Below, in pieces: positions 1-64,000 of a stretch of 64,000 nt of DNA. Location: NCBI GenBank assembly GCA_035221665.1, contig CM069168.1:9114001-9178000 (forward strand). The letters run 5' to 3'. The stretch is from Okamejei kenojei (taxonomy: Eukaryota). Both the position numbers and the translations under genes were made by a program. The notes beneath the pieces were generated by a model that had not been told where the DNA came from, searched no databases, and saw nothing but the letters and a program-made list of their open reading frames with translations. Within the stretch, counting starts at the first letter, position 1. Each line of letters opens with the position of its first letter.

Positions 1-180
1 ATGTAATCCAACCAGAAACTCCACAACACTGGTGGCTGTAGCTGTAGTGTAGGTAGTTCCTGTTTTGGAGCAATACCGTTCCCATTTTCTTATGTTTGTC
101 AGGTATTGTCTCCTGGTGGACTCCCGGTGGGATGCGGTCATCATGTTGATGGCGTCCTCAGACAGTCCCAGGCCCAGTAG
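1..180 (-). CDS. DIRS tyrosine recombinase, N-terminal part (continues beyond window)
   Basis: Hand translation LGLSEDAINMMTASHRESTRRQYLTNIRKWERYC...VVEFLVGLH; position directly after the MT domain. Confidence 0.7.
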
Positions 181-188
181 AGGTCTTT

Positions 189-2278
189 TTAGAATCTGCA
201 AGCCAGGAGATTGACTCTGTCATGGCACGGGTGACTAATGCTTGACACTGGGTGGATTAATAACTCTCGACTGCTGGGGAATTCCAACGGTGTTTCAACA
301 GCCATGTCGAGGGCCACTGGGAAGCATGGCTGTGTAGGCCAGTCGGGTATTATCAAGATTCCTGAAGCGGAATCCAATTGAATCTTGCGTAATACCCGAC
401 TGATGAGGCAGAAGGGAGGAAAAGCATAAAAGAACATTTTCCCCCAATGCAGCGAGAATGCATCAACTGCTGCTGCCTCAGGGTCTGGTTCCCAAGCGAC
501 ATACGTTGGTACCTGGTGATTCAGCCTGGATGCAAATAGATCGATATCTGGTGTGCCATATTGCTTTGTAATTTCAGCAAATATTTTGGGATTTAACATC
601 CATTCATAGAAACATAGAAATTAGGTGCAGGAGTAGGCCATTCAGCCCTTCGATGTTATCATTGAATCTGCATGACCTGGTGTCTACCACTGTATTTTGC
701 TTACCTGGTAGGTAAGTTGCTGATAACCAAATATGTCTTTCAACACACCATTGCCAGATTAGGTTGACCCCAATTGTCACACGATATCGACTTTACACCA
801 CCCATGTGGTTGATATAAGCCACCACCGTGGTATTATCTAATTGCAACCGGACATGTGCATGATGCGTATTAGATGAATATGCTTTTAACCCATAAAACG
901 CACCCAACATTTCTAAGTAGTTCATACCCCGTGTCTGTAGGCAAGATGATTCAAATTTAGTCCATCTGCCCCCTGTGCTGGATTGCATGTTAGTTGCTCC
1001 CCAGCCCAAAGCACTGGCATCCGTTTGAATGGTTAATACTGGGTTGGTGATTATTATGGGACTGGAGCTGAGCCTTACGTTCCTTGCCCACCATTGTAAG
1101 TCTGGAATGGATTCAACAGTTAAACTCATAGCTCTGTCAAAGTGACCTGAGTTTTGCTTTAGTGCATGCACTTTTGCTCTTTGCAAATTTTGATAGTGCA
1201 AAGGCCCAAATTGTACAGCTGGACATGCTGCTACCATTTTGCCAATAACTCTGGCTACCTCCCGTATGGTTGGCTGATGTTTATTCATGAGTCGTTGCAT
1301 GATAGTGCCAATTCTGATGCTTTCCCCTTCGGCAGAGTTACAATCATGCGAACAGTATCAATCGTAAATCCAAGATAGTCCATGGCAGTGGACGGTGTAA
1401 AAATTGGATTTATCTGGATGTATGACAAACCCCAAAGTTTCAAACAAACGTTTGGTGGCTGCTACTGCCAAAATGGCTGTCTCCAAGGTTTTCCCTACTA
1501 TTAAAATGTCGTCTAAATACGCCATGACTATATGCTTTTGGTTCCTCAATAATGTTAAGGCGGGTTTTAAGATTTTAGTGAACAGCCTTGGAGTGGAGGT
1601 TAGCCCATTTGGTAAGGCTTTAAATTGCCATAGCTGTTTCATCCAGATAAATTGTAAGTATTTACGATGCTCCTTGTGTATGGGTACTGAGTAGTAGGCA
1701 TCTTTTAAATCAATGCTTGCTATAAAGTACCCTCTAGAAACCAATAGTCTGGCTGTTTCAAAAGTATCCATCTTGAAATGTATATACCTGACAGACTTGT
1801 TTAAAGTAGTTAAGTCAATGATGATGCGACGTCCACCATCTTTTTTGATTTTAGTGAAAATATTAGACACAAATTCCAAAGGTTCATGTTTTGTTCTTTC
1901 AATGACACCGTTTTGCTTGTAAAACCTCATCAGTTCAGCTTGACCCTCTTGTTTCTCTTTGACTGAGAGGGTGAATACCCTTTGGGGTATATGCTGAACT
2001 GACGGAATGTTTTCATGAACAAAGTCAATTTTGTAGCCATGAACGCTGCTGAGTATATACTTGTCATTAGTGATGGATTCCCATGCATCCAAAAACAAGT
2101 GCAATCTCCCCCCTGTTAGTATAGAGCCCCTACTGCTCATATGCTGAGAGGAACCAGACCCACCTACCTCCATGGTTATTGGTGCTTCTTCTGCCTCTTT
2201 GCTGGGCGATGAGGCGTCTGCTGGGCTGTAGAGGGTTGATGTTGATGTTGATGTTGTTGGGGGTGGCGCATTTTCCAT
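189..2278 (-). pseudogene. DIRS pol (RT, RNase H, DAM-methylase-like domain), frameshifted
   Basis: GGRL, IDLKDAY, LPNGL, YLDD (1358-2278); TDAS..GWG, LEM, LDNTT (740-1300); DLFAS, DAF, YAFPP (189-599). Confidence 0.9.
606..650 (-). mobile_element. Very short CR1 3'-end insertion inside DIRS pol
   Basis: (ATAGAAAC)n tail plus AGGTGCAGGAGTAGGCCATT, same as the CR1 ends at 22404 and 55256. Confidence 0.75.
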
Positions 2279-3422
2279 GGGGTCCGCTCTGGGCCCTGGC
2301 CTAAAAAGGGCTTACGGGGAATGGTTGCGGACCTCGAGCTTTCACCAATCCCATAGTGTGGTCGACGACTGGTGGACGCCATGGGGTACTGCCGCCTGGG
2401 TTTGTTAGGTCTGCTCGGTCCCAAACCTGCCCTCACGAGACCAAAGGTCTTGGATTCTTCCTCTAGGTCTTTCACCTTTTTTGGAAGGTCTTTCCCAAAG
2501 AGCAGAATAGGAGGTTCTGAACCCGGTGTTTTGCAAAGTCCCGCAAATTTAGGGTTGAGGGCAGGCTTGATGATTTCCTTCCGTAAATTGTGTATATTTC
2601 ATATTGAGTGGTGCACAGCAGAGCTAATGTGTCTTGCTGATTTGTGGAGATGTCCACACCATCAATGGATCGAGCATATGATGTTATTCCAGCAGTTAGT
2701 AGTTTAAGGATTTTCTGGAGCTTCAACTCCAGGTTCCTGATGTTCTGCCCCAAATGTCCCCAAATTTGGCTGTTTACAGCTGATACATTCAATGATGTAC
2801 AATTTACTGGGGCTATATATTGTTCAAGAGCCTCATTGACCACCTGTTCTTGTAGGGGTTTTGAGGACAGGTGGTTAATGCTGGCTGCAAGTTTCGGCTC
2901 TAACGGCGGACCCGCTTGTGGAATGGCCACGTGGCGGTTGACCACACCCAGCAGCTCTTCCTGATCCTGTACACCCTGCGTACTCCCGACATCTTCAGCC
3001 AGTGACCCCTCTTCTTGACCAGCCCAGACCTGGTCGCCAATGCTGCCTTCAAAAGAAGGTGAAGCAATGGCCAGTGCCGTAAAGGGCACTGCGGGAGTGC
3101 CTGAGCTCCCTTGGCGAGTCTGCTGCTGCTCTCTCAGCAGATCTCGCTGGAGCAATTGCTCCATAAGCCGTTCCATGCGGCTTAGGCGGCTGCCTGTGCC
3201 GGTCTCGAGCGGTGAGGCATCTTCATCCGAATCGTCGGACACTACCGCCCGGTTCTGGCTGCAGGTACCTCCAGCCCGCTGCTCAGGCTGCACTAGCGGT
3301 GCTGGGCTCGGCTCGGTAGTTATACCCGCCGCCTCTTGCCCCCCCCCCCCCTCCAAAGAGCATTCCTCAACGGAGGACGAACGGGGGCGAGCTGCAGACT
3401 TCTTTCCTCTGGTCTTGCTCAT
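2176..3422 (-). pseudogene. DIRS ORF1 (gag-like), frameshifted near 2480-2600
   Basis: ORFs 2472-3446 and 2176-2475; homologous to 50633-51480 (SLxVxAVNxxIWG, LQxILKLL). Confidence 0.75.
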
Positions 3423-4861
3423 TCTTTCTGAAAACAAGCAGACCACAGAGAAAAAGACACACCGCCACGGTAAAACTTACCTGTCGGCCCGACTTTTCAA
3501 TTTGTAGCGGGAGCGCCTTGAACTCCCGTTCGTCGCGGGTGCACTGCATGAACGCTAATGTCGCGCATGCGTGCTGGACGGGGTCTCACGTAGCCACTCA
3601 CGTGACTCCGAAGTAAAATGCACTTTAATAGGGAGAGTTTGAGCTTGCTGATAATCTATTCACTGGAGCAGATGATGAGGGGGTGATCTTATACAGGTGT
3701 ATACAATCATAAGAAGAATGATCGCATAGACGCGTGGATTATCTTGCCCAGAGTGGGGGAATGGAGAAGCACCTAGGTAGAAGGTGAAGGGAGAAAGATT
3801 TGCTAGGAATCTGATGGCTAACCCTTTCACACGAAGGGCGGTGCGTTTATGGAACAAGCTGCCAGAGGTAGTAGTTGAGGCAGGGACTATTGTAACGTTT
3901 CATAAAAATAATAGACACATACAATGATAGGACAGGTTTAGAGGTATATGGGTCAAACGCAGGCAGGTTAGACTGACATGGCTAAACACTTGCAGGTGGG
4001 ACTAGCGTCGATTGGGCATTTTGAGAGGCATGGTCAATTTCTGTGCTCTTTGGCTTTAAAGGTGATATGTTGGTGGCGGAGACCAGTGAAGGAAAGGTAG
4101 GACCAACGAAACACCGCCTCTATTCTGAATAGGTGGCGTAAAGGCAGTACGAGCGAAGGTAGAAAGGAAAATGTGCGGGAGTGGCAAATAAAGTCTGCAG
4201 GCGGTGCCAGCGGGACAGAGGTTGGGCACTGGGTCACTGGGGAGATGCGGTCTGGTTCGAACCAGCCTACTCAACCTCTCCCTATAGCTCATACCCGCTA
4301 GCCATCGCAACATCCTTGTAAATCTTCTCTGTGCCCTCTCCAGCTTGACACCACCTCAGTCCCACCATCATAATCTGTGTGCACCTAGTGCGGAGTGGGG
4401 TGGGTAGATCAGAGGAGGATATGGTCGTTTTGCGCCAAGCTAACCATTAACGGGTCACGGCGCATGGCAGTCGAAGTCTCCATCAGAGCCGACTGCCTGT
4501 CGCGTTTCCAAGCTTACTTCCGCGCCCGGCTGTTCCCTTGAAAAAGAACACACAGTGCCCACTGGCACCAGGGAGGCGTTCCAGGTCCGCTGGGCGCCGA
4601 GAGGGACTGACTGTCTCCTGGATCAAGGTTGTAACATCGTAATCACTTGTTTATTTATGATCGTTGACAGTCAAACGGTACCGTGCAACCAACGTCCGGG
4701 TCAGTACACACGCGGACGGACCCAGGCTCTTCCCAGAGTGGTCTGAATGGCTCATTTCCAGGGTACGTTTGTATTGAGCCAACACCACGATCCTGCCACC
4801 CCTTCGGGTCACTCCAATCCCCGAAGGGACATTGACCACCCGCTGTCTTTGTCACCAACAG

Positions 4862-6005
4862 CTAAGGGCATGTGCGTTGACACAAACGACGGAACGGAGA
4901 ATAATCAATTCGGAGAAAATTGGATGAACACTAACTGCTGGGGGTGCGTGTGTGCACGCACGGGTTATAAAGGGTGCGAACGGTAAATAATCCGCCTTTT
5001 AGCTCACAGGATCTGACCGCGACGGTTGAACCTGCACGCATGGGTTCTGTTGGCGTCGCAGACAACAGGGTGTGAGCCGTGTCGATTGGCGATGGGTTGA
5101 GAATTGACGTGTATAGTAGACAGAATGGTCCTGACCACGGGCTCTCTACATCTCTGCATCAAATCCCGATACACGGGGAAGCTTCGGCCGGGATCTGATT
5201 CTGGGTGGTGATCATTGGGGAAGGCTTGGCGGAGGGAGGGAGGGAGGGAGGGAGGGAGGGAGAGAGAGAGAGAGAGGGGCGGGGGAGGAGGGAAGAGATT
5301 GTATGAAGGATTGTAAAGGCAGTCAAAGCAAAGCCTAGAATCACACGGCACGGGCCCTTCAGTGCGCTGGGTCAGGCCGCAACTCTGGAGATCATAAGAG
5401 GACATTTCTGGTTGTGACCCACCGTCCGTGTGTCCGCATCTCCGGCCGCTCTCAGGGCTGACCCGCAGAGTCACCCCAGCACTTTTTGCCTTTAAAAATA
5501 AATCTCCCCCCCCCCCCCCCCCCACCCCACCACCACCACCTGAATTTTCGAGACTAACTGAAAAGGCAAATTCATCACCAATGTGCTGGTCCTTGTAACC
5601 AGAGCGTGTGGAGGAAACGTAAACATACACAGACAGTAACCGAGGTTAGGTTTATTCGACAAAGAGAGAGGATGAGGGGGAGAACACACCGCGTTAACAC
5701 CGACCATTGTTGGGAGGGAATTTGAGCATCCATAAAAATACTCACGCAGTCACACGGAGAACATGCAGACTCCACACAGACATGACCCGAGGTCAGGATC
5801 GAATCCGCGTCCCTGGCGCTGTGAAGCAGATCTTCCGAATTGTTTATAATTGGTTCACCTGATCTATTTCCCTAGGTATTTCATGCCAACTAATTACCCA
5901 GAGGGTTGTGCCACATCGTTCGATATGCAGTCTTGTTCGTTTCGAGTCCATTCGAAGGAGGACTCGTCAGTCAAATGTACATTGGAAGGACTTGTTGGGA
6001 AATGA
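4862..6005 (+). pseudogene. MSMB/PSP94-like copy 1: exon 3 (4862-4982) and exon 4 (5876-6005); no signal-peptide exon recognised
   Basis: ACAG|..KGMCVDTNDGTENNQFGENWMNTNCWGCVCARTGYKGCER|GTAAAT; CTAG|YFMPTNYPEGCATSFDMQSCSFRVHSKEDSSVKCTLEGLVGK*; phase-2 junction; AATAAA at 6099. Confidence 0.82.
5710..5830 (-). mobile_element. Degenerate V-SINE (HE1-like) in MSMB-like last intron
   Basis: CACGGAGAACATGCAGACTCCACACAGAC core; same position in paralog at 63660-63780. Confidence 0.6.
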
Positions 6006-6848
6006 GCTGGAATAAGCAGGCAGCTCCCAATGTGGAGACATTCATCAATGTGATACAGGAGCCTTGACTCTTGCATGTCATGTAACGACTTGCATCACAA
6101 TAAAAATATAACAAACCTATTCTGCCATCATTTGCTGACCCATTATTTCAACAAGAAAGGGGCATGAGATACAGGAGGCGATGGGAAACGATGTGGCGCG
6201 TCTGAGAACTTGAGTGTTTATTGAGAAAATGTAAATTGAACGAAATATCATTGGTAAGAAGATGGAACTATGAAATATGTCAATGAAAAAGAAAAGTGGT
6301 TAATTCTAAGGATTTGATGCGTGCCTGAAAATGGGGAACAAGGCATCATAGACCCTCACAAACCAGTGAATAAATGGACTGGAGGAAGAGAAGGCACTAG
6401 GAAATGGCGTGGCGCGTTTGGGATCATGAGTGTCAGAGAAAATTGAAGATGCAGTGCGTGCACGTAAAAACAATCTAAGAATACTAAGAACGTGTATTAA
6501 TTCATGAGAGGAATAGACCGGAAGGCGCTCAGAGTCTCTTGCCCAGAGTAGGGGAATCAAGAACCAGGGAATATGTTGAAGGTGAATGAAAAATATTTCA
6601 TAGGAATCGGAGGGGTAACATTTGCATGCAAATAGTGGTGGGTGTATGGAACGAGCTGCCGGAGAAGGTAGTTAAGGCAGGGACTACCGCAGCCTTTAAG
6701 AAGCAATTAGACAGCAAAGGGCCTGTCCCACTTGGCTGTCATTTGCGCGCCATTTACGCGACCTGGTAGCCTGTGGGTAGCGCGGGACGGGCGCATGGAC
6801 TGGCCTGGAGGAGTGTGGAGTTGCGCACGGTATCGCGTAGCGCGCCAG

Positions 6849-8720
6849 CATGGTGGCCAAGTAGCCGAGGTGGAATGCAGAGGCCCCTAACCAAGTCTGG
6901 TGTGCGACAGCCCCCAATTAAAGCTTTTATGGACGACCTTACCATCACCACAACACCAGTCCCAGGAAGTAGGTGGATCCTACAAGGTCTTGAGAAACCT
7001 ATCACCTGCGCAAGGATGAGTTTCAAGCCAACGAAGTCAAGGTCCATGGTGCTGAAGAAGGGGAAGGTGACTGACAGATTCCACTTCTTACTATCCGGAA
7101 CTGCCATTGCCTCCATCACTGAGCAACCTGTCAAGAGCTTGGGGAAGGTTTTTGACGCAACCCTGAAAGGCTCTGCCGCCATTCAAAAGTCCATCAAAGA
7201 CCTTGAAGCCTGGCTTACTAAAGTCGACAAGTCAGGTCTGCCAGGCAGATTCAAGGCCTGGACCTATCAGCATTCCATCCTGCCCCGAGTCCTGTGGCCT
7301 CTGCTGGTTTACGCTGTTGCATTGACCACAGTTGAGTCCCTCGAAAGGAAGATCAGCGGCTTTCTCCGCAGGTGGCTTGGCCTTCCCCGCAGCCTCAACA
7401 GTGCTGCACTGTATGGGACCAGTAACATCTTGCAGCTCCCATTCAGTGGCCTCACCGAAGAGTTTATGGTGGCGCGAACAAGAAAGGGACTGCAGTACAG
7501 GGACTCCAGGGACAAGAAGGTGTCATCGGCTGGCATTGAGGTGAGAACAGGGTGGAAATGGAGGGCGGCGAAAGCAGTGGAGATGGCAGAGTCACGCCTA
7601 AGGCAAAAGGCATTGGTGGGAGTCATGGCAACTGACAGAGCGGGTTTGGGATACTTCCCTAAGACACCGGTTGGCAAGGCCCAGGGCAAGGAGTGACACC
7701 ATCTAATCCAGGAAGAAGTCTGAGCAGGTGTGGAGGAAGAGCGTGTGAGCAGGACAGTGGGGCTCAGGCAGCAGGGAGTGTGGGCAAGGTGGGAGAACGT
7801 ACCACAGCGCAGGATTACCTGGTCAAACATCATGCAGGCAGACTTCCAGCGCGTCTGTGTCTACAATGCCCAACCAAGTCCAGCAAACCTCCACGTCTGG
7901 GGCAAGAGCGAGACACCTTCCTGCCCACATTGCTCTGGAAGAGGATCATTAGAACATCTCCTCAGCAGCTGCCCAAAGATTCTTGGGGAAGGTCGCTATC
8001 GGTGGCGGCATGACCAGGTGCTCAAGGTGGTTGCTGAGCGCATAGCCACTGCCATCGGTAGCAGCAAACACCACCACGCCCCAAAGAAATCAATCACTTT
8101 TGTCAAAGCTGGAGAGAAGCCCCGACCACAACCAAAACAAGGACGGGCCTCCTCGGCACAGCCACTGACTGGCAGCTGCACGTCGATCTGGGCAAACAGC
8201 TGAAATTTCCACAGCACATCACAGCAACATCACTCCGGCCAGACATGATCATCACCTCCGAAGTGACCAAACAGCTGATCATTCTGGAACTGACAGTGCC
8301 CTGGGAAGAGTGTATTGAAGAGGCTAATGAGAGGAAGCGCGCAAAGTACCAGGAACTGTGGAGATGTGCCAGCACAGAGGCTGGAAGACATACTATGAGC
8401 CTATAGAGGTGGGCTGTAGAGGCTTTGCTTTGCAGGACGCTCACTCTGCAAAGTCCTCAACCAGTTGGGCATGACGGGGCTGGCAAAGAAGAGGGCCATT
8501 CAATCCGCAAGTGAAGCCGCAGAGAAAGCCACTAGTGGCTTTGGATTAAGAGGGCTGATCCGTGGGCGGTTGCTGCTGGGACGCAAGTCGGGGCTTGATC
8601 AACCCCGGCTGGGTCGCCTGGGCGAGGGTGTCTGATGCTGTGAGATCCGAAACACCCGATGACCCCAGGTCACATCACTGAGGATGTGTCACAGCGCATC
8701 TAGAAGATGTATCTTTCACA
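6849..8720 (+). mobile_element. 5'-truncated non-LTR retrotransposon with restriction-like endonuclease (HERO-like)
   Basis: RT AFMDD, CCHC knuckle CPHC..H....C, RHDQVL, RPDMII..ELTVPWEE; stops and frameshifts present. Confidence 0.85.
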
Positions 8721-8830
8721 CGGAGGGGTAACATTTGCACGCAAATGGTGGTGGGTGTATGGAATGAGCTGCCGGAGAAGGTAGTTAAGGCAGGGACTAC
8801 CGCAGCCTTTAAGAAGCAATTAGACAGCAA

Positions 8831-9044
8831 AGGGCCTGTCCCACTTGGCTGTCATTTGCGCGCCATTTACGCGACCTGGTAGCGTGTGGGCAGCGTGTGT
8901 GTAGGACGGGACGGGCGCATGGAGTGGCCTGGAGGAGTGTGGAGTTGCGCACGGTATCGCCTAGCGCGCCAGGATTTTGTGCTGCACGAAATCTTCGCGC
9001 GCCATCGGCCTGTCGCATATATGACGGCCAAGTGGGACAGGCGT
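8831..9044. mobile_element. MITE with terminal inverted repeats (Harbinger- or Kolobok-like)
   Basis: AGGGCCTGTCCCACTTGGC...GCCAAGTGGGACAGGC; partial copy 6717-6848, inverted copy 58641-58844. Confidence 0.75.
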
Positions 9045-9046
9045 TT

Positions 9047-12000
9047 AATCCTCGACCTGAGATCATCCATGCTGTTTTCCAGGGACTGGACATTAGCAAG
9101 AAGAATGCTGGGCAGAGGTGGACGGTAGGCTTGAGCTCTGTACATTGGTTACTTTACTTATCAACCAAGGTAGTGCTTTATTATTATAAGCTCCGCCTAT
9201 ACCACACCATTCATATTATCGCAACACAACATGTGCTGACAGTCAGTACTGGTGCATGGTAGAAGTAACATGCTTAAGTGTGTTGTATACGTTCCTTAAT
9301 AAATATTGTTATACCAGATCTGGGAGTATATGTGATTTACTCAACATGGTGTCAGACGTGGTCAACCCACTCCGCGTTTAAGTCTATCGGTTTGATTTTA
9401 TTTCCAGTGGGGTTTTTTTTGTCCCTTTTTCGTGTTGCTATGGCCAACTCATTCCGTAAACCTGATCCTCTGATTTTTGACTCAGACCACGCTGAACTTT
9501 GGCGGATTTTCGAGCGAGATTTCTACGATTACATCCGTGCTGCTCATCGCAACGTTCCACCAGATCAACGTAACTCTATCCTTCTCAACATCGCTGGCCA
9601 AGAACCTATCAAACAAGCAGGGCGCTTCGTCTTTGCTCCTGCAGTTCTGGATCACAACTATCAGATTGTAGTACCTGCTGAAACTATTGATGATCCCAAT
9701 GTTCTGATCACCAAATTCAGACAGTTATGTGATCTTCGCACTAACTCTGTTCTGTAACATACTTTTTTTTTTGCACGAAATCTGCTGCAAGGTGAGCCTG
9801 TGGATACTTATATCAGCACTCTAAAACAAATTGCTGCATTCTACCGGTTTGCGAATCTGTGCGATTGATTGTTGGGTGAAATCCTCAGTAATAAAGTACG
9901 TGAGACTGAAACGAACTCTGGCCAGAGTTGACTGTGCTTGTCGTATTGCTCACAGACTCTCACACTAAATCAGTGGGGCCCAGACCGCATTCCTCATACG
10001 TGTTGATGCTACCGACACCTCCCACCGCAACCAAAGCTCCCAACCCACACATCATCTCGACAATCTACTGAATTATCGAAAAGTCTTCTAACTGTGGCGG
10101 ATTGCACCCCGCAGGTTGCGAACTGTGCCTTAACTTCGGAAAACGATGCCATTTTTGCGAAAAAAGAAGCCATTTCATTAAATGCTGTCAAAGATTTAAC
10201 TTCCTGTTAATACTCGAAGATCCTGATATCGAGTACCAAGCGCTACCAGCACCTCCTCTGGCTACTGTCCCTGAGCATGAAGATAACAGTCATAACATAC
10301 ACTTCCTGGTTGATTCCACTCACAAGCACCTCGACCCTGAAGTCTCACTTCGTTTCAACAATACCATTACTGTTGGAAAGATCGACACCAGGGCCAAATG
10401 TAACGTAATTGTCCGAATTTACTCAAATCAAAAATGCCGAACGTATTGTAAACACATCGGCCACTTTGTTAGCCTATGGGGGTGGGGGGTGCACCCAATT
10501 GGAAGAGCTGAGCTGAAATGCCACCTAGCTCACTTTTTTATTGTTCGTGGGAAAGTTGCAACTCTGCATGGCATTAACGCATGCCAGGACCTAGGATTGG
10601 TAATTGTTTGGGCTGCAGTCCATCAAATCTCTCCTGCTGATACTTCCCAGTACAATGAACTTTTTGACAATGATAAGTTTGGGACGCTACCCATCAAACG
10701 CAACATCGTCAACGATGCAAATGTCTTACCTGTGGTACGAGCACCACACCGAATGCCACATGCTATGCGTGGCAGAGTACACAATGAGCACCAGCGGGTG
10801 GTGTCCCTGGGTGCCATCGCCACAGGAACTGATCCATCCGACTGGATTTCCACCATGGTGGTCGCAACAGAGAAAATTATAGAAGAAATCCAAATTTGTA
10901 TCAACCCCAGAGACCTGAACTCAGCGATCAAATGCCGCACTACCCTGATGTGCACGATGGAGGAAGTTGCTGCTCAGCTAGGCAGTGCGTCTGTCTGTTC
11001 CTTTCTGGATGCCAACAGCTTATTTGGGCAGATCCCGATGGAACCCGACTCGTCTAAACCCACCACGTTCCGCACCCCGTTTGGCCATTACATATTTTTG
11101 AGTATGCCCTTTGGCATCAACTCTGCTAGCAAAGTATTCCAGCGTACAATGGAACAATTATTTACTGGGTATCCTCGAGCCATAATTGTTGATGACATTC
11201 TCGTTGCTGGACACGACATGGCTGAACATGATGCCAATTAAAAAAAGTATTGGACTGTGCAAAAGAAATCCACTGCAACCACAACATTCTGAGTGCAGGT
11301 CAAGGAGGTCCTGTTTGTTGGTCACGTATTCACCAGTGACGGCCACCGGCCTGACCTCTCCAAGACCATTGGCGAGATACCATTTGCCACTGACGTGACA
11401 AGTTTGCAGAGATTCCTGGGAACCGTTAACTATTTGGGTAAATTCATTCCCAAACTCAACAAAATATCTGCCCCTCTGCGACAACTAACTCACAAGGGTG
11501 TTACATGGTCTTGGTACCCACAACACCAGAGGGCATTCGAAATGCTTAAATGACTATTGTCCAGTGCCCCGCCCCTCGCTTATTTCAATTTAAACCTACC
11601 GGTGACACTCACGTGTGCTGTTTCCCAATATGGACTTGGAGCTGCTTGCCTACAGAATTCCTTCGAAGAAGACTGCAGACCTTTTGCTTACGCCTCCTGT
11701 ACCTTGTTTGAGACTGAAGATCAAAAAAGAATTACTAGCCGTGGTTTTTACCTGCACAAAATTCAAGGACTTAATTTTTTGGAAGTCCGTGGTTGTCGAA
11801 ACAGACCACCAACCGTTTCTCACTATTCTGAACTAACCCATTCTTGCAGCTCCTGCTCGCCTGCAACGGATGATGATGCCCCAGCAACTACTGCAGCCAC
11901 ACGTTCGTTCAACACTTGTCGTCCAGAACAACTCCAACTGAAACGCGATATCCAATCACGATTTATTGACTATTTAAACCTCTCTCCAGTGGCCAAGTCG

Positions 12001-13045
12001 CTCGCCTTCAAACCACAACAAGGGCTGCGGCCGTTTGGGCTTCATCCACAATTCCGAAAAAGAGCCGCTGGTGAGTGCAGACAGAGGGATCTACAGGCGC
12101 AGCCGTCAACATCACCTTCTTGTGAAGGAACCACGTCCTGCTGTCTCGTATCCTGATGCGACGCTTCCGATCTACACATCTACTCACGGACTTTCTCCTC
12201 TCTCATGACGTGCAGCTGCAGACCAACCATTGATTGTGACTCCAGCTCCCTCACCACCACATAGTGCTGCGCTCGCCTGCCTCGCGGTGTTTGTCCCCGG
12301 GTCCCCAGTGCTCCCGCCGCACGGTGAAGCGAGGAGATGCGGATCAGTTCCGATGCGCGCGGGATGGGTTTGCAGGACGCCCCTTAGATACGGGGACTTT
12401 GTTTGAATCATGTGTACTTCCCCATATGCGCTATTAGCGTTTCGGTTACATTACTAATCAGTCAGCACCTAGTAACGTACATCTACATACATATCACTTT
12501 ATTCTAGATGTGTTTCACTTTATATTCTCACAAGAAAGATGTAGTTTTGTTACTTTATCTACTAACTAATGTGGTGCTTTATTACTTAAAGCCACACCTA
12601 CTACCACGCCATTCATATTATCGCAACCCGACATGCGCTGTCAGTCAGTACTGCATTATAGGAGTAACATGCTGAAGTGTTTTGTATACGTTTGTTAATA
12701 AATATTGTTATATCAGATCTGTGAGTATGCGTGATTTACTCAACGAGCTCTTAGCCTGTTCCGAATCTCCTCCCGCTTACCTCAATGTTATTTTCGACTT
12801 GTTCCCGGAGCCGCGCTCCCATCGTTGTTGCCACGGATCGCTCTTATGATCTCTGCCGGCCATGCTGGATCAGTGAATAGAGTGTCCACAAACAAAATTG
12901 GCTTACGCTAAAATATGCTGTTTACGATCGGAGAGTGTTAGTGCTGATGTGTTAGTCTGAAAGATATGAAAAATAAACGTACTAGTTTAAAAACGCACGA
13001 TCTCCGCTGAGCTGCCACGACGGCAACTGGACCAGGCCGCGCCAT
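9047..13045 (-). mobile_element. Rex1/Babar-like LINE 5' fragment split by the Gypsy insertion
   Basis: 12746-13045 joins 9047-9138 to read ..RNRLRAQAYRPPLPSILLANVQSLEN (start of APE domain). Confidence 0.7.
9139..12745 (+). mobile_element. Ty3/Gypsy LTR retrotransposon, degenerate
   Basis: LTRs 9139-9346 and 12540-12745; TSD AGCTC; PBS TGGTGTCAGACGTGG (tRNA-Leu-like) at 9347; gag, protease (IDTxA), RT (MPFGI, IVDD) and RNase H remnants. Confidence 0.93.
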
Positions 13046-13049
13046 CAGT

Positions 13050-14170
13050 TAAGGCGCAAGAAGTACCTTTTGTACAACTCACCCTTACCTCAAAACATTT
13101 TCCAGTGGTCTAAGAATCTACATCCCTGCCTCCTGCACCAGCTCCTCAGCCACACATTCTGATCCCCTGTTCCCGCCCTCACCAGCACGGAGAACTGGAA
13201 GCAAACCAGACATAACCACCCTGGAGGTCCTGATTTTCAGCCATCTTCTGCGCTTTCTGAAGTCTAGTTCGCTGCAGAATATCTTTCCTCATTTCCCGCC
13301 GTCATTTGTGCCGACATACACTACCATTTCCGGCTGCTCACTTTCCCCCTTGATGATGCTTTGTAATCGGTCCATGACGACCTGGATCTTGGCACCAAGG
13401 AGGCACACACCACAATTAAATCCCGCCTGTTTTCGCAGAAACGCCTGCCTGCACCTCTCACGATGGCCCCCGACTACCACGGCTCTGCCTGACGTCTGGC
13501 ACTTCGGCTTTGCTTCAGCGCTACGTTTTGACTCGCAGACCTGTCCCCCCCGCTCAGAATGGCAGTGTCTTCTGGTCCGACAGCTTCCAAAAGGGTGAAT
13601 CTGTGTTCAAGAGGTACATCCCCCGGGGTCTCATATACTCCCCTGCTTCCTTCCCTTCCTCATCGACACCCACCTTCTCTCTTCCGGTACCTTCGGTGTA
13701 ACGGTCTCGCTGTATGTCCTGTCCAGCAAAATCCCTCTTTTTGCCGGATGTCCCTGAGGTCATCCAGTTGCCTCTCCAGTGCGGTCCTTCAGGAGCTGAA
13801 CCAGGACACTTCCACCATTGTAGCAGCCAGAAGTACCAGCAGTGTCCAGATCCTCCTACATCGTGCAAGCATCGCACTGAATCAGTGTACCTGTCATTTC
13901 TTCACTGCGTCTCAGCCTCCTCGATGAAGACTCTCGAACCAAAGACTCGTACTTTTCTCACTAGACTCACGATCCAGAGACTCGCACTTTTCTCACAAGG
14001 TACTTCCCTCGACAAGGTTGCTCCCCGACAGGCCGCTCCCCTAGAGCAAGCCTTGCTTATATTAGCTGATAAATAGACCAATTCGCGAACTTACTGTGTT
14101 TTGGTAATTATATTCCTCAGCCAATACCCTCACTCACTCTTTCACCTGCCGCTCCTCTACCGACTTTAAC
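13050..14170 (-). mobile_element. CR1 5' region / ORF1 (SGNH esterase-like) remnant
   Basis: LxGAKIQ..DRL..GE.EQPE.VV.VGTND; copies at 29520-30630 and 53695-54200. Confidence 0.75.
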
Positions 14171-14344
14171 TAACCTGCGCGTGGTCCCTAACCCCCAAAC
14201 CTGTACTATCCTTGTACCTATCTAACTGTTTCTTAAAATGTGGGATTGTCCCAGCCTCAACTACCTCTTCTGGCAGCTTGTTCCACACTCCCGCCACCTT
14301 TTGTGTGAAGAAGTTACCCCTCGCTGAAGGCTCTGGCACCCATG

Positions 14345-15595
14345 GTGCTGAGTCTAAATGTGGGGACAGTTAAAATTGCATGGATAACAATGCACAATGC
14401 TCTTGAACATAATGTGATAAGTGATAAAAGTACCAAGGTGCATCATATTGGACCGATGTCATCAAACAAGAAATAATGAGTGTGATGGTTTGGTTGTGGA
14501 TTTACTCATTATAATAACTGCAAGCTTTCGATTGATGTAAAACCTAATGCTTCTTTTGCTAGTGTTGAATATAAATGGGAACATATTAGGTTGCTGCCTC
14601 TGCTAAGTGGCATTGAACGTGTGGTCTGAAATGTACTCTACGTTGGCATAATATTGTAAAACGGAGTTTTACGAGATAGATCACTATCCGGCTCAAGAAA
14701 TTAATGGTACCGTCGGTGGGAAAATCGTTAACAGTAAGCTACATTGTCGTACGGAATGAGTCGGACGAGATATTAAGATTTGTCGCAAACAAACAAACCA
14801 ATACCACACCTCCATGCTGATTGGAAGACACTGACTAAGGAGGGTGAAATGGTTATACATGACTGGCCTGACAGCACTAAGCCTATTCGGATGCATGGCA
14901 GAGAAGCAGAGGACATATTGAGAAAATGGACTTGGTGGGAAAGAGCCTGGAACTGGGGACTGGATACTAACGTGCACCCTTTCAGTAGTTTTTGTACAGA
15001 TATTGATAGTGATTAATTTGTTCTTATTTTGATTTCACAGGAGGATATACGATAAGTTGAAAACCCTGATCTTAATGAGGCAGGTGGGACGAGGGGATAA
15101 CAGACAACAATTAGTTTCAGTAGGTGTATTAGTGGGTGCTGTTTAATATGGATTAATTGGATGTGGCCAATTGCCAAGAGGGGGAAATGTAGAGAAGTTT
15201 GAGCATTATAAGGAAGATGAGTAGGTTATAGTTAGGGTAACCCTGGAGCTCACTTACTGGAGCATGATGGGAAAATAGCCAAGATAGAACGAAGTTAAAA
15301 TAGCTAAAAATGAATAATTCTGCTGAGGAGCGGGCATTCTTATCAGTCGGGGTTGATAGCCCTATGTAGTACTGTCTACATTCTTATCCGTTGCAATTTT
15401 GCATTAGAGCTGCTCTTGGTCACTGTGTTTAGCAGGCAAGTATCCCAAAGTTTAACACACTACTTATTTGACGAGCGGACTCAATCAGGACATTTATGGT
15501 AAATACATGTTAGATATATGGGTGGGAGATTTCTAAACAACAAGAAACGTAAGCTTAAAATTAGCTTTGGGGAAAGACAAAGATGAAAGGTTACA
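14345..15595 (+). mobile_element. ERV 3' remnant: env C-terminus, PPT and probable 3' LTR (copy 1)
   Basis: WWERAWNWG before a hydrophobic segment; AAGAGGGGGAAA PPT then TGTAGA (15188) ... GGTTACA (15595). Confidence 0.65.
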
Positions 15596-15609
15596 GAGAC
15601 ATTAACAAA

Positions 15610-15698
15610 TATTGGAATTGGTGGAGAGGTTGCATATTGCGTTGGGGGACCAACCCTCCCGTGTGAACATGGGACCGAACGGGTCCCACTTAGTCTAG
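15610..15698 (+). mobile_element. Helitron-like 3' terminus
   Basis: Hairpin TGGGACC-GAACG-GGTCCCA followed by CTTAGTCTAG|T; inverted copy 27512-27600. Confidence 0.6.
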
Positions 15699-16019
15699 TT
15701 TATACTAAAACTAGCAAAAACTACAATCTCCGCGTTAGAGTGTTCTTTCACCAGCTGGTACATTTTTGCTGTGTTGTGACCGGCGAAATGTTTCGCTGAT
15801 GAACCATTAGTCCACTGGAGTGATGTATTTCTATGGAAAACCGAAATATTCCGGTTCAAGTTAATTAATCTGACACCAGATTTCCAGTTCTGAGTTATAT
15901 TATATTCTGCAGATATCACCAAGTGTGTTGCAGCGATCATAGATCCAGTGGTTTCGAATATAATTCCACCAATGCAACATCACAACTGCAACAGGTAGCA
16001 CATTTCCACACTTTCCAAA

Positions 16020-16385
16020 CGTCAAGCCAAGTCAATTCACTTTTATTTATAGAGCACATTAAAAAAAAAACTCTCGTTGGCCAAAGTGCTTCACATTGGT
16101 ACAAGAATAGTATAACAACCAACAGTGGTTCATAGATTAAATACAAACATCACTACATACATATAGCCCTCGCTCAGAGGACGTCAACAAAGGCAAAGGG
16201 AGTAGAGATGAGTTTTAAGTCTCGACTTAAAGGAGTCGATGGAGGATGCAGTTTTGATGGGAAAAGGAATGTTGTTCCACAGTCAAGGAGCTGCAACCGC
16301 AAAGGCGCGGTCGCCCCTGAGCTTCTGCCTAGACCGGCGGGATGTTCAATAACCCCAAGTCGGCCGATCTTGGGGTTATTGAACA
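16020..16385 (-). mobile_element. L2-like LINE 3' fragment
   Basis: TTTATTTATAGAGCACATT..GCCAAAGTGCTTCAC-type 3' end; absent from the homologous flank near 27100-27195. Confidence 0.55.
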
Positions 16386-16447
16386 TTTCTGAATTATTAT
16401 TCAAACATTATTTGAAATTTCATCCAAGTTGCTATCAGAGTTACACG

Positions 16448-17330
16448 TCAACTCCATAATCGGCCATTCAATGTGAGTAGATGTTTCACTCCACTCTTCA
16501 GCTGATCCCTGAACCTCCTCTGTGTCAGTGTATAAATACACGTGTTTGTGCACATGCTGAGAATCTGCAACATAAATCCAAACTGCTGCAGGATGTATAC
16601 CGGGTTGCTCAAATATCTATCGAAGTAAAATAAATTACGTGCTTGCCATGCCAGAGAATGAACCACATAGGGTATCCAAAATAATATGAAATTGCCCGAT
16701 ACAGCGAAGAGCAAAATCGTCGATTTTCTCCGGTTCTCCACCTCTGTATCCTTCTGGTTCTCATGGCTGTTCCGAAGTCGTCTGCGAACTCTATTGGCCG
16801 CTATGATATGTCTGACAGTTAACCCATTGAACAACAGGATTAAACCGATCGGCAACACCAGTGCTAAGATGCTGTCAAGTAACTCTACACCTTTCCACAC
16901 CGACAAAGTGGCGTACTCCTCTGTGAAGACGCAACGCCAAGGCAAATTGTCAATTATAACTAAAGGCCCCAGGGCAAAGTAGAAGGGAATGGACCGGGCG
17001 CAGCTGACGGCAGCTACAGTCACCATAACCACACACGCTGCTCTCTCGCTGCTGTAGCGCTCACGTAGCTTTTGACAACAGATTGCCATAAAACGATCTC
17101 AAGTGAAACTGACGGTGAACCAAACGGAACAGTCCATTGTTACAACCCTTAGTACTAGTGTCAGAGCGCAAACCGGAGTAATGAGCAAGGAACTAGCGTA
17201 AACGTATATGTTATTAACTTGTTCAATTGCAGCAACAATGACAACCACCATTAGATCCGCTGTTGCCATTCCCACTAGGTAACGGGTGATGCATTTGGAG
17301 AGACCACATTTTCCCCGTGAGAGGAATTAA
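16448..17330 (-). pseudogene. GPR139-like GPCR copy 1 (exon 2 only), pseudogene
   Basis: 16-bp deletion just after the acceptor (883 vs 899 nt); TGC>TGA at 17099-17101; promoter and exon 1 deleted at ~19680. Confidence 0.92.
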
Positions 17331-17504
17331 CTGCAAGATACAAAATAAAACGTTAGTTCCAATGAGCAAAAACCTCATCTAGTTTACTAAATGTGCGTTC
17401 ATAGAAATACTTAGAGCGATGCTGAACGAAGAGGCAGATGTGTCGGTAATTTGCAACAATTTACCGTCGGCCTCCTAACGTCTACGACGTACTGATCACC
17501 TCAG

Positions 17505-19012
17505 TCGATAGACAATAGACAATAGATAAAAGGTGCAGGAGTAGGCCTTTCCGTCCTTCGAGCCAAGACCGCCATTCGATGAGATCATGGCTGATCATCC
17601 CCAATCTGTACCACGTTTCTGCCTTCTCCCCATATCTCCTGACTCCACTATTTTTAAAAGCCCTATCTAGCTCTCCCTTGAAAGCACCCAGAGAACCTGC
17701 CTCCACCTGAGGCAGAGAAATCCACGGACTCACCACTCTTTTTGAGAAAAAGTGTTTCCTCGTCTCCGTTCTAAATGGCTTACTCCTTATTCTTAAACTC
17801 TGGCCCCTGGTTCTGGACTCCACCAACATCCGGAACATTTTTCCTGCCTCTAGCATGTCCAAACCCTTCACAATCTCATATGTTCAAATGAAGTAACCTC
17901 TCATCCTTCTAAACACCAGAGTGTACCAGCATATGACTGTGCCGCCATCCCGGGAATTAACCTTGTAAACCTATGCTGCACTTCCTCAATAGCAAGAATG
18001 TCCTTCCTCAAATTACGGGACCAAAACTGCACACAATACTCCATGTGTGGTCTCACTAGGGCTCTGTACAATTGCAGAAGTACCTATTTCCTCCTATATT
18101 CGATTCATCGTGTTATAAAGGCCAACATGCCATTCGCTTTCTTCATTGCCTGATGTAACAGCATGCTTACTTTCATAGACTGATGAACAAGTACCCCCAG
18201 ATCCCGTTACACTTCCCCTTTTCCCAACTTGACGCCATTTAGAGAGTATCTGCCTTCCTGTTTCTGCTACTAAAGTGGATAACCTCACATTTATCCGCAT
18301 TAAACTTCATCTGCCATGCATCTGCCCTCTCCCCCAACCTGTCCAAGTCACCCTGCACACTCATAGCATCCTCCTCACAGTGCACACTACCACCCAGCTT
18401 TGAGTCATCTGCAAATTTGCAAATGTAACTTTGAATCCCTTCATCCAAATCATTGATATATATTGTAAATAGCTGCGGTCCCAGCTCCGAGCCTTGCGGT
18501 ACTGCCTGCCATTCTGAAAGGGGCCCGTTAATCCCTACTCTTTGTTTACTGTCTGCCAACCACTTCTCTATCCATGTCAGCACACTACCCCCAATAACAT
18601 GTGCCCTAATTTTGCACACTACTCTCCTATGTGGGATCTTATCAAATGATTTCAGAAAGTCCAGGTACACTACATCCACTGGCTCTCCCTTTTCCATTTT
18701 CCTAGTTACATCTTCTCAAAATTCCAGAAGATTAGTCAAGCATAATTGCCCCTTCGTAAATCCATGCAGACTCGGATCGATCATGTTACTTATATCCAAA
18801 TAGTCGGCTATCTCATCTTTTATAATTGACTCCAGCATCTTCCCCACCACCGATGTCAGGCTAACTGGTCTACAATTCCCTGGTTTCTCTCTCCGCCATT
18901 CTTAAAAAGTGGGATAATATTAGCTACACTCCAATCCACTGGAACTGATCGTGAGTCTATAGAACATTGGAAAATTATCACCAATGGATCCACGATTTTT
19001 AGAGCCACTTCC
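17505..19012 (-). mobile_element. CR1 LINE 3' portion in GPCR copy 1 intron
   Basis: RT remnants (VVYLDF, VPQGS, KFADD); (ATAGACA)n tail at 17507. Confidence 0.9.
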
Positions 19013-19529
19013 ACTCATTTCGAGTCGTTGCGTCAATCGAAATGAACTTGTATCAGAGAGCATTAGACTCGGGGAGAACTGCTTCCTCAGGCATATCAGA
19101 CGCAGCAGCCATAAAATCAAAACTGGCAAATGAATCAGAGAACGAAAATCCGGAAGGCTTTCTAGCTACTTGTGATAATTCAACAGCCATGTTGACAGAC
19201 GTGTATACATTTCCCATTCGCTGACTCTTGGTGGAAAGGTCTGTACTAATCAGGCTCAGAGCTTGAATAATATGCGCCCGAACAAATTTGAATGCGGTTA
19301 CATGCTTAAGAAATGTAAGCATTAGCTCTAAATTAACTGGCGTGATTGACAAAAGAACCACACACCAATAAGAACAAAATACCAGAAATAAAACAGTCGC
19401 TGAAGCCAGAACCTTCCGAAGACACTCGTCAGCTGAAGTAGCATCTGGGTTGGGTATTCTTCAGAGCAGTAGGTACAGCGACTATTCTTCAGAGCAGTAG
19501 GTACAGAAAGGAAGGAGAACGGCACTGCA

Positions 19530-19680
19530 GGGCAGCACGGTGCGCAGCTTTAGATGTGCTGCCTGACAGCGCCAACCACCCAGGTTTGATCCTGCGGGAG
19601 TTTGTACATTCTCCCCCTGATCTTCTTGGGTTTTCTCCGGTTTCCGCCCACACTCCAAAGATGCACAGGTTTGTAGGCTA
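19530..19680 (+). mobile_element. V-SINE (HE1-like) fragment
   Basis: GGAGTTTGTACATTCTCCCC core; inverted copies at 25270-25535 and 44395-44500. Confidence 0.65.
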
Positions 19681-20049
19681 TTTCTATGACACGAGGTTAG
19701 AGTTTCTTAAATGTAATTATTCCTGCGAACAATATTATTTCTAATCGGCACAATGAACTTCAAATATGTAACATTAATAACATTAGGTGCACAATGTGAT
19801 TTAGTCAAATCAATCAAAAAGGATCTTAGTTTGGGGAGTAACGTTGGACATACGTCTTCCTTTAAAGGGACGATTCACGCCACCATCTTGCCACTCGGAA
19901 GCTATTATTGGTAGGATCAAAAGTCACCGACGATGCTGATTAACTAATGGATGCATTTCCTGACTTCCAATGATATCAACACATCGAGGCAGATATTGGA
20001 AACACTTGTGAGGAATACGGAGCGGCTGTTAAACGAAATCACTTAGAGA

Positions 20050-21140
20050 GTTTAGCTCTCAAAAAGGGAAATATGTTGAATTCAGGGAACCACAGGCCAG
20101 TGAACTTAACATCGGCTGTTGCAAAGTTGCTAGAGAGAATTCTGATGGATAGGTTACACAGGATAGGAAATATTCATATTTGAAGATGTGACCAAAGAGG
20201 TTGACGAGGGCAGAGCTGCAGATGTTGTATACAGTGTATTTGGACTTCAGCAAAGCATTTCACAAGGTTCCACATGATAAGCTGCTGTGGAAGGTTAGAC
20301 CGCATGGGATTCAAGGAGAGTTAACCGGATGTATGGAAGGAAGCAGAGGGTAATGGTGGAAGGTTGTTTCTCGGACTGGAGGCCTGTGGTGTGCCTCAGA
20401 GTTCGATGCTTGGCCCATTACTGTTTCGCATGTATATAAATTACAGTATGAGGATGTACATGGCAAGATTAGAAAGTATGCAGAGGATATAAATGTGGGT
20501 TGGATTGCAGATAGCGAAGATGGATGTCGAACATTGCAGCGGGGTCATGATCGATTAGGAATGGTGGATGGAGATTAATACACAGAAATGTGAGATGTTA
20601 CAGTTAGGAAAGTCTTACATGTCCAGGACCTACTCAGGGCTCTGCAGAGTGTTATAGAGCAGAGGGATCTGGGAATGCAGGTACACAGATGTTGGGATGC
20701 CATGTTGCAGTTATGCAGGACATGGATAACTCCGCGTTTAGACGTGTTTAGTTCTGGGCACCATTTGATGGGGAATATGATTTTGGAAAGCGTACAGGAA
20801 AGCTTTGCGAGGATGTTCCCAGGGTGCGAGGGTCTGAACTGAAGGAAGCGGTTAAGCTGGCTGGGACTATATTCCTTGAAACGCAGGAAGATGAGGTATG
20901 AATGTTCCATACACCAATTGCGTGAAAAAGCTACCTCGCAGATTCCCATTATATCGTCCCCATTCACCTCAACCGTCTATTGATTATCGATTCCCCTACT
21001 CAGGGATGTAAACTCTGTGCATCCACCGGATTTATTCCTATTAAATGACTTTAAACACATCTGTAAGATCAGACATGCTCTAGAACACTCTGCAGAGCCC
21101 TGAGTTGGTCCTGGCCATGTAAGACTTTCCTAAATGTAAC
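20050..21140. mobile_element. Old CR1 fragments in both orientations at the palindrome centre
   Basis: CR1 RT remnants on + (20050-20900), 3'-end remnant on - (20900-21070); 20597-20661 is inverted at 21076-21140. Confidence 0.6.
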
Positions 21141-21344
21141 AACAAACTCTCCACGTGATTAGAAAGGAACAGCCGCTCCGTATTCCTCACAAGTGTTTCC
21201 AATATCTGCTTGGATGTGTTGATATCAATGGAAGTCAGGAAACGCATCCATTAAGTTAATTAGCATCGTCGGTGACTTTTGATCCTACGAATAGTAACTT
21301 CCATGTGGCAAGATGCTGGCGTGACTCATTCATTTAAAGGGGAA

Positions 21345-24300
21345 GTGGCTACAGGGAAAATTACAAACGATTCTCGAATTAATGGGAAGGAAAGCTTGAG
21401 AATGGACAACAGAGTAAGGTCAGGGCCAATTGCGAGTGGGGAATTGAATACGGAGGCAAAGTACTGAATATGAATGCCTGAAGTATAAGGAATAACGTGG
21501 ACGAGCTGAAGCTCAGTTAGATGCTGGCAAGTATGATGTTGCTGGAATTACCGAGACATGGCTGCAAGAGAGTCAGGGCTGGGGACTGAATATTCAAGGG
21601 TGTACCTCATATCGAAAAGACAGACAGGTTGGCAGAGGGGGTGGGGTTGGCCTGTTGGTGAGGAATGAAATTCAGTCCCTTGCAAGTTGAATCAGGAGTT
21701 AAAATTGGCATGTAGCAAAGGTAATGCAGTGGTTGTTATGGGAGATTTCAATATGCAGGTAGACTGGGAAAATCAGGTTGGTACTGGACCTCAAGAAAGG
21801 GACTTCATAGAGTGCCTTCGTAATGGATTCTTTGAACAGTTTGTATTGGAGCCTACCAGGGTGAAAGCAATTCTGGATTTAGTGGTATGTAATGAACCGG
21901 ATTTGATAAAGGACCTCGAGGTTACTGAGCCATTAGGAGGCAGTGACCATAACATGGTCAGGTTTCATCTACAATTGGAGAGGGAGAAGAGTAGATCGGA
22001 GGTGTCCGTGTTGCAGTTGAATAAAGGGGACTATGAGGTCATAAGGGAGGAGCTGCCCAAAGTTGACTGGACAGATACACTAGCAGGGATGACAGTGGAA
22101 CAAAAATGGGAGGTGTTAATAGGAATAATAGGTGCAGGATCAGTTCATTCCTAGGAGGAAGAAAGATTCCAAGGGGAGAAAGGGACAACAATGGCTGACA
22201 AGGGACGTCAGGGACAGTATAAACATTAAAGCGAAGATGCACAATGTAGCAAAGATGTGCGGGAAGCAACACGATTGGGTAATGTTTAAAGAACAACAGA
22301 AGATAACCAAAAATACAATACGGGGAGAAAAGATGAGGTACGAAGGTAAGCTAGCCAATAATATAAAGCAGGATAGTAAAAGCTTGTTTAGGTTTGTGAA
22401 GAGTAGAAACATAGAAACATAGAAATTAGGTGCAGGAGTAGGCCATTCAGCCCTTCGAGCCTGCACCGCCATTCAATATGATCATGGCTGATCATCCAAC
22501 TCAGTATCCCGTACATGCCTTCTCTCCATACCCTCTGATCCCCTTAGCCACAAGGGCCACATCCAACTCACTCTTAAATATAGCCAATAAACTGGCCTCA
22601 ACTACCCTCTGTGGCAGAGAGTTCCAGAGACTCACCACTCTCTGTGTGAAAAAGTCTTTCTCATCTCGGTCTTAAAGGATTTCCCCCTTATCCTTAAGCT
22701 GTGACCCCTTGTCCTGGACTTCCCCAACATCGGGAACAATCTTCCTGCATCTAGCCTGTCCAACCCCTTAAGAATTTGTAAGTTTCTATAAGATCCCCTC
22801 TTAATCTCCTAAATTCCAGAGAGTATAAACCGAGTCTATCCAGTCTTTCTTCATAAGACAGTCCTGACATCCCAGGAATCAGTCTGGTATCTGTGGTTTC
22901 CTCATCAGTGAAGAGGAAAAAAATAGTTAAGACCAAAGTTGAACCTTGAAGACCGAAAAGGGTGAATTTATTATGGGGAACAAGGAAATGGCAGATGAAT
23001 TGAACAGGTACTTTGGATCTCTTTTCACTAAGGAGGAGACAAACAATCGTCCTGATATAGTAGTGGCTAGAGGGTCTGGGGTGACAGAGGAACTGAAGGA
23101 AATCCACATTAGACAGGAAATGGTGTTGGATAGACTGATGGGATTGAAGGCTGATAAATCCCCAGGGCCTGATAGTCTGCATCCCAGGGTAATTAAGGAA
23201 GTGGTTCTAGAAATCGTGGATGCATTGGTGATAATTTTCCAATGGTCTCTAGACTCGGGATCAGTTCCTGTGGATTGGATGGTAGCTAAAGTTATCCCAC
23301 TTTTTAAGAAAGGCGAGAGAGAGAAAACAGGGAATTATAGACCAGTTAGCCTGACATCGGTGGTGGGGAAGATGCTGGAGTCAATTATAAAAGATAAGAT
23401 AGCCGCACATTTGGATAGCAGTAACAGGATCGGTCCCAGTCAGCATGGATATACAAAGTGGAAATCATGCTTGACTAATGTTCTGGAATTTTGAGAAGAT
23501 GTAACTTGGAAAATGGACTAGGGAAAGCCAGTGGATGTAGTGTACCTGCACTTTCAGAAAGCATTGGATAAGGTCCCACATAGGAGATTAGTGGACAAAA
23601 TTAGGGCACATGGTATTGGGGGTAGAGAGCTGACATGGATAGGGAAGTGGTTGGCAGACAGGAAACAAAGAGTAGGGATAAACAGGTCCCTTTCAGAAAT
23701 GCATGCAGTGACTAGTGGGGTACAGCAAGGCTCAGTGCTGGGACTGCAGCTATTTACAATATACATCAATGATTTGGATGAAGGGATTCAAAGTAACATT
23801 AGCAAATTTGCAGATGACACAAAGCTGGGTGGCAGTGCGAACTGTGAGGAGGATGCTATGAGAATGCAGGTTGACTTGGGCAGGTTGGGGGAGTGGGCAG
23901 ATGCATGGCAGATGAAGTTTAATGCGGATAAATGTGAGGTTATCCACTTTGGTAGCAAAAACAGGAAAGCAGATTACTATCTAAATGGCATCAATTTGGG
24001 GAAAGGGGAAGTACAACGGGATCTGGGGGTCCTTGTACATCAGTCTATCAAAGTAAGCATGCAGGTACAGCAGGCAGTGAAGAAAGCAAATGGCATGTTG
24101 GCCTTTTTACAAGAAGAATCGAATATAGGAGCAAAGAGGTCCTTCTGCAGTTGTACAGGGCGCTAGTGAGACCACACCTGGAGTATTGCGTGCAGTTGTG
24201 GTCCCCTAATTTGAGGAAGGACATTCTTGCTATTGAGGGAGTGCAGCGTAGGTTTACAAGGTTAATTCCCGGGATGGCGGCACTGTCATATGCTGAGAAA

Positions 24301-24710
24301 ATGGAGCAGTTGGGCTTGTACACACTGGAGTTCAGATGGATGAGAAGGGATCTTATAAGATCCCTTCTCATATAAGATTGTTAAGGGCTTGGACACGCTA
24401 GAGGCAGGAAACATGTTCCCGACGTTGGGCGAGTCCAGAACCAGGGGCCACAGTTTAAGAATAAGGAGTAAGCCATTTAGAACGGAGACGAGGAAACACA
24501 TTTTCTCGCGGAGAGTGGCCACTCTGTGGAAATCTCTGCCTCAGAGGGCGTTGGAGGCAGGTTATCTGGATGCTTTCAAGAAGAGCTAGATAGGGCTCTT
24601 AAAAATAGAGGAGTCAGGGGATATGGGGAGAAGGCAGGAACGGGGTACTGATTGGGGATGATGCCAAATGACCTACTCCTGAACTTATTGTCTCTTGTCT
24701 ATTGTCTATA
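21345..24710 (+). mobile_element. CR1 LINE with near full-length, disrupted ORF2 (APE + RT)
   Basis: ITETWL, MGDFN, GSDH, NYRPVSLTS, KFADD; (CTATTGT)n tail. Confidence 0.93.
22404..22907 (-). mobile_element. Younger CR1 3' fragment nested in the CR1
   Basis: (ATAGAAAC)n tail; TSD GTGAAGAG at 22396-22403 and 22908-22915. Confidence 0.85.
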
Positions 24711-24970
24711 AGACGTACGTCTAACGTTACTTCCCAAACTAAGATCCTTATTGCTTGATTTGACTAAATCACACTTTGCGTCTAATGTTATTGATGTTAC
24801 ATATTTGAAGTTCATTGTTCAGGTTATAAATAATATTGTTCGCAGGAATAATTATATTTAAGAAACTCTAACCTCGTGTCATAGAAATAGAGTTTGCAAC
24901 ATTCCCTTTTATAAAATGTGACAAAAATATTATAATTAACAGTTCGTGTAATCCCTTGAGGACAGAAATT

Positions 24971-25081
24971 CCTTGCGCAATGAGAAAAAACCCAATTACG
25001 GTTGATGTTTGTTCAGTGGCTGTGGCTGATGTGCCAGAGGTCACGCCAATTGTCGCAGAGGAATGTCCTCTTTTGTATAAA
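24971..25081 (+). promoter_or_regulatory. Putative GPCR proximal promoter (copy 2)
   Basis: TTGCGCAAT (C/EBP-like), AGGTCA half-site, CCAAT at 25046, TATAAA at 25076, about 80 nt before the ATG; mostly conserved in copy 3. Confidence 0.5.
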
Positions 25082-25157
25082 TGTGTGCTAAATCAATCAC
25101 CAGTACATATGGACAGTTGGAAAGTTGTGTGCGATTGTTCGCTGCTTCACATGGAAA

Positions 25158-27055
25158 ATGGAATATCCAGCAATTTACTACATAGCCGGCACTTTCTACC
25201 CTGTACTTGCGGCGGTTGGTATTCCTGGTAAGATACTGGGACTAATATGTTTAATTTTGTACAGAAAAACTGCGCGGAAAGAGGCCCTTCGATCAACCGA
25301 GTCCGCGCCAACCAGCAAACCCCGCACACTGACTGCACACGCTAGGGACAATTTACAATTGTACCAAGCCAATCAGCCTACAAACCTGTGCATCTTTGGA
25401 GTGTGGCCGGAAACCGGAGATCCCGGAAAAAAACCCAAGAAGATCACGGGGAGAATGTGCAAACTCCGTACAGGATCAAACCCGGGTGATTGTCGCTGTC
25501 AGGCAGCACATTTAACACTGCGCACCGTGCCGCCCTGTGTGCCGTTCTCCTTCCTTTCTGTACCTGTAGCTCTGAAGAATAGTCGCTTTGATACCCAACC
25601 CAGATGCTACCTCAGCTGACGAGTGTCTTCGGAAGGTTCAGGCTTCAGCGACTGTTTTATTTCTGGCATTTTGTTCTTATTGGTTTGTGATTCTTTTGTG
25701 AATCACGTCACTTAATTTAGAGCTAATGTTTACATTTTTTTAAGCATGTAACCGTATTCAAATTGTTTCTGGCGCATATTCTTCAAACTCTGTGTCTGAT
25801 CAGTACAGACCTTTCCACCAAGAGTCAGCGAATGGGAAATGTATACATGTCTGTCAACATGGCTGTTGAATTATCACAAGTAGCTGAAAAGCCTTCCGGA
25901 TTTTCGTTCTCTGATTCATTTGCCAGTTTTGATTTGATGGCTACTGCGTCAGATGAAGCAGTTCTCCCTGAGTCTAATGCTCGCTGATACAAGTTCATTT
26001 CGATTGACGCAACGACTCGAAATGACTGAGGTGATCAGTGCGTCGTAGACTTTAGGAGGCCGACGGTAAATTGCTGCAAATTACCGACACATCTGCCTCT
26101 TCGTTCAGCACTGCTCTAAGTATTTCTCCGAACGGAAATTTCGTAAACTGGATCAGGTCTTTGCTCATTGGAACTAACGTTTTATTTTGTTTCTTGCAGT
26201 TAATTTAACGGCGATTGTGATCCTCTCCCGGGGTAAATGTGGTCTCTCCAAATGCATCACCCGTTACCTAGTGGGAATGGCAACAGCGGATCTAATGGTG
26301 GTTGTCATTGTTGCTGCAATTGAACAAGTTAATAACATATATGTTTACGCTAGTTCCTTGCTCATTACCCCGGTGTGCGCTCTGACACTGGTACTGAGGG
26401 TTGTAACAATCGACTGCTCCGTTTGGTTCACCGTCAGTTTCACTTGCGATCGTTTTATGGCGATCTGTTGTCAAAAGCTACGTGAGCGCTACAGCAGCGA
26501 GAGAGCAGCGTGTGTGGTTATGGTGACTGTAGTTGCCGTCAGCTGCGCCCGGTCCATTCCCTTTTACTTTGTCCTGGGGCCTTTAGTTATAATTGACAAT
26601 GTGCCTTGGCGTTGCGCCTTCACAGAGGAGTACGCCACTTTGTCGGTGTGGAAAGGTGTAGAGTTACTTGACAGCATCTTAGCACCGTTGTTACCGATCG
26701 GTTTAATCCTGTTGTTCGCAGACGACTTCGGAACAGTCATGAGAACCAGAAGGATATAGAGGTGGAGAACCGGAGAAAATCGATGATTTTGCTCTTCGCT
26801 GTATCGGGCAATTTCATATTATTTTGGATACCCTATGTGGTTCATTCTCTGACATGGCAAGCACATAATTTCTTTTACATCGATAGATATATGAGCAACC
26901 CGGTATACATCCTGCAGCAGTTTGGATTTATGTTGCAGATTCTCAGTATGTGCACAAACACGTGTATTTATACACTGACACAGAGGAAGTTCAGGGATCA
27001 GCTGAAGAGTGGAGTGAAATATCTACTCACATTGAATGGCCGATTATGTAGTTGA
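25158..27055 (+). pseudogene. GPR139-like GPCR copy 2 (exon 1 25158-25227, exon 2 26200-27055), frameshifted
   Basis: MEYPAIYYIAGTFYPVLAAVGIP G|GTAAG..TTGCAG|; 43-bp deletion with GTTC microhomology at ~26717 (856 vs 899 nt); AATAAA at 27091. Confidence 0.92.
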
Positions 27056-27614
27056 CGTGTAACTCTGATAGCAACATGGATGAAATTTCAAATAAATGTC
27101 TTTGACAATTCGTACTTTCGGTAAAATGCCATAAATTCTATGCAGGCATACACTTGACAACGGATAACCGGGTATACTCACTGAATTCGGTTACGTTTAG
27201 AAAGTATGGACACGTGCTACCTGTTGCAGTTGTGATGTTGCATTGGTGGAATTATATTCCAATCCATTGTATCTTTGATCGCTGCAACACACTTTGATAT
27301 ATCTGGAGAATATAATATAACTCAGAACTGGAAGTCTGGTGTCAGATGAATTGAACGGGAATATTTCGGTTTTCCATAGAAATACATCACTCCTGTGGAC
27401 TAGTGGTTCATCAGCGAAACATTTCGCCTCTCGTAACACAACTAAAATGTAGCAGTTGGTGAAAGAACACTCTAACGCGGAGATTGTAGTTTTTGCCAGT
27501 TTAAGTATAAACTAGACTAAGTGGGACCCGTTCGGTCCCATGTTCACACGGGAGGGCTGGTCCCCCAACGCAATATTCCACCTCTCCACCAATTCAAATA
27601 TTAATTAATGTCTC

Positions 27615-29075
27615 TGTAACCTTTCATCTTTGTCTTTCCCCAAAGCTAATTTTAAGCTTACGTTTCTTCTTGTCGTTCCATATATCTAACATGCATTTAC
27701 CATGAATGTCCAGATTGAGTCCGCTCGTAAAATACGTCGTGTGTTAAACTTTGGGAGACTTGCCTGCTAAGGACAGTGACCAAGAGCAGCACTAATGTAA
27801 AATTGCAACGGATATGACCGTAGACAGTACTACAAAGGTCTATCATCCCCGACTGATAAGAATGCCCGCTCCTCAGCAGAATGTTTCATTTTAGCTATTT
27901 TAACTACATTCTATCTTGGTCATTTTTCCATCATGCTCGCCAGTAAATGAGCTCCAGGATTACCCAAACTATAACCTAATCTTCCTTATAATTCTCACAA
28001 TTATCTACATTTCCCCCTCTTGGCAATTGGTCACACCCAATTAATCCATATTAAACAGCACCCACTAATGCACCTACTGAAACTAATTGTTGTCTGTTAT
28101 CCCCACTTACCGCCTGCCCATCAAGGTTTTCAACTTATCGTATATCCTCCTGTGAAACTAAAATGAGAACAAATTAATCACTATCAATAACTGGACAAAA
28201 GCTAATGAAAGGGTGCACGTTAGTATCCAGTCCCCAGTTCCAGGCTCTTTCCCAACAAGTCCATTTTATCAATATGTCCCCAGCTTCTCTGCTATGCATA
28301 CGAATACGCTTAGTGCTGTCAGGCCAGTCATGTATAACCATTTCACCCTCATTAGTCAGTGTCTTCCAATCAGCATGGAGGTGTGGTATTGGTTGATGTG
28401 TGTTTGCGATAAATCTTCTTAATGTCTCGTCCGAGTCATTCCGTACGACAATGAAGCTTACTCTTATCGATGTTCCCACGGACGGTGCCATTAATATCTT
28501 GTGCCGGATCGTGATCTGTCTCGTAAAACACCGGTTTACAATATTATACTAACGTAGAGTACATTTCCGACCACTCGTTCAATGCCACTTAGTAGAGGCA
28601 GCGACCAAATATTTTCCCATTTATAGGCAACACTAGCAAAAGAAGCATCAGGTTTTACATCAATCGAAAGCTTGCCGTTATAATAATGAGTAAATCCACA
28701 ACCAAACTCCATCATATTTCTTGTTTGATGCCATCGGTCCAATATGATGCCCCTTGGTACTTTATCAATTATCACATAATGTTCAAGAGCATTGTGCATT
28801 ATTATCGAAGCTCCTTGGTTATACTGCCCAATAATATGCAACTGGTATAGGATAAACGTCTTATTCTTCAGCTGGCGTGGGACATGGAGAACAACTCCAA
28901 AAATACATGTTCCCTGAGCATCTTGGTATATCCGGTCCACTTGTTTCGCTACAGACAACGATCTTACGTGACAGTCAGATTGCATATCTTGACTCACATT
29001 TTCCAGTTGTTGATTCGATATCAAATTGGGGACTTGATGGGTAGCAAACAATAGAATGCCACCCTGTCCCTGAGC
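27615..29075 (-). mobile_element. ERV env/LTR remnant (copy 2)
   Basis: ORF 28536-29051 homologous to 47917-48666; rc of 14380-15595. Confidence 0.65.
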
Positions 29076-30630
29076 ATCAGGAATATTGCGTTCCGTTCTG
29101 GGCAGTATGCTATAGGAAAGATATTGTCAAGCTTGAAAATGTTCAGAAAAGATTAATGAGGATGTTGCTCGGACGGGAGGGTGTGAGTTATAGGGAGAGG
29201 TTGAGTAGTGTATTCCATGCAGAGCAGGGCGATGAGGGGTGGCCTTATAAATGTGTACAAAATCATAGGAGAAATAGATCGGGTAGATGCACAGAGTATC
29301 TGGCCCAGACTAGAGCTATCGATTGCCAGAAGAGTTAGGTTCAAGGAAATGATTTAATAGGAATCCGAGGGGTAACATTTTCACACAAATGGTGGTGGGG
29401 TTGTGGAACAAGCTGCCAGAAGAGGTAGTTGAGGCTGGAACTATCCCATATTTTAAGAAGCAGTTAGACAGGTTCAAGGACAGTATAGGTTTCTAGGGAT
29501 AGGGACCACGCGCAGGTTAGTGAAGGTCGGCAGAGGAGCGGCAGGTGAAGGAGTGAGTGAGCGTATTGGCTGAGGAATATAATTACCAAAACACGGTAAG
29601 TTAACGAATTGGTCAATGTATCAGCTAATATAAGCAATGCTTGCCCTAGGGGAGCGGCCTGTCCGGGAGCGGCCTTGTCGTGGGAAGTACCTAGTGAGAA
29701 AAGTGCGAGTCTTTGGATCGTGAGTCTTCATCGGTGAGGCTGTGGGAGGAGACTACGCCAAAAAGTTGGAGAGGGTGAGACGCAGGTAGGCTGATTGAGT
29801 GCGATGCTTGCACGATGTAGGAGGATAGGGACACTGCTGGTCCTTCTGGCTGCTACAACTGTGGAAATGTCCTGGTTCGGATCCTGAAGGATCGTGTTGG
29901 GGCACTGGAGAGGCAACTGGATGACCACAAAACCATCCGGTAAAACGAGACATAAGGCTGGACAGGACATACAGCGAGATCGTTACACCGAAGGTACCGG
30001 GAGAGAGAAGGTGGGTGACGATGAGGAAGGGAAGGAAGCAGGGGAGCATAGGAGACCCCGGGGGATGTACCTCTTGAAAACAGGTTCACCATCTTGTAAG
30101 CTGTCGGGACAGAATACACTGCCACATACACAGGTATGTGAGTCAAAACGTAGCGCTGAAGCAAAGCCGAAGTGCCAGACGTGAGGCAGAGCCGTGGTAG
30201 TCGGGGACCATCGCGAGAGGTACAGACAGGGGTTTCTGTGAAAACAGGCCGGATTCAAGGTTGGTGTGTTGCCACCTTGGTGCCAAGATCCAGGTCGTCA
30301 TGGACCGATTGCACAGCATCCTCATGGGAGAAAGTGAGCAGCCGGAAGTGGTAGTGCATTTCGGCACAAATGACGGCGGGAAATGAGGAAATATATTCTG
30401 CAGCGTGACTTCAGAAAGCGCGGAAGAAAGCTGAAAGGTAGGACCTCCAGGGTGGTTATGTCTGGTTTGTTTCCAGTTCCCCTGCTCGTGAGGGCGGGAA
30501 AAGGGAGATAGGGGATCGGAATGTGTGGCTGAGGAGCTGGTGCAGGAGGTAGGGATGTAGATTCGTAGACCACTGGGATCTGTTTTGAGGTAAGGGTGAG
30601 TTGTACAAAAGGCACTTCTTGCACCTTAAC
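29075..30630 (+). mobile_element. CR1 3' fragment followed by CR1 ORF1 remnant
   Basis: SYRERL motif at 29190; esterase region is rc of 13050-14170. Confidence 0.7.
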
Positions 30631-30931
30631 AGATGGCGCGGCCTGGTCCAGTTGCCGTCGTGGCAGCTCAGCGGAGATTGTGCGTTTTTTTAACTAGCAC
30701 GTTTATATTTAATATCTTTCAGACTAGCACATCAGCACTAACACTCTACAATCGTAAACGTTATACTTTAGCGTAAGCCAATTTTTCTGTAGACGCTTTA
30801 TTCACTGATCCAGCATGTCCGGCAGAGATCATAAGAGTGACCACGGCAACAACGATGGGAGCGCGGCTCCGGGAACAAGTCGGAAATAACATTGAGGTAA
30901 GAGGGAGGAGATTGGGAACAGGCTCAGAGAT

Positions 30932-31118
30932 TGATGATTAAATCACACATACTCACAGATCTGGTATAACAATATTTATTAACCAACGTATACAAAACAC
31001 TTCAGCATGTTACTCCTATCATGCAGAAATACTGACTGACAGCGCATGTCATGCTGCGATAATATGAATGGCGTGGTAGTAGGTGTGGCTTTAAATAAGA
31101 AAGCTCCACATTAGTTAG
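30932..31118 (-). repeat. Truncated Gypsy 3' LTR marking the palindrome A breakpoint
   Basis: rc of 12565-12745; homology stops inside the LTR at 31118. Confidence 0.85.
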
Positions 31119-31414
31119 GGCGCTTCTCAGCTTCTGTGGCTCCTAGGGACAACACGAAAAAAGGTGGCCATCTATACAAATTATGCGGTTTTCCGCTTCA
31201 TTTGGACTAATAACCTGATGTTCATGGGAAGCCATTGGGGACACAGAAGTACCTAGGTAGTTAGAAGGTCTCTCCGACCCAAGATTCTGGCACTAAATTC
31301 TTCTAAAAAGGAGACCCGCAGGATTGTCCAAGAAGGCTGTGCTGTGTGGTGAGTAATAATATTTGTGATAAGAAAGTACAGCATTGCATTATGTGATATT
31401 ATTAGGAATGTATT

Positions 31415-31903
31415 AAAACCTCATGGATACCACCCTGAGAGGCCAGGGGTTGCACGGACGAGGCAAGTAATCTGTGGATACCACCCTGAGACGTTAGGGG
31501 TTTGTACGGGCAGAATAAAGAATTCCGTGGCTACCACCCTGAGAGGTCAGGGGTTTGTACGGGCAGAAGAAAGTATTTTGTGGATACCACCTTAGGTGAC
31601 TAAGGGTTTGGCAAAATACGGATTTTAAAACCTCATGGATACCACCCATAGAGTTAAGGGGTTGCACGGACGAGGCAAGTATTCTGTGGATTCCACCCTG
31701 AGAGGTCAGGTGGTTGTACGGGCAGAATAAAGTATTTTGTGGATACCACCTTAGGTGACTAGGGGTTTGTGCGGGCAAAATACGGATTTAAAAACCTCGT
31801 GGATACCACCCTGAGTGGTCAGGGGTTTATCCGGGCAGAATAAAGTATTTTGTGGATACCACCTTAGGTGACTAGTGGTTTGTACGGGCAAAATACGGAT
31901 TTA
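31415..31903 (+). repeat. Tandem array of ~9 units of ~53 bp in the ERV leader
   Basis: GGATACCACC-like anchor recurs every 52-60 nt. Confidence 0.9.
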
Positions 31904-34137
31904 AGGTAAGTGGGTAATGGAAACAATGTACACCGTGATAAAATATTGTAGAAAAGTGTAAGGTTATATGGCAATAAGAATAGTTTAAGGTAATATAGTG
32001 ACTACAAGGACGGAGGAGGTGCAAGGACTGAGTTTCTTAATTGTTTGTGGAGATAAACTTGCTGCATTCTCTCTGCTGTTTGGCCTCTCAGCATTGTCTC
32101 TGCTGCGAGATCAAGACAAAAAGTGCGCCTTTGTCTGGAGATGAGCGGGAGTGGGGTGTGGTCAGATGCTCAGTGACTAGGATTGTGATTGGTTGTGATC
32201 TTAGCTGGTGTGTTTAGAATTTGAGTGACGGTGAGTATGACTAATCACGATCTGAATCAATGTCCAATCACAGCGTTCAGGTATCTGACTGATAGGGGAT
32301 TAAACCTACTTTAAATTAAAAGGGAGATAATAATTATATAAATGTAAATTTTGAAACTTTAATATGTGTAGAAAATTGCATAATTTATTTGAAGAATGGA
32401 ACGAATGTGATTTGTTTGTAAAAACCGGGTTTGAAGGAATGAGGAAGTTCATATATGTGATAAGTTTTTTGTTTGTTGGAGACCACATGTTGTAAGGGTA
32501 GGTGTGTGTGTTTAAGAAATTGTAAGCAACGGGTGAGGTTTCGAACTGCTGTAAGGTCACGATTAAAGCTTTGTATCCTCGCAACTTAAAAGGGCAAAGT
32601 TGGAAAATGAAGGTTGCTTGGTTTTTTCTGATGTTTCTTTTATATTTATTTTCAGTAAGTTAATTTGGAAAATTGTTACTAGTACTAGGAATTGGAAATT
32701 TAAAATAGCGGTGACAATTGATTGAAATAATTGGAAATAAGTTAATTGCTGAAACATGACCTGTTTTTGTGGTTTGTTTAGATAAATATTATGGTTGGAG
32801 AAGGGTAATGATTGCTGCGATTTTCAGAAAAGGTTGTGAGGAAGTGGCCCAGGGAAGACACTTTTCAGATAAATGTGTGACAATATGGAAGTGTTAATTA
32901 TGTATTATATGACCACAGATAAGTTGGAAAGGTTGGAAAAGCGAAGAGGAAAGGAATTAGATGCACTTATGCAGTTTAGAGATAAAGGAGAGCGAAGCAG
33001 TGAGGAGGTAACAGAAGTAGGAAACGACAGGTGTGAAAGTAATAAATCAGGAGGAGTCAGTGGAAGATTTTAAAAGAAAGGTGAATGAATTTGCTAAGGA
33101 GGACAGGTTATCTGAGAAGCAAGCAATTGAGTTTAAAATAAGAAAGAAGGCATACCAGAAAGGATTAAAGTGGGAAACAGAGGGATAAATTGATGAGACT
33201 GCTTTAAAAAAAAAGAGAAGGACAGACACAGATTATCATTTGGGGCACCCATAAACTGAGAGGGCTAAAAAATACCTTACCCAATATTCCTGATGGGGCA
33301 GGAAATGGATTAGGGCTTTGGAGGAGGAGAACATGGGACGATTATTGGCTATGGGAAATTTGAAGGCACTATTGATGAAAGTGATAGGAAACACTAAACT
33401 GACAGAACTCCTGAAGATGGCTGGTATAAAAATGCTGTGAACAATGTAATAAATATTGGCACAGTCAGGCAGAGGGTATGGCAGGCCCTCAGACAATTGT
33501 GATGTCATTAACAGAAAATAATGAAGCAAGAAGGACACACAAGTCTGAGAAATGTTTTACAGTCAGAGCCATTGAATGAAGGGGACAAAAAGGTTTTGCT
33601 TGTGGATGTTTCTTGTTAAAGGGATCATAACAGCAAGTATGCAGGGTTTGCATTGGAGCATCAGGATGAATTGGAATTTACGGTGATTAAATTGGAAGCT
33701 TGCCTGCAATCTTGCTTAGCACAGTTGGCAGAAATTAAGGCTCTAAGAGCACCATGTGACATGAGGGAAGGTGAGAAAGCTGAAGTTTATACTGACTTTA
33801 AGCATATGCACAAGGGACCGAGTTTGGAACAGTTAGAGGTAGAATTTAAGAAGTATATGTAAGTTAATTATGATATAGAAGCCTATTTATGCGCAGGCAA
33901 AGTAAAAGCAGTTGGAGGTGGACCAGGAGGAAGGACCATTTAAACCTGGAGGCCGGGTGTATGTATGAGCTTTCCGAACCACCCACCGCTGTTCAGGTAG
34001 AAGGTTGATCTACCTGGTACCATTTCAATCCTCACACGACGGCTGCCCCGCTGGTACGACTAGATAATAGCCCTGAGGTAAGTGAACAGGAGGACAAGGA
34101 AGTGAGGGAAGGGCAGAGTTCTAACAAGAATGTTGTT

Positions 34138-36305
34138 TGACGTCAGTGGTGGGCAAATTAATGGAAAGGATACTTAAAGATAATATATAGTCGAGGGCGG
34201 GCATGACTCACGTTGCAGCTGCCGCTACAGCCAGTCTGTATTTTTTTTTGTCTAGGTAAATGTAGTTGTTCGTTCTTTTTTTGTATTGTTTCCAACTGTG
34301 TATATGTGGGGGTGGGGGAACTTTTCAAATCTCTTCCCTGCACGGGAGACACGCCGTTTTCCCTGTCGGGTCTCTGTTGTCATTGGGGCCTAGTGCCGTG
34401 GAGCGCCCCCGACTGGAACGACCTGGGGGCTCCAGTCACGGAGCCTGCGGAGCTGGCCGGCCTCGGAGTGTGGGGAGCGGTGGTGGCTCGCCGCTGCGGC
34501 CCGACTCCGGGACTCCAGCTCCAGCTGCGGCCCGACTCCAGAGCTCCAGCTCCAGCTTGCTACCAGTGGACTGTCGGGATATTGGGAGCTCGCAGGTCCG
34601 GAGCGCCCGCAGCACAACTTCTCCAGCCCATGTCGCGGGGTTGGAACGACCCGGAGCGGGTCCGTATATCGCCCAGCGTGGCTTTAATCGCCGCGGGACA
34701 TTCCAGCGCCCAGCGGGGGCACCAACTTTGTGACTTTTGGGCATAGAGCGGGGCCGTACATCGCCCCGCGCGGCCTCAATGACCGTGGGACTTAACACCG
34801 CCCGCCTGGGGCTTCGACATCGGGGGAGAAATGGTGCGGCGGAGAAAGAACTTTGCCTTCCATCACAGTGAGGAGGAGATTCACTGTGATGGATGTTTGT
34901 GTGAATTGAATTGTTTGTGTGTTTTTTGTGAATTGTTCTGTTTGTGTGGCTTGTAGAAACAGAGTTTCGTTCGAGCCTCTCTGAGGTTTGAATGACAAGT
35001 AATAAAATCAAATCCAATCAAATATATATAAGCATCTGGATAAACGGGGTCTGTTTAGGAACAGTCAACATGGATTTGTGCCTGGAAGGTCATGTTTGAC
35101 TAAACTTCTTGAATTTTTTGAAGAGGTTACTAGGGAAATTGATGAGGGTAAAGCAGTGGATGTTGTCTATATGGACTTCAGTAAGACCTTTGACAAGGTT
35201 CCACATGGAAGGTTGGTTAAGACGGTCCAATTGTTGGGTATTAATGGTGGAGCAGCAAGATGGATTCAACAGTGACTGAATGGGAGATACCAGAGAGTAA
35301 TGGTGGATGGCTGTTTGTCAGGTTGGAGGCCGGTGACTAGTGGGGTGCCTCAGGGATCTGTGTTGCGTCCACTGTTGTTTGTCATATACATCAATGATCT
35401 GGATCATGGTGTGGTAAATTGGATTAGTAAGTATGAAGATGATACTAAGTTAGGCAGTGTTGTGGATGATGAAGTAGATTTTCAAAGTCTACAGAAACAT
35501 TTAGGCCATTTGGAAGAGTGGATGAAAGATGGCAGAGGGGTTTAATGCTGATAAGTGTGAGGGGCTACATCTTGGCAGAACAAATTAAAAATGGACGTAC
35601 ATGGCAAATTGAGGTATGCAGTTGAACGGAGGGATCTAGGAATAACTGTGCATAGTTCACTGAAGGTGGAATCCTATGTAGATAGGGTGGTAAAGATAGC
35701 TTTTGGTGTGCTGGCCTTTATAAATCAGAGCATTGAGTATAGAAGTTAGGAGGTAATGTCAAAATTGTACAAGGCATTGGTGAGGCCAATTCTGGAGTAT
35801 GGTGTACAATTTTGGTCGCCAAATTATAGGAAAGATGTCAACAAAATAGAGAGAGTACAGAGGTGATTTACTAGAATGATGCCTGGGTTTCAGCAACTAA
35901 GTTACAGAGAAAGGTTGAACAAGTTAGGTCTTTATTGTTTGGAGCGTAGAAGGTTAAGGGGGGGACTTAATAGAGGTATTTAAAATGATGAGAGTAATGT
36001 ACAGAGTTGACATGGATAACCTTTTGCAATTGAGAATAGGGAAGATTCAAAGAGGACATGATTTGAGAATTAAGGGACAGAAGTTTAGGGGTAACATGAG
36101 GGGGATCTTCTTTAGCTTCCAGTGGAAGCGGTGGAGGCAGGTTCGATTTTATCATTATAAAATAAATTGGTTTGTTATATGAATGGGAAAGGAATGGACG
36201 GTTATGGTCTGAGTGCAGGTAGATGGGACTAGGGAAGAATAAGTGTTCAGCATGGACTAGAAGGGCCGAGATGGCCTGTTTCTATGCTGTAATTGTTATA
36301 TGGTT
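34138..36305 (+). mobile_element. CR1 LINE 3' portion inserted in the ERV
   Basis: TSVVGKLMER (34138) continues at 35021 as ..KHLD..QHGFVPGRSCLT, VPQGS; GTTATATG tail. Confidence 0.85.
34190..35020 (+). mobile_element. GC-rich non-coding retroposon-like insertion nested in the CR1
   Basis: Flanked by AATATATA (34182-34189 and 35021-35028); 3' AATAAA plus AATCA/AATCC-type tail. Confidence 0.6.
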
Positions 36306-36444
36306 AAGATAATGTGAGGTGTTTGGAGACATCAGTGACTATGAGGCTGGTGTAAATAAGGTCAGAATGAGGGGATGTATGTGTCTAGTTTGGGGAACAA
36401 TGCTTCATCTTCATACTAGCTAGGAGGGGTCTTTCACTAAAGCC

Positions 36445-36762
36445 ATGGAAAAGCTACAAAACCGAAGGAGTGAGGTTAAAGGAAACGTAGGATTCAGGCA
36501 TCAATTGTTTGGGTGGCTGAAGAGCATGTTGCGGGGTTGGGGAGCATGGCTGATTCAAATTGTTTTGATCATTGGCGTCGTACTACTTCCAGTGGCAATC
36601 ATGTTGTGCTGTGTTTTCCCCTGTATTAAGTCTCTCCTGGTGAAAGCTACTGTGAAGCAACTGGCAATGATAATGGGTGAAGAGGAATCCGGCCCCCAAG
36701 GAAAGTGGACCTCGGTGATAGAATACTACTATGGTGGAGAAGAAGTGTTCGGAAATTGTTAA
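36445..36762 (+). pseudogene. ERV envelope TM-subunit C-terminus
   Basis: LFGWLKSMLRGWGAWLIQIVLIIGVVLL..LCCVFPCIKSLL; decayed GGVC..C..FI motif just upstream. Confidence 0.75.
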
Positions 36763-37020
36763 ACAAAGTCTGTAAGGTAAGCTGGAACTTTTTTCCTGCC
36801 TCACACAATGGGGGGGTATTTTTGGCCTAGTTTCTCAGGGAGCAAGAGAAAGAACGCTACACAGCATTACACTAACTTAATTAAAAGAGCCAGCATTTTA
36901 GGGCTCTATGGGTGATTCGACCTGGAGGATGTGTGTGTGGTTTTCTTTGTCTTTTGAGAATCGGTGGAGTCTTAGAGGAGGGAGTTATATGGAAGTTATA
37001 AACAAGTTACGGTGTTTTAC

Positions 37021-40000
37021 CATTTTTTAATGATCTGATTGATTCTTCGATTTATTTTACTGATATTTCAGCATTTAGTGATTCTCTATTTTGTGAATCC
37101 AACCCATTCAGATTACATTTTTTTAATGCTTCTATTCCTATCCTGTTTTCTGTCGTTTTAGCTGAATATAAATTTTTATAATATTGCAAAAATCTCTCAT
37201 TAATATCTTTGGGTTGTACTAATGGTTCGCCATTGTATGATTTAATCCTATGGATTATTTTTGCTCCCTCCATTTTCCGTCATTAATGAGCCAATAATTT
37301 TTGAGGTTTATCTCCAAATTCAAATTGTAATTGTTTAGTGTATTGATAGAGTTTTACAACTTGATCTGAGTATATTTTATTTAATTTATATTTCAGTGCA
37401 GCGATTTTGTTATGTTTTATCATGGATGGATTAGCAGCATGCTCTGTGTCTAATTGTTTAATCTCCTTTTCCAATTCCTGTTGTTCCCTCCGATTCTCTT
37501 TATTATATAATGCTTGAGAAGAAATCATAATTCCACGGGCATATGCTTTAAAAGTTTCTCATAATAGGGAAGAAGTTATTTCCGATTTATAATTTATTTC
37601 AAAGAAAATCTTGATCTGTTCTATAATATATTCCTGAGTTACTTTGTCCTGAGTTAGATTTAAATTTGTGGGTTAAATCTCCATTGTCCCTGTTTTTCCG
37701 TTTTACCGTTTATTTTAATCATAAATGTTAAAGGTGCATGATCTGAGATTGTAATATTATGGTATTTTGAATTATAAGTAAGTGATATGAGTTTAGAGTC
37801 TACCAAAAAATAATCTATTCTTGAATAGGTTTTATGTACTGGTGAGTAAAATGAATATTCTCGTCCAGTTGGATTTTCTACTCTCCAAACATCTTTAATA
37901 TTACTAGTATCCATGTATGCATTTAATAAGTCGCTGGAATTGGATTTTGTTTTCCTTTGTCTTGTGGATCTATCTAAATAAGAGTCTAGTGTACAATTTA
38001 AATCTTCTCCAATTATTAATTTATGTTGTGCTATTTCCGGGATATTATTAAAAATGTTCTTAAAGAACTGTGGACTATCAAAGTTTGGTCCATAAACATT
38101 AACAAAAATCATTGTTTGTGCATTTAATTTAACCTTTTACAATAATGTATCTACCATTACTGTCAGTTATAGTTGATGTATGTTTAAATAAAGTGTCTTT
38201 ACGAAATAATATTGCTACGCCTCTGGATTTGTGTGTAAAAGAAGAATGATACATTTTATCTATCCATTTAGCTTTCAACCTATGCTCGGCATCTTTTTTT
38301 AAGTGTGTTTCTTGAATAAAAATTACATCAGCTTTAATTGCTTTTAAATGTGCTAGTACTTTACCTCTCTTAATTGGTTCATTAATACCTTTAACATTCC
38401 AGCTACAAAACGTTATTCCTTCATTCCCCATTCATTTTTAAATCTTGCATCTTTTGTCTATGGAGGTCTATAATAGAGCCAATGGTTCAGTTCGACAGAC
38501 CCGACCTTACACCCGAACTCCGAATAGATGAATTTTAAGACCCTTGAATGTTTCTCACGTGTATATCTCCTTTGATCCAATTTGTAACTCCATTCGAACT
38601 GAAAATAATAACGATAGGTTATAGTAGAAGAAAAAAGAGGATAGATTAAGAAATTAATAATGTGCACAAAGGAGGAAAAAAACTACATCTAGTATTAGTG
38701 TAGTTAGGGCTAGCCATACTAGCATGGCTAACCATCTACCGACTTCCATAGTGGATGTTACCAACTTAACCAGTTCCCTGGTTTCTTGAAAATTTTATTC
38801 CATAGCAATATTTTATCGGGGGTATTGGATTTTAAAATATTCGGGTTCCAATAATCAGCAATGTGAGGATACATATGTTTAAAACTTAAAACGAAAAATA
38901 AGAATAAAAATTAATAAAAAAAGAAAAAAAGCGTTTCCAAGGGGGACAAATGAAATCAAACTCTATATTTGACTCTAAACCTTCAATTATAGGTAAGTAT
39001 TAGTCATTAGTGATAATTATTAGCTCTGATTAGTAAAAATATCACGCTATAGTTTTAATATTTATTAGTTATTTGTATTAGTAGTGCAGTTATACTAATT
39101 ATTAGTATCCATGGGAGAATTTCTGATCCACATCTTTCTCCAGCTTCCTTAGACACGACTTTAGTTCCATCCAGTCCTGAAAAGTCAGTTTATTCAGTGA
39201 TGAAGTTCAGTTTTAAAAGTATTATTCAAGCTTCCTCTCGAGCCTTAATCTTCTGGGCAAAGTCCAGTGCCTCCACAGGGTTGGTGAAAAAGCGTTCATT
39301 CTGATTGTAGGTGACTCTTAGGGTAGCTGGATACCTCAGACCATATTTCAGGTTCTTCACTTCCCTCAAAATTCTTTTGGTCTCATTAAAGGTTTTTCTT
39401 TTCCTGGAGACCTCTGCTGGGTAGTCTTGATCCAGAGATAAAACTTTTTGCAGTAAATTAGCAGTAAATTCTCGGGGATCTTGATCCGCCTCTTTCCCTT
39501 CTGGAATACCCGCAATTCTTAGGTTCTGTCTTCTCTGGCGACCTTCCAATTCTGTACATTTCTCAGTTATTTTGCCCAGTAGCTCAGTTAGGCGTTGGTT
39601 TTCTGTGATAAGCTTTGCACTTGTTTCGGCTCATTCTTCAAGGTCCTTGGATTCAGTACTTTCTCCACAGGATTCAGCCTTTCTTCAAGATCAGTTGTCA
39701 CTTTTCTGATTTTAACATTTGTCTCGTTTGTCATACTTGCAACTTGTTCAGTCATTATTTCTGCAATTTCTTTCTTCAATTTATCTAATGTATTCATAGC
39801 CGTGATATTAATTTCAAGTTTTAATTTCATCATTTCCTCCTTGATTTTTTTTATTTCTTCCCCAAAATTCATCTTCATTTCTTCATTCGTTTTTGCAAAT
39901 TCACTCTTTAGTTCCTCCTTTAATCCAAAAATTTCACTTGCAATAAAAGTTTTAAGATCCTCACCTTCCGATTTTTTCATCGTTTTTTTCGACACATCTT

Positions 40001-40287
40001 CTTGGAATAGCGTCCTACCTGAGGCCGAGGCTTCAATCGGGCCTTTTTCTTGTTCCACCATTTTCTGCCTAGTAACACGACTTTTCGGTTTATCCGAGGG
40101 GGGGGGGGGGGGGGGGGGGGCTGTGCTGTGTATACATAATAAGTCTCGCGCCTGATGACGTCACTCATGGCAATCGGTACAGAAGCAGCAGGCAGCAGGC
40201 AGGTCGCTTTCTCGCCGATTTTTCAACGATTTTTCCAAGGAGCTGGCTGGCGTTGCTCTCCAGCCCTCCATAGCGCCACCGGAAGTC
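37021..40287 (-). mobile_element. L1-clade LINE, 5' half (5'UTR, ORF1, ORF2 endonuclease), 3'-truncated
   Basis: ORF1 coiled coil plus RRQNLRIAGIPE, DYPAEV; ORF2 SWNVKG, IQETH, YSRIDY, ISDH; 5' end GACTTCCGGTGGCG. Confidence 0.92.
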
Positions 40288-40289
40288 AC

Positions 40290-40960
40290 AATTCTTTAGT
40301 TCCATACTGACTCCACATCTCCTGTTTCAATGTCACCCCTTGCAAGGGACTGAATTTCATTCCTCACCCCCTCTGCCTACCTGTCTGTTTTTTCGATAGG
40401 AGGTATACCCTTGAATATTCAGTTCCTAGCCCTGACTTTCTTGCAGCCCCATGTCTCAGTAATTCGAACAACATCATACTTGCCAGTTTCTAACTGAGCT
40501 TCTAGCTCGTCCACTTTATTCTTTATACTTAACCATATAACCATATAACCATATAACAATTACAGCATGGAAACAGGCCCTCTCGGCCCTTCCAGTCCGT
40601 GCCGACCATTTGTTTTCCCCTAGTCCCATCTACCTGCACTCAGACCATACCCTTGCATTCCCTTCACGTCCATATACCTATCCACTTTACTCTTAAATGT
40701 TAAAATCGATCCCGCCTCCACCACTTCTGCTGGAAGCTCATTCCACACAGCCACCACCCTCTGAGTAAAGAAATTCCCCTCACGTTACCCCGAAACCTCT
40801 GTCCCTGTATCTGAATGCTTCTCGCATTCATATACAGTACTTTGACCTCCGCATTCACTTCCCCCTCGCAGTGCTCGCAATTGGCCCTGACCTTACTCTG
40901 TTGTCCATTCTCAAGCTTTACTTTCCAATGATTCGAGAAGTGGAAGTGGAAGTGGAAAGG
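40290..40960 (-). mobile_element. CR1 endonuclease fragment with nested CR1 3' end
   Basis: VKVLYMNARS at ~40850; (CCATATAA)n tail at 40530. Confidence 0.75.
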
Positions 40961-40964
40961 AATT

Positions 40965-42378
40965 TGAAGTGGAAAGGAATAAAAACACATAGAACCCGAA
41001 GAGAACTTATAGAGATAATGGGCGCTGGATATGCAAGAGAGTTATCCACGGGTTAATGTGATGGATGTAGCAGAACATATTGTGAAATTAGAACAGTTAG
41101 TAAAGTAGCCGTACTGGGATTTAAAGATGCGGAGACACTTAGTAAGGTAGGGGAGAAAGCACTGCTACTCTTTCTTATGGGAGATAAAATGCTTAAACCC
41201 TACGAGGAGACAATAAACAGAATGATAGACTGAGAAATCTACTGTGTAATATTTCTCAGGATGATCGTAGGGAACAGGTATGTGGTGTTTAGTCCAAACT
41301 GGCTAATGTCTCAGGTACAGGGTGGCATTCTAATGTTAGCTACCCACCAAGTCCCCAATTTGATATCAAATCAACAACTGGAAAAATGGAGTAAAGATAT
41401 GCAATGTTACTGTCACGTAAGTTCGTTGTCTAAAGCGAGACAAGTGGATCGGATATACCAAAATGCTCAGGGAACATATATTTTTGGAGTTGTTCTTCAT
41501 GTCCCACGCCAGCTGAAGAATGAGACGTTTACCCTATACCAGTTACATATTATTGGGCAGTACAAACGAGGAGCTTCGATGACAATGCACAGTGCTCTTG
41601 AACATAACGTGATAATTGATAAGGTACCAAGGGGCATCACATTGGACCAATGTCATCAAACAAGAAATAATGAGTATGATTGAGTTTGCTTGTGGATTTA
41701 CTCATTATAATAACGGTAAGCTTTAGATTGATATAAAACCTAATGCTTATTTTGTTAGTGTTGCATATAAATGGGAAAATATTAGGTCACTGCCTCTGCT
41801 ACGTGGCATTGAACGAGTGGTGGGAAATGTACTCTTCGTTGGCATAATATTGTAAACCGGAGTTTTACAAGACAGATCACTATCCGAGACACGAAATTAA
41901 TAAATCGACAACAGTAAGCTTCATTGTCGTACGGAATGACTCGGACGAGACATTAAGAAGATTTATCGCAAACAAACTTCAACCAATACCGCACCTCCAT
42001 GCTGATAGGAAGACACTGACTAATGAGGGTGAAATGGTTATACATGACTGGCCTGACAGCACTAAGCCTATTCGGATGCATGGCAGAGAAGCAGAGGACA
42101 TATTGAGAAAATTGACTTGTTGGGAAAGAGCCTGGAACTGGGGACGGGATACTAACGTGCACCCTTTCATTGTTTTTTGTCCAGTTATTGATAGTGATTA
42201 TTTCTTCTTATTTTGGTTTCACAGGAGGGTATACGATAAGTTGAACACTTTAACGTTAGTTAGACAGATGGGAAGAGGGGATAACAGACAACAATTAATT
42301 TCAGTAAGTGTATTAGTGAGTGTTGTTTAATATGGATGAATTGGGTGTGACCAATTGCAAAGAGGTGGAAATGTAGAC
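40965..42378 (+). mobile_element. ERV env remnant (copy 3) with furin site, ending a few bases into the LTR
   Basis: KTHRTRR|ELIEIMGAGYA; ORF 41261-41683; direct copy of 14345-15192. Confidence 0.65.
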
Positions 42379-42439
42379 ATGTGAAATTTGCTGCAATTTG
42401 CCGTCGGCCTCCTAAAGTCTATGACGTACTGATCATATC

Positions 42440-43840
42440 AGTCAATAGACAAGAGAAAATAGACAATAGACAATATGTGCAGGAGTAGGCCATTCAACCC
42501 TTCGAGCCAGCACCGCCATTCAATGTGATCATGGCTGATCATCCCCAATCAGTACCCCGTTCCTGCCTTCTCTCCATATCCCCTGACCGCTATTTTTTAA
42601 GAGCCCTATCTCGCTCTCTCTTGAAAGCATCCAGCGAGCCTGTCTCCACCACCCTCTGAGGCAGAGAATTCCACAGACTTACTCCTTATTCTTAAACTGT
42701 GGCCCCTGGTTCTGGACTCCCCTAACATCGGGAACACCCTTCCTGCCTCTAGCGTGTCCAAACCCTTAATAATTGTATATGCTTCAACGAGAATCCCTCT
42801 CATCCTTCTAAACCCAAGTGTACAAGCCCAGCTGCTCCATTCTCTCAAAGTCACAAACAATCTTCCTGACATAGTAGTGGCCAGATGATCTGGGGTGACA
42901 CAGCAACTGAAGGCAAATCCACATTAGGCAGGAAATGGTGTTGGATAGACTGATGGGACAAAATTTGCAGGTGACACAAAGCTGGGTGGCAGTGTGAACT
43001 GTGAGGAGGATGCTATGATAATGCAGGTTGACTTGGACAGGTTGGGAGTGTTGGCAGATGAATGGCAGATTAAGTTTAATGCGAATAAATGTGAGGTTAT
43101 CCACTTTGGTGGCAAAAACAGGAAGGCAGATTACTATTTAATGGCGTCAAGTTGGGAAAAGGGGAAGTACAACGGGATCTGGGGGTCTTTGTTCATCAGT
43201 CTACGAAAGTAAGCATGCATGTACAGCAGGTAGTGAAGAAAGAGAATGGCATGTTGGCCTTTACAACAAGAGGAATAGGAGCAAAGAGGTGCTTCAGCAG
43301 TTGAACAGAGCCCTGGTGAGACAACACCTCGAGTATTGTATGCAGTTTTGGTCACCTTATTTGAGGAAGGACATTCTTGCTATTGGGGGAGTGCAGCGTA
43401 GGTTGACAGTGTTAATTCCCGATATGGGGGGGGACTGTGATATGCTGAGAGAATGGAGCAGTTGGTCTTGTACATTCTGGAGTTTAGAAGGATGGGAGGG
43501 GATCTCATTTAAACAGATATGATTGTTAAGGGCTTGGTTACGCGTCCAGAACAAGGGACCATAGTTTCTGAATGAGTAAGCCATTTAGAACGGAGACGAG
43601 GAAACACTTTTTCTCACAAAGAGTGATGAGTGTGGAATTCTCTGCCTCAGGTGGAGGCAGGTTATCTGGATGCTTTCAAGAGAGAGCTCGATAGGGCTCT
43701 TAAAAATAGCGGAGTCAGGGGATATGGGGAGAAGGCAGGAACGGGGTACTGATTGGGGATGATCAGCCATGCTCACATGCTGGTTCGAAGGGCCAAATGG
43801 CCTACTCCTGCACCTATTGTCTATTGTTTATTGTCTATAT
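42440..43840. mobile_element. Fused, oppositely oriented CR1 fragments (- 42440-42850; + 42850-43840)
   Basis: Left part matches the CR1 at 17505 with the same flank; right part matches 23040-24710 with the same flank. Confidence 0.85.
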
Positions 43841-44099
43841 GACAATATTTAACGTTACTTCCCAAACTAAGATCCTTATTGCTTGATTTGACTAAATCAC
43901 ACTTTGCATCTAATGTTATTGCTGTTACATATTTGAAGTTCATTGTTCAGGTTAGAAATAATATTTTTCGCAGGAATAATTACATTTAAGAAACTCTAAC
44001 CTCGTGTTAATTAAATATTTTGCAACATTCCCTTTTATAAAATGTGACAAAAAACATTAAAATTAACAGTTCGTGTAATCCGTCGAGGACAGAAATTCC

Positions 44100-44209
44100 T
44101 TGCGCAATAAGAAAAAAAAACAGTTACGGTTGTTGTTTGTTCAGTGGCTGTGGCTGATGTGCCAGAGGTCACGCTAATTGTCTCAGAGGAATGTCCTCTT
44201 TTGTATAAA
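44100..44209 (+). promoter_or_regulatory. Putative GPCR proximal promoter (copy 3)
   Basis: TTGCGCAAT at 44101, AGGTCA, TATAAA at 44204; CCAAT changed to CTAAT. Confidence 0.5.
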
Positions 44210-44285
44210 TGTGTGCTAAATCAATCACCAGTACAGATGGACAGTTGGAAAGTTGTGTGCGATTGTTCGCTGCTTCACATGGGAA

Positions 44286-47200
44286 ATGGATTATCCAGCA
44301 ATTTACTACATAGCCGGCACTTTCTACCCTGTACTTGCGGCGGTTGGTATTCCTGGTAAGATACTGGGACTAGTACGTTTAGTTTTGTACAGAAAAACCC
44401 AAGAAGATCACGGGGAGAATGTACAAACTCCGCGCAGGATCAAACCCGGGTGGTTGTCGCTGTCAGGCAGCACATTTAACACTGCGTACCGTGCCGCCCT
44501 GTGTGCATTTCGCCTTCCTGTCTGTACCTGCTGCTCTGAAAAATAGTCGCTTTTAATTTTTTTTAATGTTTATTTTATTAGAAGCGATTGTACAAGATAA
44601 AGTCAATCGACATAACAATTATACAATTTTCGTACAGCTTCAGTTTTAACAGTTTATAAACTGATAAATGAATCGTAAACAAGTTAAAAGAAAAGAATGA
44701 AGAGAAAGAAGAAAGATACAAAAAAGAGAGAAGTATAAAAAACCCTGACCTGACAAAGAAGTGAGGGAAAAAGAGAAAATAACAGAGATATGTCCCACTA
44801 TCCTTCCCTACCACCGCTCACCCAACCCAAGCATCGGTTTTAAATTTGTATTCAACCATTCTGTTGTTGAAGAAATTCAATTTAAGGAGACCATATTTTG
44901 GGAAATTGATCCGGTTTGTCAGTCAAGACAAGCCTATTTTTTTTTCTCAATGTAGTGTCTCGGTCATTTCTGTGATCCGCATCTTCACTGTGGGAACTGT
45001 TACCTTTTTCCGTAATTTTCGCAGTTATTAAACCATAGTCAAGGAAACGTCTGTGGAATGTCGTTAACTTAGAGCAGCCCTCAGACATTCCTAATATTAT
45101 TAATTTTGAATCTGACTCCAATTGAATTTTTAGTGTATTATAAATGGTATTGAATATTCCCATCCAGAAATGTTGTATTTTAATACAGGATACAAAAGAA
45201 TGGGTTAAGGTAGCTTCTTGGCGGTGACATTTATCACAGAGAGGGGAGACAGTTGGGAAAATCGTATCTAATTTGGTCTTTGAGTAGTATAACATATGCA
45301 ATATTTTGAATTGTATCAGGCAATGCCTGACATTTAAAGAACAGCAATGTATGTATAGTAGACTTTCCTCTCATATATCTTTTGAAATGGGGAAACCCAA
45401 CTCGTCCTCCCATGCTCGCCTATAAATCTCAGAAGCTGGGGTATCAATATTTAAGAGAGTGTTATAAATGTAAGATATCAACTTACTTATATCGGCAAGT
45501 CTATTCAAACAATCGTCTAATATATCTGGGCCCATAAAAGGACAATATTGTGTATATGTTTTTACATAATCTCGGATTTGAAGGTATCGAAAATTTGTTT
45601 GCGTACAAGTGATATTTCTCCTGCAGTTCTTGAAAAGAAAAGAGAGCACCCTTTTTATGGTGTTCTCCCACAGTGTTAATTCCCAGGTTTATCCATTGAA
45701 CAAATGCCATATCTAATTTAGACGGTTTAAACGAGGGATTGATTGCAATAAGAAGAAGGAAGAATAGTCTCTTTGATACCCAGACCAGATGCTACCTCAG
45801 CTGAGGAGTGTCTTCGGTAAGTTCAGGCTTCAGCGTCTGTTTTATTTCTGGCATTTTGTTCTTATTGATGTGTGGTTCTTTTGTCAATCACGTCAGTTAA
45901 TTTAGAGCTGATGTTTACATTTTTTCAGCATGTAACCGTATTCAAATTGTTGCCGGCGCATAATCCTCAAGCTCTGGGTCTGATTAATACAGACCTTTCC
46001 ACCAAGAGTCAGCGAATGGGAAATGTATACATGCCTGTCAACATGGCTGTTCAATTACCACAACCAGCTGAAAAATCTTTTCATTTTTTCGTTCTCTGAT
46101 TAATTTGCCAGTTTTGATTTTATGACTGTGTTTCCACTTGCTCCGTCTGATATGCCTGAGGAAGCAGTTCTCCCTGATTCTAATGTTCTCTGATACAAGT
46201 TAATTTCGATTGACGCTGCGAATCGAAATGACTGAGATGATCAGTGCGTCGTAGACTTTAGGAGGCCGACGGTAAACTGCTGCTAATTACCCACACATCT
46301 GTCTCTTCGTTCAGCGCCGCTCTTAAGTATTTCTCCCAACGGAAATTTCGTAAACTGGATCAGGTCCTTGCTCATTGGAACTAACGTTTTATTTTGTTTC
46401 TTGCAGTTAATTTAACGGCGATTGTGATCCTCTCCCGGGGTAAATGTGGTCTCTCCAAATGCATCACCCGTTACCTAGTGGGAATGGCAACAGCGGATCT
46501 AATGGTGGTTGTCATTGTTGCTGCAATTGAACAAGTTAATAACATATATGTTTACGCTAGTCCCTTGCTCATTACCCCGGTTTGCGCTCTGACGCTAGTA
46601 CTAAGGATTGTAACAATGGACTGTTCCGTTTGGTTCACCGTCAGTTTTACTTGCGATCGTTTTATGGCAATCTGTTGTCAAAAGCTACGTGAGCGCTACA
46701 GCAGCGAGAGAGCAGCGTGTGTGGTTATGGTGACTGTAGCTGCCGTCAGCTGCGCCCGGTCCTTTCCCTTTTACTTTGCCCTGGAGCCTTTAGTTATAAT
46801 TGACAATGTGCCTTGGCGTTGCGCCTTCACAGAGGAGTACGCCACTTTGTCGGTGTGGAAAGGTGTAGAGTTACTTGACAGCATCTTAGCACCGTTGTTA
46901 CCGATCGGTTTAATCCTGTTGTTCAATGGGTTAACTGTCAGACATATCATAGCGGCCAACAGAGTTCGCAGACGACTTCGGAACAGCCAAGAGAACCAGA
47001 AGGATACAGAGGTGGAGAACCGGAGAAAATCGATGATTTTGCTCTTCGCTGTATCGGGCAATTTCATATTATTTTGGATACCCTATGTGGTTCATTCTCT
47101 GACATGGCAAGCACGTAATTACTTTTACACTGATAGATATTTGAGCAGCCCGATATATATCCTGCAGCAGTTTGGATATATGTTGCAGATTCTCAGCATG

Positions 47201-47305
47201 TGCACAAACACGTGTATTTATACACTGACACAGAGGAAGTTCAGGGATCAGCTGAAGAGTGGAGTGAAATATCTACTCACATTGAATGGCCGATTATGTA
47301 GTTGA
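44286..47305 (+). CDS. GPR139-like class A GPCR, intact (exon 1 44286-44355, exon 2 46407-47305; 322 aa)
   Basis: Phase-1 GT-AG intron; seven hydrophobic segments; MATADL (TM2), CDRF (TM3), ECL2 Cys, FWIP (TM6), NTCIY (TM7); AATAAA at 47341. Confidence 0.92.
44554..45758 (-). mobile_element. L1 3' fragment in the intron of the intact GPCR
   Basis: ORF2 C-terminus CDKC..H..SC; A-rich tail; ~16-bp TSD GAA(A/G)AATAGTC(G/T)CTTT at 44538 and 45759; empty site at ~25575. Confidence 0.88.
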
Positions 47306-47394
47306 CGTGTAACTCTGATAGCAACATGGATGAAATGCCAAATAAATGTCTTTAACAATTCGTACGTTCGGTAAAACGCAGAATGACAGAATCT

Positions 47395-49200
47395 CTGCAG
47401 AATGTTTCGTTTTTAGCTATTTTAACGACATTCTATCTCGGCCATTTCCCATCATGCTCGCCAGTAAGTGAGCTCCATGGTTACCCAAACCACAACCTAC
47501 CCATCTTCCTTATAATTCTCAAAATTCTCTACATTTCCCCCTCTTGGCAATTGGTCACACCCAATTAATCCATATTAAACAGCACCCACTAATACACCCA
47601 CTGAAACGAATTGTTGTCTGCTATCCCCTCCACCCCCTGCCTAACAAACATCAGGGTTTTCAACATCGTATACCCTCCTGTGAAACCAAAATAAGAATAA
47701 AGTAATCACTATCAATATCTGTACAAAAACTAATCAAAGAGTGCGCGTTAGTTCAGTTCCAGGCTCTATCCCAACAAGTCCATTTTCTCAATATGTCCTC
47801 TGCTTCTCCGCCATTCATCCGAATAGGCTGAGTGCTGTCAGGCCAGTCATGTATAACCATTTCACCCTCCTTAGTCAGTATCGTCCAATCAAGCATCTGT
47901 CTGGTAAAACTCCGGTTTACAATATTATGCCAACGTAGAGTACATTTCCGACCACTCGTTCAATGCCACTTAGCAGAGGCAGCGACCTAATATTTTCCCA
48001 TTTGTGGGCAACACTAGCAAAAGAGGCATTAGGTTTTACATCAATCGAAAACTTACCGTTATTATAATGAGTAAATCCACAACCAAACTCCATCATACTC
48101 ATTATTTCTTGTTTGATGACATCGATGCCCCTTGGTACTTTATCAATTATCACATTATGTTCAAGAGCATTGTGCATTGTTATGGAAGCTCCTTGTTTAT
48201 ACTGCCCAATAATATGTAACTGGTATAGGGTAAACGTCTTATTCCTCAGCTGGCGTGGGACATGGAGAACAACTCCAAAAATATATGTCCCCTGAGCATC
48301 TTGGTATATCCGATCCACTTGTCTCCCTATAGACAACGATCTTACGTGACAGTAACATTGCATATCTTGACTCCATTTTTCCAGTTGTTGATTCGATATC
48401 AAATTGGGAACTTGGTGGGTAGCTAACATTAGAATGCCACCCTGTACCTGAGACATTAGCCAGTTGGAATAAACACCACATACCTGTTCCCTACGCTCAT
48501 CCTGAGAAATATTACTGAGTAGATTATTCAGTCTATCGATCTGTTTATTGTCTCTCTCATAGGGCTTAAGAATTTTATCTCCCTTAAGAAAGATTTGCAG
48601 TGCTTTCACCCCTACCTTACTAAGTGTCTCGGCATCTTTAAATCCCAGTACGGCCACTTTCCACATCTTCTTTCCAACTGTTCTAATTTCACAATAGGTT
48701 CTGCTATATCCGTCACATTAACCCGTGGATAACTCTGTCGCATATCCAACGCCCATTGTCTCTATAAGTTCCCTTCGGGTTCTATGTGTTTTTATTCCTT
48801 TCCACCAACTGTTCTCTTAAAAACATATGGAGTAATTCCCACGTGGGTGTTGAGCACCATTCCACATTGTCCAACCCCGTAAGGTTCAACATCACCTGAT
48901 GTGACGGGAATGGGGAACAGAGGTTACCTATTCTTCCTTCGGGGGCATCAAGTGCCCGTGACTAACTACCACCCTAACATCCTCATCACAGAGGGTTGGG
49001 CTCCCGGCTGTTGTGGCTCTGGATAAGGGAGTTGGACATATATTTAACCACACCATGCCACCTTGATCGCCACATACCACATCAATTTTCAGTTAGGGTT
49101 TCTGATGATTAAATGTTGTGCCGTTGGAGCACTTGATTCCAGCCTGATGCATGCATTATGTGAAACCCTGTGAAAATAAAAACAAACCCAGCCCATTGCC
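47395..49200 (-). mobile_element. ERV env/LTR remnant (copy 4, longest)
   Basis: 249-aa ORF 47917-48666; RTRR furin site near 48775; PPT/LTR junction near 47535. Confidence 0.65.
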
Positions 49201-49204
49201 AGTT

Positions 49205-50440
49205 AGATAATAGATAGACAATAGATAATAGGTGCAGGAGTAGGCCATTCGGCCCTTCGAGCCAGCACCGCCATTCAATGTGATCATGGCTGATCATCCC
49301 CAATTAGTACCCCGTTCCTGCCTTCTCCCCATATCCCCTGACTCCGCTATCTTTAAGAGCCCTATCTAGCTCTCTCTTGAAAGTACCCAGGGGACCGGCC
49401 TCCGCCCTCGGAGGCAGAGAATTCCACAGACTGACAACTCTCTGTGAGAAAAGGTGTTTCCTCGTCTCTGTTCTGAACGGCTTATCCCTTATTCTTAAAC
49501 TGTGGCCCCTGGACTCCCCCAACATCAGGAACATAAGATCCCCTCTCATCCTTCTAAACCCCAGAGTGTACAAGCCCAGCTGCTCCATTCTCTCAGCATA
49601 TGACAGTCCCACCATTCCGGGAATTAACCTTGTAAACTTACGCTGCACTCCCTCATTAACAAGAATGTCCTTCCTCAAATTAGGGGACCAAAACTGCACA
49701 CAATACTCCAGGTGTGGTCTCACTAGGGCTCTGTACAACTGCAGAACATTTATCCACATTAAACTTCATCTGCCATGCACCTGCCCCTCCCCCAACCTGT
49801 CCATGTCTCCCTGCATTTTCATAGCATCCTCCTCACAGTTCACACTGCCACCCAGCTTTGTGTCATCTGCAAATTTGTTAATGTTACTTTGAATCTCTTC
49901 ATCCAAATCATTGATGTATATTGTAAATAGGTGCGGTAAACATTTATGTAAACATTTATCCACAAGTCATTCTGCCTGTCATTCTGAAAGGGACCTGTTA
50001 ATCCCTACTCTTTGTTTCCTGTCCGCCAAACAATTTTCTATCCATGTCAGCACTCTACCCCCAATACCATGTGCCCTAATTTTGCCCACTAATCTCCTAT
50101 GTGGGACCTTATCAAATGCTTTCTGAAAGTCCAGGTACACGACATTTCACTGACTCTTCCTTGTCAATTTTCCTTGTTACATCCTCAAAAAATTCCAGAT
50201 TAGTCAAGCATGATTTCCCCTTCGTAAATCCATGCAGATTCGGACCGATCCTGTTACTGCTATCCAATTGTGCAGCTATTTCATCTTTTAAAATTGACTC
50301 CTGCATCTTCCCCACCACCGATGTCAGGCTAACTGGTCTATAATTCCCTGTTTTCTCTCTCCCGCCTTTCTTAAAAAGTGGGATAAAAAGCTACCCTCCA
50401 ATCCACAGGAACTAATCCTAAGTCTATAGAACATTGGAAA
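49205..50440 (-). mobile_element. CR1 LINE 3' portion
   Basis: RT remnants (KFADD, LVRPHLEYC); ATAGACA-type tail. Confidence 0.88.
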
Positions 50441-52660
50441 TTTTACTTCGGAATCACATGAGTGACTACGTGAAGAGCCCGCCAGCCCGCATGCACGTCA
50501 TTATCGTCTAACGCATGGCGCATGACTGGCTAGGTGGCGCACTGCTCCTCCAGCGGTATGTTTAAAAAGGCCCTACAGGTAAGTTTGCACTTATTCTGAA
50601 GTCGTTTTTTGTTCTGCAATCTTGATTGCAGAATGGCAAATTTCCGATTACTATGGAAACGTCCAGGGTGAAGTAAAAACGGGCTGCAGGGAAACTGGCT
50701 ACAGAGCACCGCGGGATTGTGGGTACCCGGCGGCCATTGATTTCGCCACCTGAGTCGCTGATGGTACGGTCAGCGGCTTCCAAGTCAGTGCCTGTGGAGA
50801 ACACTATGGTTCCCCAGAAAGGGGGAAAAACCAAAAAAAAGTACTGGACTACCTCCGAATACAATGCACCTGGGAACTGTGCTTCGCTAAGTGTACCGGC
50901 TGTGAACAACTCGATTTGGGGATATATTGGAGGGGCATCAAGGCCCAGGAAGTAACACTCCAGAGAATCCTCAAATTGCTGGCCTCAGGCATAACAGCGT
51001 TTGCCAGGTCCGTGGATGGGGGTTCATTGTCGGATGTACAACAGGATGCCCTGGCATTAATGTGCAACGCACATGTTGAGATCAATTGCTTCTGCAAAAG
51101 TGCCATCCGGCTTGCCCTGAACCCCAAATTTGCGGAGTTGTGCAAATCTAGCAACATTCAGCCGCCGAATCTCCTCTTCGGAGAAAACCTGCCAAAAACA
51201 GGTCAAGGACCTCGATGAAGAAGCAAAAGCTGTCAGGCTGATGAAGGCGCCATCGACCGGCAAAGCTTATCAATTCCGGCGGCAGCACCCCTACGCATCC
51301 ACCAGCAGAAAGTGGTTTGCTGAAGCTGGTGAAAGCTCGAGGGCCATATATTCTGGCCAGAAGTATTTTTTAGGCCGAGGCCCAGCACCCGGCCAGCCCT
51401 CTTGGAAGATGCGCCATTTGCGCCATCCAGCACCCCTACCCCCAAAACCTCAGAAACGAGGGTTTCGGGGGCAGAAATAAAAACCACAAAGCTACCGGTA
51501 ACTATGGAGGTAGGTGGGTCTGGTTCCTTCTGGAACATGGGGTGTGTGGACTGTTTACAAGTTGGTGGGAGATTACACTTGTTTTTGAATGAATGGAGTT
51601 GGATAACGTCAGATCCGTTATGCACAGTATACAGGGGTTCTAAATCGAGTTCCTTCCCAAATCATTGCCACCCACATAGCATGCACCAAACCGGACGGTT
51701 TGTTCATTCACAACAGGAAGATTTGGATGTACTAGCAGAAATTCAAAAGTTACATTCACAAGGGGTAATTGAGAGGTCGAGTCATGAGCCTCACGAATTT
51801 GTTTCTAATATATTTACAAGACAAAAGAAAGATGGAGGATGCCGTATCATCCTTGATTTGACTCAGTTTAACGCTTTTGTGCAGTATAGACATTTAAAAA
51901 TGGAAACCTTCGATACTGCCAAACAACTGATTTCCAAAGGATGCTTTATGGCATGCATCGATCTCAAAGATGCATACTATTCGGTACCCATTCATAGGGA
52001 TCACCAGACATATTTGAAGTTTAACTGGATGGGGCAACTATGGAAGCTTAGAGCGTTGCCTAATGGGTTTACATCAGCCCCAAGATCATTTACCAAATTG
52101 TTAAAACCGGCACTTGCACTTCTCAGAGCTCAAAAACATATTGTTATGGCATACTTCGATGATATCATAATTATAGGAACAACTCTGAAATTAGCTAAAT
52201 TAGCGGTTTCAGCCACTAAACTCTTGTTTGAGGGATTGGGGTTTCTCATCGATCCAGATAAATCGAAGTTGATACCATCCACAGTTATTGATTATTTGGG
52301 GTTTACTATTAACTCTGTTCACATGTCTGTGACTCTGCGCTGGGGCAAGATATTAGAATTAATAGAAGCCTGTAACAACCTTGTTGTTGTTGAGCAACTG
52401 TCTATTCGACAGGTGGCCAGGGTAATTGGCAAATTAGTGGCTTCCTTTCCAGCTGCACAGTTTGGGCCTTTGCATTCTCAGAATTTGCATCATGCAAAGG
52501 AGCAAGCACACAAAGGTCATGCAGGTCATTTTAACAGACCTATGCAGCTACCAGCCGATGCTATTTCTGAATTACAATGATGGACGACCAATATTTGGCA
52601 TTGCTCCAATACTATTTTCGTCCGCACGCCTTCAGTTATATTACAAACTGATGCTAGTGT
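50441..52660 (+). mobile_element. Second DIRS1-like element (different subfamily), internally deleted and 3'-truncated
   Basis: TTTTACTTCGGA terminus; ORF1 remnants; RT ORF 51402-52580 (IDLKDAY, YFDD); ends at RNase H TDAS. Confidence 0.9.
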
Positions 52661-53049
52661 GTTGTGTTAGTTCAATTTTTCCTTTATAGTTTATACTGTT
52701 TCTACTGAGTTCAATGTTTCCGTTTAGCAGTCTTATTCATGTCCACGAGAAAACATATGTCTCCTTCCAATTTAACACAATGTAGCCCACCCAACAGGGC
52801 TGGAGACCAGTCCATTCAGGGAGAATTCTAACCCTTACCTGATTTCCGCTCTGCGACATTTTAGCTTGAATTCTTACTTTTCCTTTTCCTAATATTTGAT
52901 CCTCGACTGAACAAATAACTCATACTTAAGTAGAGGATATTTATTTACTAACTCTTGGATGTACCCAATATTTTTCAATTTCCATTACAGGCATCTGCTC
53001 ATATCGGTTTTACATCTTCAGTAGGTGGATAACTCACTGTTATACAGAG

Positions 53050-54395
53050 AATTGTGAGGTGTTGCATTTTGGGACGTGGAACAAGGGTCGGACATATACA
53101 GTAAATGTTAGGACTCCGGACAGTGTTGGCGAGCAGGGGGATCTAGGAGTACGTGGATGGTTCCTTGAACGTTGAGTCGCAGGTAGATAACGTGGTCAAA
53201 CAGGCTTTACGCACTTTGGCCTTCATTAGTCAGAGTATTAAGTATAGAAGTTGGGAGTTCATGTTGCAGTTGTATAAGACGTTGGTTCTGGGCACTATGT
53301 TATAGGATAGATATTGTCAAACTTGAAAGCGTTCAGAAAGGATTTACGAGGATGTTGCTTGGACTGGAGGGTGTGAGCTATAGGGAGAGGTTGAGTAGTC
53401 TATTCCATGCAGAGCAGGAGGAGGAGGGGTGGTCTTATAGAGGTGTACAAAATCATGAGAGAAATAGATCGGGTAGATGCACAGAGTCTCTGGCCCAGAC
53501 TAGAGTTATCGATAGCCAGAAGACAGGTTCAAGGAAATTATTTAATAGGAATCCGATGGGTAACCTTTTCACACAAAATGTGGCGGGTTTGTGGAACAAG
53601 CTGCTAGAAGTGGTAGTTGAGGCTGGGACTATCCCATATTTAGACAGGTACAAGGATAGTACAGGTTTGGAGGGATATGGACCACGCGCAGGTTAGTCAA
53701 GGTCGGCAGAGGAGCGGCGGGTGAAGGAGTGAGTGAGGGTATTGGCTGGGGAATGTAATTGACAAAAAAAGGTAAGTTAGCGAATTGGTCAATTTATCAG
53801 CTGATATAAGCAAGGCTAGCTCTAGAGGAGCGGCCTGTCGGGGTGCGGCCTTGTCGAGAAAAGCACAAGCCTTTGGCTCGAGCATCTTCATAGAGGAGGC
53901 TGTGGGAGGAGACTGCGCCAAAAGTTGGAGAGTGTGAGACGCAGGTAGGCTGATTGAGTGCGATGCTTGCACGATGTAGGAGGATAGGGACACTGCTGGT
54001 ACTTCTGCAAGTGTCCTGGTTCTGCTCCTGAAGGACCGTGTTGGGGCACTGGAGAGGCAACTGGATGACCTCAGGATCATCCGGTAAAACGAGATTTTGT
54101 TGGACAGGACATACAGCGAGCTCGTTACACCGAAGGTACCGGAATAGAGGTGGGTGACGATGAGGAAGGGAAGGAAGCTGTGGATTATAGGAGACCCCGG
54201 GAGACAAATTGGAAATATAAGGATGGAGTTAAAGGGAAAGAGAGTATAGGAAAAGTTAAGAAAGACACCAGAATTAACAGGGCAGGAAGCTTAAAAAAGG
54301 GACAGGGGAGCGTGACCAAGTGAAATAGGAATCGATGTGAAAGGTGAGGTGAGTAATGGATTAAAAGTATTATATATGAATGCGCGAAGTAAAAG
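53050..54395 (+). mobile_element. CR1 fragments (3' end, ORF1 remnant, ORF2 start)
   Basis: Homologous to 29090-30060; GLKVLYMNARS at 54358. Confidence 0.7.
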
Positions 54396-54760
54396 AAGTA
54401 TAATGAATGGCGCAGCCGGGTCCAGTCACCGTCAGCTCCTGGAGAACCGCCCTCTCAAGGTGGCGCGGCCGCGTCCAGTTGCCGTCGTGGCAGCTCCGCG
54501 GAGATTGTGCGTTTTTTAAACTATCACGTTTATTTTAATATATTTCAGACTAACACATCAGCACTAACACTCTACGATCGTAAAACACTTTTACACTTAT
54601 ATTTCTTTTTTTTTTTTGTAGACACTTTGTTCACCGATCCAGCTTGGCCGCAGAAAACCTAAGAGAAATCCGCGGCAACAACGATGGGAGCGCGGCTCCG
54701 GGAACAAGTCGGAAATAACATTGAGGTAAGCGGGAGGAAATTTGGAACAGGCTAAGACCT

Positions 54761-57700
54761 TGTTGAGTAAATCACACATACTCACAGATCTGATATAACA
54801 ATATTTATTAAGAAACGTATGTTACTCCTATCATGCAGAAGTACTGACTGACAGCGCATGTTGGGTTGCGATAATATTAATGGCGTGGTCGTAGGTGTGA
54901 CTATAAATAATAAAGCACCACATTAGTTAGTAGGTAAAGTAACAAAACTACATATTTCATGTAACAATATAAAAGGAAACACAATGAAGTGATATATATG
55001 TAGAAGTACGTTATTCGGTGCTGACTGATTAGTAATGTAACCGAAACGCTAATAGCGCATATGGGGAAGTACGCATGATTTAAACAAAGTCCCAGTATCT
55101 AAGGGGCGGGCAACAAACCCATCCCGTGCGCATCGGTACAGATCCGCATCTCCTCCCTTCACCGTGCGGCGGGAGCACTGGGTACCCGGGGCACAAACAC
55201 GGCGAGGCAGGCGAGCGGAGCACTGTGTGGTGGTGAGCGAGATGGAGTAACAATCATAGAAACATAGAAACATAGAAAATAGGTGCAGGAGTAGGCCATT
55301 CGGCCCTTCGAGCCTGCACCGCCATTCAATATGATTATGGCTGATCATCCGACTCAGTATCCTGTACCTGCTTTCTCTCCATACCCCTTGATCCATTTAG
55401 CCACAAGGGCCACATCTAACTACTTCATAAATATAGCCAAAGAACTGGCATCAACTACCTTCTGTGGCAGAGAGTTCCACAGATTCACCACTTTCTGTGT
55501 GAAAAATGTTTTTCTCATCTCGGCCCTAAAAGACTTCCCCTTTATCCTTAAACTGTGACCCCTTGTTCTGGACTTCCCGAACATCAGGAACAATCTTCCT
55601 GCATGTAGCCTGTCCAACCCCTTAAGAATTTTGTAAGTTTCTATGAAATCCCCCCTCAATCTTCTAAATCCTAGCGAGTGCAAGCCGAGTCTACCGTCTT
55701 TCTTCACATGAAAGTCCTGCCATCCCATGAATCAGTCTGTACTGCCTCTGTACTCCCTCTATGGCAAGAATGTCCTTCCTCGGATTAGGAGACCAAAACT
55801 ATACACACTACTCCAGGTGTGATCTCACCTTCGATCTGCAGTTTCAGACAAGGTACGGGAGGCATAAGCAATAGGTCTGCTTCGACAGAATTCTGCGGCA
55901 AGCAGCTCCAAGTCCATACTGGGAAGCAGCACACGTGAGTGTCACTGGTAGGTTTAAATTGAAATAAGCAGGGGGAGGGGCACTGGACGATAGTCATTTA
56001 AGCATTTGGAATGCCCTCTGGTGTTGTGGGTACCAAGACCATGTAGCATCCTTGTGAGTTAGTTGTCGCAGAGTGGCAGATATTTCGCTGAGGTTGGGAA
56101 TGAATTTCTCCAAGTAGTTAACCGTTCCCAGGAATCTCTGCAAACTTGTCATGTCAGTGGGAACTGGTATCTCGTTGAAGCCAATGGTCGTGGAGAGGTC
56201 AGGTCTGTGGCCGTCACTGGTGAATACGTGATCAACAAACAGGACCTCCTTGACCTGGAATCTGCAGTTCACAGTGTTGAGCTTGCGGTGGATGTCTTTT
56301 GCATTGTCCAGTACCTTTTTAAATTGGCATCATGTTCAGCCATGTCGCGTCCAGCAATGAGAATATCATCAACAATGATGGCACGAGGATACCGAGCAAA
56401 TGATGTTTCCATTGTATGCTGGAATACTTCACTAGCAGAGTTGATGCCAAAGGGCATCTGCAAGAATTTGTAACGGCCAAATGGGATGGTGAGTTTGGAC
56501 GAGTCGGGGTTCAGCGGGATCTGCCCGAACGAGCTGTTGGCATCCAGAAAAGATAACACAGAGGCACTGCCTAGCTGAGCAGGAACTTCCTCCATCGTGC
56601 ACTTTGGGTAGTGCGGGCATTTGATCGCTGAGTTCAGGTCACTGGGGTTGATACAAATTTGGATTTCTTCTTTAATTTTCTCTGTTGTGACCACCATGGT
56701 GGAATCCAGTCGGATGGGTCAGTAGCCGTGGCAATGACACCCAGGGAGACCACCCGCTGGTGCTCATTGTGTACTCTGCCACGTATAGCATGTGGCATGC
56801 GGTGTGGTGCTCGTACCACTGGTAAGACATTTGCATTGTTGACAATGTTGCATTTGATGGGTAACTTCCCGAACTTATCGTCAAAAAGTTCCGTGTACTG
56901 GGAAGTATCTGCTGGGTGGAGCCCTCGGCAGGGGAGATTTGATGGACAGGAGGTCGAAAAGTTACAGTCCTAGGTCCTGGCATGCGTTAATGCCATACAG
57001 AGTTGCAACATTCCCACGGACAATGCCACCTAGCTTGTGATGCTAGGTAGCATTTCAGCTCAGCTTTTCCAATTGGATGCACGCCCCCCCCCCCCCACCC
57101 CCTCATAGGCTAACAAAGTATCCAATGTGTTTACAATATGTTCGGCATTTTTGAATGTGTACATTCGGATAATGACATGACGTTACATTTGGCCCCGGTG
57201 TCGATATTTGCAACAGTAATGGCATTGTTGACACAAAAGTGAGACTTCAGGGTCGAGGTGCTTGTTAGTGGAATCAACCAGGAAGTGTATGTTGTGGCTG
57301 CTATCTTCATGCTCAGGGACAGTAACCGGAGTAACAAGCTAACCAGGTGCTGGTTAGCTTGTTACTCGATATCAGATTCTTCGTGAATCTGATATCGAGT
57401 TAACCAGATATTTTTACTCGATATCAGATTCTTCGTGTTTTAACATGTGCCTTGGGAATGCGCGATTCCCATGGGCTAGACAGCATTTAATGAAATTGTT
57501 TCTTTTTTTGCAAAAATGGCATCGTTTTCCTAAGGCAAGTCACAGTTCACAATCTGGGGGGTACAATCCGCCACAGTTAGAAGACTTTTCGATAATTCTT
57601 TGAGATTGTCGAGATGATGTGTGGGACTGGGAGTGTTGTTTCCGGTAGGAGGCGTCGGTAGCATCAATACGGTATGAGGAATGAGGTCCGGGCCCCACTG

Positions 57701-58547
57701 ATTTAGTGTGAGAGTCTGTGAGCAATACGCCAAGCATGTTCAGCTCTGGCCAGGGTTAGTTTCAGTATCACGTACTTTATTACTGAGGATTCCACCCAAC
57801 AATCTATCTCAGACGAGTTCATCACACAGATTCGCAAAACGGCAGCGTGCAGCAATTTGTTTTGGAGTGCTGATATAAGTCTCCACAGGCTCACCTTGCA
57901 GCAGATTTCGAGCAAAAAAAAAAGTATGTTACAGAACGGAGTTAGTGCAAAGATCACATAACTGTCTGAATTTGGTGATCAGAACATTGGGATCATCAAT
58001 AGTTTCAGCAGGTACCACAATCTGGTTGTTGTGATCCAGAACTGCAGGAGCAAAGTCGAAGCGCTCTGCTCATTTGATAGTTTCTTGGCCAGCGATGTTG
58101 AGAAGGATAGAGTTACGTTGGTCTGGTGGAACGTTGCGATGAGCAGCACGGATGTAATCGTAGAAATCACGCTCGAAAATCCGCCAGCGTTCAGCGAGGT
58201 CTGAGTCAAAAATCAGAGGATCAGGTTAACGGAATGAGTTGGCCATAGCAACACCAGAAAATGAACATAAATAAAACACTGGAAATAAAATAAAGCCGAT
58301 ATACTTAAACGCGGCATGGATTGACCACGTCTGACACCATGTTGAGTAAATCTTATATACTCACAGATCTGGTATAACAATATTTATTATGAAACGTATA
58401 CAACACACTTAAGCATGTTACTTCTAACATGCACCAGTACTGACTGTCAGCCCATGCTGTGTTGCGATAATATGAATGGTGTGGTATAGGCGGAGCTTAT
58501 AATAATAAAGCACTACATTGGTAGGTAAGTAAAGTAACCAATGTACA
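54761..58547 (-). mobile_element. Gypsy element, duplicated copy of 9139-12745
   Basis: LTRs 58340-58547 and 54761-54952, same PBS and same Rex/Babar flanks. Confidence 0.93.
55256..55828 (-). mobile_element. CR1 3' fragment replacing part of Gypsy pol
   Basis: (ATAGAAAC)n tail; ORF 55420-55728; absent from the left Gypsy copy. Confidence 0.85.
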
Positions 58548-58640
58548 GTGCACACGCCTACCGTCCACCTCTGCCCAGCATTCTTCTTACTAATGACCAA
58601 TCCCTGTAAAACAACATGGATGATCTCAGGTCGAGGATTA

Positions 58641-58844
58641 AGGGCCTGTCCCACTTGGCCGTCATTTACGCGACAGGCCGATGACGCGCGAAGATTTCGT
58701 GCAGCACGAAATCCTGGCGCGCTAGGCGATACCGCGCGCAACTCCACACTCCTCCACGACACACCATGCGCCCGTCCCGCGCTACACACACGCTACCAGG
58801 TCGCGTAAATGGCGCGCAATTGACGGTCACGCGGGACAGGCCCT
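58641..58844. mobile_element. MITE, duplicated copy of 8831-9044
   Basis: TTA-AGGGCCTGTCCC...GGGACAGGCCCT-TTA. Confidence 0.75.
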
Positions 58845-59975
58845 TTAATGTCTAATTACTTCTTAAAGGCTACGGTAGTCCCTGCCTTAACTACCTTCTC
58901 CGGCAGCTCGTTCCATACACCCACCACCATTTGCGTGGAAATGTTACCCCTCCGATTCCTATGAAATATCTGTCATTCACCTTCACCATATTCCCTGGTT
59001 CTCGATTCCCCTACTCTGGACAAGAGACTCTGAGCGCCTCCCGGTCTATTCCTCTCATGATTTAATACATGTTCTTAGAATTATTAAATTGTTTTTACGT
59101 GCACGCACTGCAACTTCCATTTTCTCTGACACTCCTGATCCCAAACGCGCCACACCATTTCCGAGAGTCTTCTCTTCCTCCAGCCCATTTATTCACTGGT
59201 TTGTGAGGGACGATGAGGCCTTAGTCCCCATTTTCAGGCACAACGCATCAAATCCTTAGAATTTATCACTTTTCTTGTTCATTGACAGATTTCGTAGTTT
59301 CATCTTCTTACCAATGATATTTTCTTCAATTTACATTTTCTCAAAAAACACTGAAGTTCTCAAACATCGTTTCCCATCGCCTCCTGTATCTCACGCCCCT
59401 TTCTTATTGAAATAATGGGTCAGTAAATGATGGCAGAATAGAATAGGCAGTGGGAGTGGATGGGGGGGAGGGGGGGTTTAATTTTAAAGACAGAAAGTGC
59501 TGGGGTGACTCTGCGGGTCAGCCCTGAGAGCAGCCGGGGATGCGGCCACACGGACGAAGGGTCACAACCAGAAATGTGCACTTATGTTCTCCAAAGTTGC
59601 GGCCTGACCCAGCGCACTGAAGAGCCCGTGCCGAGTCATTCTAAGGTTTGCTTCGACGCCCTTTACAATCCTTCATACAATCTCTTCCATCCTCCCCCGC
59701 CCCCTCTCTCCCTCCCTCCCTCCCTCCGCCAAGCCTTCCCCAATGATCACCTCCCAGGATCAGCTCCCGGCCGAAGCTTCCCCGTGTATCGGGGTTTGAT
59801 ACAGAGAAGTAGAGAGCCCGTGGTCAGGACCACTCTGTCTACTATACACGTCAATTCTCAACACATCGCCAATCGACACGGCTCACACCCTGGCATCTGC
59901 GACGCCAACAGAACCCATGCGTGCAGGTTCAACCGTCGCGGTCAGATCCTGTGAGCTAAAAGGCGGATTATTTAC

Positions 59976-60093
59976 CGCTCGCAGCATTTATAACCCGTGC
60001 GCGCACACACGCACCCCCAGCAGTTAGTGTTCATCCAATTTTCTCCGAATTGAGGAGCCGTTCCGTCGTTTGTGTCAACGCACGTGCCCTTAG
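59976..60093 (-). pseudogene. MSMB/PSP94-like copy 2: orphan exon 3
   Basis: KGTCVDTNDGTAPQFGENWMNTNCWGCVCARTGYKCCER with intact splice sites; exon 4 segment deleted at ~59445. Confidence 0.8.
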
Positions 60094-60699
60094 CTGTTGG
60101 TGACAAAGACAGCGGGTGGTCAGTGTGTCTTCGGGGATTGGAGTGACCGAGGGGGTGGCAGGATCGTGGTGTTGGCTCAATACGAACGCACCCTGGAAAT
60201 GAGCCATTCAGACCACTGGGAAGAGCCAGGGTCCATCCACGTGTGTACTGACCCGGACCTGGCACTTGGTTGCACGGTACCAATTCTCTTCCTAACTTAC
60301 GAGTCTGCTCATCTCGTCCCACTCTCCCCATCTGAACCCTGGCAACCTTCGCTACAAGCTTAGAGAGCGCATCACATGAAACTGTACCTCCTTCCTCATC
60401 AACGTTCAGAGTCCTAAACAGCTTTTCTCAGGCGCGGCGGCGATTCACGTGCATCTCCCCCAAGGTGGCGTGTTCGTTCATCTAACACCGACCAGTTACT
60501 CCAGCATTTTGTATCGAATAATACAACACTGAAACAGGCTTTCGGCCCACAATGTATGTGCTAAATATTATGCCTACCATGCTCTCCCAACCCGGCCGCT
60601 TCTCCCCATTGTTTGAGCGGCCAACCTCCTCCCCAATGGTACCGCCTGCAGCCAGTTAATCTCCGGTCTCGAGAACCGGACTTTCATTTTTAGTTTAAG

Positions 60700-61015
60700 A
60701 TCAATGTGTCCTATATACTCAACAAGGTCGGCGGAGTTCTGGTCCCACCTTTCAACCCATTAGCCCCCACAAACAGCACACCATCCTTGTCCACCTCTGC
60801 CAGTTCCAATGGGATCTCATCCCCAGCCCAATCACCGACTCCCCTGCCCTTTCTGCTTTCCGCGGGGACCACACTCTTCCTGACTCACAAATCTGTTCAT
60901 CCCCTCCCACCCTCCCCTCCTGACACTTGGTACATTTTTCTGCATACAGAGAGACTGCAATACTGAGACCCTACCCCTCCTCACGCATCATCATGCAGGG
61001 CCAAGACAGTCTTTT
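60700..61015 (+). mobile_element. Degenerate Penelope-like fragment
   Basis: Resembles the shark PLE segment CCCTTTCTGCTTTCCGC..GACCAC; recall-based. Confidence 0.4.
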
Positions 61016-61479
61016 GCAGATGCGGTAAAAGAGTCGGACGGGATAATTTTAAGGGATATAATGGGCCAGTTTCTCAGGCACAAATAGCGCTAGGTGTCTG
61101 GAACCCGTTGCCAGGGGCGAGTGTTGGGATCTGCCTTGATTTTGTTTTTTTAAAGATGCTTTTCGATGGGCGCGTGTGTATGCAGGAAATGAATGGTTGT
61201 TGATCACATGTAGGCATAAATGATTGGATTATGTCGGCATCGTATTTGGCACAGACATTGTGGGACTAAAGCCTGTTCCTGTGTTGTATTGGTTGAAGTT
61301 CGATGAACGAAGACGCCACGTTGGGCGAGATGCACATGAGTCTCCGTCTCGCCTAATAGCTGTTTTGGTTCAAGTCAAGTCAAGAGAGTTTGTGATTTCA
61401 TACCGCTGCTTTGAAGTTTGCTGCGCATGCGGCCTGGCATGCCATCAGGCCCAGGCGCTTTCCGAGGGTTCACCCCCCT

Positions 61480-61860
61480 GAAGGAACTTCTGACGTCGGC
61501 CTCTGTGTCTGTGACTGAAATACCATCACGCTGAATGGGGCTCAGGACGGCGCATCACTGTTCTCCCTGTCAAAGCGTGCGTAAAACGCATTGAACTCGT
61601 CCGGGAGTGATGGTTCGCTGACAATTGAGCTGCCTCCTGATTTCGCCTTGTAGGAGGTGATGGCATTCAAACCCTGCCACAGTCGCCGAACATCCGTCTC
61701 ATCCTTGGAGCAGGTCCTTTTTGGCCTCTTTGATGGCCTTACCAAGGTCGTGTCTGGATTTCTTCTAGACCTCTGTATCTCCAGACTTGAAAGCCTGGGA
61801 TCTGGACTTCAGAAGAGTGCGGGTCTCATTGTTCATCCAAGGTTTATGGTTGGGAAACAC
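61480..61860 (-). mobile_element. Rex1/Babar-like LINE fragment
   Basis: RRLWQGLNAITSYK..SLPDEFNAFYARFD. Confidence 0.7.
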
Positions 61861-62551
61861 TCTGAAGGACTGGGAGTCTATTCCTTGGAGCGAAAGAGGA
61901 TGAGGGGGTGTTCTTATAGAGGTATAAACAATCATGAGAGGAATAGATCGGGTAGACGCATGGATTATCTTGCTCAGAGTGGGGGAACAGAAACATAGGA
62001 ACGTAGAAAATATGTGAATGAGTCGGCCATTAGGACCTTCGAGCTAACACCAACATTCAACATGATCACGGCTGATCAACCAATTTATAGCCCGTTCCTG
62101 CTTTCTTCCTATATCCCCTGACTCCGCTCAGTCACTTGACCTGTCCAAGTCACGCAGCCTCATAGCATCCTCCTCGAAACTTGGAGATGTTACATTAAAT
62201 TCCTTCGTCTAAATCGTTAATACATATTGTAAATAATTATATGGAGAACCAGAGGGCATTGGTTTAAGGTGAAGGGAGAAAAAGTTAATAGGAACCGGAG
62301 GGGTAACGTTTTCCACACAAAGGACCATGGGTGTATGAAACAAGCTGCCAGAGGAGGTGGGTCTGTTGCAATATTTAGAAAACAATTAGACAGATACATG
62401 GATATGGGGCAAATTCAGGCCGCTGTGATTAGTGTAGATGCTACATGTTTGTCGGTGGAGGCAAGTTAGACCGGAGAGCCAGTTGTCGTGCTGTATGACT
62501 GTATGACTATGATGATTAACTATGATAGTGTGACACCGCCTCTTATCCGAA

Positions 62552-62558
62552 TATATAA
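62552..62558 (+). promoter_or_regulatory. Candidate TATA box for MSMB-like copy 3
   Basis: TATATAA ~130 nt upstream of ATG|GTATGT with no intervening ATG. Confidence 0.35.
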
Positions 62559-62687
62559 GACACAGGCAGCATAAGAAAAGATTGGAAAACAGTTTCTCGA
62601 GAACGGAGAAAGAAGTCTGCAGGCGGTGCTATCGATACTGAGGCTGTCCGCGCAGATATTGGGGAGAGGCGGTCTGGTTAGGTGATT

Positions 62688-63958
62688 ATGGTATGTACGG
62701 GTCAGCTTTGTGCATCTAACTGGTGGTTGGTTTTCAATGGACAACTCGGCGCAGCTTTGATTCGCTGCACAGCCGCCTGCTGAGGTGACCGTGACAGGGA
62801 CATGTTACAGTGTCATTACTTGACTACGGCGCTCAACAATATCTCTCTCTCTCTTTCGCTCTCTCTGTCTCTGCAGAAACCACTACTGTGCATCGCTCTG
62901 CTGCTTCCAGCTGCTCAGTTGTCGGAATCCGCCTGCTTCTTTCAAAAACAGAACATAAACGGTAATCTATGGATGTGAATCTCTGTCTCAGATTCGTCAG
63001 ACTCGGCCGACAGCAGGGAAATTATACTCATGGCGCTATGCTAAAGCTCGTCGCCCTTGACTCCCCGCCTGCCCCGCCACTCCCCGGGGTCTCTCCATCC
63101 CCCGACGGGACAGTGACCCACTGCTGTCTTTGGCACCAACAGGTAGGAGCACGTGCTTTGACTCAAACGGCGTAATTCATCAATTCGGAAAAAGTTGGAT
63201 GAACACCAACTGCTGGGAGCGCATGTGTGTGCGCGACGGTTATGAATGCTGCGAACGGTAAATAATTATCAGTCGTTTAGCTCACACGATCTGACCCTAG
63301 ACGGGTGAACTGGCCAAGCGTGTTCTCAGGTTGGGACCCGTCGTTCTAGTGACCGCATCACCAGCCGCTCCCACTCTGGGTTCATTGACTGCGACCGACA
63401 CAAAACGTCTAGGGGTTCTGCCTGGCCGCAAAGTTGCTTCAGTGCTGTGTCCATCACAAAAAATGCTCCGAGGTTACAATTATTCAACAAGGAGAGAGAG
63501 TCCATAACTCCCCGTGAACTCCGACCATGCATTAATTCCCATTATCCACCTCACATTATGATTGGATCTCAGGACAGGACGTAGATATTTTTCTCCACCT
63601 GCGGGCTCGGGACAAGTAACAGCGTCAGTTAACCTCCCGACCCGCAAGTCTCTGGGACGTGGGAGGAAATTTGAGCATCTCTAAAGAAAACAACCCAGGC
63701 AGTCACAGGGAGAACGTAAAAAAGCTCCACACAGACAAGACCCGAGGCCAGGATCGAACCCGTGTCCATGGCGCTGTGGGGTATATCTTCCAAATTGATC
63801 ATCATTGATTCCCTGATCTGTTCCCCAGGTATAGCGTACCAATTGGTGTCCCGGCTGAATGTGTGTTAATTTTCAACGTTCACACTTGTTCGTTTCAAGC
63901 CTCTATGAAGAATCACACGACTGTCGAATGTTCAATCGTTGGAGCTATTGGGAAATGA
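62688..63958 (+). CDS. Beta-microseminoprotein (MSMB/PSP94)-like secreted protein, ~110 aa (exons: 62688-62690 tentative, 62877-62961, 63143-63257, 63829-63958)
   Basis: M|KPLLCIALLLPAAQLSESACFFQKQNIN|GRSTCFDSNGVIHQFGKSWMNTNCWERMCVRDGYECCER|YSVPIGVPAECVLIFNVHTCSFQASMKNHTTVECSIVGAIGK*; signal peptide, intron phases 0/1/2, MSMB Cys spacing; AATAAA at 63964. Confidence 0.85.
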
Positions 63959-64000
63959 GCTGGAATAAACAGGCAGCTCCCTTCCAACGCGGAGACATTC

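Follow-up and report, generated by a model that had tools for sequence, protein, structure and literature searches.

An old inverted duplication, probably built by fold-back and tandem duplication, in a PSP94-like gene cluster of the skate Okamejei kenojei

Genes and repeats at the locus

The window, that is, the whole stretch of 64,000 nucleotides analysed here, spans positions 9,114,001 to 9,178,000 of contig CM069168.1 of Okamejei kenojei (GCA_035221665.1), and it carries four related arms. Arm A (4677-20899, +) is at once the left outer arm and the left arm of a first palindrome, and arm B (20900-31118, -) is an inverted copy of its part 12562-20899. Arm C (40969-42847, +) is short and consists of an env-like block, a piece of a receptor (GPCR) intron and the end of an A-type CR1, with no GPCR exons, while arm D (42853-60281, -) lies direct to B and inverted to A.

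These arms sit inside a cluster of PSP94/microseminoprotein (MSMB)-like genes, which were absent from the original prediction. Exon 3 of this family is found in 23 and 8 copies in two clusters of the same contig, and about 12 copies of the main cluster, in both orientations, have exons 2-4 open. Genes of the PSP94/MSMB type have four exons, a signal-peptide-like start and ten mature cysteines. The window holds one complete gene of four exons (62688-63958, +), with nine cysteines and an arginine at one position, where its left-arm partner has a cysteine and thus ten in total. It also holds a remnant with exons 3 and 4 open, one cysteine lost and exon 2 not found (4864-6005, +), and an orphan exon 3 (59975-60091, -) which has deletions on both sides and mirrors 4864-4984. 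The PF05825 profile gave 25 matches, 12 of them above the cut-off and all on this contig. With 26.5 bits the left-arm partner is among these 12, whereas the exon inside the window, at 19.7 bits, stays below the cut-off. A homologue search started from the PSP94 exon returned no candidate. Between the complete gene and its partner we counted 14 non-synonymous and 3 synonymous differences (pN 0.056, pS 0.043, introns 0.038), which are too few to tell whether positive selection has acted.

The second gene of the arms encodes a receptor with a 7tm_1 domain (E 9.9e-23) and a best database match of 91%. The name "probable GPR139", which comes from automatic annotation in the databases, is carried by 115 of the 120 matches listed, from sharks and rays, the other 5 being unnamed. 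Judged by its sequence, the receptor can be assigned to a very large elasmobranch "GPR139-like" family. Copy A (16408-17506, -) is a pseudogene with stop codons and a small deletion at the exon start, its exon 1 being deleted at 19678. Copy B (25158-27055, +) has an open exon 1, and the reading frame of its exon 2 is broken by the loss of 43 bp near 26716. Copy D (44286-47305, +; exon 1 at 44286-44355, exon 2 at 46407-47305) is the sole intact one, with an L1-like insertion in its intron, and all that is left in unit C is 60 bp of intron (42385-42444). One of the four units is therefore intact, which fits the gene birth and death that had been proposed. Copies A, B and D form a branch of their own; three Rhinoraja proteins, considered as their orthologues, group instead with a copy found on another contig, C43.

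The env-like block is present in A (14383-15193, +, an old dispersed retroelement-like fragment), in B (27990-29074, -), within C (+) and, at its longest, in D (47528-49200, -), and five other copies that we examined are decayed. Its "env" identity is putative, as no envelope or fusion protein family matched it in Pfam, in Atlas or in the homologue search among longer proteins. The predicted GPCR/env unit, occurring four times in alternating orientation, holds for the env-like block, whereas the GPCR coding exon occurs three times. We also rejected a mobile unit made of both, since the dispersed members of the env-like family are not accompanied by the GPCR, nor does an env block go with the GPCR copy on C43.

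Other mobile elements are numerous. An element that we take to be DIRS-like from its gene order (1-3617, -; RVT_1 and weak RNase H matches) starts 1286 bases left of the window and is private to the left arm, its insertion site being empty in a paralogue at 6.79 Mb of the same contig. Private to arm A is a non-LTR element (6852-8720, +), flanked by a direct duplication of about 244 bp (6608-6851 and 8721-8975); it has no Pfam match and is the putative HERO element of the original prediction. A Gypsy-like LTR element (9139-12744, +) is common to the outer arms (partner at 54757-58547), and its LTRs are 83% identical, so that it predates the arms. CR1-like and DIRS-like elements at 49214-53284 are found in D only. 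Finally, the spacer between B and C (31119-40968) is a pile of repeats in which the putative tandem-duplication joint discussed below is hidden: an LTR-type element of high copy number that contains a tandem array of 53 bp (31119-34200), a CR1 (35021-36306), an L1-like element (about 36.3-40.3 kb) and further CR1 fragments. We asked whether the LTR-type element could supply the 5' portion of the env-like one and rejected this: it is a different and far more numerous family, found at other genomic places. The position at 37.0 kb, formerly given as an amplicon junction, lies inside the L1-like element.

Architecture and age of the arms

As predicted, the blocks of the two outer arms follow one order and run in opposite orientations: 4677-19845 pairs with 43851-60281 through 12 colinear inverted blocks, with 739 substitutions in 8585 aligned columns (8.6%), the alignable share being about 55% of each span (15,169 and 16,431). 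The pairwise comparison that had been suggested gives nearly equal distances for all pairs, from 7.9 to 8.6%: 430/5389 columns (8.0%) between A and B, 457/5566 (8.2%) between B and D in direct orientation, and 100/1265 (7.9%) between C and D. The same junctions between different element types recur in both outer arms, and individual arms have private insertions and deletions, which together argue against chance, scattered repeats or an assembly echo; the last had already been discounted on the basis of such insertions and of visible substitutions. The inverted structure is real but old. The 8-9% between arms is larger than the 2-3% that separates the window from the best-matching contigs of a second labelled organism, organism B (9/320, 9/396 and 10/475 differences). 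As to the two GPCR palindromes of the original prediction, the A/B one stands, with its centre at 20.9 kb, whereas the C/D pair is barely palindromic, with 1.3 kb aligned and no GPCR in C.

The fold-back joint and the probable duplication of its centre

The centre of the first palindrome can be read to the base. The joint lies at 20899|20900 and is followed by about 170 bp of an old CR1 fragment (20900-21072). In the C43 copy, the stretches that match A and B adjoin each other and match in opposite orientations, and this unrearranged copy is uninterrupted where A stops and inverted B starts. This marks the centre at 20.9 kb as a fold-back joint, its spacer measuring about 170 bp, in agreement with the fold-back inversion first proposed. 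The present-day unpaired loop (20662-21075) follows a deletion of about 240 bp in B. Inverted microhomology or a repeat pair at the joint would be a further mark of a fold-back, but the C43 copy breaks off right ahead of the bases that would show it. The fold-back likely took place just upstream of the GPR139-like gene. The structure lies in the middle of its contig, at 9.1 of 20.0 Mb, flanked on both sides by more of the PSP94-like cluster, and no terminal deletion, translocation or ring lies beside it.

The event that followed is read from two CR1 insertions. One, in the GPCR intron (17507-19012, -), has its 3' end after the same base in A and C, and the site is empty in B and D. The other, upstream of the GPCR (21341-24710, +), has its 3' end at another site common to B and D, which is empty in A and in the C43 copy. 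Such sites, shared to the base, group A and C together, and likewise B and D, and indicate that the centre was duplicated in tandem, as had been predicted. In line with this, 5 of the 8 shared-derived sites of B and D lie within 800 bp of the B+D CR1 site. The second centre (42847-42961) is a deletion joint between A-type and B-type CR1 and contains a piece of B's CR1 (42853-42958 matches 23039-23143); this 42.85-kb "centre" is the duplicated first centre minus about 5 kb. The A-type and B-type CR1 are 10.4% apart, similar to the arms, so both events fall within one burst of this CR1 family.

Substitutions gave no independent resolution of this order. The env-block sites do not recover ((A,C),(B,D)), with 1 site in favor of it, 4 for AD|BC and 2 for AB|CD; the GPCR-exon sites split 4/4/4, and the env tree becomes star-like with dispersed outgroups. 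A is not nearer to C (8.5%) than to D (6.8%), and the CR1 ends of A and C are 13-14% apart, no less than unrelated copies. The joint between B and C is buried under repeats and is not seen. Sequence kept by D, and partly by C, is missing from both A and B, which requires two deletions or conversion. The 20 shared-derived sites (8 BD, 8 AB, 4 AD) fall in 8 runs where 13.8 are expected (p = 0.005), a mosaic that would be a trace of arm-to-arm copying between young arms. Three "outer" outgroup rows that were self-copies and a misaligned "outer A,B,D" block were discarded from these comparisons, and a link between 17508-18418 and 42961-43838 was dropped, as it joins two separate CR1 insertions.

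We consider it probable that the locus is an old and decayed inverted segmental duplication within the PSP94-like cluster, made by a fold-back soon followed by tandem duplication of its centre. At the start, the cluster held, beside old retroelements, a GPCR gene that belonged to a large family and was akin to the copy on C43. The fold-back at 20.9 kb would then have produced head-to-head arms around the spacer of about 170 bp. One CR1 inserted in each arm, and tandem duplication of the central part would have given A,B and C,D. From the middle of the second copy about 5 kb was deleted, and the GPCR disappeared from C. Exchange of short tracts between the young arms may have followed until insertions and deletions ended most of it, with the death of three of the four GPCR units. 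The copying of some 4 kb between the outer arms, an entire PSP94-like gene included, would have come much later.

Two other histories keep a small share of our belief. The four arms may have been made in a single complex replication event with serial template switches, early conversion having spread the CR1s and the deletions; this rather improbable history would account for the equal arm distances, the star-like site patterns, the significant mosaic of shared sites and the nested deletions in A, B and D, but each of two kilobase-size insertions would need copying between arms 20-25 kb apart, and the second centre is nothing more than the first one with a deletion. Slightly less probable still are two successive fold-backs, of the breakage-fusion-bridge kind, in which A,B were mirrored to B',A' and the second centre was flipped by recombination between env blocks. 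The outer arms do mirror each other and 4 of the 7 informative env sites lean to AD|BC; however, the CR1 pairs require an extra inversion, C keeps env sequence that is missing in B, the region from 31.1 to 41.0 kb shows no mirror centre, and the lean disappears into a star-like tree once the dispersed outgroups are included.

A probably late patch at the right end

The amplicon had been predicted to end at 60281, but the inverted homology runs on to 65835, 60281-65835 mirroring the 2.0-7.7 kb to the left of the window. Position 60281 is a deletion of about 1.8 kb in the right arm, facing the DIRS insertion of the left arm, and its joint is bridged by one contig of run X3, which reaches 40 letters to one side and 237 to the other. 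From there to about 64.6 kb (in the window, 60281-64000, -), the right arm differs by 2.1-3.7% from the inverted partner that lies to the left of the window. This patch of about 4 kb, 2-4% from its partner, includes the whole PSP94-like gene; its substitutions (39/1839 and 70/1870) contrast with 539/5925 (Fisher p 9e-29 and 9e-16). In a comparison of 946 columns, the right and left copies differ at 23 positions, and at 67 and 78, respectively, from an outgroup, with similar GC and CpG, so that the patch is not slow-evolving. Late arm-to-arm copying, by conversion or as a later templated copy, is the likely origin suggested by these alignments. At its end the patch runs into a young CR1 with different flanks in the two arms, and for this reason it may be a later duplication rather than the conversion of an existing arm. 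Contigs of runs X1 and X3 that are 9% diverged were considered as the unconverted left arm and are explained by the third paralogue at 6.79 Mb, which is 92% identical; contig depth was not used as copy number.

The patch bears on the last two explanations. That the locus is an active ampliconic palindrome, kept by ongoing conversion and gene selection as on mammalian sex chromosomes, is very unlikely: a 2-4% patch spanning a PSP94-like gene and centre deletions like those of X palindromes (PMC8327919) would be expected of it, but the arms are 8-9% apart against 2-3% from the window to organism B contigs, no block reaches 99%, and three of the four GPCR units are dead. An assembly artefact (haplotype echo or mis-join), for the whole structure or for the 97% patch, is equally improbable, for although the region is repeat-rich, the 2% patch is nearer to allelic levels and contig depths cannot show both patch copies in other samples, it is opposed by the 8-9% divergence with private insertions, by outgroup copies that explain every joint, by the X3 contig across 60281 and by the differing flanks of the two patch copies.

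The fold-back and tandem history remains our preferred one. In all likelihood, turnover of the cluster left this structure behind as a by-product that has no palindrome function. As an ordinary outcome of this turnover, its value is that of a readable fossil in a cartilaginous fish, in which the joint, the order of events given by insertions and the fates of the gene copies can be followed at the base level. A bolder and rather doubtful reading is that this is one of the largest vertebrate PSP94/MSMB families, built by inverted duplication, in which a dead palindrome with decaying receptors would still pass a whole PSP94-like gene from one arm to the other, 60-70 kb away, conversion surviving only over the selected gene. 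The PSP94/MSMB-like expansion and the very large elasmobranch GPR139-like family, on neither of which a search of the open literature returned a paper, may outweigh the palindrome in importance.

Comparison with known systems

The likeness to ampliconic palindromes that had been proposed does not hold for arm identity. PMC8327919 defines them by arms of at least 8 kb and at least 99% identity, and a location on sex chromosomes and testis-biased genes also belong to their picture. Here, the arms are about 92% identical (7.9-8.6% substitutions, 2.1% in the best block), broken by insertions and with most genes dead, and the aligned lengths are 8585 columns in 12 pieces for A/D, 5389 for A/B and 1265 for C/D. 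Ongoing conversion would keep arms closer to each other than to other species; nothing here comes near to that except the 60.3-64 kb patch. What is shared with the primate X palindromes described there is the presence of genes in inverted arms, centre deletions and traces of arm-to-arm copying.

A closer parallel is the autosomal SD12A1 of mouse chromosome 12, which likewise (PMC13688818) has inverted arms about 93% identical, no general homogenisation and a few younger blocks of 97-99%, one of them of 4.1 kb. SD12A1 spans megabases, whereas the skate structure covers about 70 kb; its fold-back joint is resolved to the base, and its centre has probably been duplicated. Human fold-back inverted duplications (PMC3907307) also have the inverted copy joined through a short non-duplicated spacer, as is found here at 20900-21072 against the C43 copy; their spacers measure 766-70,466 bp rather than about 170 bp, and the skate structure, unlike them, is interstitial and old, not beside a terminal deletion. 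Lastly, MSMB/PSP94 clusters (PMC8167871) are similarly tandem sets of small cysteine-rich proteins of secreted type (PF05825), with 3 paralogues in chicken and zebrafish and 14 in marsupials; in this skate, by contrast, a single contig carries 31 copies of exon 3, spread over two clusters and in both orientations.

Architecture of the mirrored arms

The window lies on C38 at 9,114,001-9,178,000, and its self-comparison resolves four arms. Arm A (4677-20899) is taken as the reference orientation; arm C (40969-42847) runs the same way, and arms B (20900-31118) and D (42853-60281) run the opposite way, D being direct to B. The original prediction, partly confirmed overall, had the outer arms carrying the same ordered blocks in opposite orientation, and this is borne out: blocks of different element types keep the mirror order with common junctions, which shows that the mirror is genuine. 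In each outer arm only some 55% is alignable, and substitution-only divergence is 7.9-8.6% in the four measured pairs (A-D, 739/8585, excluding one link of the alignment chain that paired two separate CR1 insertions; A-B, 430/5389; B-D, 457/5566; C-D, 100/1265).

A GPCR/env unit had also been described in four copies. The env-like block, an old dispersed family, is indeed present in all four arms, but the receptor exon is found in only three, the sole receptor remnant of unit C being 60 bp of intron. The env identity itself finds no support in Pfam, Atlas or a homologue search of longer proteins. The names CR1, L1, DIRS, Gypsy and HERO are presumed from Pfam domains and characteristic element layouts, used in place of a repeat library. 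Nested losses adjoin the env-like block in A, B and D (14323|14383, 29074|29095 and 48452-53285), D retaining most and A least, a pattern that departs from the pairing of A with C and B with D. The HERO-like element is flanked by a direct duplication of about 244 bp (6608-6851 and 8721-8975), unusually long as a target-site duplication, of which the other arm has one copy. A 53-bp tandem array (8.8 copies, 31424-31904) lies within a high-copy LTR-type element.

Probable order of the rearrangements

The GPR139-like receptor copy on contig C43, which serves as outgroup, is 10-16% diverged and its upstream region is unrearranged. Arm A tracks this copy up to 20896, and the next ~140 bases of the copy reappear inverted at 20929-21072, where they form the beginning of B. 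Because the outgroup continues where A stops and B starts, flipped, the 20.9-kb centre has the pattern of a fold-back with a non-duplicated spacer of ~170 bp; the C43 copy ends just short of the bases needed to compare inverted microhomology there. B later lost ~240 bp and ~590 bp adjoining this centre.

At the 42.85-kb centre, an A-type CR1 is joined to a piece of B-type CR1 (42853-42958, corresponding to 23039-23143). A and C share the intron base after which a CR1 3' end lies, and B and D have no insertion there; B and D in turn share an upstream site with a CR1 3' end, at which A and the C43 copy are empty. Hence the second centre is a copy of the first minus ~5 kb rather than a second fold-back, which supports a tandem duplication of the centre. 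The fold-back at 20.9 kb would have been followed by this duplication, and the second copy would then have lost ~5 kb. Fold-back inversion followed by tandem duplication had been predicted, and with the C43 joint pattern and the common CR1 insertion sites largely supporting it, we regard it as fairly probable. Against the tandem step count the 575 columns of the env-like block, which are star-like (one site grouping AC against BD, four AD against BC, two AB against CD), the equally star-like receptor exon (4/4/4 across the three pairings), and the B-C joint, which lies hidden beneath CR1 and L1-like sequence and a high-copy LTR-type element. The A-type and B-type CR1s are 10.4% apart, about the age of the arms, so little time probably separated the fold-back from the tandem step. 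The 1532 columns around the receptor contain 20 shared-derived sites, which form 8 runs where 13.8 would be expected (p = 0.005); such clustering suggests that the arms exchanged sequence when young. At its outer end C carries a CR1 5' fragment (40339-40939), 7-10% diverged from the 5' end (21371-21686) of the CR1 in B; this fragment may be a remnant of the deleted second centre that has been displaced, or else an independent insertion.

The receptor genes

The window receptor belongs to a very large family: of the 120 matches listed, 115 are 'probable GPR139' proteins from sharks or rays and five are unnamed, and a search of its own 2.76-Gb genome, with 46385-47302 as query, gave 2713 candidates, 129 of them scored as matches, a figure to be read as a minimum rather than as a copy number. 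Many candidates cluster on small contigs C35-C44 and on C15. Receptor D is intact, receptor A lacks exon 1 and contains stop codons, and receptor B is frameshifted by a 43-bp deletion; dN/dS is 0.27 between D and the C43 copy, compared with 0.41-0.61 among A, B and D, with few changes in either case. The nearest named protein (91%) is from the skate Rhinoraja, in which three consecutive receptor models on one contig (P0001, P0123 and P0124) make up a young trio of their own that groups near the C43 copy; the receptor lineage has therefore duplicated separately in two skates.

The PSP94-like cluster and a younger patch

The arms are located inside a PSP94/MSMB-like cluster that had gone unnoticed. 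Twelve of the 25 PF05825 matches are past the cut-off, all on C38, the contig of the window, and exon searches count 23 exon-3 copies in the main cluster (9.05-9.37 Mb; exons 2-4 open in ~12) and 8 in a second one (6.79-6.85 Mb), leaving out two weak matches judged spurious. Most of the second cluster repeats part of the main one in inverted orientation, at 5-12% divergence. Beyond the window, at 115-164 kb in its coordinates, 12-16-kb units are repeated in a young tandem array; they reach 98.6% identity, and each contains a PSP94-like gene. PMC8167871 gives 14 MSMB/PSP94 paralogues for marsupials and 3 for chicken and zebrafish.

Position 60281 had been taken as the end of the amplicon, yet the mirror runs on: the partner of 60281-65835 lies 2.0-7.7 kb to the left of the window. 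Among the pieces listed, a contig from run X3 bridges this joint with 40 and 237 letters on either side. Divergence, 539/5925 inside, falls at this joint to 39/1839 and 70/1870 and is 167/1823 farther out. The 6.79-Mb paralogue runs unbroken over the position of the left-hand break and has no DIRS-like element; the left arm has therefore acquired this element, and ~1.8 kb has gone from the right arm. The patch past 60281 contains a complete four-exon PSP94-like gene and is younger than the arms, because over 946 columns its two copies differ at 23 sites and from the paralogue at 67 and 78, GC and CpG content being similar. Such a patch fits both the conversion of an existing arm and a later templated duplication. 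It ends in a young CR1 whose outer flanks differ between copies. Further on, 64001-64440 is 3.3% from a third copy and 6% from its own mirror partner, which makes copying between paralogues a general feature of the cluster. The CR1 ending the left arm, 8651-6237 bases to the left of the window, has its 5' part inverted, which looks like twin priming or a later inversion.

Comparison with known systems

In the open literature on GPR139 in sharks, on microseminoprotein in cartilaginous fish and on segmental duplications in skates, none of the papers listed deals with this locus or with either expansion. The predicted resemblance to ampliconic palindromes is unsupported: these are defined by 99% identity and are maintained by conversion (PMC8327919), and because the arms, at 7.9-8.6%, are farther apart than the window and the best contigs of another organism (2-3%, among the pieces listed), the structure does not belong with them. 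The human fold-back inverted duplications (PMC3907307) work alike and likewise have a spacer, but theirs measure 766-70,466 bp against ~170 bp here, and the window structure differs in being interstitial. The closest known case is the mouse autosomal palindrome SD12A1 (PMC13688818), with ~93% identity and a few younger blocks.
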